A stretch of 64,000 nt of DNA, from positions 57,305-121,304 of the forward strand of contig CASFTV010000010.1 of assembly GCA_949297765.1 (NCBI GenBank), given 5' to 3'. This document shows positions 1-64,000 of the stretch, in pieces; position 1 is the first letter of the stretch, and each line of letters opens with the position of its first letter. Both the position numbers and the translations under genes were made by a program. The notes under the pieces were generated by a model, which saw only the letters and a program-made list of their open reading frames with translations, was not told the origin of the DNA and searched no databases. The stretch is from an uncultured bacterium (GTDB lineage: Bacteria; Verrucomicrobiota; Lentisphaeria; Victivallales; UBA1829).

Positions 1-2678
1 CGGTAGTCCTCGTCGCTCCACTTCAGGGAATCGAAGGTGATGACGACGCATGTCCCCGATTCCGCCATTTTCCGCACATTTTCCCAGACCCCTTTCCGGA
101 CCAGCGACGCATACGGGAAAACCGCAAGACGATAGGAGTTCTCCTTCAGACCGGCGAATGACCGGCAGCTCAGCGTGTCGGTCGGGAATCCGGAGAAGAG
201 CATGGCGCCGAAATAGCTCATGTAGTCCCGGTAGTTCTGCGCGGAGCTGTTCAGCATGCCGCGGAAACTCTCGAACGGATACAGGATCGCCGCCTGTCCC
301 TGCGGTCCGGCGGCTGCGAGCGCAAGAGGGGCTCCCGCTTCGATTTCCGCCTTGACTTCCGGCATGTAGTAATGCACGTTGGTGTCCCAGTGCCAGACCG
401 TGTTGCCCGAAACGCCGTGGATGATGTTCGACCAGAGCATCTGCCGGTAGTTCTCTTCGCCGAACGGCTTGTTCTCGCTGATCATCCGGTCGGAGAGGAG
501 GTAGAGATAGGAGCGGAGACCTTCGCTGTAGAACCGGGTCCCGTCCACGATCACGGTCAGGATGTTCTCTTTGCCGTAATTCAGGAGTCCGCCGATGTCG
601 AACTGATATTTTTTATCCCATCCTGCGACCGTGCCGATTTTTTTCCCGTTCAGCCAGAATTCGCCTTTCTGCGCCACGCCTTTTCCGTGGATGAGATACC
701 GCACCGTGCTGTCCAGAAAACTCTGCCGGACCACGCCCGAGGGCATGAAGAATTTGAAGCGGTAGCATCCCCATCCCTTTTGCCCCTTGAACTCCTCTGT
801 TTCGTCCCATGCGCCGGGAACCGGAATTTTCTTCCAGGAGGAGTCGTCGAAATCGACGGAGAACCATTCCGCGGGAATTTTGTTCCGGTCGGAGACCAGA
901 TTGAATTTCGCCATTCCGTGAAATTTTCCGAAACAGTTTTTCTCCATCGCTTTCGCGGAACTTCCGGACGCCGCCACGGTCGTCACGATGTTCTCCGTGT
1001 TGATGATGGGGCGCTTGATGTTGTGTGAAAGATAGTCGTGATAGAGGACGGAGTCCAGAATGCTCAGCAGCACGCTGGAGGAGTCCGCGGGCAGCCCGGC
1101 ATAGTGGAAGAAGCGGTAGCCGGTGTGGCAGAAATAGATGTCATTGACCTTGGCCGCCAGTTCCGGATCGACCGCCGCATAGCCGTCGAAATAATGGCTC
1201 TGCATCCGGCAGTCGTAGGTGAAGGGGGCATCGAAATGTTTCCGGAGCAGGCCTTTCACCCGTGCGGCTCCGGAGGCAAAATCCTCGCGCAGGAACTCCA
1301 GCCAGTCGTAATAGTTTCCCGGACGGCTGTTGTAAATATGGTTGAGAACCGAAAGCCGGGCGCTCCAGTCCATCGCCAGCTTCAGTTCTTTGAGATGGGT
1401 CGGCGCAACCTCGTCCCAGCTCCTGAAAGAGGTCCCCCAGACCTGATTGGCTTTTTCCAGCGTGCCGTATTTGGCGCGGACAAACGCGGAAAACGCCTTC
1501 AGCGGACGTTCATGGGTGGGGGTGTAGCCGGGTTCGCGCAGAATTTCATAGGTCAGCAGAGGAAGGCGGCCGAAATAGAGACGGTCGTTTTCAAATGTGC
1601 TCTCATAGAGCTTCCCCGCAGTTCCGGAATGCATGTCCAGACTCATCGAGTGATTCCCCGTGATATAGAACTCGCCGATCTCCGGATGCTTCTTCCGCAG
1701 CGGATAGAACGGAGAATACTCATACGACTGCGCAATGCACAGCTGCGGCAGCATCCGGTTGCGGAGAACTTCCGTCATGTAACTGAAGACATAGGAACGG
1801 TTTTCAAACCCGATTTCCACCTGTTTCTGCGGATTTTCGACCGCCCGGATCCCGTCTCCGTGATGCACCGCGATGTAATCATATCCGAGAAGGCCGCGAA
1901 GCCAGAGCGAATTGACCGTCCATTCCGAGCAGAGCGTTCCGAGATAGTAGTGGATTTTTCCGTTTTTGCGGAGGAAGCGTCCGTCGACTTCCAGCGTGTA
2001 GGGCGCGTCGGGGATGACACGCGCTTCGGAGGGCGGTGTCACTCGGGCCGGCGGTGGATTGATCTTCACGTCCCTGCGCACCTCCGCTTTCGGCACGGCT
2101 TTGCCCTGAAGCTGAAGAGCGATGGAACTTACACTCAGTTTCTCCGAGCCGGGCCAGTGCATGATGACAACGCCGGCATACGTTTTCTCCGAAAGAAGCT
2201 CTCTGGAAAGAGTCCATTCCATCGAAGCGTTGCGCCAGGTGCTGCTCTTCGGCAGGACAAAATCCAGCTTGATTCCGCCGCCGGCGGATGTCCGGAGCAG
2301 AACCATCTCCTTCTTCGCATTGAGTCGGAAAAAGCGGATCTGAATCATTCCGCCTCCCCGGTGGCGGACCGTCAGACGCAGTTTGCGCGGCCCGTCCTGC
2401 GGCAGTGCGAACGGCGTGTTTTCCGCCTGGATCAGTCCCTTCGGCGGAACGGCAAAGGAGAGATTCAATGTTCCGTTCTCTCCGGCATCCTTTTTCCATT
2501 CGACCGTGCCTCTGGCACCGTCGAAAAAGCCGGGATTCCAGTTCGACGCGGAACTCCCGCTTCCTTCGCGGAAGTCGCCGTTCCGGATCAGATTTTCTCC
2601 CCACTCCCCGTCGGCCGCACAGCAGAGCTGCGCCGCCAGAAGCAGGCCGGAGAGCCAGGCGTGACGAAATAAATTCAT
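1..2678 (-). CDS. Large secreted glycoside hydrolase-like protein (GH42/beta-galactosidase-like TIM barrel with N-terminal CBM-like module and GH2-type sugar-binding domain); 3' end runs off the window
   Basis: Not in the ORF track because it has no stop in the window. Manual translation from ATG 2678: signal peptide MNLFRHAWLSGLLLAAQLCCA, NLIRNGDF CBM-like start, GH42-like FVRAKYGTLEKANQVWGTSFRSWDEV, and DFDDSSWKKIPVPGAW...WLNGKKIG...LNYGKENILTVIVD (GH2 N-domain-like). The frame is still open at base 3. Confidence 0.75.
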   Translation of the reverse strand, partial: MNLFRHAWLSGLLLAAQLCCAADGEWGENLIRNGDFREGSGSSASNWNPGFFDGARGTVEWKKDAGENGTLNLSFAVPPKGLIQAENTPFALPQDGPRKLRLTVRHRGGGMIQIRFFRLNAKKEMVLLRTSAGGGIKLDFVLPKSSTWRNASMEWTLSRELLSEKTYAGVVIMHWPGSEKLSVSSIALQLQGKAVPKAEVRRDVKINPPPARVTPPSEARVIPDAPYTLEVDGRFLRKNGKIHYYLGTLCSEWTVNSLWLRGLLGYDYIAVHHGDGIRAVENPQKQVEIGFENRSYVFSYMTEVLRNRMLPQLCIAQSYEYSPFYPLRKKHPEIGEFYITGNHSMSLDMHSGTAGKLYESTFENDRLYFGRLPLLTYEILREPGYTPTHERPLKAFSAFVRAKYGTLEKANQVWGTSFRSWDEVAPTHLKELKLAMDWSARLSVLNHIYNSRPGNYYDWLEFLREDFASGAARVKGLLRKHFDAPFTYDCRMQSHYFDGYAAVDPELAAKVNDIYFCHTGYRFFHYAGLPADSSSVLLSILDSVLYHDYLSHNIKRPIINTENIVTTVAASGSSAKAMEKNCFGKFHGMAKFNLVSDRNKIPAEWFSVDFDDSSWKKIPVPGAWDETEEFKGQKGWGCYRFKFFMPSGVVRQSFLDSTVRYLIHGKGVAQKGEFWLNGKKIGTVAGWDKKYQFDIGGLLNYGKENILTVIVDGTRFYSEGLRSYLYLLSDRMISENKPFGEENYRQMLWSNIIHGVSGNTVWHWDTNVHYYMPEVKAEIEAGAPLALAAAGPQGQAAILYPFESFRGMLNSSAQNYRDYMSYFGAMLFSGFPTDTLSCRSFAGLKENSYRLAVFPYASLVRKGVWENVRKMAESGTCVVITFDSLKWSDEDY

Positions 2679-2893
2679 AGGATCAATCTCCTTCCATTCA
2701 CATGACAAACTTGAGCGGACGGGAGTTCCCTGTCCGTATTTTTTTATGAATCGCGATGCCGGGGATCTTCAGTTGCCGGCCGAGGGATTCCGGAGTTTCC
2801 CGGAGGGGGAAACTTGCCGACTTCCGGGGAGGGCGGCCGAGGGAAGACGCGTCTCCCCGGAAAGGGGTGGTGTCGGATGCCGTGATCCGGAGT

Positions 2894-3517
2894 TCAGGGC
2901 TGAGCGGGCTTTGCCGCAGGAGCTGCCGGGGCGGTCGGAACTTTATTGAACTGAAGCGAAACCGAAGAGACTTTCAGCTCCGTCTTGCTCGCCCAGGACA
3001 TGATGACGACATTTGCAAACAGATTCTGCGCAAGACGTTCCTTGGAAAGCGTCCACTCCGAAACGGTTTTCGTCCATCCTGTTCCCGGCTTCAGGACCTG
3101 CTCCAGCTTGACCGGGCTTCCGTCTTCCCGTTTGAGCCATGTGAGACCCTTGCCTTTTTCCACGGAGAAGAAACGGATCTAGATGAGTCCGCCGCCGTTG
3201 TGTTCCGTCGCAAGACGGATGCGGCGCGGCCCGTTCACCGGAAGACGGAACGGTTTGCTCTCCACCTGAATCAGTCCTTTTGCCGGTGCGGCGAATTTTA
3301 CCAGAAGGGCATTCGGATGCGCGGCGTCGCCGCCGGAAATCCGCTCGACGGATCCTTTTGCCCCGTCGAAGAATCCGGGATTCCATCCCTCCGCCGTTGT
3401 GCCGCCCTGTGCGAAGGTGCCGTTCTGGACCAGCGAGTTCTCCCACTGGGTTTCCGCCGCGGCCTGAAGGGTGAATGCCAGAGCTCCGAACAGAAGAAGT
3501 TTCTTATAAACGTTCAT
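2894..3517 (-). pseudogene. Secreted single-domain CBM-like protein interrupted by an in-frame TAG (3179-3181)
   Basis: ORFs 3179..3517 and 2894..3163 share a frame: GGGLI*IRFFSVEKGK aligns with GGGMIQIRFFRLNAKK of the downstream gene. Signal peptide present; Pro/Ala tail before TGA at 2894. Confidence 0.75.
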
Positions 3518-3571
3518 GGTGCTTTCCTTTCTTTTTGCATGTTTTTGTTTTATCGGTTGATATCCTGTTGA

Positions 3572-4231
3572 TCAGCGGAAGGTTGCCGTGTGCATGATCT
3601 TGTTCTGGAATCGGAAGAGGAATGTATTGCCCGCGGCGCAGAGAATCCAGGTCCGCAGCATGTGCGGCGCCGCGATCTCATTGCTGATTCCGATGTAGGC
3701 AACATTGAGCGCGTTGATGAACGGAGCGGGAATCTCCTCCCGGGAACCGCCCGTTTTCTCCGTCAGATACATGGTTCTGGAGGGATTCTGAATCCGGGTG
3801 ATCTTCCCGATCCATCCCGTTTCGTTCCCGAAATAGAAAAGACGGTATACCGCGTAGCCGCAGGAATTCCGCGGATGATACTCCGGATAGTAGCCGTCCT
3901 TCACAACGGCGCGGGACGGACAGTGATACACCGGTCCGCCCATCTTGCTCGACCAGCCGAGATAGGTTCCCAGTTTGCACTCCCATGTCTCCTTGTACTG
4001 AAAGAAATCAGGATTCGGAGAGTACGGCATGTAGTCCTGATTGTCCGCGCAGTACTGCTGAAGGGCAACTCCGCAGTTGCGCAGATTTCCCGCGCAGGCA
4101 ATGCTTTTTCCTTTTTCTCTTGCGCTGTTCAGCGCGGGCAGCAGCAGCGCCGCAAGAATCGCAATGATTGCAATGGAGATCAGAAGTTCGATCAGGGTGA
4201 ATTCCGAAACATGTGAAAAACGTCTTTTCAT
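3572..4231 (-). CDS. Prepilin-type N-terminal cleavage/methylation domain protein (DUF1559-like)
   Basis: [42 protein letters not shown], internal YHCPS, C-terminal H-X9-AG. Confidence 0.9.
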
Positions 4232-4342
4232 GATCCCTTTTTTCCTTTTTTCAGGGGAGGCGACGGCCTCCTGTTTGAGTTTTTCTCCACAATGTCTGGT
4301 TCGGCGGGCCGGATGCCGTGCCGAAATCCGGAAACGCGTGCA

Positions 4343-5479
4343 TCAGCTGTTTTTCATGCCGGCTCCTTGTTTCGGGTGGGAGGGCGGCGGTACGCAGCCG
4401 CAGGAACGCCCCGGAATGAAAAGCGGTGGAAGAAGAACACATTTCTTCCCTTCGGAAGGCCGGTTTTTCAGTGCATCCAGCATGGAGAGAAGCTGATCGG
4501 CCATGCCGCGGAGATCATGGCGCACTCCGGTCAGGCGCACCGGCGCAAGATCCTGAATCCATGGAAGTTCGCCGAACATGAAGAATGCGATGTCTGTCGG
4601 AATGCGGAGTCCGCGTTCCCGGACGGCTTCCAGAGCGCCGAGGACCGCACGGTCTCCGGACACCGCAAGCGCATCCATGTCCGGACAGCGCTCGAACAGC
4701 GCCCGGGCGGCATTTTTCGCATCGGCGAAACAGAACGGTTCGGATTCTCCCAGAAGACGCGGTTCAAATGCGAGGCCGAACTCTTCCATCACTTCTTTGT
4801 ATGCATCAATCACGAGATGATGTCCTGCAAATGCCGAAGTTCCGTTAATCATCCCGATCCGTTTGTATCCATGTTCGGCCAGATGCCGGATGCCGATGCG
4901 GACCTCTTCCGCGTCATCGTTTCCGACACAGGCGACCGACTCCACACCGATCGGGCGGCCCAGCACCGCAACCGGAATGTTCTTCCCCGCAAGATAGCGG
5001 AGTTCCCGGTCGCCCGGAATCAGACCGTTCAGGAAAATGCAGCCGCCGGAAAGCTCCTCCGCGCGGGCGATGAGTTTGTCGCGGATCTGTCTGGCGTCGG
5101 AGAGCACTTCCACGAGAAGGCGGTCTCCGCGTTCGGCAAGACGGCAGCTCATCTCATGGAGAATTTCCCGTCCGTAAAAATCCGCTTCCATGTGTCCGTA
5201 ATAGCAGGTGCAGAACACATGGACATCCCCGGAGACCGGGGCTTTCACCGTCTCCTTCGCGTGCGGCGAGAACTCCTGGCAGAGAAACGTTCCCGATCCC
5301 TGAATCCTCCGGAGAACCCCCTGCTGTTCCAGCGCCGCCACCGCTTCCCGCAGCGTGTTGCGCCCAACGCCGATCTGCTTGCTCAGCTCCTCTTCGACGG
5401 GGATCTTTTCTCCGATTTTCCAGGCTCCAGAGTTGATCTGCATCGTCAGAGAATGGATCGCTTTTTCACTTTTTGTCAT
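4343..5479 (-). CDS. GntR-HTH / LacI-type sugar-binding domain transcriptional regulator
   Basis: N-terminal GEKIPVEEELSKQIGVGRNTLREAVAALEQQGVLRRIQGSGTF; C-terminal periplasmic-binding-protein-like domain (RHLAEHGYKRIG, GLRIPTDIA). Confidence 0.9.
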   Translation of the reverse strand: MTKSEKAIHSLTMQINSGAWKIGEKIPVEEELSKQIGVGRNTLREAVAALEQQGVLRRIQGSGTFLCQEFSPHAKETVKAPVSGDVHVFCTCYYGHMEADFYGREILHEMSCRLAERGDRLLVEVLSDARQIRDKLIARAEELSGGCIFLNGLIPGDRELRYLAGKNIPVAVLGRPIGVESVACVGNDDAEEVRIGIRHLAEHGYKRIGMINGTSAFAGHHLVIDAYKEVMEEFGLAFEPRLLGESEPFCFADAKNAARALFERCPDMDALAVSGDRAVLGALEAVRERGLRIPTDIAFFMFGELPWIQDLAPVRLTGVRHDLRGMADQLLSMLDALKNRPSEGKKCVLLPPLFIPGRSCGCVPPPSHPKQGAGMKNS

Positions 5480-5493
5480 CGTAGGACGAATCC

Positions 5494-6210
5494 TTATTTG
5501 TCCGTTTTTTTCGTTCCGGGCAGGGCGGGTTTGACCGTTTCAGAAATTTTCTTTCCGAGTTCCTTGTTCGTTTCCGCGTTGAAATGGACACCGTCTCTCC
5601 ACTTCTTCCCGCATTCGCTGCGGTTCAGTGCCTGATAGACATCAATGACGGGAATCTGTTCCTCGGCGGCGATCCGGGCTGCCACCTTGTTCATCCGCAG
5701 CACGATGGAGTTGAAGTAGTTGTCCTTGACCGGTGTGCAGAGAATGATAAACAGTTTCGAACCCGGGTTTTTCGCTTTCAGATACTGGATCGCTTTCCGG
5801 TATGCCGACTCATATTCCGCCGGATTGGTGAACTGGCTGTGAAGCCCGTTGTTGAAGCAGATGACCGCGTGCGGAGCAAGGGAAAGAAACACTTCCAGCT
5901 CCTGAAGGTAAAGCGGATCTGTCACACAGCGCGACGAGGTCCACTGAGTGCAGTTCGCCGTTCCCCGGAGTCCCGCCGCAACCGACGGCATGTAATCCCG
6001 GCAGATCGAATCCCCGATAAACAGCGCCCGCGGAACATTCTTCGCCACAAGATTGGTCGCAAAAAACGTCGTCCACTCCATATTCTCCCGAATCCGGCTG
6101 GACCGCGGAAGCTGATAGTCGCGGAAATCCGGTTCCTTTCCGCTTTCTTTTCCACACACAGGAAGAAGGCTTCCCAGCATGCAGCATAAAAGAAGATGCC
6201 TCATTTTCAT
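5494..6210 (-). CDS. Secreted SGNH/GDSL family hydrolase (probable carbohydrate esterase)
   Basis: Blocks FIGDSI, FNNGLH, DGVH; signal peptide from ATG 6210 (the track ORF starts further upstream at 6288). Confidence 0.85.
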   Translation of the reverse strand: MKMRHLLLCCMLGSLLPVCGKESGKEPDFRDYQLPRSSRIRENMEWTTFFATNLVAKNVPRALFIGDSICRDYMPSVAAGLRGTANCTQWTSSRCVTDPLYLQELEVFLSLAPHAVICFNNGLHSQFTNPAEYESAYRKAIQYLKAKNPGSKLFIILCTPVKDNYFNSIVLRMNKVAARIAAEEQIPVIDVYQALNRSECGKKWRDGVHFNAETNKELGKKISETVKPALPGTKKTDK

Positions 6211-6575
6211 TTTTTCCGAACTCTCCTTCTGTTTGTCTCGATAAATAATGTTTTGCAGACGTTGCGGAATCATTCCTTCCTTAATCATCCTATGATAGCA
6301 TGAATTTTTGGAAAAGCAAATCTCTTTGGAAAATTTTTCCGTAAATTTTTCTTTTTTCCGGTTTTCCTCTCTTTTTGAGAGAACGGGGAAACAGCCGGAG
6401 ATCTTTTCCGGGGCCGTGACGGAATTTCCTGACGCGGTCTGCCCGGCGGGGAGGGGAACTCTTCTTCATTCATCCTTTCTCCGGAGGAAATTTTCCTGTA
6501 CCGCGGAAACGCAACGGGAAAACAATTCTTTTCCCTCCGACCGGCCCGGATCGGGAAACCGGACGGGGAAGATAC

Positions 6576-6604
6576 TTGACAAACGCCCGGGGTGGTGTTA
6601 TAGG
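6576..6604 (+). promoter_or_regulatory. Putative sigma70 promoter of the two-component operon
   Basis: TTGACA (6576-6581), 17 bp spacer, TGn-TATAGG. Confidence 0.5.
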
Positions 6605-6646
6605 TATCCAAATAATGAAGAGAACCTTAACGGCGGAACAGCAACG

Positions 6647-7333
6647 ATGAATCCGAAAATACTGCTGATTGAAGACGACAGCTCGATCTGCGACATGACC
6701 AAGATGAATCTGAATATGAACGGATTCCAGCAGGTCTTCTGCGCATCCAGCGGAGAGGAGGGGCTGACGATGGCGGCTCAGCTGCTGCCCGACCTGATTC
6801 TGCTGGACATCATGCTGCCGGGAATCGACGGACTGACGGTCTGCCGGAATCTGAAGAACACGCCGTCGCTGGCGAACGTTCCGATTATCATGCTGACCGC
6901 AAAAGGGGAGGAGAACGATATTGTCCTCGGACTGGAGATGGGGGCGGACGACTACATCACCAAGCCGTACAGCAGCAAAATCCTTGCGGCCCGCATCGCG
7001 GTCCAGCTGAGAAAGAAACAGGCTGCAGGACATGCGCCCCGGACCATTGTTCTCGGTCCGCTGTCGATCGACCTGACCGCGCACAGCGTCCGCCTGAACG
7101 GTGAACCGCTGCTCCTCACGGCGGACGAGTTCAAGACTCTGACACTTCTGGCCTCAAGTCCGGGACGGGTCTTCACCCGGAACCAGATCATCCGGGAAGT
7201 GAAGGGCGACCACTACTCCGTCACCGCGCGCGCGATCGACATGCATATTGTGAATCTGCGCCGGAAATGCGGCGACTGGGCGGACCATATTGAAACCATC
7301 CGCGGCGTCGGCTACCGGATTTCCGGAGACTGA
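6647..7333 (+). CDS. OmpR/PhoB-family response regulator
   Basis: KILLIEDD, PDLILLDIMLPG, MLTAK, GADDYITKP, winged helix ending IETIRGVGYR; ATG at 6647. Confidence 0.95.
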   Translation: MNPKILLIEDDSSICDMTKMNLNMNGFQQVFCASSGEEGLTMAAQLLPDLILLDIMLPGIDGLTVCRNLKNTPSLANVPIIMLTAKGEENDIVLGLEMGADDYITKPYSSKILAARIAVQLRKKQAAGHAPRTIVLGPLSIDLTAHSVRLNGEPLLLTADEFKTLTLLASSPGRVFTRNQIIREVKGDHYSVTARAIDMHIVNLRRKCGDWADHIETIRGVGYRISGD

Positions 7334-7338
7334 CGCGC

Positions 7339-9105
7339 ATGGCGACCACGGGAAAGGATACCGCATTTCTGTTTGTCCCCGCGATCATCGGAGGCATTAT
7401 CCTTCTTGCGATCATCCTTCTGGACATCCAGTTTTCCAACTTCCGGCAGGCGTATTTTCAGGAGGTCGCGGAGGAGACGAAACGGAACAACTCCTTTCTG
7501 GTCCGGGCGTTCCGGGATCTGCTGGAAACCGGGCAGGTCGATAAAATGCACCGCATGCTCAACAAGTATCACGGTCCGAATCCGGTGATTGTGAAGATCA
7601 TCGCCCGCGGCAAAGGGGTGATTATGGAGACGGAAGGGGTTCCGGCGTATCTTGCGGAACATGTGCGAAGACCGGAAATCAAAGGAATTTTCAAACAAAA
7701 TCATGATGAGGATGTCCTGGTCAATTTCAACCGGGCGCTGGAGTCCTTCATGATTTATCATTCCGTCCGATTCCGGGTGGGAAATCAGGATTATGTGCTG
7801 GTGACGGCTTCGAAATGCAACAGCATGACGCTGCTGATGCAGCAGACGAGACGGGCGATTCTGATTCTGACGGTTCTGGGGATTCTGTCGACGCTGGTGC
7901 TGGTCGTCTATTTCTGCTGCTGGATCCGTTCGCCGCTGAACCGGCTGTTTGCGAGCATGTCGCGGATTGCGGCAGGGGAGCTGGAGTGTCCGATCGAGGT
8001 CCCGAAAAGCGGACTGATCCGCGAGATCGGACTCTGCCTTCAGACTTTGACCGAACAGCTCAAACAGCAGATCGTCTCTCTGCAGGACGGAGCCAATGAA
8101 CGCGAAGCCGTGCTGAACGCCATGACGGAAGCGGTCCTTCTTGTCGATGCGGAGGGAAAAGTCGTGCGCTGGAACCGGACCGCGGAGGAGCTGTTCTATC
8201 CGGGACGGAAACTCCATGAACGCGGCGAACCGGAATGTCCCCCGGAATTCCGGGAATACATCGGAAAAATCGACCATGCGGTCCACACGGAAAAACGCTC
8301 GCTGCGGAGAAACGGACGGGAGTATCAGCTGCTGGTCAATGTCCTCTCGTTTTCGCGGGAGGGAAAACGCTTTTTCCTGATTTCCGCGACCGACCTTGCC
8401 GATCTCAACAAGCTGGAGGCGGCACAGCGCGAATTCATCGCGGCGATCTCCCATGAGATGAAAACTCCGCTGACCGGAATTGTCGGCGCGGTGGACGCCA
8501 TCAGCAACGGCGCGCTCGATCATGCGGAGTACAAGGAACGGTGCATCGAAACCCTGACCACGCAGTCGGAACGCCTTCATACTCTTCTGCTCAATTTCCT
8601 TACGCTGACGTCTCTGGAGAACCTGCATCCGAAATCCGAGGATGATTTCCTTCCGGTGCAGTCGTCCGCGGTTCTGCGTGGCGCGCTGGAACTCTGCCGT
8701 CCCGCGGCGGATGCGGCGGGCATCTCCATTGCCGTGGAGGAATGTGAAAATCTGGAGTTCCCCGGGGATTTCCAGCTTCTCCAGCAGGCGCTGTGCAATC
8801 TGATTTCCAATGCGGTCATCCACAGCGGAAGTTCCTCGATAGAGCTTTCCGCCGTCCGGACCGCGGAGGGAGAGATTGATTTCCGTGTCCGGGACCACGG
8901 CTGCGGAATCCCTGCCGAACACCGGGAACGGATCTTCAAACGCTTCTACCGGATCCCTTCCGGACAGAAGAAGCAGCAGGGAAGCGGAATCGGACTGGCG
9001 ATCGTGAAACATATCGCTCTCTATCATCACGGAAGTATCAAGGTCGATTCCGTTTCCGGAGGCGGATCGGAGTTCCATCTCCGGATTCCGGCTTTTTCCG
9101 CCTGA
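7339..9105 (+). CDS. PhoR-like membrane sensor histidine kinase (HAMP, PAS-like, HisKA, HATPase)
   Basis: Two TM segments, ISHEMKTPLT H-box, NLISNA N-box, DHGCGI, GSGIGLAIVKH. Confidence 0.95.
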   Translation: MATTGKDTAFLFVPAIIGGIILLAIILLDIQFSNFRQAYFQEVAEETKRNNSFLVRAFRDLLETGQVDKMHRMLNKYHGPNPVIVKIIARGKGVIMETEGVPAYLAEHVRRPEIKGIFKQNHDEDVLVNFNRALESFMIYHSVRFRVGNQDYVLVTASKCNSMTLLMQQTRRAILILTVLGILSTLVLVVYFCCWIRSPLNRLFASMSRIAAGELECPIEVPKSGLIREIGLCLQTLTEQLKQQIVSLQDGANEREAVLNAMTEAVLLVDAEGKVVRWNRTAEELFYPGRKLHERGEPECPPEFREYIGKIDHAVHTEKRSLRRNGREYQLLVNVLSFSREGKRFFLISATDLADLNKLEAAQREFIAAISHEMKTPLTGIVGAVDAISNGALDHAEYKERCIETLTTQSERLHTLLLNFLTLTSLENLHPKSEDDFLPVQSSAVLRGALELCRPAADAAGISIAVEECENLEFPGDFQLLQQALCNLISNAVIHSGSSSIELSAVRTAEGEIDFRVRDHGCGIPAEHRERIFKRFYRIPSGQKKQQGSGIGLAIVKHIALYHHGSIKVDSVSGGGSEFHLRIPAFSA

Positions 9106-9128
9106 TTGTCGTCCGGAAATCAGTATTT

Positions 9129-9179
9129 TGTCAAAATTCTGTCAAGACGGTTGTATTTGATTTTTTTTTATGCTATTTT
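9129..9179 (+). promoter_or_regulatory. Pho-box-like tandem repeat plus putative promoter of the RND operon
   Basis: TGTCAA at 9129 and 9140 (11-bp period); TTGTAT 9151, 17 bp spacer containing T9, TGc-TATTTT 9174. Confidence 0.5.
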
Positions 9180-9227
9180 ATATGTTGAATATTTCGTATT
9201 TCTTAATTCATGATGAGGATCTCAGGA

Positions 9228-10394
9228 ATGAAAAACAGTTCGAATGTATGGATCTGTGCGCTTCTGGCCGGACTCGTCGCGGCGGGAGGATGTGCAAAAA
9301 AAGAGACAAAGAAGATCGGCGAACGCGAAATCCGTGTTACGATCGAACCGCTTCAGAAACGGATCTTCCGCCAGCAGATTCCCGTTCAGGGAACCGTCTG
9401 GCCTGTGGAATATGCAACCATTTCCGCAAAGATCAGCGGAACGCTGGAACTGCTGAAGGTCGACGAGGGAGACACCCGGAAAAAAGGCGACACTCTCTTC
9501 GGAATCGACCGCCAGATCCTGAAAAACCAGGTGACAGTCCGGGAGGACGAGATCAAGGTGAAAACGGCGGAACTGGAGAGCGCTCGCATCGCCCTGAAGA
9601 CCGCGGAGATTTCCAAACGGAAGGCGGAACTGGATTACGAACGATTCCTCCGGCTCTGGCAGTCGAAGGCGACCAGCCAGGCGGAGTTCGAAAGCTATGA
9701 GACCGCCCATAAAAAAGCGGAAATGGACGTCCGCAGCGCCAAAGCCGCCATCATCAATGCGGAAGCCCAGCTGAAACAGGCGGAGAGCAACCTGACCATC
9801 GCCCGGAAAAATCTGGACGACTCCGTGATCCGGGCCCCGTTCGACTGCATCGTCACCGACAAGTACATCGAAGAGAACGAGTATGTGACCGCCGGTCAGA
9901 ACATCCTGAAGCTGGAAAACCAGAAACGCCTGGAGGTGATCTGCTACATCAGCGCCGTGTATTACGAGGACGTGATTCCCGGAAAGACTCCGGTCTCTTT
10001 CGCGGTGGACGGCGAAGGAAAAGGACGGGGCGTTGTCACCTACAAGGCGCCGAGCATTGATCCGGAAAGCCGGACGTTCAAACTCAAGATCCTGGTTCCG
10101 GACGGCGTTTCACTGGTCAGCGGAATGCTCTGCAATTTGAGTCTGATCCTGACGGAAAAAGAGGCATACGGCCTCCCCGCGGATGCTCTGCTGCTGCGCG
10201 CGAACGACCGCTACATCGTCTATGCGATTGATGCGAACAAGCGCGCGAAAAGTTTCGATGTCGTGCGCGGAATTGTGGACGGCAAATACTGCGAAGTGGT
10301 CAACGCGCAGGAGCTGCTGAAAGAACGCTTCGTCGTGACCGGTCAGACATTTGTGAACAACGGTTCGCTCCTTCGGGAAGTGAAAGCGGAATAA
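9228..10394 (+). CDS. RND efflux periplasmic adaptor (membrane fusion) lipoprotein
   Basis: Lipobox-like LVAAGGC, ISAKISGTLELLKVDEGD, coiled hairpin, IRAPFD, IDPESRTF; start 9228 or 9210. Confidence 0.92.
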   Translation: MKNSSNVWICALLAGLVAAGGCAKKETKKIGEREIRVTIEPLQKRIFRQQIPVQGTVWPVEYATISAKISGTLELLKVDEGDTRKKGDTLFGIDRQILKNQVTVREDEIKVKTAELESARIALKTAEISKRKAELDYERFLRLWQSKATSQAEFESYETAHKKAEMDVRSAKAAIINAEAQLKQAESNLTIARKNLDDSVIRAPFDCIVTDKYIEENEYVTAGQNILKLENQKRLEVICYISAVYYEDVIPGKTPVSFAVDGEGKGRGVVTYKAPSIDPESRTFKLKILVPDGVSLVSGMLCNLSLILTEKEAYGLPADALLLRANDRYIVYAIDANKRAKSFDVVRGIVDGKYCEVVNAQELLKERFVVTGQTFVNNGSLLREVKAE

Positions 10395-10407
10395 CGGAGG
10401 ACGCCCG

Positions 10408-13400
10408 ATGTTTCTGAGCAGATGGTCCGTTCAGCGGCCGATCGCCATGACGGCTCTGATCATCGTTCTCGTGATGATCGGAGCGAGTCTTTATCCCCGG
10501 ATCAGCATCGACTTGCTGCCCAATATGGAAATTCCGACCGTTCTGGTCCGCTGCGAGTACGAAGGCGCAAGCCCGACCGAAATCGAGGTTGAAATCGCCA
10601 AACGGATCGAAGATGCGGTTTCGTCGCTCGACGGCATCAAGCACGTTACCAGCGTTTCGATCGAGGACGAGGCGAGAATCCAGCTGGAATTCAATATGGG
10701 GATCGACGTCGATGTCGCGGCAACCGATATCCGCGAAGCCCTGAACCGTATCCGGGAGGATTTCCCCGACGGTGCAAAAGAGCCGACCATCCGGAAAATT
10801 GATACGAACGCGACAACCGTCGTCCAGGCGTTCCTCGTCGGCGACCGCACGCAGGACGATCTTTACGACTATGCGGATGACGTGATCGCCGACCGTTTCG
10901 CTTCGGTTCCCGGCGTCGGCGAGGTCCGCGTGTACGGCGCCAACGAAATGCAGATCCATGTTCTGCTCAACCGCGAAAAACTCACCGCGATGAATCTTTC
11001 GATCAACGACGTCGTAAGCAAGCTGGAAGCCAACAACGTCCGCAAGCCCCTCGGCCGAATCCAGTTCGACAAGGGCGAAAAGAACGTCACCTTCGACGGC
11101 GATTTCAAAGATTTCGAACAGATCAAGGCTCTGGAAATCGGAAAGTTCAAAAACAAACGCGTCTACCTGCGCGACGTTGCGGATGTCAAGTTCATGAGCC
11201 GTGAAGTCCGCAGCAAAGCATACGTCAACGGCGAACCGGCCGCCCGCTTCCGCATCGTCAAGAAGGGCGAGGCCAACGCCATCGAGGTGATCAACGGAAT
11301 CCGCCAGCGCTTCAACACAATGATCCGGAACGGCGAGCTTCCGACCGGCATGAAACTGGTCTGGTTCACCGACTCCGGCGCCTTCATTCAGGCCTCCGTG
11401 GACGATGCGTGGAGCAGCATTCTGACCGGTATCATCCTCACAGCGATTCTGCTGTTCCTCTTTCTGCATGAGCCGAAATCGACCTTCATCGTGATGATCT
11501 CCATGCCGATTTCCGTGATCGTGACCTTTGCCGTGATGGCGTATTTCCAATACTCCTTCAATATTATGACGCTTCTTTCCCTCGGGTGTTCCGTGGGCGT
11601 TCTGGTGACGAACTCCATCGTGGTGATCGAAAACATCTTCAAGCATCTCGACCGCGGCGAACCGATCAAGACCGCCGCGGAGCGCGGAACCGGCGAGGTG
11701 ATCGCCGCCGTGTCCGCCAGCGCCCTGACCAACGTGGTGGTGTTCGTTCCCGTGATGATGATGACCACCCGGATTGGAAGCATGATGGTTCCGTTCGCCG
11801 GCGTGATGGTCGGCGCGACGCTGGTTTCCCTGTTCATCAGTTTCACGCTGACCCCGATTCTCGCCTGCGTGCTGCTGAAGAGAAAGAGAAAAGCAAGAGA
11901 GGGAGAACCGAAAATGACCTTCCTCCAGAAATGCTTTGTCCCGTGGGACCGCGGATACGACTGGCTCTGCCGCCTGTTCGACCGGAGCATCGAATGGACC
12001 GCCCGCTATCCGAAAACCCTGATGCTCGCCGTTCTGGCGCTTGCGGGGGCGGTCTACTTTCTGATCGTTCCGCAGGTGGGACTCTCCTTCCTGCCCTTCT
12101 GCGACCAGGGCGAGATCCGGATCAAATTTGAATTCCCGACCAACTACAACCTGGATACGACGAACCGGCTGATTCAGGAAGCGGCCGATCATTTGAAAAA
12201 ATTTGACTTCATCCGCGGCATGTCGATTTCGGTGGGCGACTCCGACGGCGGAAGCGGACAGGTCAGCTCCGCCGTCTACCTCGGCCAGATCAATCTGCGC
12301 ACAACGGATAAATTCGAGCGCAAGGAGTCCATCTACGATCTTCAGGCACTTCTCCGGAAGGAGCTTGCCTATCTGGACAACTGCCGGGTAACCCTCTCCA
12401 TTCCTCCGACCTTCGGCGGAAGCGGCGCCGAGATCCGCTGCGTGATCAACGGCCCCGATCTGGATGTGCTGGAAGCCGCTGAAATGGAGGTCATGGAAAA
12501 ACTCCCGACACTCGGCATCACCCGCGACCTGGACTCCAGCCGGCGCGAACGCAAGCCGAACATCAACATCACACCGCGGCGGACCGTGCTGCAGAATCTG
12601 GGAATGTCCGCCAACGAGGTGTATGAATATCTGCTCGGAACGCTCGACGGCATCGAAGTCGGCGACTACCGTTCCGGCGCACGCACGTTCGACATCCGCG
12701 TCAAAAACCAGAAGGAATACGGCGAAGAACAGCTCCGCCTTGCCACGCCGACGGTCAAGGACAACAATCCCCTCGGAACCGAAGTTCTTGCCGAAATCAC
12801 GGAAGACACCCGTCCGGTCGTGGTCAACCGCTACGACAAGGTCCGGACCATGTGGCTGTATGCGAATACCGCTCCCGGCATGGCGCTTGGAACGGTCTCC
12901 AACGCCATCGGCGAAATGGCGCAGCAGGCGCTCCCGCCCGGATACGGCGTCCGGATGAGCGGAAGCGTGGAGCTGATGAACGAAACCGCCCGCGAGTTCA
13001 TTCAGGTGATTATCCTCGCCGCGATCCTGACGTATCTGCTGATCGCGGCGATCATGGAGTCCTGGACACGGCCGTTCCTGATCATGTTTACTGTCCCGCT
13101 CGGATTCCTCGGCATGTATGCCACGCTCTGGTTCGCCGGAATGTCCATGTCGATGATGGGGCTGCTCGGCGGCGTGATGATGATCGGAATCGTGGTCAAC
13201 AACGCAATTCTGATTATGGATGAATGCGCCGTGCTGACCAAATCGGGAATGACCACCCACAAGGCGATGCTCCGGGCGACGCAGTCGAAGTTCCGTCCGA
13301 TTGTGATGACCAGTATCGCATCCGTCGCCGGAATGCTGCCGATGGCGTTCGGAACAGGACTGGGATCCGAACTGCGTTCCAGCTGCGGAATGGGCGTCGT

Positions 13401-13554
13401 CGGCGGACTGACGATCGCATCGCTGCTGACCCTGTATGTGATCCCCGCGCTCTACTTCATTTTTGTCCATGACACGGCCAAGCCCAGAAAACATCTTCTG
13501 CTGCGCTTCATCTCCCGTTTCCGCCGGAAAAAAGGCGCTCCCGGTGCCGCGTGA
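10408..13554 (+). CDS. RND transporter permease (AcrB/AcrD/AcrF family)
   Basis: 1048 aa; MFLSRWSVQRP, GVLVTNSIVVIENI, GIVVNNAILIMD, RPIVMTS. Confidence 0.95.
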   Translation: MFLSRWSVQRPIAMTALIIVLVMIGASLYPRISIDLLPNMEIPTVLVRCEYEGASPTEIEVEIAKRIEDAVSSLDGIKHVTSVSIEDEARIQLEFNMGIDVDVAATDIREALNRIREDFPDGAKEPTIRKIDTNATTVVQAFLVGDRTQDDLYDYADDVIADRFASVPGVGEVRVYGANEMQIHVLLNREKLTAMNLSINDVVSKLEANNVRKPLGRIQFDKGEKNVTFDGDFKDFEQIKALEIGKFKNKRVYLRDVADVKFMSREVRSKAYVNGEPAARFRIVKKGEANAIEVINGIRQRFNTMIRNGELPTGMKLVWFTDSGAFIQASVDDAWSSILTGIILTAILLFLFLHEPKSTFIVMISMPISVIVTFAVMAYFQYSFNIMTLLSLGCSVGVLVTNSIVVIENIFKHLDRGEPIKTAAERGTGEVIAAVSASALTNVVVFVPVMMMTTRIGSMMVPFAGVMVGATLVSLFISFTLTPILACVLLKRKRKAREGEPKMTFLQKCFVPWDRGYDWLCRLFDRSIEWTARYPKTLMLAVLALAGAVYFLIVPQVGLSFLPFCDQGEIRIKFEFPTNYNLDTTNRLIQEAADHLKKFDFIRGMSISVGDSDGGSGQVSSAVYLGQINLRTTDKFERKESIYDLQALLRKELAYLDNCRVTLSIPPTFGGSGAEIRCVINGPDLDVLEAAEMEVMEKLPTLGITRDLDSSRRERKPNINITPRRTVLQNLGMSANEVYEYLLGTLDGIEVGDYRSGARTFDIRVKNQKEYGEEQLRLATPTVKDNNPLGTEVLAEITEDTRPVVVNRYDKVRTMWLYANTAPGMALGTVSNAIGEMAQQALPPGYGVRMSGSVELMNETAREFIQVIILAAILTYLLIAAIMESWTRPFLIMFTVPLGFLGMYATLWFAGMSMSMMGLLGGVMMIGIVVNNAILIMDECAVLTKSGMTTHKAMLRATQSKFRPIVMTSIASVAGMLPMAFGTGLGSELRSSCGMGVVGGLTIASLLTLYVIPALYFIFVHDTAKPRKHLLLRFISRFRRKKGAPGAA

Positions 13555-13689
13555 TCCCCTTCCGCGGACCGGAGAAAGTCCGCGGAAAACTTTCCTGAAA
13601 ATTCCCGCTGGAAATGGACCGCGGACGGGTGTATAGTAGCAGAACATCCGAAACAACAACGGAAACTTCAAAAAAAAGGAACCCGACGC

Positions 13690-14430
13690 ATGATTCAGCT
13701 CCCGATCGCTCTGCAGGCCTATTCCCTGCGCAAAATCTTCGAAGACAATCCGCTCCAGGCACTCCGGATCATCCGGAACGCCGGATTCAACGGTGTGGAG
13801 TTTTACGGCTCCCATTTTCAGCCGGAACTGTATGCGGCGCTTCTGAAGGAGACCGGGCTGGTCTGCGCCGGATGGCACACCGGAATCGACGATCTGGAAA
13901 AGAATTTCGACGGGATTCTCCGCCGCAATCTTGCGGTCGGCAACCGGTACATCTGCGTGCCGTATTTCAAGTCCGATTCCGTGGACGGATGGCTCGCCTT
14001 CGCCGGACGTCTGAATGCGATCGCCGAAAAACTTGCACGGTACGGGATGAGAACCGGATATCACAGTCACGCACACGATCATCAGAGTGTGCAGGGACGG
14101 ATTCCGTGGGAGATCGTTGCGGAAAACACCTCTCCGCAGGTGATTCTCCAGCTGGATACCGGAAACGCAATGTGCGGTGGCGCGGATGTGTTTTCCGTGC
14201 TGAGCAGATATCCCGGACGGAATCAGAGCATCCATCTGAAGCCGTATGCGGAAAACGGCGGGTATGAACCGGCGATCGGGGAGGATGATCTGCCGTGGGA
14301 GAAGATTCTCTCCTGGTGTGAAAACGAGGGGCGGACGGAGTGGCTCGTGATCGAATACGAGATGGAGAAAGATCCCGCCGCTGCATCGGAACGGTCTCTG
14401 CGTTTCCTGCGGAATCTCCGTCCCTGCTGA
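13690..14430 (+). CDS. Sugar phosphate isomerase/epimerase (xylose-isomerase-like TIM barrel)
   Basis: IALQAYSLR, GFNGVEF, GYHSH, LQLDTGN, SIHLK, WLVIEYE. Confidence 0.88.
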   Translation: MIQLPIALQAYSLRKIFEDNPLQALRIIRNAGFNGVEFYGSHFQPELYAALLKETGLVCAGWHTGIDDLEKNFDGILRRNLAVGNRYICVPYFKSDSVDGWLAFAGRLNAIAEKLARYGMRTGYHSHAHDHQSVQGRIPWEIVAENTSPQVILQLDTGNAMCGGADVFSVLSRYPGRNQSIHLKPYAENGGYEPAIGEDDLPWEKILSWCENEGRTEWLVIEYEMEKDPAAASERSLRFLRNLRPC

Positions 14431-14439
14431 GAGGCGGAA

Positions 14440-15257
14440 ATGTGCGTGAAACCGTTTTATCATCCTTATCCGGTTGGAAGACAGTCGGATTTCACGCTGG
14501 TCGCCGTGTTCCATGAATCGCAGGAATTCATCCGGAACTACACGCTGCCGTTCAATATGATCGCCATCTGCCTCCGCTCCGAAGGGCCGGATGCGTCGGT
14601 TTCGACGAACCTGAGGACGGGGGGCGCTTCTCCATGCGGGAGAACGATATCACCCTGATTCCCTGCAATCTTTCCCAGCAGTACTGTCATACGACCCGGA
14701 ACGAGCGCTACGGCATCCATTTCAAGCTGGAGCTCTATCCGGGCGTGGACGTCTTCAGCGGATGTACCGGACGGATCACCGAAAATTCACCGGAACTCCG
14801 CCGGGAGGCGGAGGACATTTTCGCCGAAACGGATCCTGTGCTCATGCTCTCCCGGTGCCGTGAATTCGCTCTCCGCTTCTGCCACCGCCACTGGCCGGAA
14901 CAGTACGGATTCCATCCGGAAAAGGTCCGGATGTTCGAGGAGATCCTCCGCTATGTCCGGAACAGCATCAGCGCGGAACTGACCGTGGAAAAGGTCGCGG
15001 AAAAGATGCACCGTTCGCCGGAGAATTTCGCGAGAGTCTTTCACGCGGTCTTTCACCGGACTCCGAAACAGTTCCTCCAGGAGGAGCTGTTCCGGAAGGC
15101 GGCGCAGATGCTGCTGGATCCGGAGGCGTCGGTGAAGTCGGTTGCCGACGAATTGAATTTTTCCTCCGAATTTTATTTTTCGAAGTTTTTCAAGCGTCTT
15201 TCCGGTTCTTCGCCGCGGGAATACCGGTTATCCTCTTCCGGCATTCGGAGAGGATAA
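14440..15257 (+). pseudogene. AraC-family regulator split by a frameshift in a G6 run (14619-14624)
   Basis: ORFs 14440..14658 and 14634..15257 overlap out of frame; one extra base gives ...RTGGRFSMRENDI... (about 272 aa). AraC HTH: SVKSVADELNFSSEFYFSKFFKRLSGSSPREYR. Confidence 0.75.
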
Positions 15258-16529
15258 GGCACCGGAAGAGTTTTTCTCTCTCCGCGGATCCAGAATCCAG
15301 CACTCCCAGTAGACCACCGCGCAGAACAGAATCAGGCAGACGGGAACAACCAGAATGGCTCCCTTCAATCCGAAATGGTCGCCGAGGAAGCCCATCAGCC
15401 AGGTGAAGACTCCGCAGCCGGGAATTCCCATTGCGGAAAAATAGATGTAGAGCATCGTGGAATCCAGTTTCGGCATACTGGTGACTCCATACACCTGAGC
15501 GGTCGGCCAGAACGGCGCAACTCCGATTCCGGAAAGGGTCAGAAGAAGATACAGCAGCGTGAACGTCAGCGGCCGCGGCAGTACTCCCGGTTCCAGAAAG
15601 GCCAGCAGAAACGTGACGGGGATTGTGCACAGTCCGCATCCCAGCAGAATGTAGCGCAGATGGTGCGGACGGGCAAAGTATCCGAATCCGGTCCGCCCGA
15701 GAAACATTCCCAGCGCGATGGCGCCGGTTCCGAGTCCCGCCACCCACGTTCCCGTATGGAAGTTCAGCTGGACGTAGGCCGCGGACCAGAAGGTCAGTCC
15801 GAATTCCGCGCCCGCTCCGAAGAACATCATCAGGCAGCAGATCCAGAACCGGGGAACCCGCGCAATCTCCACCGAATACCGCCACACCTCCCGGAATGTG
15901 ACGCCGCCGCTGACCTCCGGATATCTCTTCTGCGGATTTTCCCGCCAGAGAAACAGAAGCGCCGTCAGAAGCGTGAGCAGTCCGATTCCCGCAAGAATGG
16001 AGCGCCAGCCCATTCCGAGCGTCCAGAGCCCTCCCACCACCACAACAACCGCTCCGGTCCCGATCGACCAGAAGGAATGCGTGATGTTCACATAGCGTTC
16101 CGGCGCGTCCGGATGCAGATCCTGGACAAACGGCGTGGCGATCCCCTCGCAGATGCCTTCCCCGAATCCCGCAAGAAGCAGACAGGGGATCAGCACCCAG
16201 TAGGCCGGCGCGAATGCACACAGGAAAATTCCGCCGCCCATCAGCAGCAGCGATGTCCCCATGGAAAGGCGTTTCCCGATCCGTCCGGAAATCGTCCCGC
16301 ACAGCAGCAGCGCCGCCACCATCGTGATGCTGCGGGTCAGATGGAGGGTTCCGCCGGCCGCCATTCCGCCCTGATCCAGCGGAAACTGCAGCGCTTCGCC
16401 GATCGCCACGATCATCAGCGGAATCGACAGGGAGCAGAGGGCATAGGTGACGGAGGCGGAAAAGACGGCGTAATCGAACCGTCCGAAACGGAGTTTTTCG
16501 CGGGGCATGTTGCTGTTTTCTCCCGTCAT
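15228..16529 (-). CDS. MFS transporter
   Basis: 433 aa with about 12 hydrophobic segments; GTISGRIGKR MFS motif A-like. Confidence 0.9.
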   Translation of the reverse strand: MTGENSNMPREKLRFGRFDYAVFSASVTYALCSLSIPLMIVAIGEALQFPLDQGGMAAGGTLHLTRSITMVAALLLCGTISGRIGKRLSMGTSLLLMGGGIFLCAFAPAYWVLIPCLLLAGFGEGICEGIATPFVQDLHPDAPERYVNITHSFWSIGTGAVVVVVGGLWTLGMGWRSILAGIGLLTLLTALLFLWRENPQKRYPEVSGGVTFREVWRYSVEIARVPRFWICCLMMFFGAGAEFGLTFWSAAYVQLNFHTGTWVAGLGTGAIALGMFLGRTGFGYFARPHHLRYILLGCGLCTIPVTFLLAFLEPGVLPRPLTFTLLYLLLTLSGIGVAPFWPTAQVYGVTSMPKLDSTMLYIYFSAMGIPGCGVFTWLMGFLGDHFGLKGAILVVPVCLILFCAVVYWECWILDPRREKNSSGALSSPNAGRG

Positions 16530-16714
16530 CCCCGCTCCCGCCGCCGGCGTTTTCCGTGCCGGCGGATGCGGCGTTGCAGGCGGGGATGATTGTGTTGTTC
16601 TGTTGTCCCGGCTTCTCGCGGCAGTCGTTTCTGCCGGAGTCTGCCGGGCCGTGGAAAAATCTTCCGGTTAAGATACAGCGCAACCGGGAAATTTCAAGTC
16701 ATTCTCTTCTTTTT

Positions 16715-19700
16715 TCAGAACTCTATCCGGAGCGGATTGTTTCCTTCCGCGAGAGGAACAGACCATCCGTTGTCCTGTTTTTTCAGGGAGATTCGTTTTC
16801 CGTTGCGGAAGGCGCTTCGGGGTGGCTGTTCCGCGGAGAGAACCAGACGGGAGTTCGCTCCGGCGTCGGCGGAGAGGGTCAGAAGACGCGTCTCCGGATC
16901 GTACCACGCGGAACGGATGTTCAGTTCGCGCCAATCCCGGAACGAGATCCGCAATCCGTCCTCGTTCCAGAGAACCATCCCGATCTGGACGGGAATGCGG
17001 ATTCCGGGCCAGTCGCCCGTCCGCGGATAGGCCGCAAGACTCTTTTCCGCCGTCTCTTTCAGCGGAAAATTCCTTGCAAACACCGCCAGAGCCGGAATGT
17101 AGTCGGGAAGAATCCCTTTCTTCTGTTTCATCAGCAGCGGAATGGAACGGAGTTTCAGATGTGTCTCAATCGCCGCCGTTCCCCATTTCTGATACAGCAG
17201 AATGAGCTGTCCGGGAAAGCCCTGAGAGTAGTCGAACAGATCGTTGGCGGCGAAAAAGTTGCCGTTGGAGTTCGGAAAACGCATATATTTGGCTCCCTCT
17301 TCTCCGAAGCCGACGATCTGATAATCGGTCCTTCCGGCAAATTCCGGGCGGATCGTCTCAAAATATTTCCAGAAGAAGAGCCGGGCCAGCGTGGGAACGG
17401 CCTTTTTCGCAGCCCGGTAGAGCGCCTGTTCCTGTTCCGCAAGATCGCCGTTCAGTTCGGCAAGACGCGCATAGGCGAGCATGCCCGAGTATTCCCCGTT
17501 GAGCATGTCCACCCATGCGCCGACGCCCGTTTCCCGGCAGCTTCCCGCAAGGAACGCATAATCGTCAATGACCTTCTGATACCGCATCACATAGCGGAAA
17601 TAGTTCCAGTTCAGACGGATCGGATCCGCCTGTCCGAATCCGTCCGCGAGCTGACGGGCGATCCAGACGGCGACTGTGCAGGCTTCGTTGGAATCCCCGT
17701 AGATCACTTCCGAACCCATCCCGCCGGAATATTTCACCGTGTTCGGATAGAAACTGTTGAAGATGATCGGATACCGCAGATGCGAAAACGGCTCCTCGCG
17801 GTGACGGGCAAAGTTCTTGTACTGATACAGTTCCAGCGGTTCCAGAAAGCGGCGCCGGACCCGCTCCTCCAGACGAAGCCGGTTCGCCTCGTTCAGGAAA
17901 AACGCTCCCTGAAGCGCGGAGCAGATTCCGAAATTCCACGCAAACGGATCAATGTTCCGCAGCGGCCGGTCTTTTCCCGCCGGATTTTCCGGCGTCCATG
18001 CGTTCACGGAGACCCGTCCGCCGCACGACCAGCGCACACCGCCCTCGAAGCTCCGGTTCTGCGCCGCGTTGATCGTTTCCTTCTTCACGCCGACCGGCAT
18101 GAGATCGTCGTCCGGCGGAAGCGGGAGCGTGTAGCGGACCGCCCTCTGTCCGAGAACGCCGAGCAGCGGTCCGTGAAACGTCGGAATGCCGAAGTCGGTC
18201 ATCGTTCCCTTCGGAGAGACCAGCGGCGTCGCCTGCGCCATGAAACCGCACAGCGGAGGGAGAACGGCAAATTCCTGAACGGACGTATTCCAGTCGTCCT
18301 TTGTCCGCTCGAAACGGAAGACGTTGAGGATGTCAACCGCGTTCCGCTTCCGGTCGATCAAGAAAATCTCCTCGCATCCGACCGGAAAATTCAGCGCAAA
18401 ATTCAGCGAGAGGCGAATCTGTTGCAGAAGTCCGTCGGGCAGGGGGGCTTTCCCGTTTCCGCACTCCGTCTCCCGGACCCCCCACGGACGTCCCGTCGCG
18501 ACAAAGCCAAGTTCCCTGTCCGCACGGATTCCGATCCCCTCCACCGTACCGTTCCGGATCCGGGCGCTCAGTTCTTCCGGCTGTGTCGAGAAAACCACCA
18601 GAAGCGGACGGCTCTTCCCCGGACGGAACAGCAGGAGCCAGGGCGCATTCCATGCGCCGTCCTTCGATTTCCGGTAGAACGTTCCGCCTCTTTTCAGCGG
18701 AACGACCCGGATTCCCTCCGCCGTCTGATACGCGGCGGATTCCGCAATGTTTTCCAGATTCAGGAACACCTCTTTTTCCGGGAAACGCCAGCGGAGAAAC
18801 GGGGTCAGAAGGGAAAGCGACATTTCCCGAACACCGTTTTTCCCCTGAATCCGGTAATTTTTCCCGGTCCAGTCGATCCGGCTGACCGAGAGGGCCGCTT
18901 TCGCTGTCCCGTCGCTGATGCGCAGGAACGGACGGGAGTTCATTCCCGCACTGTCACGCAGATTCCGCACCCGGACCGTGATCCGGTTCTCTTTTCCCCA
19001 TCGGACCAGCTCCTGCGGAATCCGGTAGCGCCGCGGCGCCATCCAGTAACAGGGGGTCTCCTCGCCGGTTTTCCCGGCGGGAACACCGTTGAAGAAAAAT
19101 TCATCCAGATCGTCGATTCCGTCCTTTACCTCGAAGAAAAGTCCCTTTCCCTTCCATTCCGGATCCATGTTCAGGGAGGTTTCATATTCCACTACGCCGA
19201 TTCCCGACCAGAGTTCGCAGGGGTCCGCATCCGCATGATTCTCCGAGGCAAAGCGAATGTTTCCTTCAAGAACTTTCCGTGTCCAGTTCCGGAAGGGAAC
19301 GGACGCGACACCGTCGGACGCAAAGGAGTACTGCTGCGTTTCGCTGGCGACGCTCAGATCTTTTCCGACGCTTTCCACCAGCAGCGGCTCGCCGATCAGC
19401 CAGCCGAATCTGCCCATGCTGCCGCCGGAGAGCCCGAGACGCCACGATGCCGCTTCCTTTGCAGAGAGTCCCGCTTCTCCGGCCGCGGCCAGAACACGCT
19501 TCCGTTCCATTCGGAGCTGTTCGTTCCGCACGGCGCGGTCCCGCCTGTCCAGCTCTGCGGAAACCTTCTCGGAGGAGAGGGCGATCGCGCGCAGGAGAAA
19601 CTTGTCGTAAAATACCGAATCCGACGCATCCAGCCGGTTCCCGATTCCCGAACCGATGTGCAGAACCGATCCCCGTTCCGTCAGAAACGGCGTCCCGTCC

Positions 19701-20787
19701 GTGAACGACAGAAGCACGGCGGAACCTTTCTTCGCTTTCGCCCGGAAATGGACGGCGGGCGCGGCGTCCGTCAGCACCGTCTCCCGCAGAAGCGGATGAT
19801 TCTTCGCCGCGGCTGCGAGTTTCCGCCGCTCCGGAAAACCTTTCTGCGGGAGCGGAGAAAGATCGACGGGAAGCAGGGCGGCGATTTCCGGATCCCCGGG
19901 AAGGCCGTAGACGATCAGGCGCGTCCCCGCGTTCGCCTTCTTTGCGATCGTCCCCGCATTGCCGCTCCTGCCGACGCAGGAATAGACGAGGACATCCGCC
20001 GTTTCCGGAGAGTCCGCATCCTGAATCAGGCCGTCCGCATGTTCCAGCAGAAGATGGCGGAAACTCCAGTTCGGGATGCGGTCGTGAAATTCCCCGTGGG
20101 ACACGCGGCTTTGCACCAGCGCTGAGCGGTCGTCGTTGTCGAACTCAAACCAGACCTTGAGGGGGCGTTCCAGCTGTTGTTTTTTTTTTCGGGCGCGGGG
20201 AACGGGACCACGATGAAGTCCGTTCCGGAAGCGGAAAGTTCATCCGCGGAGACGATTCGGACATCCTCTACCCGGATGGATGCAGCGCTGCCCGGCGGAT
20301 TCGGATCGGTGTTCAGTACAAATTTGATCTGCCGGAGCTGGTAGACCCCGTCGCCGAGTTTGAAATCGGTGTCCAGGCCGAACACATGAGTTTTGAATTC
20401 TCCGTTCCGGACCGGGATGGTGGGACTCCTCGCCGTGATCCACTCCTTCCCTTTTGCATAGAGAAGTTCCACATTCAGAAAGGCATTTCCATTGCTTTTG
20501 TCCCCTTTCAGGCGGAAGATGAGCTTCTCCTGAGCCGCGGCATTCTGATTGAAATTGGCGAACGCGATTGCGTGGTTCTGTTTTGCGGTGTTTTTCAGCG
20601 TCATGGAAAATCCGCTGCTGCCGTCGCCCGTGACAGAGGCTTCCCCGTAGTTTCCGTGTCTGAGAATCTTGAAGCTCAATGGATTCTTCTCCTTTTCTTT
20701 CTCCCGGACAGGACTCCGCGTTTCCGAAAACAGCGGTAGTCCGAGTCCGAACGCCGCCAGAGCCGCCAGAAAAATTCGTTGTTTCAT
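16715..20787 (-). pseudogene. Very large secreted glycan-active protein (about 1357 aa if joined), frameshifted in an A10 tract
   Basis: Signal peptide MKQRIFLAALAAFGLGLPLFS at 20787. T10 at 20180-20189; one extra A gives PEKKKQQLERPLKVWFEFDNDDRSALVQSRVSHG, joining the 1133-aa ORF. GH2-N-like GIDDLDEFFFNG...RRYRIPQELVRWGKENRITVRVRN. Confidence 0.7.
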
Positions 20788-20827
20788 ACCGGTGAATTCC
20801 TTTCGTATTGTATGGTTTTGATCTTCT

Positions 20828-21541
20828 TCAGAGACTCCAGCGGCTGATGTCGGATTCCCACAGAAGCCCTCCGGTGGAATTGTAGAGCTTCCAGATGAAA
20901 ACATACGGCATTGCAACCCTGGTTTTCAGTGCATACTGGACGTGTCCGTCCACAAACGTGTAGTTCCGCGCCATTCCGTTGCCGTGGCGGTTCGCATTGA
21001 TGTTCTTGCTGGAGAGAAGATCCTGCGTGCTGACATGATTGTCATAGTTCGGTGTCACGGAGGTGTCGTACAGCATCACCGTGATGGAGGGCTGTTTGCA
21101 CTGTCCGCGCCGGACCCAGAAGTTCCAGTTATTCCCGTAGCGGTTCATGCCGTAGTGCGACGGCGTTCCGTTCGCGGTCGGTGCGCCTCTGCCGTTCGGA
21201 CACTCCCAGAGGCCGCTCGGACGGTCCGGATTGGTTGTCGCATGGTAGTTCACCGGCGCTTCGCAGAGGCCGATCTCGGAGATCAGATTGTGCCAGAATT
21301 TCCCTCCGCCGGAATAATTTTCCCAGGAGGTCGGAAGGTAGTCGTTGCAGCTGTCCGCGTACTGCAGACAATACATCGTCAGCTGCTTCAGATTGTTCTG
21401 ACAGGTACTGTTCCGCGCCTTTTCCCGCGCACTGTTCAGCGCAGGGAGAAGCATCCCCGCAAGAATCGCAATGATCGCGATTACAACAAGAAGTTCTATC
21501 AGAGTAAATTTTTTTACGGGATTTGGATAATATTTATCCAT
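20828..21541 (-). CDS. Prepilin-type N-terminal cleavage/methylation protein with H-X-DG C-terminal motif (DUF1559-like)
   Basis: [69 protein letters not shown]; ATG 21541 with AAGGAG upstream. Confidence 0.92.
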
Positions 21542-22571
21542 TTGCGGCAATCTCCTTTTGTTGCGATTGATATCGGATCAGTTCCATAGGAACGAGAATC
21601 TGTTTAATTTCGCGGTCTCCGTTCAGCAGTTCGGTCATGCGCTGAACCGTTGTTTCCGCGCGTTCACGGAATGGGAAATAGAACTCCTCCGCTCCCTCCG
21701 GCGTGTTCCTGAGGTGAAGACGGAACAGAGGTTCCGGCATTTCGATTCCCAGCTGCCGGCAGGCGCTCTGCAGAAGCGGAAGTCGCTGAGGATAGGTGAA
21801 CACCGCATCCCATTTTTTCCGGAGAAGAGCGTGGTACAGCTGATCGGGCTGCGTCATCTCTTCCGGCACGTCGGCAAAGGCGATATTCATGGGGGAGCCG
21901 CAGCATTCGAAGAATCCTTTCTGAATGGAGGGCAGGTCATTTTCCCGGTACCAGTCGCCGAGCGCATAGAGAATATTGGCTTTCCGGTCCTGCGCGAGTC
22001 TCCGGCCGATCTTGCGGCAGGCGGACGCCGTGTCGAAAACAACGGAATTGACCGACCGGATTCGGCGGTCGTCACAGATCACGGGAAGGCCGCTGTCCGA
22101 AAGCCGGCGCAGCAGCGACTCGCTGTATGTGAGCCGGTCGACCCAGATCAGTCCATCCCCCTGCGCACCCCGGATCTCTTCAAAAAGTTCCTCTTCTTTT
22201 GTCGAGGTGAGGGTGAGCTGCCGGAAATAGTATCCCGCATCCGTCACGGCTTTCCCGATCGTGCTGATGCTTTCCCACTCCTGGCTTCCGTAATAAAAAC
22301 TGCGTCCGTCATTATGAATCAGCAGGATCAGCGGCGGCATCTTCCCCGGGAACGGCGTCATCATCTTCCGCGGATTCGTGAAATTGCCTTTCCCTTTCAC
22401 CGGAATGAGATATCCCTCCTCCACCAGCTCCTTCAGCGCAATGGAGACCGTGCTGCGCGCCATCCCGAAATGCTCCGCAAGATTCCGCGACGACATGATC
22501 TGAACGGAGCGTTCTCCCGCATGATAGATCATCCCGACAACATAATGCCTGATTTTCAGCGTTTCTTTCAT
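21534..22571 (-). CDS. GntR-HTH / LacI-like sensor domain transcriptional regulator
   Basis: [38 protein letters not shown]; overlaps the prepilin start. Confidence 0.85.
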
Positions 22572-22591
22572 CCTCTTTCCCCGGATAAAAA

Positions 22592-22646
22592 ATCGGACCA
22601 CATCGGACCACTTTTAAAATTATATCACAGTTTTATTTTTTGTCAA
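22592..22646 (-). promoter_or_regulatory. Sigma70 promoter with tandem operator-like repeat
   Basis: Minus-strand TTGACA (22646-22641), 16 bp, TATAAT (22624-22619); ATCGGACCAC x2 at 22592-22611. Confidence 0.7.
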
Positions 22647-22782
22647 CCCCTTGAAGAGCCGGGAAAGCAGATTTTTTCCGAAAAAAAAGCAATCTCCCTT
22701 TCTTCCGCGGGAAGAGTTTTCCCCTCCGCAATTTTCTTCATGAAAAAGGATGTTTTTTTCATTCTTTTTTCCAGACACATCT

Positions 22783-22811
22783 TTGCAAGACGTTTCAGGA
22801 AAGAGTATATT
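22783..22811 (+). promoter_or_regulatory. Putative sigma70 promoter of the GH151-like gene
   Basis: TTGCAA, 17 bp, TATATT. Confidence 0.55.
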
Positions 22812-22852
22812 ATGAATGACTGCTTATCAAAAATAAAACGAAGGATGTTCTC

Positions 22853-24844
22853 ATGTATCAACTGCGCTTCAGACAAGTCCATCTGGATTTTCACACATCG
22901 CCCGACATTCCCGGGATCGGAGAAAGATTCGACCGGAAACAGTGGCAGGACCGCCTCAAGGCCGCCCATGTTGACTCCATCACCTGCTTTTCCCTCTGCC
23001 ACCACGGCATGAGCTATCACCCGACCAAGGTCGGCATGATGCATCCGAACCTCAAATTCAATCTTCTCCGCGCGCAGATGGATGCCTGCAAGGAGATCGG
23101 CGTCAACGTTCCCGTGTACCTGACCGCGGGAATCAACAACTATGCGGCGGAAAACCATCCGGAATGGCGGGAAATCAATGCGGACGGGACCTACGCCGGA
23201 TGGGTCGCCAGTCCGCTGCAGCCGGGATTCCGCTCCCTCTGCTTCAATACGCCGTACCTGGATTACCTCTGCGAACACATTATCGAGACGGCGCGGATGT
23301 TTCCTGAAGCGGACGGAATCTTCCTCGACATCATCGCACAGGCTCCCTGCTGCTGTCCCGCCTGCATGAAAAGCATGTACCGCGACGGATTCGATCCGCA
23401 GAAGGAGGAAGACCGCAAGGCCCACGCCAGAAAAGTCCTCCTGAACTATTACAAACGGACCTTTGAAGCTCTCCGGAGCGTCGATTCCAAAATGCCGATT
23501 TTCCACAACAGCGGAAACCTGACCGTCGGCGACCGGGAAATCCTTCCCTACTTCTCCCATCTGGAACTGGAATCCCTCCCGACCGGCGGCTGGGGATACG
23601 ATCATTATCCGATGTCCGCCGCATACAGCCGCAATCTCGGGCTTGATTTCCTCGGCATGACCGGAAAATTCCATCGCGCATGGGGCGAATTCGGCGGATT
23701 CAAACATCCGAACGCCCTCCGCTATGAGTGCGCCGCCATGCTCGCCAACAACTCCAAATGCAGCATCGGCGATCAGATGCATCCCGACGGCGAACTGGAT
23801 CAGACCACCTATGAACTGATCGGCACCGCCTACCGGGAGGTGGAACAGAAGGAGCCCTGGTGCCGCGGCGCACACAGCCTTGCGGAAATCGCCATCCTCG
23901 CCGAGGCGGAAACCGCAACCGGAAATGTCGGCGCTTCACGCCTGCTTCTCGAACAGCATCTGCCCTTCGATCTCATTGATGCGGAGATGGATTTCAAGCG
24001 CTATCGCGTAATTGTGGTCGCCAACGAGAAAAAACTTTCCTCCGGGACTGCGGAAAAACTTCGCGATTTCCTTTCCGGCGGCGGTAAACTGGTCATCGCG
24101 TCCGATGCGCTCCTGAAACCGGAAACCTGCGAACCCTGGTTCGAAATCGGCGCGGAATTCGGAGAAACCTCTCCCTGCAATCCCGACTACGTCCGCATGA
24201 GGGAAGCGTTCGCCGGCGACTTCAAAACGCCCTTCCTGATGCATCTTCCCTCCCGCCGGATGAAGGTGACAACCGGCCGGTCCATCGCCGAAGTCTTCGA
24301 CACCTATTTCAACCGGACCGCTCTTCATTTCTGCTCCCATCAGCACACTCCGAACAAACCGGATCCCTCCGGATACGATGCCGCAGTGATCAGCGGAAAC
24401 ATTCTCTATTTCGCTCATCCGATCTTCACACTCTACCGGTCGACGGGGGCGGTCATGCACAAGCAGCTCTTTGCGAACGCCTTCACCGCATTCCTCGGAG
24501 ACGACGCCCAGATCACAACGGGGAACTTCCCCTCCACCGGACGCGTCACGCTGATGCGGCAGGATGCAGAAAACCGCACAATCTGCCACATTCTCTACGC
24601 AACGACCGTCCTGCGCGGCGCCGATCTTCCGCTGGAAAACGGACAGCGCCCCCTCTCTCCGACCGAGGTCATCGAAGACCTGATCCCCTTGCGGAACGCC
24701 TCTTTCACAGTCAAGGTTCCGCACCCGGTCCGGAGCGTCACACTCCAGCCGGAGAACCGCGAGATCCCGTTCCAGTACGCCGACGGCAAAGTCTCCTTCA
24801 CAGTCCCGGAATTCACCTGCCATACAATGGCAGTCCTCGCATAA
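22853..24844 (+). CDS. Cytoplasmic glycoside hydrolase, GH151-like alpha-L-fucosidase / GHL6 with beta-galactosidase trimerisation-like domain
   Basis: RFRQVHLDFHTS, CHHGMSYHPT, DGIFLDI, HLELESLPTGGWGYDH, MTGKFHRAWGEFGGFK, CSIGDQMHP; no signal peptide. Confidence 0.8.
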   Translation: MYQLRFRQVHLDFHTSPDIPGIGERFDRKQWQDRLKAAHVDSITCFSLCHHGMSYHPTKVGMMHPNLKFNLLRAQMDACKEIGVNVPVYLTAGINNYAAENHPEWREINADGTYAGWVASPLQPGFRSLCFNTPYLDYLCEHIIETARMFPEADGIFLDIIAQAPCCCPACMKSMYRDGFDPQKEEDRKAHARKVLLNYYKRTFEALRSVDSKMPIFHNSGNLTVGDREILPYFSHLELESLPTGGWGYDHYPMSAAYSRNLGLDFLGMTGKFHRAWGEFGGFKHPNALRYECAAMLANNSKCSIGDQMHPDGELDQTTYELIGTAYREVEQKEPWCRGAHSLAEIAILAEAETATGNVGASRLLLEQHLPFDLIDAEMDFKRYRVIVVANEKKLSSGTAEKLRDFLSGGGKLVIASDALLKPETCEPWFEIGAEFGETSPCNPDYVRMREAFAGDFKTPFLMHLPSRRMKVTTGRSIAEVFDTYFNRTALHFCSHQHTPNKPDPSGYDAAVISGNILYFAHPIFTLYRSTGAVMHKQLFANAFTAFLGDDAQITTGNFPSTGRVTLMRQDAENRTICHILYATTVLRGADLPLENGQRPLSPTEVIEDLIPLRNASFTVKVPHPVRSVTLQPENREIPFQYADGKVSFTVPEFTCHTMAVLA

Positions 24845-24852
24845 CAACAAAA

Positions 24853-24880
24853 CGCCGGATCTTCATTGGAAGATCCGGCG
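24853..24880. terminator. Hairpin after the GH151-like gene
   Basis: CGCCGGATCTTC-ATTG-GAAGATCCGGCG perfect 12-bp stem between convergent genes. Confidence 0.65.
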
Positions 24881-24890
24881 CATCAACAAC

Positions 24891-24979
24891 GGAAAAATGC
24901 GGACGCATTTTTCTCGGGTCAAGGACTCCGTCCTTGTCGCGGTCCAGCGGCGAGACGCTGGTCGTGCGAAGCACGAAAC
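24891..24979. repeat. Structured intergenic repeat, copy 1 (four hairpins)
   Basis: Closely similar to 33958-34047; stems GAAAAATG/CATTTTTC, CAAGGAC/GTCCTTG, CCAGCG/CGCTGG, TCGTGC/GCACGA. Confidence 0.85.
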
Positions 24980-25026
24980 CATTCCCCCCACATACAATTC
25001 AAATTCAAAATCAAACAAAAAAGGAA

Positions 25027-25932
25027 TCAGCGGGAAGCGTCCAGCATCGCTTCGATGGGTTTGACGGCATCTTTCATCAGACGCTCCGGAAGCTCGACCT
25101 GATTGGAGAGATCGCGGAGAACGTCGCGGACCTGTTCCAGAGTAATCTTCTTCATATCCGCGCAGACCATGGGGGGCAGGAGAGGGAAAAACTCCTTTTC
25201 CGGATTTTCCTTGCGGAGACGGTGCAGAATACCTTCTTCGGTTCCAATAATAAAACTCTTATCAGAGGAGTTCCGGACGAATTTGAGAATTCCGGCTGTG
25301 CTGAGGGCCTGATCGGCTTCGGCGAGGACTTCGGGGCGGCATTCGGGATGGACCAGAACGGGAGAACCGGGATGTTCCTTGCGGGCTTTCCGGATTGCTT
25401 CCGGCGTGACGGCGTCGTGGATCGGACAGCACCCCGGCCAGAGTACCATTTCCCGTCCGAGACGAAGATTCATATTTCCCCCGAGGTTCCGGTCGGGCAG
25501 GAAAAGGACCTTCCGGTCCGCGGGGAGGGCGCCGATGATGGTTTCCGCGTTTCCGGAGGTGCAGCAGAGATCGACTTCCGCTTTCACATCCGCCGAACTG
25601 TTGACATACGCGACGAGAAAGGCTTCCGGATTTTCCTTTTTATATTTGCGGACCTGTTCCGCCGCCGCCATATCCGCCATCGGGCATCCCGCATCGGGAT
25701 TCGGGAGGAGGACGACGGCATCCGGCGAGAGCAGTTTTGCCGTTTCCGCCATGAACCGGACACCGCAGAAGACGATCACGGGCGCTTTGACGCTTTTCGC
25801 CCGGATGCTCAGTTCCAGGGAGTCCCCTGTGAAATCCGCGATATCCTGCAGTTCGGGCCGGACATAGTTGTGCGCCAGAATAACGGCGTTCCGCACTTTT
25901 TTCCAATGAAGAATTTCTTCCGTGAGAGTCAT
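25027..25932 (-). CDS. nadA: Quinolinate synthase
   Basis: AVILAHNY, GDSLEL, FCGVRFMAETAK, GCPMADM, YVNS, HPEC, C-terminal CADMKKITL. Confidence 0.96.
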   Translation of the reverse strand: MTLTEEILHWKKVRNAVILAHNYVRPELQDIADFTGDSLELSIRAKSVKAPVIVFCGVRFMAETAKLLSPDAVVLLPNPDAGCPMADMAAAEQVRKYKKENPEAFLVAYVNSSADVKAEVDLCCTSGNAETIIGALPADRKVLFLPDRNLGGNMNLRLGREMVLWPGCCPIHDAVTPEAIRKARKEHPGSPVLVHPECRPEVLAEADQALSTAGILKFVRNSSDKSFIIGTEEGILHRLRKENPEKEFFPLLPPMVCADMKKITLEQVRDVLRDLSNQVELPERLMKDAVKPIEAMLDASR

Positions 25933-26038
25933 AGATCAACGGCTCCTTCCTGTATATCGGTTTGAATGAAACGCGGAAACCCGCTCCATCGGTTTGTGCC
26001 GGCGGGACGGTTTTCTGCGGAAGATCGCGTCCGCCGGG

Positions 26039-26842
26039 TCAGCGGTAGCGGTACTGCTGCTGGATGCGCGGCATTTTCATCTCTTCCAGTCCGAGCGCGT
26101 ACCATGCTTCTCCGAGTCCGGCGTTGGAAAACTGCTTGAATTTTCCATTTGCGAGGAGTTCCCAGTTGCGGATCAGCGTTTCGTTCTCTGTCTTCTTTTT
26201 CGCTGCCGCGAGAGTGGCGAGCGCCTCCTCATTCTTCCCCCTCTTCAGGAGAATCCACGCGTAAAGCGAGCAGGGAAGAACACAGGCGTCCTTTTTCAGC
26301 GGAGCGCCCTTCTTCCGGAAAAACTTCTCCAGACCGGGATCGTTGTTCTTATACATGCGAACCATTTTCATGCAGATAGCCTGCGGTTCAAAAAACATGC
26401 ACTTCGGCATCAGTTCATCCACTTTGTCAAAGCGTTTGAGCTGATAGTTGAACGCCATCTTCATCGTATTGATCTGCTTCTCCAGAAAGAAGTTCCAGAG
26501 ATAGAGCGGTTTGAATGCATCGCAGGCGGCCAGGGCACGTTCGATTCCGGCGGTCTGCTCGTGTTCCAGCTGCTGGAGCATGAGTTTCTGGCTGCCCATC
26601 GGACGGCGCATGAAATGCTGCTGTTTCGCCTCCAGGCGTCTCTGGGTATCCAGCACGATTTCCTGAATCCCGAGATTCCGCCGGTTGACCGCGCGGCGGA
26701 TCAGCAGCGCCGCACACAGTTGAAACACAAACATCGACAGAAACGCCCAAACAAGCGTCCACCCGAACGAAACACCCGCTCCGAACCGGACGGCGGCAAA
26801 GACACAGCATCCGAGCGTGAGAGACAGCACCATAGTCAGCAT
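26039..26842 (-). CDS. Hypothetical membrane-anchored helical protein
   Basis: Two N-terminal hydrophobic segments followed by a basic helical domain; AAAGGA upstream. Confidence 0.7.
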   Translation of the reverse strand: MLTMVLSLTLGCCVFAAVRFGAGVSFGWTLVWAFLSMFVFQLCAALLIRRAVNRRNLGIQEIVLDTQRRLEAKQQHFMRRPMGSQKLMLQQLEHEQTAGIERALAACDAFKPLYLWNFFLEKQINTMKMAFNYQLKRFDKVDELMPKCMFFEPQAICMKMVRMYKNNDPGLEKFFRKKGAPLKKDACVLPCSLYAWILLKRGKNEEALATLAAAKKKTENETLIRNWELLANGKFKQFSNAGLGEAWYALGLEEMKMPRIQQQYRYR

Positions 26843-26971
26843 GACGGAGATCCTTTTTCAGTTGAATGGTTCATTATCCTATAAAATACACTCGAAAGTT
26901 CCGTTATGCAATCCCGGATTCAAAAAATCGGAGGGAAAAGACCGATTCTCCGGCGCATTCCCGTCTTCCGG

Positions 26972-27583
26972 TCATTCCTGCGGGGGCGTTTCCAGGCCGA
27001 ACAGACGACACAATCCGTCGAAACGTTCCAGCGGCGCCTCTCCGAATTTCCGCATCGAACGGCGGATCTCCGGAAGAGTCTTTTCCCTCATGTCGCCGGA
27101 TTTCGAAAAGAACTTGTCCGCCAGGCAGATCAGTTTTTCCAGCGGCGTCTCCGGGAGCCAGTCACGGGCCGGAATCGGCAGTTTCTGCGTCCGGATCTCT
27201 TCCGCGGTCAGTCCGCTTCCGGTGTGGCGCTCACAGATCCGCGCAAAGAGTTCCAGATCCTTTCCATTGCTTTTTCCATATTCCCGCAGCATCTGCGCAC
27301 CGAGAATCCCGTGGGCTAAATACGGTTCCGGCCCTTCGCAGAGAATCCCCGGCGCGTGACAGCGTACAATCCCGATGTCATGCAGCATCGCGCCCGCGGA
27401 AAGAATCTCCGGATCCTCCATTTCCCGAACCGGACAGCGGGGATCCGACAGAATCTCCAGCGCTTTGTCCCGCACCTGACGGCTGTGCTTCAGAAACAGC
27501 CGGCGCAGCGGCGTGTCGTCCGGATAGAATGCCGCGATGATGTCAAACGGAAACGTCCCGGGAAGAATGTCTTTCCCGCTCAT
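26972..27583 (-). CDS. HD/HDIG-domain metal-dependent phosphohydrolase
   Basis: KHSRQV, AMLHDIG, CERHTGSG, ICLADKFFSK; likely start 27583 overlaps the upstream stop (ATGA). Confidence 0.88.
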   Translation of the reverse strand: MSGKDILPGTFPFDIIAAFYPDDTPLRRLFLKHSRQVRDKALEILSDPRCPVREMEDPEILSAGAMLHDIGIVRCHAPGILCEGPEPYLAHGILGAQMLREYGKSNGKDLELFARICERHTGSGLTAEEIRTQKLPIPARDWLPETPLEKLICLADKFFSKSGDMREKTLPEIRRSMRKFGEAPLERFDGLCRLFGLETPPQE

Positions 27584-28437
27584 ACTCTGCTGTTCTCCTC
27601 GTCTGCCGCGAAAGCCCCCGGACGGACAATCCGGCATCCCGCAAGAATTTCCCGTGTCACTCCGGAGAGCTTTACGGTTTTTCCCGCTGAATCGGTTACG
27701 CGGAGGAGTCCGGCCTCCGCCAGAGAATCCACTCTCCTCCAGAGCGAGGAGTCGCCCTGCCACGGATATCGTTCCATCTCCGCAAGATTCCGGAAGAGCT
27801 CCAGCGGAGAACATTCCTTCCGGGCCAGCTCAAGAATCCGCCGGGCAGTCCGTCCCATTCCCCCGCCGGACGGCTTCTCCGCCGCGTGCCGCTCCAGCCC
27901 CTCTTTCATGAACCGGAACGCCGGAGAGACCGGAAGAGCCGATGTATGGGTGGCGTAGGCTTTCCAGAGATCTTTCCCGGAGTCGACCTGCTCCTGCGTC
28001 AGGAGAACGCCGCGCCGGTCGAGATCGCGGAACAGCGCCGCATCCGAAAACACCGCATCCTCCTCCAGCAGTTCGACCTCCGGACGGCGGTTCCGGTTCA
28101 GCAGCGCCGTTATAAACAGGACGCGGGCGACCATTCCCTGATCGAACATGCAGGCGTCGGCCCAGATCCGGAGCCGGTCGCCGGCCGTCAGGGAGAGGAG
28201 GGCTTCATCCATCCGTTCAAGAGCGCGAAGAAGTTGTTCCTCCGTGTATTCCGGTACAATCTCCGCAAGATAACGCGCCCGGAGGTGGCGGAAATGCTCC
28301 GGATCTTCCGATCCGGTCCCGAGCGGCCCCTCCGTATAGACCTCCCGCCAGACCAGCGTTTCTCCCGGAAGCCCGGATTCGCGGAACGGCCCGAGCGCCA
28401 GATCTCCGTTCAGAATGTTCAGAATCCGCATCGGCAT
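27580..28437 (-). CDS. Hypothetical protein, DUF1835-like
   Basis: LNILNGD...LPGETLVWREVYTEGP, WADACMFDQ, GDSSLW pattern recalled for this family. Confidence 0.6.
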   Translation of the reverse strand: MPMRILNILNGDLALGPFRESGLPGETLVWREVYTEGPLGTGSEDPEHFRHLRARYLAEIVPEYTEEQLLRALERMDEALLSLTAGDRLRIWADACMFDQGMVARVLFITALLNRNRRPEVELLEEDAVFSDAALFRDLDRRGVLLTQEQVDSGKDLWKAYATHTSALPVSPAFRFMKEGLERHAAEKPSGGGMGRTARRILELARKECSPLELFRNLAEMERYPWQGDSSLWRRVDSLAEAGLLRVTDSAGKTVKLSGVTREILAGCRIVRPGAFAADEENSRV

Positions 28438-28451
28438 CCTCTTTTCACCGC

Positions 28452-29528
28452 TTATTCGAAGCGGTCCCCCTGAACGGGGAACTGCGGATTCTGGCGTTTG
28501 ATCTCCGCCGTGGTCCGGATGACCGCGAACGCCTCTTCCGGCTTGACCGGGAAGGGAACTCCGTCGCGGATGGCGTCATAGAGATATTTGTAGATCTCCG
28601 TCATTTTGTAGCCGTTGGAAGGAGCGACCGGGATGGTCTTTTCGATCCACGGCCACTTGTCGGCATCGCCGTATCCGCCGTCCCAGGGAGGATTCCCCGG
28701 ACTGGAGTGCGTTTTCGGAAGCTCCATCGCTGGATCCAGATACCTCATGTGCAGATCCGTTTCATCGTGGCTGACCAGTGTGCCGCGCGTGCCGTAGATC
28801 GAATAGACATCGCCCGGAATCAGGATGCAGTTCGAAATTTCCAGATCGACGATCCGTCCGTTTTTCCCCCGGAAAATGACCTTGATGTGATCGTCCGCAT
28901 CCCCTTTCGAAGAGACATGCTTCAAATCGCTCCAGACCGATTCCAGCGGCGATTCCAGCAGAAGCAGGGAGTGGTCGATCAGATGGGGTCCCCAGTTGTT
29001 GATCTGCCCGCCGCCGCAGGCAAGCAGAGTCTGCCAGTCTTCGCGGCTCTGATAGTTGTGGCGGCGCAGTTTGATCTCGAACACCTCGCCGAGAATGCCG
29101 CTGGCAATGATCTCCCGGATGTGGTTGAACGCCGCTTCAAATCGCCGGTTGTGGCGGAAGTAGAGTTTGCCCGGGTACTCTTTCACGGCCTGTTCCAGAA
29201 GCTGGAGTCCATCCGGCGCAAGCGCAAACGGTTTTTCCAGAAACACGGTTTTCCCCGCCTTCAACGCCTTCAGCGCCGCATCGACATGCTCCGTCGAACG
29301 GATCGCGATGGAAACAAGTTCCACGTTCGGATCGTTCAGAAGTTCCGTCCCGCAGGTGTAGCCGGCGCAGTGATAGCGGTCCACCAGATTCCGGACCCGG
29401 TCCGGGTCCGTGTCGCAGGCCGCGACGATCCGGAATCGGTCCGGATACTGGTCGATCTCCTGACAATGCATGTTGTGTCCTGCCCGTCCGATGCCCCACA
29501 ATCCGACGTTGATGGGAGTCCTGTTCAT
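28452..29528 (-). CDS. Gfo/Idh/MocA family oxidoreductase
   Basis: GLWGIGRAG, VFLEKPFA, HNRRF, GGQINNWGPHLID. Confidence 0.93.
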   Translation of the reverse strand: MNRTPINVGLWGIGRAGHNMHCQEIDQYPDRFRIVAACDTDPDRVRNLVDRYHCAGYTCGTELLNDPNVELVSIAIRSTEHVDAALKALKAGKTVFLEKPFALAPDGLQLLEQAVKEYPGKLYFRHNRRFEAAFNHIREIIASGILGEVFEIKLRRHNYQSREDWQTLLACGGGQINNWGPHLIDHSLLLLESPLESVWSDLKHVSSKGDADDHIKVIFRGKNGRIVDLEISNCILIPGDVYSIYGTRGTLVSHDETDLHMRYLDPAMELPKTHSSPGNPPWDGGYGDADKWPWIEKTIPVAPSNGYKMTEIYKYLYDAIRDGVPFPVKPEEAFAVIRTTAEIKRQNPQFPVQGDRFE

Positions 29529-29740
29529 TTTCTGCTCTATCCTCCAAGCATGGTTTGATGGTTTTTCCCGCTGTTTTGAGAATAATATAACCTCGTTATC
29601 CGGATTTTAAAACCCGTCGAAGTGTGCTTTTTTGCGTTTCCTCCGGAATTTTTGAGGAAAACTTCCGTTTCCCGGTTTGACTTCCCTGTCTTCCGGAGTA
29701 TATCTTACCGGAAAACAGAGAACACGGCGAGGTTGAAACG

Positions 29741-31060
29741 ATAAAAAATTTGAAGTGGAGAACGGTCCGGATTGCCGCGGCGGCTGTTTTTCTGATCGCG
29801 GCGGGAACGGCATTTTCCGGGATCGCGGGCGCCGGCGCAGGATTTCTGCATCTGCAGTTCGGTCCGGCTCTGCTGAGTCTGTGCGCGGCGTTTTCTCTGG
29901 GGGCGCTGGCATCCCTTCTCGGAATCGTTCTTGTGACATTTCTGTTCGGACGGCTGTACTGCGCGTTTTTCTGTCCGCTCGGCATCCTGCAGGATGCCGC
30001 CGCGTTCCTGTGCCGCAGGAAAAAGGCCAATCCGCGCAATCTTGCCGGGCTTCGCTACGCGGTCGCCGCGGTGGCCTGCGGAATGCTCGCAATGGGATGG
30101 AGCGCCGGATTCTATCTGCTGGATCCGTATTCAATAACCGGACGTTTCGCCGTGTCGTTTTCGCTCGGTTCGCTTGTGCCGTTTCTGGCGGTTCTCGGAC
30201 TGGGGATCTGGCGGAGACGGTTTTTCTGCACAGCGCTCTGTCCGGTCGGAACCCTGCTCGGACTGATCGCAAAATACGGCGTTTTCCGCCTCCGGATTAC
30301 CGGAGCGTGCGTCCGCTGCGGGAAATGCGTCGGCGAATGCCCGTCTGGGTGCATTGATCTGGAAAAAGGGACCATCGACAATGAACGGTGCGTCCGGTGC
30401 ATGAACTGCGTTTCATCCTGTCCTCTGCACGGAATTCATCTGGTCCGGCCGGAACGGAAGAGCATTGCGTTCGACGCATCGCGCCGGGCGTTTCTGAAAA
30501 GCGGCGGAATGGTGCTTGCCGGTCTTGCCGGAGGAGTCGTCCTCGCCAAAGCGGGAATGGGAAAACTTGCCGCATTTGCCGGGCGTTTCCGGATCCTGCC
30601 GCCCGGAGCGGGAAATGCGGTCCGATTTGCCGCACGCTGTACCGGATGCCAGCTCTGCACGGCGAACTGCCCGGAGAAGATCATCCGTCCGGCGGAGTAC
30701 GGGACGGGGCCGGTTTCGCTGGATCTTTCCCGCGGTGCGTGCAGATTCGACTGCAATCTCTGTTCCCGGGTCTGTCCGACCGGGGCAATCCGTCCCCTGA
30801 GCCTGAAGGAGAAACAGAAAACCCGGATCGCAGAGGTCCGTTTCCTGCCGAAGAACTGCATCGTTTTCCAGGAGGGGACTCCATGCGGGAAATGCGCAGG
30901 AGTCTGTCCGACAAAAGCCGTCACACTCCGCAGGACCGGAGCGCCCCGTCTGAAGGCGTCGCTCTGCATCGGATGCGGGGCGTGTCAGGCGGTCTGTCCG
31001 GCGCCGCAGAAGGCAATGGTGATTCACGAGATCGGAGAACAGGTTCTTCTCGAATCCTGA
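29741..31060 (+). CDS. Membrane-bound polyferredoxin (NapH/MauN-like membrane part plus several 4Fe-4S dicluster domains)
   Basis: GRLYCAFFCPLG, RFFCTALCPVG, several CxxCxxCxxxCP motifs, internal SRRAFLK; start TTG 29750 or in-frame ATA 29741. Confidence 0.88.
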   Translation: MKNLKWRTVRIAAAAVFLIAAGTAFSGIAGAGAGFLHLQFGPALLSLCAAFSLGALASLLGIVLVTFLFGRLYCAFFCPLGILQDAAAFLCRRKKANPRNLAGLRYAVAAVACGMLAMGWSAGFYLLDPYSITGRFAVSFSLGSLVPFLAVLGLGIWRRRFFCTALCPVGTLLGLIAKYGVFRLRITGACVRCGKCVGECPSGCIDLEKGTIDNERCVRCMNCVSSCPLHGIHLVRPERKSIAFDASRRAFLKSGGMVLAGLAGGVVLAKAGMGKLAAFAGRFRILPPGAGNAVRFAARCTGCQLCTANCPEKIIRPAEYGTGPVSLDLSRGACRFDCNLCSRVCPTGAIRPLSLKEKQKTRIAEVRFLPKNCIVFQEGTPCGKCAGVCPTKAVTLRRTGAPRLKASLCIGCGACQAVCPAPQKAMVIHEIGEQVLLES

Positions 31061-31178
31061 AAACTTCGCGATTGTCCGGAAAATAATGAATAAAAAATTG
31101 GAATTTGATTTGAAAAAATGAAAAACTGACTCTATTTTTCTTTTTTGTAAGAGAGATTTTCAGGAAGGAGAACCCCGT

Positions 31179-32645
31179 ATGCAACTGGATGCTCAATGGT
31201 TTTTAAAAACTCTGGTCGACAATCAGCTTTTGTCGTATGACCGGGGAATGGCGATCAATAATTCGCTGGGCGGAGAACCCGATTTGATGACGTATGCCCA
31301 GGAGGTCCTCAATCAGCTCTGTGCCGGAATGTCTCAGGAAGAGGCGCAGAACTGGGTTTCCCAGCTGGAACAGGTCATCGTTTTTGCTCAGCAGCAGGCC
31401 GCCTCCGGAGCGGTTCCCGACTGGGGAAAATCCGAAATCGCCGGAGGAGCCGCGGTTTCAGAGGAAGATTATCAGAACGGCGAGATCCCGAGCCTGCGGA
31501 ACGTTTCCCAGATGACCGATGAACAGGTGGCCGCAACCATGCGCCAGCTTCTTCTCGCTCTGCGTGTCTACGGAGCGTCCGACCTTCATCTCTCCTCCAA
31601 TGCGCCGATGTTCATCCGGAAAAATCTGGTTCTGGAGCGGATCGACCCCGAATGGATCATGCCGGATGAGGATGTCGTCCGGCTCAACATGGCGCTCCTG
31701 ACGGAGGAACAGCGCGAACGGTTCCGGAAGGATCAGGATCTGAGTCTCGGACTCCAGATCGGCAAAGCCCGTTTCCGAACCGCGCTGATGTATCACAAGG
31801 ACGGAATGTCCGGCGCGTACCGCCTGGTTCCGGACAAGATCATGACGCTGGAGGAACTCGGATTCCTGCCCGCCGACGCCAAAAACATCCGCCGTCTTCT
31901 GGACTACAACAACGGACTGATTCTCGTGACCGGTCCTCTCGGCTCGGGCAAGACCACGACTCTTGCGTCGATGGTCGAAGTGGCGAACAACTCCCGCCAG
32001 GACCATGTGATCACCGTCGAAGACCCGATCGAGATCGTGCAGACCTCGAAAGGATGCCAGATCACCCAGCGCGAAATCGGCTCCTGCACGAACAACTACC
32101 ACGCGGCGCTGAAGGCCGCCCTGCGTGAAGACCCGGATATCATCGTCATCGGCGAAATGCACGACCTGGAGACCATCGAAAACGCGATCACCGCCTCTGA
32201 AACCGGACACCTCGTGATCGGAACGCTGCACACCTGCGACGCCGGCAATACCCTGAACCGCGTTCTGGATGTGTTTCCGCCTTCGCAGCAGCCGCAGATC
32301 CGCGCAATGACCTCGGGAAGTCTGCGCGGCATCGTCTGTCAGCGTCTTCTTCCCGCGGCCAACGGCGGACTCACCATCGCCTATGAACTGCTGATCAACA
32401 CCATTGCAGTTGCAAACATCATCAGCGAGGGAAAAACCTATCAGCTTAAAGCCACCATGCAGATCGGCAGCAAAGCCGGCATGTGCACGCTTGATCAGAA
32501 CCTGCTTGAGAAATACAAAGTCGGACACATCACCTATGAGACGGCGCTCGCCAATATGAAAGATACGTCCGTTATCGACCAGCTCAAGAAACTGGTCGCC
32601 GTCGAAGAAGCGAAAAAACTGGTTGCTGCACGGAAAAAGAAATAA
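31179..32645 (+). CDS. PilT/PilU-family type IV pilus ATPase with an N-terminal extension of about 115 aa
   Basis: ASDLHL, Walker A GPLGSGKT, ITVEDPIE, ALREDPDIIVIGEM, ETGHLVIGTLHT. Confidence 0.92.
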   Translation: MQLDAQWFLKTLVDNQLLSYDRGMAINNSLGGEPDLMTYAQEVLNQLCAGMSQEEAQNWVSQLEQVIVFAQQQAASGAVPDWGKSEIAGGAAVSEEDYQNGEIPSLRNVSQMTDEQVAATMRQLLLALRVYGASDLHLSSNAPMFIRKNLVLERIDPEWIMPDEDVVRLNMALLTEEQRERFRKDQDLSLGLQIGKARFRTALMYHKDGMSGAYRLVPDKIMTLEELGFLPADAKNIRRLLDYNNGLILVTGPLGSGKTTTLASMVEVANNSRQDHVITVEDPIEIVQTSKGCQITQREIGSCTNNYHAALKAALREDPDIIVIGEMHDLETIENAITASETGHLVIGTLHTCDAGNTLNRVLDVFPPSQQPQIRAMTSGSLRGIVCQRLLPAANGGLTIAYELLINTIAVANIISEGKTYQLKATMQIGSKAGMCTLDQNLLEKYKVGHITYETALANMKDTSVIDQLKKLVAVEEAKKLVAARKKK

Positions 32646-32660
32646 AAAGGAATCTGAATC

Positions 32661-33716
32661 ATGCCCATTATCGACAATTATCTCCGGGAAATGCTGAGCC
32701 TCAAAGGCTCCGACCTGCATCTTTCGATCAACTATCCCGCGAAATACCGCATCAGCGGAAATCTGAGGCCGGCGAACGAGGTAATCCTGACTCCCGAATT
32801 TATGGAGGAAATGCTCCGGGAGATCTGTCTGCCCGCCGAACGCTGGAATATGTTTCTGGAGCGGCACGACCTGGACTTCGCTTACGAGATCCCCGGTCTC
32901 GCCCGCTTCCGCTGCAATTACATGTACAACTATTACGGACAGGCTGCCGTTCTCCGTCAGATTCCCAGCAAAATTCTGACCATTTCCGATCTCCATCTTC
33001 CGGAAATTCTGGTGGATATCTGTAAAATCAAGAGCGGACTGGTCCTCGTGACCGGACCGACCGGCTCCGGAAAATCCACCACGCTCGCCGCCATGATGGA
33101 CTACATCAACGATACAATGAAACGGCACATCATTACCATTGAGGACCCGATCGAGTTCGTGCATCAGAACAAGAACTGTACAATCGTTCATCGGGAGGTG
33201 GGAATCCACAGCCGGTCCTTCCCGATCGCACTTCGAGGCGCCATGCGTTCCGACCCCGATATCGTGCTGATCGGCGAGATGCGCGAAATGGAAACCATCC
33301 GTCTTGCCCTGACCTGCGCCGCGATGGGAATGCTTGTGTTTGCCACGCTGCATACCAACAACGCTCCGAAAACGATCGACCGTATCATCGACGCTTTCCC
33401 CGCAAATGAACAGGCCCAGATCCGGACAATGCTGGCGGAGTGTCTCCAGGCGGTTGTCTCGCAGCTGCTCTGCCGCAAAAAGGCGGGCGGACGAATTGCA
33501 TGCCACGAGATCCTCCTCTGGACCGAAGGTCTCCCGAACACCATCCGGGAAGGACAGATCTCCAACATTCGAACCATCATCGAGGCGAACAAAGGGATGG
33601 GAATGCGCAGCATGGACGGCGGCTTGAAGGAACTCTTCATGAACGACATCATCTCCGCCGAGGAGGCCTATATGAAAGCCAGCGATAAGAAACTCTTCGT
33701 GGATTACCTCCTCTGA
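32661..33716 (+). CDS. pilT: Type IV pilus retraction ATPase
   Basis: GSDLHL, GPTGSGKSTTLAAM, HIITIEDPIEF, DPDIVLIGEMR, ATLHTN, RIIDAFP. Confidence 0.9.
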   Translation: MPIIDNYLREMLSLKGSDLHLSINYPAKYRISGNLRPANEVILTPEFMEEMLREICLPAERWNMFLERHDLDFAYEIPGLARFRCNYMYNYYGQAAVLRQIPSKILTISDLHLPEILVDICKIKSGLVLVTGPTGSGKSTTLAAMMDYINDTMKRHIITIEDPIEFVHQNKNCTIVHREVGIHSRSFPIALRGAMRSDPDIVLIGEMREMETIRLALTCAAMGMLVFATLHTNNAPKTIDRIIDAFPANEQAQIRTMLAECLQAVVSQLLCRKKAGGRIACHEILLWTEGLPNTIREGQISNIRTIIEANKGMGMRSMDGGLKELFMNDIISAEEAYMKASDKKLFVDYLL

Positions 33717-33784
33717 CCCCTTGTTCCCCTCGAGAGCAGAAATCCCTTTTCCGGCGAAAAACTGTTTTTTTTGCAATTCGGAAC

Positions 33785-33812
33785 TTGCATTTTGCTCCGG
33801 AAACGCTATATT
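33785..33812 (+). promoter_or_regulatory. Putative tRNA promoter
   Basis: TTGCAT, 16 bp, TATATT about 20 bp upstream of the tRNA. Confidence 0.5.
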
Positions 33813-33831
33813 AACCACCACAAACGACAAA

Positions 33832-33906
33832 GGCTGCTTAGCTCAGCGGTAGAGCACTGGAATCATAATCCATTGGTCGCTGGTTCAATCCCGGCAGCAG
33901 CCACCA
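33832..33906 (+). tRNA. tRNA with CAT anticodon (elongator Met, or Ile2); not initiator
   Basis: Acceptor GGCTGCT/AGCAGCC, D-arm GCTCAGCGGTAGAGC, anticodon CAT 33864-33866, T-loop TTCAATC, encoded CCA; G1:C72 paired and no triple G:C in the anticodon stem. Confidence 0.95.
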
Positions 33907-33918
33907 CTTTGAATTCCC

Positions 33919-33942
33919 GCCCTGCAGACTGCAGGGCTTTTT
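33919..33942 (+). terminator. Rho-independent terminator after the tRNA
   Basis: GCCCTGC-AGACT-GCAGGGC followed by TTTTT. Confidence 0.8.
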
Positions 33943-33957
33943 CATTCCCAAAGAACG

Positions 33958-34047
33958 GGAAAAATGCGGAAACATTTTTCCCGGGTCAAGGGCCGCTGCC
34001 CTTGTCGCGGTCCAGCGGCGAAACGCTGGTCGTGCGGAGCACGAAAC
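33958..34047. repeat. Structured intergenic repeat, copy 2
   Basis: Same four hairpins as 24891-24979; stem 2 is CAAGGGC/GCCCTTG. Confidence 0.85.
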
Positions 34048-34090
34048 AACCCCATGAATCCCCCTGCACCTTCTTTTTTTCGCATCCCGG

Positions 34091-34140
34091 AAAAAAGAAA
34101 AAAGCGGCACAGAAAAATCAAATCATTCTCTGTGCCGCTT
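34091..34140 (-). terminator. Probable terminator of glgP
   Basis: AAGCGGCACAGA (34102-34113) / TCTGTGCCGCTT (34129-34140), followed by a T-rich tract on the minus strand. Confidence 0.65.
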
Positions 34141-34160
34141 AAAAAAATCAGAAAGAAAAG

Positions 34161-36647
34161 TTACTTTTTCTTCTTCCTTTTGATTTCCTCCGGAAAGTCA
34201 TCCGACTCGGGGAGGGTGACGGGGACCGGCTGAAGATCCCAGATCTTCGTTGCATAGTCATGGATGGAACGATCGCTGGAGAAGGTTCCCATGTTGGCGA
34301 TGTTGCGGATGCAGCGCCGGGTCCACTCGGTCTGATCCTTGTAGAGCTGGGCCATTCTGCTCTGGGTCTGCGCGTAGGAGTCGAAGTCGGCGGCGACCAT
34401 GTAATAATCATAGTTCATGGTGTCGATGAGGGGCTGGAAGACTCCGCGGTTGGCGGGCGAGAAGAAATCGTCGCGGATCAGATCAAGCGCCCGCTTGAGA
34501 TAGGGATTTGCCTCGATCGCCGCATGCGGATTGTATCCTTTCTTCCGGAGCGCGTTGACCTCTTCCACATTCATGCCGAAGATGAAGATGTTGTCCGCGC
34601 CGACCTGTTCGTAGATTTCCACGTTTGCGCCGTCCATGGTGCCGATGGTAAGGGCTCCGTTGAGGGCAAACTTCATGTTGCTTGTGCCGGATGCTTCGGT
34701 TCCGGCGAGGGAAATCTGCTCGGAAATGTCCGCCGCGGGGATGATCTTCTCCGCGAGGGAGACCCGGTAGTTCGGCAGGAAAACAACCTTCAGACGGTCG
34801 CCGATGGAGGAGTCCGCATTGATGACATCTCCCACCGCGTTGATCAGACGGATGATGAGTTTCGCCATGTGGTATCCCGGCGCAGCCTTCGCACCGAAGA
34901 GAATCGTCCGCGGAACGAAATCCGCCTCCGGATTGTCCTTCAGCTGAAGATAGAGCGCAATCGCATGGAGAATGTTCAGGTACTGGCGCTTGTACTCGTG
35001 GAGACGCTTCACCTGAACGTCGAAGATGGAGTCGGGATTGACCTGCACTCCGCAGATTTCCCGGATGTGTTCCGCAAGACGGATCTTGTTTGCGTGCTTG
35101 GCTTCCGCCACCGCGCGGATCGTGGCGGGATCATCGGCGTAGCGTTCGAACTTCTTCAGTTCGGTGAGATCCCTGCACCAGTCCGATCCGATGCGTTCCG
35201 TAATCACCGCGGAAAGATCCGGATTGGCCTTGCGCAGCCAGCGGCGCGGCGTGATGCCGTTGGTCACATTGACAAATTTTCCGGGATAGAATTCGTTGAA
35301 ATCCCGGAACAGGCCGTTTTTCAGAAGCTCGGTATGAAGCGCCGCCACGCCGTTCACCTTGTGGCTGGCAACGACGCACATGTACGCCATGCGCGCCATC
35401 TTGACGGGATGCTCTTCGATGATCGACATCCGCGAAAGGCGGTCGTTGTCGCCGATGTAGCGCGTGGAAACCTCGCGCAGGAAGCGGAAATTGAGTTCAT
35501 AAATGATTTCCAGATGGCGCGGGAGCAGTTTGCCGAGCAGATCGGTCGGCCATTTTTCAAGCGCTTCGCTCATCAGCGTGTGATTGGTATAGTTGAAGGT
35601 CTTTGTGCAGATCGCCCACGCATCCTCCCAGAGGAAGTTCTCCTCGTCGACAAGGATGCGCATGAGTTCCGGTATCGCGAGCGCCGGATGCGTGTCGTTG
35701 AGCTGAATGACCGCATATTTCGGAAAATCACGCAGGTCGCCTCCGATCATTTTGATCCGCCCGATGATGTCCTGAAGCGTTGCGCTGACCAGGAAATACT
35801 GCTGTTTCAGACGCAGCTCCTTGCCTTCGTAGTTGTTGTCGTTCGGGTACAGCACCTTGGAGATATTCGCGGAAAGCGCCGCTTCCAGATTCGCATTGAT
35901 ATAGTCGCCCTGATTGAATTTCGAGAGGTCGAATCCCGAAACCGCCTGCGATGCCCAGAGGCGCAGCGTATTGACCGTATTGTTCCCATAACCCGGAATC
36001 GGCGTGTCATAGGGCATCGCAAGAACCTGATGCGAATTGACCCAGCGGCGGCGCAGCTTGTTGACTCCCGCATCCTGAAACGCTTCAACGTGTCCGCCGA
36101 ATTTGACGATCCGCGCCAGTTCCGGACGGCGCACCTCCCACGGATTGCCGTTGCTGAGCCAGTTGTCCGGCTCTTCGATCTGGCAGTCGTCCACGATCAG
36201 CTGTTTGAAAATTCCGAAGTCGTAGCGGATGCCGTACCCGTATGCGGGCAGCTCCAGCGTTGCCATGGAGTCAAGAAAACATGCCGCAAGACGCCCGAGA
36301 CCGCCGTTGCCGAGTCCTGCGTCCACCTCCTGTTCGCGGAGTTCCTCAATGTCAAACCCGAGTTCCTTCATCGCCTCCTTGGCGGCATCATAAACCCCGA
36401 GGTTGATCATCGCGTTGCCGATGGTCCGGCCGATCAGAAATTCCAGCGAGATGTAGCAGACCGTTTTCGATTTATCCTTCTCGTACACATCCTTGGTCGC
36501 AAGCCATTTTTCGACCATCAGGTCGCGAATGGAAAGCGCCAGTGCCTGATAGCGGTCCAGATCGCTGGCCTTGTCGGGCCGTTTCGCCAGGGAGCGTGTC
36601 AGGTGGCGTTTGAATGATTCCTTGATCATTTCTTTCATGTCGGGCAT
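34161..36647 (-). CDS. glgP: Glycogen/starch phosphorylase
   Basis: DAGLGNGGLGRLAACFLDS, ELRLKQQYF, QLNDTHP, NGITPRRW, QVKRLHEYKRQ, EASGTSNMKF; likely start 36647. Confidence 0.97.
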   Translation of the reverse strand: MPDMKEMIKESFKRHLTRSLAKRPDKASDLDRYQALALSIRDLMVEKWLATKDVYEKDKSKTVCYISLEFLIGRTIGNAMINLGVYDAAKEAMKELGFDIEELREQEVDAGLGNGGLGRLAACFLDSMATLELPAYGYGIRYDFGIFKQLIVDDCQIEEPDNWLSNGNPWEVRRPELARIVKFGGHVEAFQDAGVNKLRRRWVNSHQVLAMPYDTPIPGYGNNTVNTLRLWASQAVSGFDLSKFNQGDYINANLEAALSANISKVLYPNDNNYEGKELRLKQQYFLVSATLQDIIGRIKMIGGDLRDFPKYAVIQLNDTHPALAIPELMRILVDEENFLWEDAWAICTKTFNYTNHTLMSEALEKWPTDLLGKLLPRHLEIIYELNFRFLREVSTRYIGDNDRLSRMSIIEEHPVKMARMAYMCVVASHKVNGVAALHTELLKNGLFRDFNEFYPGKFVNVTNGITPRRWLRKANPDLSAVITERIGSDWCRDLTELKKFERYADDPATIRAVAEAKHANKIRLAEHIREICGVQVNPDSIFDVQVKRLHEYKRQYLNILHAIALYLQLKDNPEADFVPRTILFGAKAAPGYHMAKLIIRLINAVGDVINADSSIGDRLKVVFLPNYRVSLAEKIIPAADISEQISLAGTEASGTSNMKFALNGALTIGTMDGANVEIYEQVGADNIFIFGMNVEEVNALRKKGYNPHAAIEANPYLKRALDLIRDDFFSPANRGVFQPLIDTMNYDYYMVAADFDSYAQTQSRMAQLYKDQTEWTRRCIRNIANMGTFSSDRSIHDYATKIWDLQPVPVTLPESDDFPEEIKRKKKK

Positions 36648-36782
36648 GATGAGAATTCCTTCCGTTGATGACGTTTGTGCGGCGTCCTGAGTACCACATC
36701 CGCATTCCGGAAATATACACCGTTTTCCCGTTTTTACAAGCACCCCTTCCGTCGGAAGGCGATCTGCCGGAAGTCCCTCCGG

Positions 36783-38738
36783 TCAGAATTCTACGGGCGG
36801 CGCAGGCGACGGTTCCGGTTCGTCCGGTTCGCGGGGAGGCGGCGGTTCCGGCCCGAGCGGATTGCGTGTCGTATAGGCACACGCCCGCTCACGGGACAAT
36901 TCCTGAAGCTCCTTTATCATCTCCGCACGGCGCGGATCATCCGGTGACAGTTTCGCCGCTTCCGCGGTCTTTTCCCGGATCAGATGGTTCAGATGCCGCA
37001 GACGGATGATCCGGAGGCAGTCCTTCAGCGTCCGGTGAACGTACCGCTTCGGCAGCGGCCCGGCGGGCGTTTCCCGCATCAGCAGTTCCGACAGCTCTCC
37101 GCTGATCTCCGTTTCCGCGTACCGCTCCAGAATCCGCTGCGGCGCCTCCGACCATTCGTCCAGCATCTTCGCCTGAATCACATCATCGACCGCCCGGGCA
37201 TATTCCGAATCGTCCAGCAGCTCCGGCTGGACCTCGCGCGATATGATGTCCGCCGCATACTCATCGGCAAGGATGCATTCGAGCATCTCGCGGAGCGCGC
37301 GGTGATACCGCTCCTCCTCCGGGTCTTTCCGTTCAGGCGGAGTCTTTGATTCCTCCGGTTTGTCCGCAATTGCGCGGGTCCGCAGAGCCTCCCGGTTCCT
37401 CTTTGCCGCCGTCCGCGACAGTTCGTGCACAAGCGCTCCCTGATTCAGCTTCATCTGTTCCGAAAGCCAGGTGATGTACGCCGCTTTGGCCGCATCGCTT
37501 TCCAGCAGCGAAACAAAACGGAGCATCTGTTCCGCGGTTGCCGCTTTTCCTGCCGGTTCCTCTCCGTTTTCCTCGTTCAGCCAGGCGAGCGCAAATTCAA
37601 AAAAATCGCGGGCGCTGTCGACCGCCTGCTGAATGGCCTCCGGTCCGGAGTTGCGGAGCAGTTCATCGGGATCTTTCCCCCCGGGAAAACGGACAACCTT
37701 CAGCGAGAACCCGAGCGGGAGCGCCAGCTCCGCCGCACGGAAAACCGCTTTTGTCCCCGCGGCGTCCGAATCGAATGCCAGATACAGTCCGTCTGCATAG
37801 CGCTTGAGCATCACGGCCTGTTCCTCGGTGAACGCGGTTCCCTGCGGCGCCACGCTGTTGGCATGTCCTGCCCGGTGCATCGCGATGACATCAAGCTGTC
37901 CTTCGCAGAGAATCGCGAATCCTTTCCGTCCCATTTCCTGCCGAGCCAGATGCAGTGCGTAGAGAATCCGTCCTTTTTTAAACACCGGGGTCTCGGGGCT
38001 GTTGACATATTTCGCCCCTTTGAAATCCTTTTCGATCGTCCGCGCGCTGAATCCGACCACGCGTCCCTGTTCGTTCCAGATCGGGAACATGAGGCGGTTC
38101 CGGAAACGGTCGTACACTTTCGGCGGAGTGTCGTCGGTCCGGATCACGATGCCGGACGCAACCAGCTCCTCTTCCGTGAATCCTTCCCGCAGCGCATAGC
38201 GCAGTCCCGCATCCCACTGATCGACGGAGGCGCCGATCCCGAACCGGAGGATGATCTCCGGCGGCAGCTCCCGTGTTTTCAGATACTCCGCCACCGGGGA
38301 CGACGGCGATTCCGTCAGGCGCGCCGCATACCACATCTGCATCTTTTCATGGAGCATGTAGAGCCGCTCCTTGAAATTGGTCCGCACCTGCGGTTCCCGC
38401 TCTTCCGGATGTTCTCCCGAATTCCGGGATCTGCGCGGACTCTCCTCCGGAATGTAGATCTGATATTTGCGCGCAAGAATCGAGACGGCGTTCGGAAAAT
38501 CGACATTCTCCCGTTCCATGACGAACGAGATCACGTTCCCGTGTTTCCCGCACCCGAAACAGTGATACCACTGCCGCTGCTGGTTGACGACAAACGACGG
38601 CGTCTTCTCATTGTGAAACGGACAGCATGCCTTGAAATCGCGTCCCAGTTTTTTCAGGGGGATGTAGGAGTTGATGACATCCACGATGTCCGCGCGCATG
38701 CGGACCTGGTCGATGACTTCCTGCGGAATGCGGCCCAT
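36783..38738 (-). CDS. dnaG: DNA primase
   Basis: CPFHNEKTPSF zinc finger, DRFRNRLMFPI, KYVNSPET, TOPRIM CEGQLDVI and FDSDAAG, KDPDE. Confidence 0.97.
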   Translation of the reverse strand: MGRIPQEVIDQVRMRADIVDVINSYIPLKKLGRDFKACCPFHNEKTPSFVVNQQRQWYHCFGCGKHGNVISFVMERENVDFPNAVSILARKYQIYIPEESPRRSRNSGEHPEEREPQVRTNFKERLYMLHEKMQMWYAARLTESPSSPVAEYLKTRELPPEIILRFGIGASVDQWDAGLRYALREGFTEEELVASGIVIRTDDTPPKVYDRFRNRLMFPIWNEQGRVVGFSARTIEKDFKGAKYVNSPETPVFKKGRILYALHLARQEMGRKGFAILCEGQLDVIAMHRAGHANSVAPQGTAFTEEQAVMLKRYADGLYLAFDSDAAGTKAVFRAAELALPLGFSLKVVRFPGGKDPDELLRNSGPEAIQQAVDSARDFFEFALAWLNEENGEEPAGKAATAEQMLRFVSLLESDAAKAAYITWLSEQMKLNQGALVHELSRTAAKRNREALRTRAIADKPEESKTPPERKDPEEERYHRALREMLECILADEYAADIISREVQPELLDDSEYARAVDDVIQAKMLDEWSEAPQRILERYAETEISGELSELLMRETPAGPLPKRYVHRTLKDCLRIIRLRHLNHLIREKTAEAAKLSPDDPRRAEMIKELQELSRERACAYTTRNPLGPEPPPPREPDEPEPSPAPPVEF

Positions 38739-38741
38739 TTT

Positions 38742-39506
38742 TCAGCGCAGTGCCTGAATCCGTTTCTGCACCGCTTCCCGGTTTTCCCGCATGGCGGAGT
38801 TCTGTTCGGTCATGTTCAGAAAACGGGTGTAGTATTTCCGTGCTTCCGCGCGGTTCCGGAGACAGGTGTCAAAATAGACCGCAAGATTCAGAAGCAGCGT
38901 CGGATTCTCCGGCTGGAGACGGTATGCGTAGATCAGATACTGCGCCGCCTGCGCCGGTTTGTTGTCAAATCGGATGAAGTTCATTCCCAGTTCACTCCAC
39001 GGCGCCGGGTTCTTCGCAAATTTCCTGTTCCGCGCAAGACGGGAATAGTAAATCCGGGCATCCTGCGCGTTGTTGAGATAGACCGAGGATTGCGCCAGAA
39101 GAATCAGCGGATCGGTCGCATCGGGCCGGAGGGTCAGCGCGGCGCGCAGCGGCGCAATGCACGACTCAAACCGTTTCTTCTCATAATAAAGCCGTCCTTT
39201 TGTATATTGCGCAAAATAGTTTGCCTCGTCGATGCTGACCGCCTTGGAGATTTCTCCGAGCGCGGCATCCGGATCTCCCGTGTTTTCCAGCGAGAGCGCG
39301 TAGAGAATCAGCGCATTGACATTGGAGGGCGCCGCTTTGACTGCCCGGCCTGCAAATTCGCGTGCCGCCTCCCAGTCTCCGTTCTGGGCCGCGGTCACTC
39401 CGCGGTTGAGCAGTTCATCCACCGAGAGCCGTTCTCCCCGGCACGCGGTCAGAAAACAGATCCCGATCAGAACCATTGCAACATACGCAAACTTTTTCAC
39501 TGACAT
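38742..39506 (-). CDS. TPR-repeat lipoprotein
   Basis: Lipobox FLTAC; repeated TPR-like helical pairs. Confidence 0.8.
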   Translation of the reverse strand: MSVKKFAYVAMVLIGICFLTACRGERLSVDELLNRGVTAAQNGDWEAAREFAGRAVKAAPSNVNALILYALSLENTGDPDAALGEISKAVSIDEANYFAQYTKGRLYYEKKRFESCIAPLRAALTLRPDATDPLILLAQSSVYLNNAQDARIYYSRLARNRKFAKNPAPWSELGMNFIRFDNKPAQAAQYLIYAYRLQPENPTLLLNLAVYFDTCLRNRAEARKYYTRFLNMTEQNSAMRENREAVQKRIQALR

Positions 39507-39771
39507 CCTCCATCCTGTTTCATCCGTATTTCCCGATCCGGACGCCGCAATGGTGTTTCACGGGTTCCGGCGTCCTTTTCTGTCCGATTCTCCGCGCTGC
39601 GGGAAAACGGTATTTGCAAAGTCTCGTTATTATAACCTGTCTTCTCTTTTTTTTCAATCGGAAGGAGAAAAAAAACAGAAAAAACCGCTTTCCCGGACTC
39701 CTGGAACACCGTTCCCGGTTTTACATCGTTTCCGGGAGGAGAAAAGAGGGGCAGGGGGTCCGTGGATCTGT

Positions 39772-40608
39772 TCATTCCGCCTGTCGTTTGACAAACAGAA
39801 AACGCGGTTTCCCGAAGCAGTCGTTGAGGATCATGGTTTCAGAGAGAAACGGCAGATCCGCGGCGAATTCCGCGAGCGGACGGGTCTGTTCGCTTCCCGC
39901 TTCAAACATGGCGATCCCTTCCGGTTTGAGATGCTTTTCCAGTCCGAGGAGCGCCTGGCGGATGATTCCGCTTCCGTCGCCGTCCGCAAACAGCGCAATA
40001 TCCGGTTCAAAATCCCGGACTTCCCGCTGAAGGTTCGGTTTTTCCGAGCGCGGGATATAGGGCAGGTTTGCTCCGACTGCGTCGAAACGCATGCCGGCGA
40101 ACGGCTCGAACAGCGATCCCGCCCGGAATTCGACATGGGAAAATCCGAATGCGGCAAGATTTCTCTCCGCCCACCGGAGCGCATCCGGAGAAATCTCCGA
40201 TCCGCAGATTCGGACATCGGGACGGGCGGAGGCAATCGACAGCGCAATCGCTCCGCTGCCGACGCCCAGTTCACAGAAACTCCCGTCCCGCGGAATCTGC
40301 GGACTCAGCGTTTCGACGATTCCCCATGTCTCCGGCCGCGGGATCAGACATCCGGGACCCACCTTCAGCAGCATTTCTCCGAAATATTCGTCGCCGAGAA
40401 TGTATTGAAGCGGTTCTCCTTTGACTCTCCGGTCCGCCAGTTCGCGGGCTTTCCGGATCTCCTTTTCTCCCAGCTCCTCCTCCCGGAACAGGATTTCTGA
40501 AACCGGAATTCCCGCAGCCCGGGCGGTCAGCCAGCCGGATTCCTGTGCGGCGTTGTCCGTTTCCGCGAGGCGTTCCGCGATCTCCCTTCGCAGCTCTTCT
40601 GCGTTCAT
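39772..40608 (-). CDS. prmC: Release factor glutamine N5-methyltransferase
   Basis: GEPLQYILG, LIPRPET, ELGVGSGAI, ANLPY, VRDFEP. Confidence 0.93.
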   Translation of the reverse strand: MNAEELRREIAERLAETDNAAQESGWLTARAAGIPVSEILFREEELGEKEIRKARELADRRVKGEPLQYILGDEYFGEMLLKVGPGCLIPRPETWGIVETLSPQIPRDGSFCELGVGSGAIALSIASARPDVRICGSEISPDALRWAERNLAAFGFSHVEFRAGSLFEPFAGMRFDAVGANLPYIPRSEKPNLQREVRDFEPDIALFADGDGSGIIRQALLGLEKHLKPEGIAMFEAGSEQTRPLAEFAADLPFLSETMILNDCFGKPRFLFVKRQAE

Positions 40609-41120
40609 GAAGGTGTTCCGCTTTCCCGGAGGAGACGTTTCTTCTCTTTCAGGGAGCGGTAGCGCCGGACCAGATGAAGAACGCCGAAATAGGTGATCGG
40701 CGTCATGACCACGGTCAGGAGCAGGGCGCCGAGAAAGAAAGAGGCCAGCAGTTCTCCGCCCAGAGAAAACAGACTTTCCCAGTCCTGATTTTCAAGCACC
40801 TCATTCAGCGCCGATTCGATCTTCGCGTAGCTCAGATGCCCTCCGAGAAGCCGGCTGCCGACATAGCACTGCGCCGGATAAATCAGAAAAATGGAAAAAT
40901 GATTGGTCAGCAGGGTTCCGAGGGTTGCCCCGATCTTGCTCCCTTTCAGGAGAAAGGCGGTCGGGATCGAGCAGATCAGCTGAAGACCGAATGGAATCAG
41001 ACATCCGTAAAACATTCCGATTGCCCAGCCGCGGGCAATGTATTCCGGTGAGGCTTTCTCCTTCAGGATTTTGGAATAGACGGAGACATATTTTTGTCTG
41101 GCCCATTTCTTCAGCGTCAT
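40605..41120 (-). CDS. DUF2062-family membrane protein
   Basis: SPEYIARGWAIGMFYGCLIPFGLQ, LLTNHF pattern; hydrophobic. Confidence 0.75.
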   Translation of the reverse strand: MTLKKWARQKYVSVYSKILKEKASPEYIARGWAIGMFYGCLIPFGLQLICSIPTAFLLKGSKIGATLGTLLTNHFSIFLIYPAQCYVGSRLLGGHLSYAKIESALNEVLENQDWESLFSLGGELLASFFLGALLLTVVMTPITYFGVLHLVRRYRSLKEKKRLLRESGTPS

Positions 41121-41190
41121 ATCATTCCTCGTTCAGCGTTTTTCTGTCCGGGTTTACGGGAAAATAGCATGCTTTTCCGCGGAATGCAAG

Positions 41191-41709
41191 TCACGAAGCG
41201 GGTTCTTCTGTCAAATTTATGCCGAAAACGTAGTCGTCCATGAAGAATCCGTTTCCGATGGGGTTCTTTTCCTCCCGGATCAGACGGAATCCGTTGCGCC
41301 GGTATGCCCGGATGGCCCTGGCATTCTGTTTGTTCACGTTCAAATGCAGTTCCTTCGCTCCGAGAGCTTTGGCCGCTTCCTTTGCCCGGCAGAGCATCCG
41401 GGATCCGATTCCTTTCCCGTGAAGCGCGGGCGAAAGATACAGTTTGTGAAGTTTCATTTCCCCGTTTCCGCAGGGGCCGTAGGAGAGAAAACCGACCGGA
41501 ACACCGTTGTCCTTCACCAGTTCGAACACGATTCCTTCTTTCCGTTCCCGGTCCACGACGGCGGGCGCGTACATCATGTCGATCATATACTCAATCTGTT
41601 CCGGGGAGAGAATCTCCTCGTAGGTGGGGCCCCAGATCCTGCGGGCCAGGTCAAGAATCACCGGATACTCTTCCGGCGATGTGACAGGGTCAAAAACAAT
41701 GGAATCCAT
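41191..41709 (-). CDS. GNAT N-acetyltransferase
   Basis: LHKLYLSPALHGKGIGS, LNVNKQNARAIRAYRRNGF. Confidence 0.9.
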   Translation of the reverse strand: MDSIVFDPVTSPEEYPVILDLARRIWGPTYEEILSPEQIEYMIDMMYAPAVVDRERKEGIVFELVKDNGVPVGFLSYGPCGNGEMKLHKLYLSPALHGKGIGSRMLCRAKEAAKALGAKELHLNVNKQNARAIRAYRRNGFRLIREEKNPIGNGFFMDDYVFGINLTEEPAS

Positions 41710-41760
41710 TTTTATCTGCCTTTCGTTTTTCTATGAATGAAATAAAACGGGAAAACACGT

Positions 41761-42825
41761 TCAGAAAGGAAGTTCATCCTGTTCATCGGCGAGGGAGCGG
41801 AGTCCGCGCCGGAGTCCGTTCCGGAAAACGGGCGGCTTGAGTCCGAACAGCGTCCAGGATTTTTCCGATACAATCCTTCCCTGCGGCGTCCGCATCATGT
41901 AGCCTTCCTGAATAAGGTACGGTTCGTAGACATCCTCGATCGTATCCGCCTCTTCCCCGACCGCGACGGAGAGTGAATTCAAACCGACCGGTCCTCCTTT
42001 GAAGTTCACCATAATCATTTCCAGGATCCGCTTGTCCATTTCGTCGAGTCCGCTGTCGTCGATGTCGAGCATCGTGAGGGCGGCCGCGGCGAGTTCCCGG
42101 TTGATCGTTCCGCTTCCCCGGACCTGAGCGTAATCGCGGGTCCAGCGCAGAAGATTGTTGGCAATCCGCGGAGTTCCCCGGCTCCGGCGGGCGATCTCGA
42201 ACGCGCCCTCCGGATCAATCGACACATGCAGGATCCCGGCGGACCGCAGCACAATGTCGCGCAGTTCCTCCGGACTGTAGTAGTCGAGCCGCAGCGACAG
42301 TTCGAAGCGGGAGCGGAGCGGCGCGGAGAGCAGTCCCTGCCGCGTGGTCGCCCCGATCAGCGTGAACTCCGGAATGGTCAGCCGGACCGATCTTGCTCCC
42401 GGCCCCTGATCAATCATGATGTCGATGAAAAAATCCTCCATCGCGCTGTACAGATACTCTTCGACGGCGGTGTTCAGGCGGTGGATCTCGTCGATGAAGA
42501 GAATATCCCCTTTTTCCAGCGACGTGAGCAGTCCGGCCAGATCCCCCGGCTTTTCGATCACCGGTCCGCTGGAGGTCTTGATGTTCGCCCCCTTTTCGTT
42601 TGCGATGATGTAGGCCAGAGTGGTTTTCCCGAGTCCCGGCGGTCCGCTGAGCAGAAGATGCCCGAGCGGCTCCGAACGGTTCCGGGCGGCGGAAACATAG
42701 ATTTCCAGCCTGTCCTTGGTCTTGGTCTGGCCGGGAAACGAGCTGAAGGTCTGCGGTCGGAGAGTGCTTTCCGCTTCCGCATCTTTCCTGTTCAGCGTGG
42801 AAGTGATGAATCTTTCGTGTTCCAT
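41761..42825 (-). CDS. ruvB: Holliday junction branch migration helicase
   Basis: [52 protein letters not shown]. Confidence 0.97.
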
Positions 42826-42923
42826 GCGCTTTAAATCCTGGTTTTTCGATGTATATTACATAATGGGATTATACCTTGTTTTTGTAAAATTTCAAACGAA
42901 AATACAACTTTTAAGGAGTGAAA

Positions 42924-44915
42924 ATGTCAGACTTGCAATCTCTCAAGCTCGCGGCGGATACCGTGAGACTGCTTTCCGCGGACGGCGTTCAGAAGGCAAA
43001 ATCCGGACATCCGGGCATGCCGATGGGAATGGCGGATCTCGCGTTCATCCTCTGGTACAGATTCCTCCGCCACAATCCGAAAAATCCGGAATGGCTCGGC
43101 CGCGACCGTTTTGTCCTTTCCGCCGGACACGGCTCCATGCTGATCTACAGTCTGCTTCATCTCTTCGGATACGGCCTGACCATGGAGGATCTCCAGAACT
43201 TCCGCCAGTGGGGAAGCCTCACTCCGGGACATCCCGAATATGGACACACCAAAGGGGTTGAAGTCACCACCGGTCCTCTGGGAACCGGCTTTGCTTCCGC
43301 GGTCGGAATGGCCGTCGCCGCCCGGCACTTCGCCGCGGTCACCGGACTCGACCAGACCGGACTGCTCAACGGAAAAATCTATGTCATCGCCGGCGACGGA
43401 TGCATGATGGAAGGCATCACGCATGAGGCCGCATCGTTCGCCGGACATCTCCGGCTCGACAACCTCGTCGTTTTCTATGACGACAACAACATCAGCATCG
43501 AAGGTTCCACGGGTCTCGCATTCACCGAAAAGGTCACCGACCGCTTCAAGGCCTACGGATGGCGCGTGCTGGAAATCTCCGACGCCAACGACGCCGCACA
43601 GGTCCTCAAAGGCCTTGAAGATGTCCGCATTTCCGACGGCCGTCCCACTCTTGTCGACTGCCGTACCGTGATCGGTTTCGGTTCTCCTTCGAAGGCCGGT
43701 TCCGCCAAATCGCACGGAGAGCCGCTCGGCGTCGACGATCTGGCCGCGACGAAAACGGCTCTCGGCTTCCCCCCCGACTCTTTCTACATCCCCGCCGAAG
43801 TGCGTGAAATGGTCGATGCCCGCGTCGCCGAACTTGAAGCGGATGCCGCCGAGTGGGATGCCGCATTCCAGAAATTCATCGAAGCGAATCCCGAAAAGGC
43901 TTCTCTGATTTCCGATCTGCTTTCCCGGAAGGTCCCGGAGAACATTCTGGAAAGCCTGCTTGCGGCCGTCCCGGCGGACAAGCCCGCGGCGACCCGCGCT
44001 TCCAGCGGAGCGGTTCTCCAGAAGGCCGCCGAACTGGTCCCCGCTCTCTGCGGCGGCGCGGCCGATCTTGCCCCCTCCACCAAAACCGAAGTCAAGAACG
44101 GCGGCGATTTCTCCGCGGACAACTATGCGGGACGCAATCTCCATTTCGGCGTCCGCGAGCTTGCCATGAGCGTGATTGCCAATGGGATGTCCGTATATGG
44201 AGGGCATATTCCCTATACGTCCACATTCTTTGTCTTTTCCGACTTCATGAAACCGGGCATCCGTCTCGCCGCGCTTCAGAAGATCCGTTCGATCTACGTT
44301 TTCACGCACGACTCCTTCTATGTCGGCGAGGATGGTCCGACCCATCAGCCGGTCGAGCAGCTCGTGATGCTCCGCTCCATCCCCGGAATGACGGTGATCC
44401 GTCCGGCGGAGGCGCATGAAGTCGCTCATGCCTGGGCGTATGCGCTCCAGTCGAAAACACCGGTCGCCCTGGTGCTGACCCGTCAGGATCTTGCTCCCTT
44501 CGACGCGGCGTCCGCCGCAAAAATTGATCTGAAGAAGGGTGCCTACGTCCTTTCCGAGGATCCCGCGTACGATACTATTCTGATCGCGACCGGGTCCGAA
44601 GTCGGAACCGCGCTCGGCGCCGCCCATATCCTCCGGGAAAAGGGATGGCGGATTCGTGTGGTTTCGATGCCTTCGCGTGAAATTTTCTTCGCGCAGGATT
44701 CCGCGGTCCGCGATGCCATTCTCCCGCCCGCCTGTGAAAAACGGGTCACGATCGAAGCGGCGTCCACGTTCGGATGGGAGAGGTTCGCCGGGGACAAGGG
44801 GCTCTGCATCGGGCTGGATCATTTCGGCTCTTCCGCTCCCTACAAGGTCCTTGCGGAGAAGTTCGGATTCACGCCGGAAGCCGTCGCCGATAAAATCAGC
44901 CGCCACTTTGCATGA
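42924..44915 (+). CDS. tkt: Transketolase
   Basis: SGHPGMPMG, RDRFVLSAGH, GDGCMMEG, HFGVRE, THDSFYVGEDGPTHQP; AAGGAG before ATG 42924. Confidence 0.97.
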   Translation: MSDLQSLKLAADTVRLLSADGVQKAKSGHPGMPMGMADLAFILWYRFLRHNPKNPEWLGRDRFVLSAGHGSMLIYSLLHLFGYGLTMEDLQNFRQWGSLTPGHPEYGHTKGVEVTTGPLGTGFASAVGMAVAARHFAAVTGLDQTGLLNGKIYVIAGDGCMMEGITHEAASFAGHLRLDNLVVFYDDNNISIEGSTGLAFTEKVTDRFKAYGWRVLEISDANDAAQVLKGLEDVRISDGRPTLVDCRTVIGFGSPSKAGSAKSHGEPLGVDDLAATKTALGFPPDSFYIPAEVREMVDARVAELEADAAEWDAAFQKFIEANPEKASLISDLLSRKVPENILESLLAAVPADKPAATRASSGAVLQKAAELVPALCGGAADLAPSTKTEVKNGGDFSADNYAGRNLHFGVRELAMSVIANGMSVYGGHIPYTSTFFVFSDFMKPGIRLAALQKIRSIYVFTHDSFYVGEDGPTHQPVEQLVMLRSIPGMTVIRPAEAHEVAHAWAYALQSKTPVALVLTRQDLAPFDAASAAKIDLKKGAYVLSEDPAYDTILIATGSEVGTALGAAHILREKGWRIRVVSMPSREIFFAQDSAVRDAILPPACEKRVTIEAASTFGWERFAGDKGLCIGLDHFGSSAPYKVLAEKFGFTPEAVADKISRHFA

Positions 44916-44945
44916 ACTCCGGCGCTCCGCTGATTCCATGGAAAC

Positions 44946-44971
44946 AAAGGCCGTCCGCAAGACGGCCTTTT
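44946..44971. terminator. Probable bidirectional terminator between tkt and the convergent GNAT gene
   Basis: AAAGGCCGTC-CGCAA-GACGGCCTTTT. Confidence 0.75.
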
Positions 44972-44996
44972 CCTTTTCCGGGGGAGAGGGAGAGAA

Positions 44997-45491
44997 TCAG
45001 ATCTGCCAGCGCAGTTCCAGACACTCCCAGTGAATTCCGTAGGAGAAGACTTCGCCGCGTTTTTCCGCTCCGGCTTTCCGGTAGAGCGCAAGCGCGGGAA
45101 GATTGGTTTCCGCGGCGAGGATGCGCATGCCGTCGTATCCTTTCCGGCCGGCCTCTTCGGTCAGACAGCGCAGAAAGCGGCGGCCGATGCCCCGTCCCTG
45201 AAGGCGGCGGGCGACACCGAAGCGCATGAGATCGCAGGGATGTTTCATTCCGTCCGACCAGAAGGAATATGCGTCGTGTTCCTTCCAGCGGCGGATCGCG
45301 GCGGCCGCGACCACGTCCGCTCCTTCGCAGAGACAGCAGAGCGCCTCCGCCGCAAGATCGTCCGCGATATGCTCCCGTCCCGGATAGGTCTCGTCCCAGG
45401 CGCAGTACGGGGTCCCCGCCAGCGACCGGTAGAGAGAGTACACCGCATCGGCGTCTTCCGGACGCGCCGGGCGGAAAATCAAATCATCCAT
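44997..45491 (-). CDS. GNAT N-acetyltransferase
   Basis: FGVARRLQGRGIG, NLPALALYRKAG. Confidence 0.88.
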   Translation of the reverse strand: MDDLIFRPARPEDADAVYSLYRSLAGTPYCAWDETYPGREHIADDLAAEALCCLCEGADVVAAAAIRRWKEHDAYSFWSDGMKHPCDLMRFGVARRLQGRGIGRRFLRCLTEEAGRKGYDGMRILAAETNLPALALYRKAGAEKRGEVFSYGIHWECLELRWQI

Positions 45492-45539
45492 CCGCTCCTC
45501 TTTCTGTTTCCGGTAAGATATCGCCCGAATTCCCGGTTT

Positions 45540-46460
45540 TCAATGGACTTTCGGATGTTTTTGCGCATAGAGCGAGAAGAGCGCCAGATAGAGGGCCAGA
45601 AGAATGGCGATCACCAGCATCAGACAGCGGCTGAGGTTGATCCAGCCGAGAATGCTGAAGAGCGTGTTGACCGGAACGGTCGCCGCGATGATGGCGAAAC
45701 TCTTGTGAATGTGCTGGGCGTATCCCGCATCATAGACGATCCGGTGCAGTTTCGCCCCGAGCGGGAACCCGAAGATTCCTCCGAGCGCGACCAGCATGGA
45801 AAGTCCGAAGATTTTCAGTTCAAATCCGTTTGGCGCAATCAGATAGGTGATTCCCCCCGTGACCGTGGTTACAAGAACGATCAGACGGACGATCCGGCTG
45901 GTGTAGTATTCCGGAATCCGGAATCCCGACGTCAGCAGGGGACGCACGAAAATCCCTCCGCCGAGTCCGAGCATGGAGGAGACGATTCCGGTTGCAACGC
46001 CGGTTCCGAACGCGATTCGCGATTTTCCCGGCGTGATTTCCGGCATCTTGTCCGTGTAGCAGGCGGTCCGGCTCAGCGCGGTCTGGACGACGATGAACGT
46101 GATGAAAAAGATCAGCATCCACTGGATCGGACGCGCCGAACCGAAAATGCGGATCAGTTCGGTATTGAGACTTTTTCCGAGCAGGGAGGTCAGCATGGCG
46201 CCGAGTCCGAGCGGAAGCGCGAGCGAGCGCCCCGGCTCTCCGCGTTTCCATCCGATCTCCGGCGCCTGTTTCGATACGGTCAGAATCGTGGACGGCACCA
46301 TCTGCAGCAGTCCGATCCCGACCGCTTCAAACGGCGTCATTCCGAAGATCAGCATTGTCGGCACCACGATCCATCCGCAGCCCACTCCCCAGTAGCCCCC
46401 GGACATCATTCCGAGAAAGCCGACAATCGGCGCAGCAATGTAAAACAGGAGATGTTCCAT
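45540..46460 (-). CDS. TauE/SafE (TSUP) family membrane protein
   Basis: Duplicated motif GYWGVGCGWIVVP / MLGLGGGIFVRP; highly hydrophobic. Confidence 0.82.
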   Translation of the reverse strand: MEHLLFYIAAPIVGFLGMMSGGYWGVGCGWIVVPTMLIFGMTPFEAVGIGLLQMVPSTILTVSKQAPEIGWKRGEPGRSLALPLGLGAMLTSLLGKSLNTELIRIFGSARPIQWMLIFFITFIVVQTALSRTACYTDKMPEITPGKSRIAFGTGVATGIVSSMLGLGGGIFVRPLLTSGFRIPEYYTSRIVRLIVLVTTVTGGITYLIAPNGFELKIFGLSMLVALGGIFGFPLGAKLHRIVYDAGYAQHIHKSFAIIAATVPVNTLFSILGWINLSRCLMLVIAILLALYLALFSLYAQKHPKVH

Positions 46461-46469
46461 TTTCCCTCT

Positions 46470-47534
46470 TTACTCCTCCCAGCCCTCGCGCTGCGTGAAT
46501 CCGACAAGGCGGTAGAGTTTCTCCTTGCAGGGATGAGGACCGAGGATTCCGGCGGTGAAGCCGACTGTCAGATGTTTGCTCCGGTCCGCCAGTGCGTCGG
46601 AGCCGCCGTAGCCGCCGTGACCGAACACTTCGCCGATGTCGCGGACCGATCCGCTGAGCGCGTAGCCGTTTCCGAAGCAGTCCCAGTTTTTCTTTTTCAG
46701 AGGTTCCTTTTCCGGACGGCGCAGCGTGGTTGCGTCGATCAGCATCGCGCGGGAGAAGTAGCGCTCCTTCAGAATTTCGTCATAGAACTGCGCGAGCGCA
46801 TGGGCCGAGGCGAATCCGTTGAATCCCGGCAGCGCGGCCCGGCGGATGCAGGGCTGGCGCATCAGATCGTCCAGAGGATCGCAGATTGAGATCGAATGAC
46901 TCTTCGGTTCGCCCGGAGCCAGACGGAATTCCGCGGCTCTCCGTTCGGTTTCATCGGTCATCCCGAAGATGAGATCGTTGATTCCGGCCGGTTCGAACAG
47001 TTCCCGCTTCACATAGTCGCGGAAGGTCTTTCCCGTGAGACGCCGGATCATTTCCGCCGTGACCCAGCCGTAGGTCAGCGACTGATAACGTGTCCGCGTT
47101 CCCGGAATCCAGTCGGGCGCGGAGTTCTCGATCACATGGAGCATGCTTTCCCAGTTCGCGACAAATTCATAGCTTGTCTGTTCCGGAAATCTCTGGTGCA
47201 GTCCCGACGTGTGGTTGAGAAAATGAAGAAGCCGTGTGGTCTCCTTTCCGTTGACGGCGAATTCCGGCCAGATTTCCCGGACCGGGGTGTCCGCCGAGAC
47301 CGCCCCCTGTTCGATCAGCCGGTTCAGCGCGGTCGCCGGAATCCCTTTGCTTGTGGAGTAGATCGGAAACAGCGTATGCCTGTCGATTCCGCGCGTCCGT
47401 TCGAAATCCTGCCAGCCCGCCCACACGTCCACGATGCACTCGCCATCCCGGAATGCGCAGAACTGAACGCTGTTTTCACTTCCGTCGGCGACGGCGGCAT
47501 CCACAATCCGCTGCGCCTCTTTCTGAAGATCCAT
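46470..47534 (-). CDS. Serine hydrolase of the beta-lactamase/family VIII esterase type
   Basis: YSTSK (SxxK), LNHTSG, RYQSLTYG, FGHGGYGG. Confidence 0.9.
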   Translation of the reverse strand: MDLQKEAQRIVDAAVADGSENSVQFCAFRDGECIVDVWAGWQDFERTRGIDRHTLFPIYSTSKGIPATALNRLIEQGAVSADTPVREIWPEFAVNGKETTRLLHFLNHTSGLHQRFPEQTSYEFVANWESMLHVIENSAPDWIPGTRTRYQSLTYGWVTAEMIRRLTGKTFRDYVKRELFEPAGINDLIFGMTDETERRAAEFRLAPGEPKSHSISICDPLDDLMRQPCIRRAALPGFNGFASAHALAQFYDEILKERYFSRAMLIDATTLRRPEKEPLKKKNWDCFGNGYALSGSVRDIGEVFGHGGYGGSDALADRSKHLTVGFTAGILGPHPCKEKLYRLVGFTQREGWEE

Positions 47535-47600
47535 CTTTCTTCTCCCTGCATGCCTCGTCTTCCGGCGGAAAAGAATTTTTCCCGCGCGGGAGAACGATGG

Positions 47601-48461
47601 TTATTTTCCCGTTTTCCCGTTTTTCTCCCGCTCTTTGAGCGCGGCCTTGATATGGTTGTCGATCACGGCGATGCCCGGCGTCACGACACTGCCATGATGG
47701 AAGGTGTCGAACGCATGGCAGCGGGCGTCCTGCTTCCCGAAATTCCGGCGGAGACGGGCCGCGAGCAGAAGATTCTCCTCCACGCGCGCCGGCCATTCGA
47801 TGCGGCTGTCGCCGACAAGCAGAATCATCGGCGGAGCCTCCCGCGATGCGTTTGCGATCGGTGCATATTCATCCAGAAGAATCGACGGCGTGGCGGGATC
47901 TTTTTTCCTCCGCTCGTTGAGAATCTGGAAATGGGTTGTCATCTGTCCGGAGATCGGAAGAACGCCCGCAAGCTGTTTCGGATCGGCGCCGAAACAATTC
48001 AGATACTTCGGCGCGAGCGCTGTCATTGCGCTCAGATAACCGCCCGCGGAATGCCCGGAAACATAGACCATTTCCGGATCGCCCCCGTATTCCCGGATGT
48101 GCTTCAGAACCCATGCGACCGCGGCGGCCGCGTCATAAAGATAATCGGGACACTCCGCGCCTTTTCCCGAAAGACGGTAGTTCACCGTCGCAACGGCGAT
48201 GCTCTTCCGGTCGATTCCGCCCGGATAATGCTTGTTTCCCGCGGTCAGTCCGCCGCCGTGGAACCAGACCAGCGTCGGAAATTTCTGTTTTCCCTCCGGG
48301 GTGTAAAGATCCAGTTTGCATCTCTCCTTCAGATACTCCCGGTTCCCCGTCTGCGGAAATCCCGGATCGTAGTACGGAAGATCCTTCCATTCCCCTGCCG
48401 TCAGAACGCCCGCCGCGGTCAGAACCGCCGCCGTCAGAAACCATTTCCATGCTTTTTTCAT
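47601..48461 (-). CDS. Secreted alpha/beta hydrolase (HSL-like esterase)
   Basis: WFHGGGL, VNYRL, GHSAGG; signal peptide from ATG 48461. Confidence 0.9.
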   Translation of the reverse strand: MKKAWKWFLTAAVLTAAGVLTAGEWKDLPYYDPGFPQTGNREYLKERCKLDLYTPEGKQKFPTLVWFHGGGLTAGNKHYPGGIDRKSIAVATVNYRLSGKGAECPDYLYDAAAAVAWVLKHIREYGGDPEMVYVSGHSAGGYLSAMTALAPKYLNCFGADPKQLAGVLPISGQMTTHFQILNERRKKDPATPSILLDEYAPIANASREAPPMILLVGDSRIEWPARVEENLLLAARLRRNFGKQDARCHAFDTFHHGSVVTPGIAVIDNHIKAALKEREKNGKTGK

Positions 48462-48494
48462 AGAATTCCCTTTTGTAATTTCAAAAAAACGGAT

Positions 48495-48523
48495 TATTGT
48501 ATACAATATACAGTATATTGTAT
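48495..48523. promoter_or_regulatory. Overlapping palindromes, probable GntR-family operator
   Basis: TATTGTATACAATA (48495-48508) and ATACAATATAC-A-GTATATTGTAT (48501-48523) between the divergent esterase and GntR genes. Confidence 0.7.
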
Positions 48524-48548
48524 TTAAAACAAGAGGAGCCGCGCGGAA

Positions 48549-49157
48549 ATGCTGAAAAAAATCAATCTTTCGGATCAGGCCTACGACGAACTGGTGAACC
48601 GGATTGTGTCAGGGGCATTCCCGGCGGGGGTGACGCTTCAGGAGGAGAAGCTGTCGGCCGAATTCGGCATCAGCCGGACTCCGGTCCGGGAAGCGCTTCA
48701 GCGCCTTGCCGCGGAAGGACTTGTGGAACAGCTGCCCCGCCGCGGATACCGCGTCTCCCTCCCGGAGGACGAGGCGCTCGACGAACTCTACGAATGCCGC
48801 GCCGGACTGGAGCTGATGGCTCTGAAACTCGCTCTTCCCGAAATTCCCGGACAGGAGATCGCCGCCCTCAAGAAGAAATTGAAATCCGCCGCCGGGAAAC
48901 AGAGTGTCTCCCTCTCGCTGGAAGCCGATTCCGAGATGCATTCCCTGATTATGGAATACAGCGGAAACCGTTATCTGGCCTCGCTGATTCAGCAGTTCAT
49001 GCGGAAGACCGCACCCTTCCGTTCCTACCGGAATCAGGAACATCCCGAGGCGGGGGCGGAGGAGCGGATCCGGATTCTGGAGGCGATCGGCCGGCGCGAT
49101 CTCGAAACCGCCTCCGCTCTCCTGAAAGAACATATCCTTCAGGGAAAACAGCGTTGA
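48549..49157 (+). CDS. GntR/FCD family transcriptional regulator
   Basis: LSAEFGISRTPVREALQRLAAEGLV; FCD-like DSEMHSLI, SGNRYL, LKEHI. Confidence 0.93.
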   Translation: MLKKINLSDQAYDELVNRIVSGAFPAGVTLQEEKLSAEFGISRTPVREALQRLAAEGLVEQLPRRGYRVSLPEDEALDELYECRAGLELMALKLALPEIPGQEIAALKKKLKSAAGKQSVSLSLEADSEMHSLIMEYSGNRYLASLIQQFMRKTAPFRSYRNQEHPEAGAEERIRILEAIGRRDLETASALLKEHILQGKQR

Positions 49158-49209
49158 ATTCCGTCCGGAATGCGTGCGGCGGAGCGGGACGGAGGGGAGG
49201 GAAAACGGA

Positions 49210-50088
49210 TTATTTCCCGCCCCAGTTCTTGTAGATCATCCATTCATCGCGCAGCTCTTTGCCGCGGGCGAACTCCCGTTCGAATCCGTCGAAGTCGCCG
49301 GATCGGATCTGTTCCGCCATCGCGTTGAACTGTTCGGAGAAGGTGCGCAGCGCCGCGACGACTGCGGGCGTGTTGTGTTCGATGATTTCCCGCCACATCT
49401 GCGGAGAGCTGGAGGCAATGCGGGAGGTGTCCCGGAATCCCGTTGCCGAACCGGAAAAACGGAGAAGTTTCCGGGCGGGGGAATCCACATCCAGCGTACT
49501 CAGAGTCAGCGCGCTGGCCACAACGTGGGTCAGATGGCTTGTATGTGCCACGAGATCGTCGTGGACCGCCGCATCGATGCGCGTGGTCCTGGTCCCGATC
49601 GACCGCCAGAGCTTCTCCACTTCCGCAATATCCTTCTCCTCCGCGTTCCGGGGCGGAACGATGAAGACGTCGGCATTGGCGTAGAGCGTTGCAAATCCGT
49701 TCTCCGGCCCCGTTTTTTCCGTGCCCGCCATCGGATGCCCTCCGACGTACCGGGCATTCACGGAGAGCGCCGCTTCCTCAATGACCGTTTTGACGCTCCC
49801 GATGTCCGTCAGGATCGCGCCCGGCTTCATCCGGTGCGAATGGAGTTTCGTGTATTCGATGATCTGCGGGATCGGCACGCAGAGAATCAGGATGTCGGCG
49901 TCGGAAAACGCCTCTTCGAGCGTGTTGTATCCATGGTCGATCACATCGTTCTCGAGCGCCCATGCGGTGACGGCGGGCCGCCGGGTCCATCCGCTTCTCC
50001 GGTATCCGCTGTTCCGCAGCGCCATTCCAAGCGAGGAGCCGAGCAGTCCGATCCCGATGATCGCCGCGTTTTTCCCCGCTGTGTTCAT
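49210..50088 (-). CDS. tyrA: Prephenate/arogenate dehydrogenase
   Basis: IIGIGLLGSS, TDIGSVK, GGHPMAGTE, HDDLVAHTSHL, GFRDTSRIA. Confidence 0.93.
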   Translation of the reverse strand: MNTAGKNAAIIGIGLLGSSLGMALRNSGYRRSGWTRRPAVTAWALENDVIDHGYNTLEEAFSDADILILCVPIPQIIEYTKLHSHRMKPGAILTDIGSVKTVIEEAALSVNARYVGGHPMAGTEKTGPENGFATLYANADVFIVPPRNAEEKDIAEVEKLWRSIGTRTTRIDAAVHDDLVAHTSHLTHVVASALTLSTLDVDSPARKLLRFSGSATGFRDTSRIASSSPQMWREIIEHNTPAVVAALRTFSEQFNAMAEQIRSGDFDGFEREFARGKELRDEWMIYKNWGGK

Positions 50089-50906
50089 GAGGGACGGCAG
50101 CGGTTGATCGCGTCGCGGAGCGTGAGGGCCGCCTGACGTGCCGCTTCCGCGAAGTCTTCGCCGGAGGAGGCGTAAATGATTCCGCGCGACGAATTGATGA
50201 TGAGGCCCGTTCCGCTGGCGGTCAGGCCGTTCTTCATGACCTTTTCAAGATCTCCTCCCTGTGCGCCGATGCCGGGGACAAGGAGCGGCGTGTCGCCGAC
50301 GATTCTGCGGATCTCTCCCAGTTCCTCCGGGAAGGTCGCACCCGCCACGAGCAGCGTGTTGCCGTTGTAGTTCCACGGACCGGCGATCAGAGAAGCCACA
50401 TGCTTGTAGAGTTCGATTCCTTCGGCGGTCTTGATCTCCTGAATCTCCTTCGCTCCCGCGTTGGAGGTCCGGCAGAGGACCACGACGCCCTTGTCCGTCC
50501 GGTCGAGAAACGGTTTGATCGCGTCCATGCCCATGTAGGGGTTTACGGTGACGGCGTCCGCCTGATAGCGGTCGAAGGCTTCCCGCGCATACATTCCGGT
50601 GGTTGCGCCGATGTCCGCCCGCTTTGCGTCGAGAATGACCGGGATCTCCGGGTGCTTCTCCTTCAGATACCGCATGGTCAGAAGAAGATCCTCGTCGGCG
50701 GACTGTCCCGCGTAGTAGGCAATCTGCGGCTTGTAGCAGCACACCAGATCCGCCGTGGCGTCGATCAGCGCTTTGTTGAATTCGAAAATCGCATGTCCCC
50801 GTCCGCGGAGGATTTCCGGGAGTTTCCGGAGGTCGGGATCAAGTCCCACGCAGACCAGCGAACCGGAAGTCCGCCAGGCGTTTTCCAGCATGTCCATGAA
50901 TTTCAT
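50085..50906 (-). CDS. pyrF: Orotidine-5'-phosphate decarboxylase
   Basis: CVGLDP, YKPQIAY, ILDAKRADIG, TVNPYMG, LVPGIGAQGG, NSSRGI; likely start 50906. Confidence 0.96.
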   Translation of the reverse strand: MKFMDMLENAWRTSGSLVCVGLDPDLRKLPEILRGRGHAIFEFNKALIDATADLVCCYKPQIAYYAGQSADEDLLLTMRYLKEKHPEIPVILDAKRADIGATTGMYAREAFDRYQADAVTVNPYMGMDAIKPFLDRTDKGVVVLCRTSNAGAKEIQEIKTAEGIELYKHVASLIAGPWNYNGNTLLVAGATFPEELGEIRRIVGDTPLLVPGIGAQGGDLEKVMKNGLTASGTGLIINSSRGIIYASSGEDFAEAARQAALTLRDAINRCRPS

Positions 50907-50941
50907 CGTATCGTCTCCCTTTTTATAATGAGAATGATTTC

Positions 50942-52138
50942 TTACAGTGTCCCGAGTTTGATTCCTGCAATCCCTTTCAGATAGCGGCTTTCCGGAAAAT
51001 TCGCCGCCACTGGATGGTCCGGTCCCTGACTGAGACGGCCGGTGATTCGGAAATCCGCATCCGCGTCGCACGCCGCCGAGTCAATCACTTTGTCGAACAG
51101 CGGCTCCTCCATCGCTCCGGAGCAGGAGAAGGTAAACAGCTTTCCGCCCGGAGAGAGAAGTTTCAGCGCAAGAAGATTGATGTCCTTGTAGGCGCGTGCC
51201 GCCTTCGGCAGCCGGGCGGCGGTCTCCGCAAACTTCGGCGGATCCAGAACGATCAGGTCAAATGTCTTCCCCCGGTCGCGGCACTGACGCAGAAACTGAA
51301 ACACATCCGCCTCCTGCGTCTCGAACCGCTCCGGCGGAATGCCGTTGAGTCCGGCATTTTCCTGTGCAAGCTCCAGCGCGGCGGCAGAGGAGTCCACATT
51401 CAGAACATGTTCCGCTCCTCCGTGAATCGCCGCAAGCCCGAATCCTCCGGTATAGCAGAAGCAGTTCAGCACATTCCGCGCTCCCGCCGCCGCTTCCGCC
51501 ACAGCCCGGCGGCTGCAGCGCTGATCCAGATAAAAACCGGTTTTGTGTCCCGTGCGCGGATTCATCCGGAATCGGACCCCGTTTTCCGTGAAGTCGATGG
51601 TTTCGGGAAGCTCCTCTCCTCCGAGCGGGCCGGTCCGCGGTTCGAGTCCCTCTTTGATCCGGGAGTCGAGATCGGAGCGTTCGTATGCGCCCTTTGCATA
51701 GCGCAGAACGGCGGCGGTCAACTCCGCCCGGTGAAACTCCGCTCCTGCGGAACTCAGCTGGCAGACCGCATAATCGCCATAGAGATCCACCGTTACGCCG
51801 GGCAGTCCGTCGGATTCCGCGTGGATGAGCCGGCAGGCGTCCGGCAGCGTTCCGCCGAAGACCGCTTTGCGCAGTTCAAACGCCCGCTGAAATCTCCGTT
51901 CGAAAAACGAGGCGTCGACCGCCTCGTTCTCCTGGAATGTCCAGACGCGCGCGGCCAGCTGCGATTCCGGAGAGAACGCTCCCCTCGCAAGGAAACGGCG
52001 CTTTGCGTCGCGAATGACAATCTCTCCCCCTTTGTCCGTGTCGCCGCGGACCTCTGCCACCGCTCCCGAAAAAATCCACGGATGGCGGCGCAGAAGGGAT
52101 TTTTCCCGGCCTTCCTTGAGAATGAGTTCCGCTGCCAT
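50942..52138 (-). CDS. rlmI: 23S rRNA m5C1962 methyltransferase-like
   Basis: RHPWIFSGA, ESDGLPG, GHKTGFYLDQR, VLNCFCYTGGF, LDPPKF, TFSCS, YLKG. Confidence 0.9.
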   Translation of the reverse strand: MAAELILKEGREKSLLRRHPWIFSGAVAEVRGDTDKGGEIVIRDAKRRFLARGAFSPESQLAARVWTFQENEAVDASFFERRFQRAFELRKAVFGGTLPDACRLIHAESDGLPGVTVDLYGDYAVCQLSSAGAEFHRAELTAAVLRYAKGAYERSDLDSRIKEGLEPRTGPLGGEELPETIDFTENGVRFRMNPRTGHKTGFYLDQRCSRRAVAEAAAGARNVLNCFCYTGGFGLAAIHGGAEHVLNVDSSAAALELAQENAGLNGIPPERFETQEADVFQFLRQCRDRGKTFDLIVLDPPKFAETAARLPKAARAYKDINLLALKLLSPGGKLFTFSCSGAMEEPLFDKVIDSAACDADADFRITGRLSQGPDHPVAANFPESRYLKGIAGIKLGTL

Positions 52139-53115
52139 CAGAAGAGATCCATCTGGGTCATGGTGTCCGCCGGTTCGGATGCCGCCGGTCCGGGCGCCGG
52201 ATGAAAGGAGAAGAGGGATTCCTCTTCCTCCGCCGGTTGTCCGGAATTCCCCGCGAGTTTGTCGATCTCTTTCCGAATGCTTTTGAGCGACATTCGATCG
52301 GCTATTTCCCGGATTGCGTCAAAATCGGGTTCCGCGCGGCGGAGATTTTCTGCGTTCCAGACCGTTCCCGCGGGCGGATTCCGGTCCAGCAGAACCAGTT
52401 TTCTGTTCCGTTCAAAGCGTTCCGCCGCTCCGGCCAGTTTGTTCCGGAGCGACTCCCGCGCGACCTCGTCAAGACGGGCGAACATCTGTTCCGCCGAACC
52501 GAACTGATTCAGCAGGGAGGCGGCGGTTTTCGGTCCGACCCCCTCCACTCCGGGAATATTGTCGGACGCATCTCCGACGAGCGCCAGATAATCGGCCAGC
52601 TGCGCCGGTTCCACGCCGAATTTCTCCCGGACTTCCTCCACTCCGCGCCGAATCACATCGCCGGCCGGATTCGGAACGAGCATGATGACCCGTTCGTCGA
52701 TGATCTGGGAGATGTCCTTGTCTCCGGAGAAGATTTGGATCTCGTTCTGCGGGAACGCCGCCGCGATCGACGCGATCAGGTCGTCGGCTTCACAGTTGTC
52801 GTGTTCCACCAGACTCCAGCCGAACGCCCGGACCAGATCGCGGATCACCGGGATCTGGAGTCGGAGATCCTCCGGCATCGGCGGCCGGTTTGCCTTGTAA
52901 TCCGGCGCCAGCTCCATCCGGAACGCGGGGCGGCCTTTGTCGAACACGAACGCTCCGCGGTCCGACGGATGTTCCCTGTGCAGTTTAAGCAGGAATTTTG
53001 CCATGGCGAACACGGCGTTCGTCGGGACTCCGTCGGGCGTCGAAAGATACCGCACCGCGTGGTAGCCCCGGTAGATCTGCGCGTAGGAGTCCACCAGCAG
53101 AATCGGAGAATCCAT
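52138..53115 (-). CDS. Stand-alone 5'-3' exonuclease / flap endonuclease (PolA N-terminal domain only)
   Basis: LLVDS, PTNAV, YKANRPPMP, EADDLI, SGDKD, LVGDASDNIPGVEGVGPKTA; ends at 325 aa without a polymerase domain. Confidence 0.92.
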   Translation of the reverse strand: MDSPILLVDSYAQIYRGYHAVRYLSTPDGVPTNAVFAMAKFLLKLHREHPSDRGAFVFDKGRPAFRMELAPDYKANRPPMPEDLRLQIPVIRDLVRAFGWSLVEHDNCEADDLIASIAAAFPQNEIQIFSGDKDISQIIDERVIMLVPNPAGDVIRRGVEEVREKFGVEPAQLADYLALVGDASDNIPGVEGVGPKTAASLLNQFGSAEQMFARLDEVARESLRNKLAGAAERFERNRKLVLLDRNPPAGTVWNAENLRRAEPDFDAIREIADRMSLKSIRKEIDKLAGNSGQPAEEEESLFSFHPAPGPAASEPADTMTQMDLF

Positions 53116-53120
53116 TGTCC

Positions 53121-54767
53121 TCAGTTCCAGTTGAGTACGGATTTGTCGTATTCCGCAGGCGGGAGGAAGCCGAGCAGTTCCGCGCAGGTGCCTGCAATGG
53201 AACTGATGCCCAGACCTTTCCGGAGCTCTTTGGAATACTCGCCTTTCCCGCAGGGATCGAACACCATGCAGGGAACCGGATTGAGCGAATGACTGGTCTT
53301 CCGGCGCGGTTCGCCGTTTTTGTCGAGTTTCACGGCGCCGGTTTTGTCATGTTCATACATGTCGTCGGCGTTGCCGTGGTCGGCGGTGATGACCATGATG
53401 CCGCCCGCTTTCTCCACTGCCTCGCAGAGACGCTGGAGACAGAGATCCAGCGCGCCCATCGAAACCTGAACCGCCTGATAGTTGCCCGTATGGCCGACCA
53501 TGTCGCCGTTCGGGTAGTTGAGACGGATGAAATCATACTTCCCGGATTCGATCGCGGCAATGACGGCGTCGGTGATCTCGGCGCACTGCATCCACGGACG
53601 CTGCTCGAACGGAATGCGGTCGGACGGAATTTCCTGATAGGTCTCCAGCGCATCGCTGAATTTGCCGGAACGGTTTCCGTTGAAGAAGTAGGTGACGTGG
53701 CCGTATTTCTGGGTTTCGCTGATCGCAAACTGGCGGACGCCGCTGCCGCAGAGGTACTCGCCGAGCGTGTCGCTGATCTCCGGCGGATTGACCAGATAGT
53801 TGTTCGGAATGTGGAGGTCGCCGTCGTATTCCATCATGCCGGCGTAGAAGACCTTCGGATTCGGGTTCCGCTCGAATTTGTCGAACGCGGGATCGTCGAA
53901 GGCTTCGCTGATTTCGATGGCGCGGTCGCCGCGGAAATTGAAGTAGATCACCGCGTCGCCGTCCTTCACGGGGCCGAGCGGATCGGTTCCGTTGTCGGAG
54001 ATGACGAACGGCGGAAGATCCTGGTCGATGGCTTTGGTTTCCGCACGCAGGGTCTCAACGGCTTCCTGCGCGGATTTGAAGAAGCGTCCTTTTCCGGCGA
54101 CATGGGTTTCCCAGCCCTTGCGGACCATGTCCCAGTTTGCGCCGTAGCGGTCCATCGTGATGTTCATGCGTCCGCCGCCGGAGGCGATCCGGTAGTCGAA
54201 TCCTCTGGCGTTGATCTCTTTCAGATACTCCTCAAACGGGAGAATGTAGTCGAGCGCGGAGGTCTCGGGCACATCGCGGCCGTCGAGCAGAATGTGGAAG
54301 CGGATTTTCCGGACTCCCTCTTTCTCCGCTTCGGCAACCATTCCCTTCAGGTGGTCGATATGGCTGTGCACATTTCCATCCGAGAAGAGGCCGATGAAGT
54401 GCAGTGTTCCGCCCTTTTTCGCCTCCTCCATCGCTTTTTTCCACGCGGCTCCCTCGAACATTTTTCCGGAGGTGATGGCCTCGGAAACCAGTTTGGCTCC
54501 CTGGGCGAAGACGCGGCCGGCGCCCATCGCGTTGTGGCCAACCTCGGAGTTGCCCATGTCGGCGTCGGACGGCAGGCCGACCGCGGTCCCGTGGGCTTTC
54601 AGTTCCGTGTACGGAATGGTTTTCATCAGCCTATGGAGGAACGGGGAGGGGGAGTCGAGTACGGCGTCGCCCTCCTTGTATTTTCCGATGCCGACTCCGT
54701 CCATGATGGTGAGGACGACCGGTCCTTTTCTTCCCTGAAATTTCGGATTGCGCTGTAACGGCTGCAT
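53121..54767 (-). CDS. gpmI: 2,3-bisphosphoglycerate-independent phosphoglycerate mutase
   Basis: IMDGVG, MGNSEVGH, SDGNVHSH, LDGRD, NFRGDRA, ETQKYGHVT, DMVGHTG, TADHGN; likely start 54767. Confidence 0.96.
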   Translation of the reverse strand: MQPLQRNPKFQGRKGPVVLTIMDGVGIGKYKEGDAVLDSPSPFLHRLMKTIPYTELKAHGTAVGLPSDADMGNSEVGHNAMGAGRVFAQGAKLVSEAITSGKMFEGAAWKKAMEEAKKGGTLHFIGLFSDGNVHSHIDHLKGMVAEAEKEGVRKIRFHILLDGRDVPETSALDYILPFEEYLKEINARGFDYRIASGGGRMNITMDRYGANWDMVRKGWETHVAGKGRFFKSAQEAVETLRAETKAIDQDLPPFVISDNGTDPLGPVKDGDAVIYFNFRGDRAIEISEAFDDPAFDKFERNPNPKVFYAGMMEYDGDLHIPNNYLVNPPEISDTLGEYLCGSGVRQFAISETQKYGHVTYFFNGNRSGKFSDALETYQEIPSDRIPFEQRPWMQCAEITDAVIAAIESGKYDFIRLNYPNGDMVGHTGNYQAVQVSMGALDLCLQRLCEAVEKAGGIMVITADHGNADDMYEHDKTGAVKLDKNGEPRRKTSHSLNPVPCMVFDPCGKGEYSKELRKGLGISSIAGTCAELLGFLPPAEYDKSVLNWN

Positions 54768-54885
54768 AAGTGAATCTCCATGTGTTTGGTTTTCTGATAC
54801 GGGAAATGTACACCCGGAACAGCGATTTTTCAATCGGGAAACGGCACCTTTTTCGGAAATCCGGGCTCTTCGGCGGAGTGGAAGG

Positions 54886-55485
54886 TCAGATCAGGAACAG
54901 CAGATAACTTGCGACAGCCGAGCCGAGCAGCAGCCAGACCGGACTGACCTTCCATTTCAGCGACAGAACCAGCACCGCGGCGAAGATCACACACCCCTGC
55001 CAGCAGAGTCCGAAATGCTCTCCCTTTGTCCAGAGAGTCCGCAGGGGCGCGGTGAAGACGGAGGTCTCGGCAAAGAAGATCACCGCCGCCGCGATCAGTC
55101 CGAGCGTCGCCGGACGGATGCCCGAAAGAAGCGCCTTTACGACCGGATTGTCCTTGAAGATCTGCATGAAATAGGCGATCAGCGTCACGACGATCAGAGA
55201 CGGCGTCATCACTCCGAGCGTCCCGATTACTCCTCCGAGCGCTCCGCCGCCGATTCCGCCGAGTGTGCGCAGTCCGCACTGATACCCGATGTACGTTGCC
55301 GCGTTCAGCCCGACCGGTCCCGGCGTCACCTGCGCCAGCGCAACAAAGTTCGCAAATTCCGCATTCGTCATGAAATGCCAGTTGTTGACCAGCTCCACCT
55401 GGAACAGCGGAATCATCGCATAGCCTCCGCCGAACGTGAAAAGGCCGATCTTCGCAAACAGGAAATACATCTGGAGAAGATTCAT
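54886..55485 (-). CDS. Short-chain chromate transporter (CHR family), second half
   Basis: FAKIGLFTFGGGY, AQVTPGP, GIRPA. Confidence 0.9.
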   Translation of the reverse strand: MNLLQMYFLFAKIGLFTFGGGYAMIPLFQVELVNNWHFMTNAEFANFVALAQVTPGPVGLNAATYIGYQCGLRTLGGIGGGALGGVIGTLGVMTPSLIVVTLIAYFMQIFKDNPVVKALLSGIRPATLGLIAAAVIFFAETSVFTAPLRTLWTKGEHFGLCWQGCVIFAAVLVLSLKWKVSPVWLLLGSAVASYLLFLI

Positions 55486-56069
55486 TTTCCGGCGCCTCCG
55501 GAGGCCTTTTTCAGCCGGAGATACTGAATTCCGCCGAGTCCCAGCCCGACGATCGCCGCACCGATGATCATTCCCACTGCATCCACATCGAACAGCACCA
55601 GCAGCAGGAATCCGAGCAGCGCGATCACAATCGGAATCGTCCCCTTCAGCACGGAGCGCCCCATTTTGATCACGGAAAGCAGGATCAGCGCCGACACCGC
55701 CGCGCGCACGCCGAGAAAAATATGATCCATCGTCTCATTTCCGCTCAGCTGGAACAGCAGCGCCGCGATGGCAATAATCACGATCACCGGCGGCAGCACC
55801 ACCCCGACCGCCGCCGCGAACACTCCCGCCAGTCCGGCGGCCCGCTGTCCGATCAGAATCGCCATGTTCACGGCAATGATCCCGGGGACCGACTGCACAA
55901 TCGCCACCACGTCCACCATCTCCTCTTCCGTGATCCATTTGCGGTCTTCGGAGAACTCCTTGGACATCAGCGGCAGCATGGTCAGCCCTCCGCCGACCGA
56001 CACTGCGGAAATTTTGAAAAACACATGAAACAGAGTCCAGAGACGTCCTTTTTTCTCCTGGTCCGTCAT
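55482..56069 (-). CDS. Short-chain chromate transporter (CHR family), first half
   Basis: FFKISAVSVGGG, VQSVPGIIAVN, GVRAAV. Confidence 0.9.
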   Translation of the reverse strand: MTDQEKKGRLWTLFHVFFKISAVSVGGGLTMLPLMSKEFSEDRKWITEEEMVDVVAIVQSVPGIIAVNMAILIGQRAAGLAGVFAAAVGVVLPPVIVIIAIAALLFQLSGNETMDHIFLGVRAAVSALILLSVIKMGRSVLKGTIPIVIALLGFLLLVLFDVDAVGMIIGAAIVGLGLGGIQYLRLKKASGGAGK

Positions 56070-57082
56070 CCGTTTTCTCCCGTTTTTTCCGACTCCACGC
56101 GGATGGTGTTTTCCGCCTCCCAGAGTTCCCCGGGTTCCAGCGCATGGAGTCCGGTCACCGAATCCGGCAGCGGAAGATTCGGGGAATCCGCCATCCAGCT
56201 CATCGGTTCCGCGCAGAAGAAATCTTCATCGCCGTCCCAGTTCCAGAGCGCTGTCTGGCGGTATTTCCGGTCGAACTCGTAGATGATCCGGATCCCGGAA
56301 ACCGGATACTCCAGCACCGCGCCGAGAAACTCTTTTCCGTCGAGCAGATCCTCTTTCAGCGGAGCCTGCCGCGAGACCGGAACCCGGTTGATGATCTTTC
56401 CCGTGCGGTAGGTGTCGAATCCGTTCCAGGGTAGTTTTTTTCCGGTCGGAGCAAAGCGGACGGCTTTGTCGAATTCCCAGTAGAAGTCCTCCACCGTGAC
56501 CCGGACCGAGCTGGTGCGGTAGGCTTCCGGCGTGCGGACGCCGAGCGGGAAGCGGAACGACGAGTGAAATCCCGCGGCAAACGGCATCGCGGAATCGCCG
56601 ATGTTGGTCACGGAAAGTTTCTGCAGAACCCGGTCCGGCAGAAACGTATACGTCAGCACCACATCCATCTTATGCGGGAATCCCGCGTACATCGAATTCC
56701 GCTCGTCATAGACATAGTGTGTCCGGACAACCGTTTTCTCCTCTTCTTCGGATGCGTCGAGAAATTCCCACGGCTCACGCAGGACCACGCCGTGGATATG
56801 GTTGCCGAAACGGTTGTTGACCGGCAGAGTGTACTGCCGTCCGCGCCACAAGAACTTTCCCTTGTGAATGCAGTTCGGCGGAATCAGAACTGGAAAACCG
56901 TAGATTTCCGGCTGTTTCTTCAGTGCTTCGAGATCCGGCGGTTCGCGCAGAATGTTCAGACCGATTCTCCGGTCGGTCAGCGACAGCATGTTGGAACCGA
57001 CGGAAAGGAGGATTTCCGCTTTCCAGCGGGGAGTCTCAATCAGAAGGAAAGACTCCCCTTCCTTTTGGGTTTGAGTAATCAC
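56066..57082 (-). CDS. Aldose 1-epimerase family protein
   Basis: GFPVLIPPN, NHIHG, GFPH, AGFHSSF, FFCAEP; start uncertain (GTG 57082 preferred over ATG 57154). Confidence 0.85.
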   Translation of the reverse strand: MITQTQKEGESFLLIETPRWKAEILLSVGSNMLSLTDRRIGLNILREPPDLEALKKQPEIYGFPVLIPPNCIHKGKFLWRGRQYTLPVNNRFGNHIHGVVLREPWEFLDASEEEEKTVVRTHYVYDERNSMYAGFPHKMDVVLTYTFLPDRVLQKLSVTNIGDSAMPFAAGFHSSFRFPLGVRTPEAYRTSSVRVTVEDFYWEFDKAVRFAPTGKKLPWNGFDTYRTGKIINRVPVSRQAPLKEDLLDGKEFLGAVLEYPVSGIRIIYEFDRKYRQTALWNWDGDEDFFCAEPMSWMADSPNLPLPDSVTGLHALEPGELWEAENTIRVESEKTGENG

Positions 57083-57498
57083 AATAACAGCTCTCTTTCG
57101 TGCATTGATGGACCGGTGTCCGGAAATACGGACGGGGTGCCCGGAATGGCACATTCCCTCCGGCGGCCATGAATGGCGTTTTCTCCGTTCGGGTCTGGTC
57201 CGTCTTCCAAGTTCCGGAGACCATCCGGTACTATACCCCGGAAACGGGGGAAATACAAGACGGGCGAAAAAAATTCATCCTTTTCTCTCCTCTTTCCGAA
57301 AAGGAATTGTGCGCTTTCAGACGGTTGGGATGGAACAGCGGGGATCATGAAATTGTCCCTTAATATTTTTTTAGGTGAGGCCTTGTCCGGAGCCTTTTCT
57401 TTTCAAAGATTGAAATGCGGTTTGCTTCCGGGTTGGAAAAGGTTTGGATTTTTTCCAGATTTTTCCTGGCAAAAAATCAATAAAAATTTAAAAAGTCC

Positions 57499-57527
57499 TT
57501 GACTTGTAAGTATTTGAGTGTTAAATT
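57499..57527 (+). promoter_or_regulatory. Putative promoter of the XRE gene
   Basis: TTGACT, 17 bp, TGn-TAAATT. Confidence 0.55.
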
Positions 57528-57551
57528 GCTCAACATGGAGGGTTGGTTAAC

Positions 57552-57920
57552 ATGAGTACGAACGACAAGAACCTGATAGAGCTTCTGAGAAATTACATGG
57601 AGGAAAATCATCTTTCATGGACCCAGATTTCGCGTCAACTGGGGGTGACTCAGAACACACTGACCAATTGGAACAAAGGAGGAAAGATCAGTCCGCGGAA
57701 TCGTCGGGCGATCGTTGCTCTGACGTCGGCGCCGGAGCAGAGCTGTTCTGTTCTTGAATGCCGGGCGAGAGACTCCAGCGATCCGATTACAGTGGCGATG
57801 CTGCGCGTCTGGGGCACTCTTTCAGAACGGGATAAAGCCAGAGTTTATATGAATGCGCTCGAATACCGGGACGCTTCCTCCGCAGCCTCCGCTCCCTCGC
57901 AGGACGGTACGGATCTCTGA
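57552..57920 (+). CDS. XRE/Cro-like helix-turn-helix regulator
   Basis: LSWTQISRQLGVTQNTLTNWNKG; GGAGG upstream. Confidence 0.8.
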   Translation: MSTNDKNLIELLRNYMEENHLSWTQISRQLGVTQNTLTNWNKGGKISPRNRRAIVALTSAPEQSCSVLECRARDSSDPITVAMLRVWGTLSERDKARVYMNALEYRDASSAASAPSQDGTDL

Positions 57921-58049
57921 AAATCCGGACAGCTCAGAAAACGGAATCTTTCTCCGCATCTGTTTGTATATCAATCGGATGCGGAGTTTTTTTCGGAATT
58001 CCCCCTCTTTCCGCAAATCATTTTTTTATAAAAATTTCAGTTTCCCCTA

Positions 58050-58104
58050 TTGACATTTCCCGTTTTTGAAGTATAATAGTTAACGTGTTAAGTAAACGTG
58101 TTAA
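58050..58104 (+). promoter_or_regulatory. Consensus sigma70 promoter followed by a tandem operator-like repeat
   Basis: TTGACA 58050, 16 bp, TATAAT 58072; AACGTGTTAA at 58082 and 58095. Confidence 0.75.
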
Positions 58105-58172
58105 ATGCCGCTTCGGGAAAGATGGTTCTGCCGGCGGTTTGATATGGAGTCAACAGGAAAGGAAAAAAGTTC

Positions 58173-60305
58173 ATGAACAGGATGCGGTTTCGATTTTCTC
58201 TTCTCTGTGTTTCACTGGTTTCTCTGTTTTGGGGAGATGTCCTGGCGGAGTCCGGAGGGCGGAGGGAATGGGATTTTTCCCGTCAGGAAGATTCACAGCA
58301 GTGGTCGCGGAGAAATTTCCGTTCGGCCGTTCCGGGAGAGAAAGGGCTGGAACTGGTCAGCGGGAACGACTGCCAGCTTTTGACTGCGGGAAAATTTTCC
58401 GCATCCGATTTCATCGGTTTTGAAGTGACTCTGTCCGCCGACCGCGATTGCGCAGGGCAGATCTTTTTTGCTCTTCCGAAGACAGGATATACCGCCGGAA
58501 ACAGTGTGATGTTCCGCATTCAGGCATCGTCGGAACCCCGGAAATACCGTGTTCTCTGCGCCACGAAACCCGGATGGGGCGGAACTGTCACCGGTCTTCG
58601 TTTTGATCCGGCTGTGGAATCGGGGGTCCGGATCACGCTGCAAAGTCTGCGGCTGCTCCGGCCGGAGTGGACATTCGACAGCGATGCCGCCTGCGCCGGA
58701 TGGTCTCTGCGCGATCTGGAACAGCGGAGTTTCCAAAATGGGGCGCTGAGTTTCCGGAGCGGGCGCGACAGCTCCATCATTTCACCCGATCTCTCCATTC
58801 CGGCGGATCGCTTCGCGTTTTGTGAAATCGTAATGCGTGTCGACCGTCAGGCGCACGGCGAACTCTTTTTCTCCGAGCCGGGGAAAGGATTTGTTCAGAA
58901 ACAGAGTCTCTCTTTCCAGGTCGCGCCCTCCAGCGAGTTCCGCACCTATCGGATTGACTGCCGGCGGAGCCCTTACTGGAAAGGGGTTATTTCCCGTCTG
59001 CGGTTTGATCCTGTCTCCTTTGCGGGAGTGAAGGTGCAGATCCGGTCGCTTCGTCTGCTTTCCGGCGCGGGGGAGGAACTCCTTTCCGCGGAATATGTCG
59101 GCATGCCCGCAGCGGAGCAGCAGGATGATACCGCGTTCCGGCAGCCCACGCTGACCGGAGTTCATCAGAAACCCGCTTCCGGACGGGTGAAACAGCACAA
59201 TCAGCTCGGGAACGATGCGCCGATCCGGACTCTTGAACCGCGTCTTTCCAAAGAGATCGCCGAAGGAAATATTTTCGGCGTTGCCCTGAACGGGGGCGAA
59301 TTTTTTTTTGTAACGCCGGAAATCAAGGGCGCTCAATGGTCCGCATACTGGCTGAATGACGGAGAAAAACTGGCGGGAGACTGCAATACCGTCTTCTCCT
59401 CCGGTATGCACTATACGCCGGAGGCCCAAGAATGGTGCGGCATTGCACTGCCGGAAACAAAAAAAATCCGCCGGGTGGTCCTGCGGCTGCGCAATCGCGG
59501 CAGTCTCTGCGGTTTTCCCATGGATTTTCAGATTCTCCGCAGTTCCGACGGAACATCCTGGGAAACGGTCGCAGATGTGAAAAACTGCCGGACTCTCCCG
59601 TCCGCGGAGGCGGATGCGTTTGTCTTCGAGATGGAGCCGAAGCCTTTGAAACAGCTGAAAATCGTTGCGACCCGTCTGCGTGCGGAAGGCGAGGGGCGGC
59701 ATTACTTCCAGCTTCGCGAGATCGAACTCTACGGCGAGGACGGGGTCAATTATGCCGCTGCGGAAAAGGGCGGAATCGCTTCCGCGGGCAATCCCCTCGG
59801 TGGAAAACAATTCGACTACAAGGAATTTTTCGACGGTATCTTTGCGTGTGGAGCCCAATGGCTGATGGTTTCCAATCAGCATTTTCTTTCTCCGGGGAAA
59901 ACGGGTGTTCCGCCGGTCCGCCGCGCAGAGCTTGCAAATGCGGAGTATCTGCGGAAAAACGGAGTCCGGCTGCTCTATCGTTTTTTTGCGTTTCCGTCGT
60001 TCCGGGAGTTTCAGGCGGCTCCCGGGGAGGTGACGCGCCGGTATGTCGAAGCCCTTTCTCCTGTGGTTGAAATTCTTCGGGGAAACGTATCAATATGGGC
60101 GCTGGCCAATGAACAGAATTTTTTCGGAGACCGCATCACCCCGGCGGAATATCCGGCATACCTGAACTATTATGTGACACTGGTCGGAGCCGCGGCGGAC
60201 CGGATCCGGCAGCTGGAACGTCCGAAGATTTTTTCTTCACCTCAAAACATCTCTAAACAGGAAGATTTGAGCTCAAAAGTGGCGAATTTGGCCGCTTTTA
60301 CATAA
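58173..60305 (+). pseudogene. Secreted modular glycoside hydrolase (two tandem CBM-like domains, F5/8-type domain, start of a clan GH-A-like barrel), probably truncated near 60220
   Basis: Signal peptide; repeated W-x-G-x-[VI]-x-x-LRFDP domains; FPMDFQILRSSDGTSWETV...QLREIELY; IWALANEQN. The last ~25 codons lie in AT-richer DNA and the barrel appears incomplete. Confidence 0.65.
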
Positions 60306-60630
60306 GAGAAAAAAGCTGGCTCAAACGGTAATTTTTGGTATTTGCACCTTTAAAATGGCACCTTGTGGCACCACCGTCATTTTTCCTGTTTTCGCAACTT
60401 TTTTATTTGGCTCCGTCTTCCAGAGCCCCCCTTTGTCAATATGACAGAGGTACCATTTGTTACCATTTCAAAGAACTTTCATAGTTCCCAACGATGATAT
60501 TTTACTATAATGGCTCTGTCAGTAAAAGTCAAACCTTGATTTGCAAATGTCTCCATGGATGATATATTTTACGTGTTCAAGATTTTAGAGTAGATATAAA
60601 CTGAAGAGTTGCTGAACAGGAAAGGTCGCA

Positions 60631-61086
60631 ATGATTGTCTACCTCGGCGGATATTGTGAAATACGGACTCCGGAAATAAAGCCGAGCCGAAATAATAAAG
60701 ATTTCGGTCCCGGTTTCTATTGCACGGAGTTGTTGTCACAAGCGGAACGCTGGTCAAGGCGGTTCGACACCCCTGTTGTCAGTTTTTATGAATATACACC
60801 TGATCCTGATTTGGATATTCTGAGTTTCGATCAGATGACGGAAGAGTGGCTTGACTTTATCGTAGCCTGCCGGAACGGAACTCCGCATTCTCATGACATC
60901 GTAGCTGGCGCGATGGCCAACGATCAGATATGGAACTATGTTGCCGATTTCATCAGCGGAATCCTCACCAGAGAACAATTCTGGGTATTGGCAAAATTCA
61001 AGCATCCGACTCATCAGATTACGTTTTGCACCCCGAGAGCGTTATCCTGTTTGACTTTCTTGGAAAGCAAGGAGGTGGAACGATGA
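60631..61086 (+). CDS. DUF3990-family protein
   Basis: KDFGPGFYCT, QAERW, EWLDFI, DIVAGAMAND, THQITFCT..AL..L.F; AAAGGT upstream. Confidence 0.8.
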   Translation: MIVYLGGYCEIRTPEIKPSRNNKDFGPGFYCTELLSQAERWSRRFDTPVVSFYEYTPDPDLDILSFDQMTEEWLDFIVACRNGTPHSHDIVAGAMANDQIWNYVADFISGILTREQFWVLAKFKHPTHQITFCTPRALSCLTFLESKEVER

Positions 61087-61544
61087 CCGGGCGTGAAGAC
61101 CGTCAGGAAAACGATCTTTTCTTTGTCTGTTCGCTGATTGAAGCGATTGGGCGAAAGACAAAGAACCATCGGCGTGTAGTCGTAAACGCTTTTGGAATTG
61201 CCGAGATTCGTCATCTGCTGGAGCTGGCAGACATCTATCACAGCGAGAATATGGAGAAGCTGATCGACAATCTGACAGAGAAATACCATATACCGCAGGG
61301 AACCTTTGATAATGTCGCAGTTTGCCGTTACACAGTTCCTTCCGTTTTTGATATTGGCAAAGTCTATAAGCGGTTGATTGTTGCGGTTTCCCAAGCAAAA
61401 GGGATTGACTTTTCCGATGCACTGATCGAAGTTTACAACTCCTGGATAGCCGACCGACTGAATGATTACAACAGCAGCATGTTCTTTGAAAATCCGGAGT
61501 ATATCTATCAATCGTATCTGGCAGGTCAACCATTGCAGCAGTAA
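61083..61544 (+). CDS. Hypothetical protein translationally coupled to the DUF3990 gene
   Basis: AAGGAGG then ATGA overlap with the upstream stop; NDLFFVCSLIE...DIGKVYKRLI...DYNSSMFFENPEYI. Confidence 0.75.
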   Translation: MTGREDRQENDLFFVCSLIEAIGRKTKNHRRVVVNAFGIAEIRHLLELADIYHSENMEKLIDNLTEKYHIPQGTFDNVAVCRYTVPSVFDIGKVYKRLIVAVSQAKGIDFSDALIEVYNSWIADRLNDYNSSMFFENPEYIYQSYLAGQPLQQ

Positions 61545-61569
61545 TGTATCCAGTTATCAATCTTCATGT

Positions 61570-62634
61570 CTATTGTTGAACTTCCCACACCCCATTACGT
61601 TTTCCGTTTCTACGAGTAAGAAGATTCTTCTCTTGCAATGTTTTTGTCAGGGACTTCACAGTTCGCTCTGATTTCCCAATTTTCTCAGCGATCATTTTCT
61701 GTGTCGCATGTGGGTTCTGAGACAAGAACTCCAGTACTGCCGCTTCCTCCAAAGTGCAAATCTTGCACTTTGGAGTTGCACTTTGAACCCTATCCTCTGT
61801 CTTCCAAAGGATATGACAAAAGCGGTTTTTGAGTTCATTCCGTCCATGAAAGAGTAGATTTTCAAAAAATCTTTCCAGAAAAACCGTTGATGCGAAGATT
61901 CCTTGAACATAGTTATTGTAGTTCGCCCGCACCAGTGCATTTCGGAAATACCATGAGTGCCGTTTGAATGGCTCATTGTTGACTGTAAATCCGAATTTGC
62001 GCAGATAGAGAATAGCGAATACTGCGGTTGTTCTGGTGTTTCCTTCCATGAACGGGTGTATCTGCCACAGTCCGGAAATAAATTTGCAGATATGTTTTAC
62101 CGCTTCCTGCGATGACAGCCCCTGATATGAAAACTGACGCTCCTGCGAAAAATCGTACTCCAATGTTTCTTTCAGCAGCTCGGCAGGCGCATAAACGACG
62201 CTCTCTCCATCCAGCACCCATTCACGTTTCAAGATATTTACATTGCGATATTTCCCCGCATGTGGAAACACTCCTTCGAAGAGCCGCTTGTGCAACTGCA
62301 AATATTCCTCCGGGATAAAAGCAAAGGCTTCTTCGGCAAGAACCGCCATGATCCGGGTTGCCACTATATCGGCTTCATCGGTTCGCGCAGCGGTGAGTTT
62401 ACGTCCTTCTTCTGTCTGGTAATATTCTGCGATGCGCTTCTGGGCGGCAGCAAGATCAAGGGTCCCTTCAATATGCTGTTTCGCGGTATCCAACAGATAG
62501 GAGGAGTTCTGCAGTCTGTCGACATCTTGCAGGCCAATAGCGATCTGCCAATTTTCCGCACGTTGTCTGCGGGACGGTTCTCCCTGAATGATATATTCAT
62601 CAAAAATATGTTTTTTGTTGGCATCCATACGCAT
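61570..62634 (-). CDS. Fic/DOC family protein with C-terminal winged HTH
   Basis: WQIHPFMEGNTRT Fic motif; N-terminal AIGLQDVD; C-terminal TQKMIAEKIGKSERTVK...RRNGKRNGVWEV. Confidence 0.9.
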   Translation of the reverse strand: MRMDANKKHIFDEYIIQGEPSRRQRAENWQIAIGLQDVDRLQNSSYLLDTAKQHIEGTLDLAAAQKRIAEYYQTEEGRKLTAARTDEADIVATRIMAVLAEEAFAFIPEEYLQLHKRLFEGVFPHAGKYRNVNILKREWVLDGESVVYAPAELLKETLEYDFSQERQFSYQGLSSQEAVKHICKFISGLWQIHPFMEGNTRTTAVFAILYLRKFGFTVNNEPFKRHSWYFRNALVRANYNNYVQGIFASTVFLERFFENLLFHGRNELKNRFCHILWKTEDRVQSATPKCKICTLEEAAVLEFLSQNPHATQKMIAEKIGKSERTVKSLTKTLQEKNLLTRRNGKRNGVWEVQQ

Positions 62635-62667
62635 AGAATCCGCTATAAGTTTTGCAGAGAGGAAGTT

Positions 62668-63225
62668 TCATTTTATCTTAATCCGTTTGTAGGCCTCATT
62701 CCAGGCGATTTCAGCGTCATGTGCCACCTGATATCGTCCGATCAGACAACTTCCCGAACATGATGGTTCATCACAGCAAATGGTAGTTCCTTCCCGATAA
62801 GACGAAACAATAGACGGGTTCGCTCCACAGAAAGGGCATGGAAACAGTCCCGGCCATTCATCTTCATCTTTTCTGTTGATTTCAGATTCAACATCGACTG
62901 GATCACCCATGCGTTCAGCAAGAGGTCTTTTATCGCCATGCCAGTCTACTTTCCAGCACATTAATTGAGGTCGCCCCGATGGAGAACAGGTTATCCGGTA
63001 AACATAATCTACGATCTCGTCTCCGGAACGATTCAAATCAAGGCGATTATCTTTGTCGATGAAAAGGGCATATAAAACCTCTGCCGGAGAAACTCCCGGT
63101 TCCTGTCGTTCGCAAAAACGATAAAGGGCCTCCCCAAGTCCCCTGCGGACATAACCGTCATGATTGCAATACAGTTTCAACGTACTGCCATTCACACCAA
63201 TCAAATAAACAATAGCCCTGGTCAT
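62668..63225 (-). CDS. Hypothetical phage/ICE-type protein with C-terminal Lar-like zinc-binding domain
   Basis: N-terminal LYCNHDGY; C-terminal PCPFCG...CDEPSC...AEIAWN. Confidence 0.65.
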   Translation of the reverse strand: MTRAIVYLIGVNGSTLKLYCNHDGYVRRGLGEALYRFCERQEPGVSPAEVLYALFIDKDNRLDLNRSGDEIVDYVYRITCSPSGRPQLMCWKVDWHGDKRPLAERMGDPVDVESEINRKDEDEWPGLFPCPFCGANPSIVSSYREGTTICCDEPSCSGSCLIGRYQVAHDAEIAWNEAYKRIKIK

Positions 63226-63253
63226 TACTTCTCAGCTTCCTTCCATGAAGGCT

Positions 63254-63448
63254 TCATATTGAATAAATTATAAATTCTTCCTCCTCTTTAATATACCATA
63301 AAAACTGATTTTTTTCAACCATGACATGCGGGGTGAGTTGCGGTTGTCCATGAAAACGAGGACAACTTGATTTGGGGGTAAAATGTTTGTTGAATGAGGA
63401 AGGATGTTTTATAACCAAAGTAAAGTTTTCTCTTTCTGCGGTCGTCAT
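63254..63448 (-). CDS. Small hypothetical protein
   Basis: 64-aa ORF co-oriented and closely packed with its neighbours; no recognised motif. Confidence 0.35.
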   Translation of the reverse strand: MTTAERENFTLVIKHPSSFNKHFTPKSSCPRFHGQPQLTPHVMVEKNQFLWYIKEEEEFIIYSI

Positions 63449-63469
63449 GCTGCAGAAAGAGAAGTAAGC

Positions 63470-63984
63470 TCATATTATTTGAGAAGCTCCGTAGCTCCGC
63501 TGATGTGGTATCCGTTCATTCCAGAGCTGGGATTCGGTCAGACTCAGAATCCATTGATCCAGATGTTCCATCATTTCTGTTGAATTGTTTATTGTAATTT
63601 GGATGTTATTCATCTGTTCGACAGGATATGCGGAATGAGGTGTCCAGAGACGTTTGATTGTGGGATACAGCTCGCTTAAATCATAATGCCCGTATCTATC
63701 GCAGATGAAAAGGAAGAGTATGTAGCGTTCTCCGTATGGATCATAATGCCAGCAGTAAGTCGGGATGAATGCTTTTCTGCTCAAGGTGATCTTAAGAGAG
63801 TTCAGGTATTTGGAGAACATGCTTTTCTGCTCAAGGTAATCTTGAGAGAGTTCAGGTATTTGGAGAACTCTCCGCCATTGATCGCATGGAACTGATAGAT
63901 TCCAACAGATACGGATTCGTACCTGGCAAGATAGCGTTCGATGATGTTGTGAATGACGCTTTGTAATGGATGGTGTTCATTCAT
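63470..63984 (-). pseudogene. Hypothetical protein split by a 50-bp tandem duplication
   Basis: AAGGAG before ATG 63984; peptide FSKYLNSLKITLSRKA occurs in both ORF 63802..63984 and ORF 63470..63820. Confidence 0.7.
63769..63868. repeat. 50-bp tandem duplication with 2 mismatches
   Basis: ATGCTTTTCTGCTCAAGGT(G/A)ATCTT(A/G)AGAGAGTTCAGGTATTTGGAGAAC at 63769-63818 and 63819-63868. Confidence 0.95.
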
Positions 63985-64000
63985 GGCTTTTCTCCTTGAG

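Follow-up and report, generated by a model that had tools for sequence, protein, structure and literature searches.

Two gene cassettes in a gut Victivallales bacterium raise the question of why a pilin-like protein should be encoded between a sugar-sensing type of regulator and a giant exported glycan enzyme. The host carries a family of about 200 such pilin-like proteins without assigned function, and both cassettes lie in the window analyzed here, a contig stretch of 64,000 nucleotides. The original prediction placed the order regulator, pilin-like gene and exported glycan enzyme twice on the minus strand. This order does occur twice, with two of the genes broken. The first cassette consists of four genes.

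4343-5479, minus strand, regulator 1, GntR winged helix (HTH) and LacI-type sugar-binding domain
3572-4231, minus strand, pilin-like gene 1, 219 aa, class III signal-type N-terminus (...SE/FTLIELL...)
2894-3517, minus strand, small secreted CBM-like gene, interrupted in translation by an in-frame TAG at 3179-3181
1-2678 in the window, minus strand, giant exported glycanase, GH42/GH2_N-like, the gene extending 1482 nt past the window start

Regulator 1 matched PF00392 (66.2 bits) and PF13377 (Peripla_BP_3, 79.8 bits) in a Pfam profile search. Pilin-like gene 1 scores above the cut-off of TIGR02532 (20.1 bits against 16.3) and had no PF07596 match in the Pfam scan. It lacks Gly at position -1, and its C-terminus has diverged to H...GGN in place of H-X9-DG, a form that is kept in the genus orthologues. 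The CBM-like gene had been taken as one open frame, a reading that the TAG overturns. Its frame is open in four relatives (219-271 aa) and, in three same-genus relatives with 78-79% identity, at 219-222 aa. As a free-standing gene it is paralogous, at 50% identity, to the N-terminal module of the giant enzyme next to it (C10:59647-59982). Completed from the genome contig, this giant is 1396 aa long, and its translation reads as a signal peptide followed by the CBM-like module. It shows a partial match to the GH42 TIM barrel (PF02449, 23.6 bits, cut-off 21) and a sugar-binding domain matching GH2_N (PF02837, 28.7 bits, cut-off 28) and BetaGal_ABD2 (PF13364, 23.0 bits, cut-off 23).

The second cassette has a predicted promoter and ends with a transporter.

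22619-22646, minus strand, predicted consensus sigma-70 promoter just 5' of regulator 2 (TTGACA, 16 nt, TG-TATAAT)
21534-22571, minus strand, regulator 2, GntR-like winged helix and diverged LacI-type domain
20828-21541, minus strand, pilin-like gene 2, 237 aa, DUF1559 type, W/Y-rich head
16715-20787, minus strand, giant GH81-like exported protein, frameshifted, frames 20026-20787 and 16715-20239
15228-16529, minus strand, MFS transporter (PF07690, 105 bits), last gene of the cassette

The promoter, predicted by pattern match, agrees with the consensus at 12 of 12 positions. Regulator 2 stays under the PF00392 cut-off (24.4 bits against 27), matches NF008452 with an E of 1.4e-3 and shares 24% identity with regulator 1 (E 9e-5); its gene runs 8 nt into the start of pilin 2. 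Pilin 2 matched PF07596 (SBP_bac_10, 32.3 bits, cut-off 23.3) and TIGR02532 (21.8 bits), and the family alignment shows conserved C47, C114, H186 and D198-G199-H200. The giant gene, previously read as a single frame, is split in two within an A10 run at 20180-20189 and would encode about 1357 aa if intact. Relatives at 70-73% identity are intact (1344-1356 aa), the orthologues are in frame and have no A10 run, and a contig from a second sample crosses the run without a gap. The structure model of this giant (pLDDT 86.7) has a GH81-like fold, its best PDB matches being GH81 endo-beta-1,3-glucanases (E 7e-11, TM 0.50-0.54 on target). The MFS transporter, on the same strand and 185 nt downstream, probably imports the reaction products across the inner membrane. 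SusC, SusD and ABC binding-protein families had zero matches among the window genes scanned by profile, in line with the absence noted before.

The same arrangement recurs across the genome. Counted with home-made, crude gene calls, the 4.2 Mb genome holds 214 pilin-like genes, and for 107 of them the next gene encodes a protein of at least 900 aa. The pilin is the next gene for 65 of the 140 LacI/GntR-type regulators. Placement between such regulators and exported glycan enzymes is strongly enriched, as had been anticipated, and the pairing of pilin genes with giant exported enzymes goes well beyond chance. Exactly one pilin and one giant are found in 115 of the 190 pilin directons, and seven more have two of each, PGPG orders among them. 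One pilin and no giant occur in 49 of the 190, and about a quarter of the pilins have no giant neighbor.

Pairing varies with the length of the exported protein. By a signal-peptide test that is likewise home-made and crude, a pilin lies directly upstream of 12/288 signal-like proteins below 300 aa, 14/301 at 300-499 aa, 11/118 at 500-699 aa, 9/53 at 700-899 aa, 63/96 at 900-1199 aa and 34/52 at 1200 aa or more, that is, about 65% of signal-bearing proteins of at least 900 aa versus 4-9% of those below 700 aa. The same step is seen within enzyme families. A pilin stands no more than three genes upstream of 19/27 GH2 genes of at least 900 aa versus 2/10 shorter ones, and of 25/30 versus 7/21 GH42-like genes, against 344/2801 for non-pilin genes overall. 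Among proteins of at least 700 aa, 125/157 pilin-linked ones are apparently exported, versus 76/232 unlinked ones. The association therefore follows exported size rather than enzyme family.

Because the link is size-dependent and there is about one pilin per giant, enzyme-specific export or display fits at least as well as the glycan capture by pilins originally proposed. We therefore lean, tentatively, toward the private filament subunit of each giant exoenzyme being a cargo adaptor for its export or surface display. Each cassette would be an operon, co-transcribed as the short gaps suggest and switched by sugar through a LacI/GntR-type sensor, judging from the domain types. It would yield a type-4-filament subunit of its own, the pilin-like protein, and one giant Sec-exported glycanase with its own binding modules; some operons would add an inner-membrane sugar importer. 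The pilin-like protein may enter a shared machine (a type II secretion pseudopilus or one resembling a type IVa pilus), and its putative contact with its own giant enzyme would couple the enzyme to the filament. This coupling would let the enzyme pass the outer-membrane secretin and/or sit on the cell surface, and PilT-driven retraction could then return enzyme-bound glycan to the cell. Secretion-system genes are up on laminarin in two Lentisphaerae strains, according to the available part of that report (PMC11361711).

The cargo-adaptor reading is weakened by the composition of the pilin heads, which is explained more directly if the head is a lectin. In that somewhat doubtful alternative, the head would bind the glycan degraded by its own operon and be exposed on a retractile type IV filament common to all such heads; through PilT retraction the polymer would be drawn in to the cell surface and cut there by the giant enzyme. 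W+Y make up 11.0% and 11.6% of the two cassette heads. The family median is 9.4%, versus 4.2% in the proteome, and only 0.4% of other proteins reach 9.4%; Asn is enriched 1.7-fold. Such Tyr/Trp/Asn-rich heads are compatible with sugar binding. They also diverge fast in alignments while the helix stays conserved: in the two cassette pilins the first ~64 residues are 56% identical, and the aromatic-rich heads cannot be aligned, as had been noted before. Furthermore, all recognizable Pfam families among the sampled downstream genes are glycan-related or lack an assigned role, with no protease and no lipase. The sharp step at 900 aa argues against the lectin, as the link depends on exported size and not on glycan metabolism as such, and GH2 and GH42 genes below this size are seldom pilin-linked. 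There is one pilin per giant even inside a single PGPG operon, not one per substrate, and the giants already carry CBM9, CBM4_9, NPCBM and galactose-binding modules. The model of pilin 2 (pLDDT 80.7) folds like a type IV pilin or a pseudopilin, with EpsG (Z 5.6), PilA4 (5.5) and ComP (5.2) as top structural matches; only pilins were matched in the model search, which returned neither a lectin fold nor a sugar-binding pocket.

Both of these readings invoke a filament machine, and the window encodes a pair of retraction ATPases.

31179-33716, plus strand, PilT/PilU pair of 488 and 351 aa (TIGR01420, 361 and 413 bits, cut-off 319)

The genome encodes a type II secretion operon, PilM/N/O-like genes with two secretins, PilB-like and PilC-like proteins, PilD and three PilT-type ATPases. 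This set points to a scattered type IVa pilus-like machinery, beside which no canonical short major pilin gene is present, and this also fits a lectin pilin. The proposed PilT-powered filament thus has its candidate parts, but the PilT pair has genes for ferredoxin and glycogen phosphorylase on either side rather than other pilus genes, and only the presence of the genes suggests a tie to the cassettes.

Classical prepilin peptidases need Gly at -1. Only 14 of the 214 pilins have it, whereas 93 have Lys, Arg or Asn, so that processing and assembly of the pilins are uncertain. The pilins may on this account stay uncleaved and anchored in the inner membrane, with a periplasmic head acting as a holdase or escort of the folding giant or as an oligosaccharide-binding partner, an option that we regard as unlikely. 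In the type II secretion operon, the GspG- and GspH-like genes retain Gly at -1, and the Pfam family name is a solute-binding one (SBP_bac_10), both in line with such a helper. However, Gly is also absent from the GspI- and GspJ-like genes of that operon, which have Cys and Lys, and the peptidase may thus tolerate other residues. Phe12, Thr13, Leu14 and Glu16 are invariant in alignment A2 (120 sequences), and Ile15 is nearly so. From established pilin biology, conservation of this FTLxE helix start would be expected only for processed, assembled pilins. The modeled pilin fold, which is not a periplasmic binding-protein fold, also speaks against the helper.

Conservation of the pair bears on whether pilin and giant are partners at all. 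A pilin lies upstream of the GH81-like relatives at 27 of 40 assessable loci, including 5/5 loci at 45% identity or more, and the pair is kept across genera at 47-73% protein identity. Among the matches listed, GH2 frames of at least 1200 aa are confined to those genomes of the order that are rich in pilins, and genomes of the order have either both the giant GH2 genes and the pilin expansion or neither. Heads and giants have only partly diversified together. In 47/123 cases the closest head match is paired with a homologous giant, versus 11% by chance, and the overall Spearman correlation is 0.04, a value attained in 14/500 permutations. No docking module shared by all giants was found among their N- and C-terminal modules, which form several clusters and 161-163 singletons; the cassette 2 giant belongs to none of the large clusters. 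The partial co-diversification, the missing universal dock, the 13/40 GH81-like loci without a pilin and the quarter or so of the pilins with no giant beside them count against the cargo-adaptor reading. The weak deep correlation and these 13 loci, together with the 49 directons without a giant neighbor, would suit an absence of any specific partnership, in which pilin and giant genes merely duplicate as units and the pilins, in a general envelope role (filament diversity, adhesion, phage evasion), ride strong sugar-induced promoters. We consider this quite improbable, given the highly ordered position (regulator, pilin and giant in direct succession), the sharp size step, the retention of the pair across genera and the co-occurrence across the order.

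Among known families, the cassette pilins come closest to the DUF1559/H-X9-DG family of PVC bacteria (PF07596, SBP_bac_10; TIGR04294). Pilin 2 passes the PF07596 cut-off and has the N-terminal methylation-type helix and the C-terminal H...DGH motif, and the massive expansion of paralogues is shared. Planctopirus has 68 paralogues, two of them essential (PMC10632474), and Rhodopirellula 74 (PMC2754498), their function being given as unknown in the available parts of these papers. The PF07596 match of pilin 2, however, covers only profile positions 2-47 of 268, pilin 1 has no such match, most copies here are without Gly at -1, and the NCBIfam scan gave no TIGR04294 match for either cassette pilin.

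The overall design is similar to the SusC/SusD-type loci of Bacteroidota, in which many parallel substrate-regulated units each bring together a sensor, glycan enzymes (surface or exported) and uptake. In contrast, the recurring non-enzyme partner here is a pilin-like protein, and uptake in cassette 2 would be by the MFS transporter. The pul secreton of Klebsiella exports a maltose-regulated giant glycanase, pullulanase, by a pseudopilus machine, with a whole secretion operon devoted to one enzyme, whereas in the present genome a single machine would be shared by many enzymes, each bringing an additional pilin of its own. According to the available text of the reports, the type IVb minor pilins of the CofB-CofJ and TcpB-TcpF pairs bind a secreted protein from their own operon and are required to release it via the filament machine (PMC6048534, PMC9565799, PMC10120004), a precedent for the cargo adaptor; these are pathogen systems with one pair per pilus operon and a small cargo. 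Here, about a hundred pairs per genome lie away from the machinery genes, the cargo would be 900-1800 aa, and binding of pilin to enzyme is putative. Gold-labelled dextran was bound by pili-like fibers of two planctomycetes, as a lectin pilin would predict; the fiber subunit gene is unnamed in the available part of that paper (PMC5394234), the link to DUF1559 is our conjecture, and our host belongs to a different lineage.

In the literature searched, we found no description of a regulator/pilin/giant-glycanase architecture with a fixed pilin slot between the sugar regulator and the giant exported glycanase. For this large pilin-like family, the pairing within operons hints that the pilin helps to export, display or feed its giant enzyme.

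The genome under study (G000; 4.23 Mb in 92 contigs, labelled C2, C5, C10 and so on) carries two cassettes on the minus strand of the window, which corresponds to G000:C10:57305-121304. A regulator gene, a pilin-like gene and an exported glycan-enzyme gene follow one another both times, just as the original prediction had read the gene order. The two cassettes are separated by a two-component system and an RND efflux pump. Relatives retrieved by homology are Victivallales or Lentisphaeria MAGs. The features are listed below, where a giant is a protein of at least 900 aa.

Features of the two cassettes
5494-6288, minus strand: GDSL esterase gene, cassette 1
4343-5479, minus strand: regulator 1, with GntR HTH (66.2 bits) and Peripla_BP_3 (79.8 bits) matches, both above cut-off
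3572-4231, minus strand: pilin-like gene 1, downstream of regulator 1
2894-3517, minus strand: small secreted CBM-like gene, after pilin 1
start at 2678, running beyond the window edge, minus strand: giant of cassette 1, 1396 aa, with partial GH42, GH2_N and BetaGal_ABD2 matches
22646-22619, minus strand: pattern match to the sigma-70 consensus at 12/12 positions (TTGACA, 16 nt, TG-TATAAT), ahead of regulator 2
21534-22571, minus strand: regulator 2, GntR 24.4 bits against a cut-off of 27, family placement via homology
20828-21541, minus strand: pilin-like gene 2, with an 8-nt overlap with regulator 2
start 40 nt after pilin 2, minus strand: giant of cassette 2
15228-16529, minus strand: MFS transporter, last gene of cassette 2

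Regulator 2 has no Peripla_BP match in Pfam, and its perfect extended sigma-70 consensus (22619-22646, minus strand) faces the divergent GHL6-family gene 22853-24844. The GH42 match of the cassette 1 giant (PF02449, 23.6 bits against a cut-off of 21) covers only profile positions 147-264 of 376. No SusC/SusD or ABC binding-protein family was matched among the 51 window proteins in Pfam, in agreement with the prediction, and the same set shows no adjacent SusC-like TonB-dependent transporter and SusD-like lipoprotein of a SusC/SusD-type polysaccharide utilisation locus. At the far end of the window, positions 60001-64000 have a GC content of 44.8% compared with about 57% elsewhere and contain a Fic/DOC and HTH gene (61570-62634), preceded by an F5/8 type C domain protein (58173-60305). 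This segment may be an acquired island.

Each window cassette contains one broken gene, a stop codon in cassette 1 and a frameshift in cassette 2. The CBM-like gene predicted at 2894-3517 is present, but its frame is interrupted by an in-frame TAG at 3179-3181. The frame is open over 219-222 aa in three same-genus genomes at 78-79% identity, and contigs from two other sequenced samples span the site with no difference there among the matches listed. Its product is a copy, at 50% identity, of the neighbouring giant's N-terminal module. The giant hydrolase predicted at 16715-20787 comprises two frames, split inside an A10 run at 20180-20189. In relatives with 70-73% identity the protein is unbroken, with 1344-1356 aa; the A run is missing from five orthologous loci, all of them in frame, and a run of nine A would preserve the frame. 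Since a second-sample contig from the same study crosses the A10 run gap-free and at the same length, with SNPs nearby, the frameshift seems to be a genuine allele and not an assembly error. Just 13 A/T runs of length 10 occur genome-wide, and one may speculate that transcriptional slippage at this run yields some full-length product. Homopolymer phase variation as a general mechanism was rejected for want of enrichment: the genome has 97 long runs (at least 9 A/T or at least 8 G/C), and just two of them lie in pilin-linked giants and two in pilins.

The cassette 2 giant has no Pfam match at E <=0.001. Its structural model (pLDDT 86.7) matched GH81 endo-beta-1,3-glucanases best (6fop, E 7e-11, 10-12% identity), with TM scores of 0.34-0.38 on the query and 0.50-0.54 on the target. 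The term hydrolase-like is valid for this protein at the level of the predicted fold only.

Both pilin-like proteins possess a short charged leader, an F-T-L-I-E motif and a hydrophobic helix, and both exceed the TIGR02532 cut-off of 16.3 bits (pilin 1, 20.1; pilin 2, 21.8). The prediction that they share the N-terminal helix while their heads diverge was borne out, with 56% identity over the first 64 residues and no alignable sequence beyond. The model of pilin 2, built with 120 relatives (pLDDT 80.7), shows a 50-residue N-terminal helix (14-64) and a small sheet. In the VIA structural search with this model, pilins or pseudopilins made up 17 of the best 20 matches, among them EpsG (Z 5.6, rmsd 3.2, 95 aligned), PilA4 (5.5), ComP (5.2), PilV (4.8) and PulG (4.3). 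As every Z score is below 8, the model gives modest support to a type IV pilin or pseudopilin fold. Foldseek against the PDB returned nothing at E <=0.001, the best weak rows being type IV pilins, and a PDB profile search matched the N-terminal helix alone and found no solved DUF1559 head. Against GspG (TIGR01710, equivalog cut-off 88.85), the two proteins reach 29.5 and 32.8 bits, through the helix only.

Pilin 2 matches DUF1559 (PF07596) at 32.3 bits against a cut-off of 23.3, although the match spans only positions 2-47 of the 268 in the profile. For pilin 1, Pfam gave no PF07596 match at E <=0.001, and neither protein matches TIGR04294 (H-X9-DG) in an NCBIfam scan at E <=0.01. By eye, the C-terminal motif reads H186-X11-D198-G199-H200 in pilin 2 and H...GGN in pilin 1. 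The conserved positions of pilin 2 are the helix, C47, C114, H186 and D198-G199-H200, and the pattern H-x(7-13)-DG[HSN] is found in 148 of 214 pilin-like genes of the genome. A frameshift behind the odd C-terminus of pilin 1 was ruled out because three same-genus orthologues have the same C-terminus. Metagenome contigs connect window positions 4146-4162 with 21471-21486, both coding for the conserved N-terminal pilin helix. These contigs most likely derive from other paralogues with the same DNA stretch, and the stretch common to both pilins could be a recombination substrate between cassettes.

How far the pairing extends was counted across the genome, using a simple codon-usage caller (3015 genes including added pilin matches) and a motif-plus-hydrophobicity pattern for pilins, which gave 215 ORFs that reduced to the 214 genes. 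Of 228 candidates in a six-frame search based on Pfam, 150 were scored, and 84 of these matched DUF1559. The expected enrichment of these genes between GntR/LacI regulators and CAZymes was found. A LacI/GntR-type regulator lies directly upstream on the same strand of 65/214 pilins, compared with 107/3015 genes of any kind, and 65 of the 140 such regulators have a pilin directly downstream. A pilin occurs within three genes upstream of 19/27 GH2 genes of at least 900 aa (18 directly) versus 2/10 shorter ones, and of 25/30 GH42-like genes of at least 900 aa versus 7/21 shorter ones, the baseline for all non-pilin genes being 344/2801. Sulfatases, a comparison class of small exported glycan enzymes, are absent from the genome.

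Forty of the 214 pilins, drawn at random with a fixed seed, were annotated with Pfam. A LacI or GntR/PBP regulator was directly upstream in 11 and a divergent AraC regulator in 6. A GH, CBM, CE or lectin-like protein was among the next two same-strand genes in 19, the downstream families including GH2, GH5, GH42, GH3, alpha-amylase, CBM9, CBM4_9 and NPCBM, and three more pilins have such a protein just upstream. Most of the remaining pilins precede proteins of roughly 1000 aa and upward that lack a Pfam family. A few sampled pilins lie outside cassettes; one belongs to the type II secretion operon and another precedes nrdR. Two variants of gene content were also seen. A seven-member secreted family of 218-324 aa (six members of 302-324 aa) stands each time between a pilin and a giant of 969-1018 aa, for example at C3:136532-137446, C36:21895-22851 and C65:3067-4023; the one member scanned has no Pfam match. 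An RVT_1 reverse-transcriptase gene lies downstream in a pilin cassette of a locus on C2 (L005:7578-8714, G000:C2:59441-60577), and a GH2-domain frame overlooked by the caller fills part of the 4-kb gap before it.

Genes that follow a pilin on the same strand are 998 aa long at the median, compared with 323 aa for all others, and 56% versus 4.3% of them reach 900 aa. Conversely, a pilin lies no more than two genes upstream of 130/226 genes of at least 900 aa. Of the 190 directons with a pilin, 115 contain exactly one pilin with one giant and 7 contain two of each, and a giant comes directly after a pilin 107 times. When proteins with a signal-like N-terminus, recognized by a crude pattern of our own, were divided by length, the share with a pilin directly upstream rose abruptly.

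Signal-like proteins with a pilin-like gene directly upstream, by length class
<300 aa: 12/288
300-499 aa: 14/301
500-699 aa: 11/118
700-899 aa: 9/53
900-1199 aa: 63/96
>=1200 aa: 34/52

Among proteins of at least 700 aa, 125/157 pilin-linked ones seem exported compared with 76/232 unlinked ones. The pilin accompanies very large exported proteins and not glycan genes in general, and the size step at about 900 aa is the strongest single clue to its function.

A role specific to the enzyme is favored by the almost equal pairing of pilins with giants, by the size step and by the export signal. We tentatively propose, at somewhat less than even odds, that the pilin-like protein would be a private filament subunit coupling its own giant to a type-4-filament machine used in common, so that the giant is exported and/or displayed on the surface. 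The nearest precedent is the reported binding of an operon-encoded secreted protein by minor pilins of type IVb pili. The original prediction had instead placed the heads on a shared retractile type IV filament as glycan-capturing lectins. This reading fits the aromatic- and Asn-rich composition of the heads (median Trp+Tyr 9.4% versus 4.2% in the proteome, a level reached by 0.4% of other proteins), their fast divergence and the dextran-binding fibres reported in planctomycetes; we consider it somewhat less likely than cargo coupling.

Candidate machines are encoded in the genome. One type II secretion operon (G000:C5:41120-52117) has four pseudopilin genes of its own. After a PilM/N/O-like cluster on C24, two secretin genes (841 and 900 aa) stand in tandem (G000:C24:17256-26962). 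Two PilB-like ATPases are on C63, a PilC-like gene is on C17 and a PilD-like peptidase is on C15; two Tad-like sets are also present. No canonical short major pilin was found beside the type IVa pilus-like genes of the genome. Three PilT-type ATPases include the pair in the window (31179-33716, plus strand), which scores 361.1 and 412.6 bits against the TIGR01420 cut-off of 319.1 and is flanked by a ferredoxin gene and a glycogen phosphorylase gene. The first of the pair (31179-32645; 488 aa) has an N-terminal extension of about 120 residues ahead of the PilT core. Position -1 of the cleavage site is Glu in pilin 1 and Lys in pilin 2, neither being Gly, which occupies this position in 14/214 pilin-like genes genome-wide. 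In the type II secretion operon, the GspG-like and GspH-like genes retain Gly at -1, and because the GspI-like and GspJ-like genes have Cys and Lys, the sequences suggest a prepilin peptidase with relaxed specificity. Peptidase_A24 genes are on C15 and C2. Family members could be subunits of either machine, type II secretion or type IVa pilus-like.

Several observations bear on whether a pilin recognizes its own giant. A universal docking module was not found in the giant proteins, which counts against cargo coupling. A control-free complex prediction limited to the pilin 2 head (40-237) and the giant N-terminal module (22-199), with the other roughly 1100 residues outside, gave scores of 0.02 and 0.01 where the mark is 0.32, which speaks neither for nor against contact. 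In 47/123 cases, versus 11% by chance, the pilin with the most similar head also has a homologous giant; overall, head and giant divergence gave a Spearman coefficient of 0.04. Deep co-diversification of heads and giants is weak, and we counted this against cargo coupling. Mere co-duplication of the pilin and giant genes is a further reading of their linkage, and a highly improbable one in our judgment. That the pilin-like protein acts as a membrane-anchored helper appears improbable too.

Conservation among relatives was examined for both cassettes. The cassette 1 order is retained in the three same-genus loci fetched, one pilin there having a disrupted N-terminal helix. Of 51 GH81-like loci, 40 had sufficient upstream DNA to judge. 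A same-strand upstream pilin-like gene was present in 27/40 (two with record-masked N-termini) and absent in 13/40; at identities of at least 45%, all five judgeable loci have it. Across 61 sampled genomes of the GTDB phylum, large pilin expansions are nearly restricted to this order, although a genus belonging to the same family is almost devoid of them. In 20 genomes of the order, whose kinship makes them non-independent, the GH2 frames of at least 1200 aa among the matches listed were confined to genomes having 64 or more pilin candidates, and none was listed for the six genomes with at most 20 candidates.

In PVC bacteria, few families without a known function are as large as that of the DUF1559-type pilin-like proteins, and a search for them returned 219,830 cluster representatives at E <=0.001. 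Published full texts on DUF1559 gave no link to glycan enzymes, and a similar search on Victivallis, Lentisphaerae and Planctomycetes found no description of pilin-glycanase cassettes in PVC bacteria. Cargo choice by type II secretion and type IV filament machines is still little understood, according to PMC10120004. From the present genome comes a rule open to bench testing, namely that a pilin stands directly ahead of about two-thirds of signal-bearing proteins of at least 900 aa and almost never ahead of smaller ones. Should cargo coupling lie behind the rule, the DUF1559-type family would gain a function, polymer degradation by gut Lentisphaeria in the absence of Sus-type systems would have an explanation, and about 100 natural pilin-cargo pairs per genome would become available for recognition studies. 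A bolder version, which we regard as unlikely, is a code of one pilin for one cargo, in which each giant exoenzyme brings an interchangeable pilin that plugs into a common machine, in Victivallales and perhaps more widely among the approximately 220,000 related protein clusters. If true, substrate recognition of the type II secretion kind would proceed via modular, co-regulated adaptor pilins, and a PilT-retracted filament would serve as an enzyme-tipped fishing line replacing SusC/SusD.
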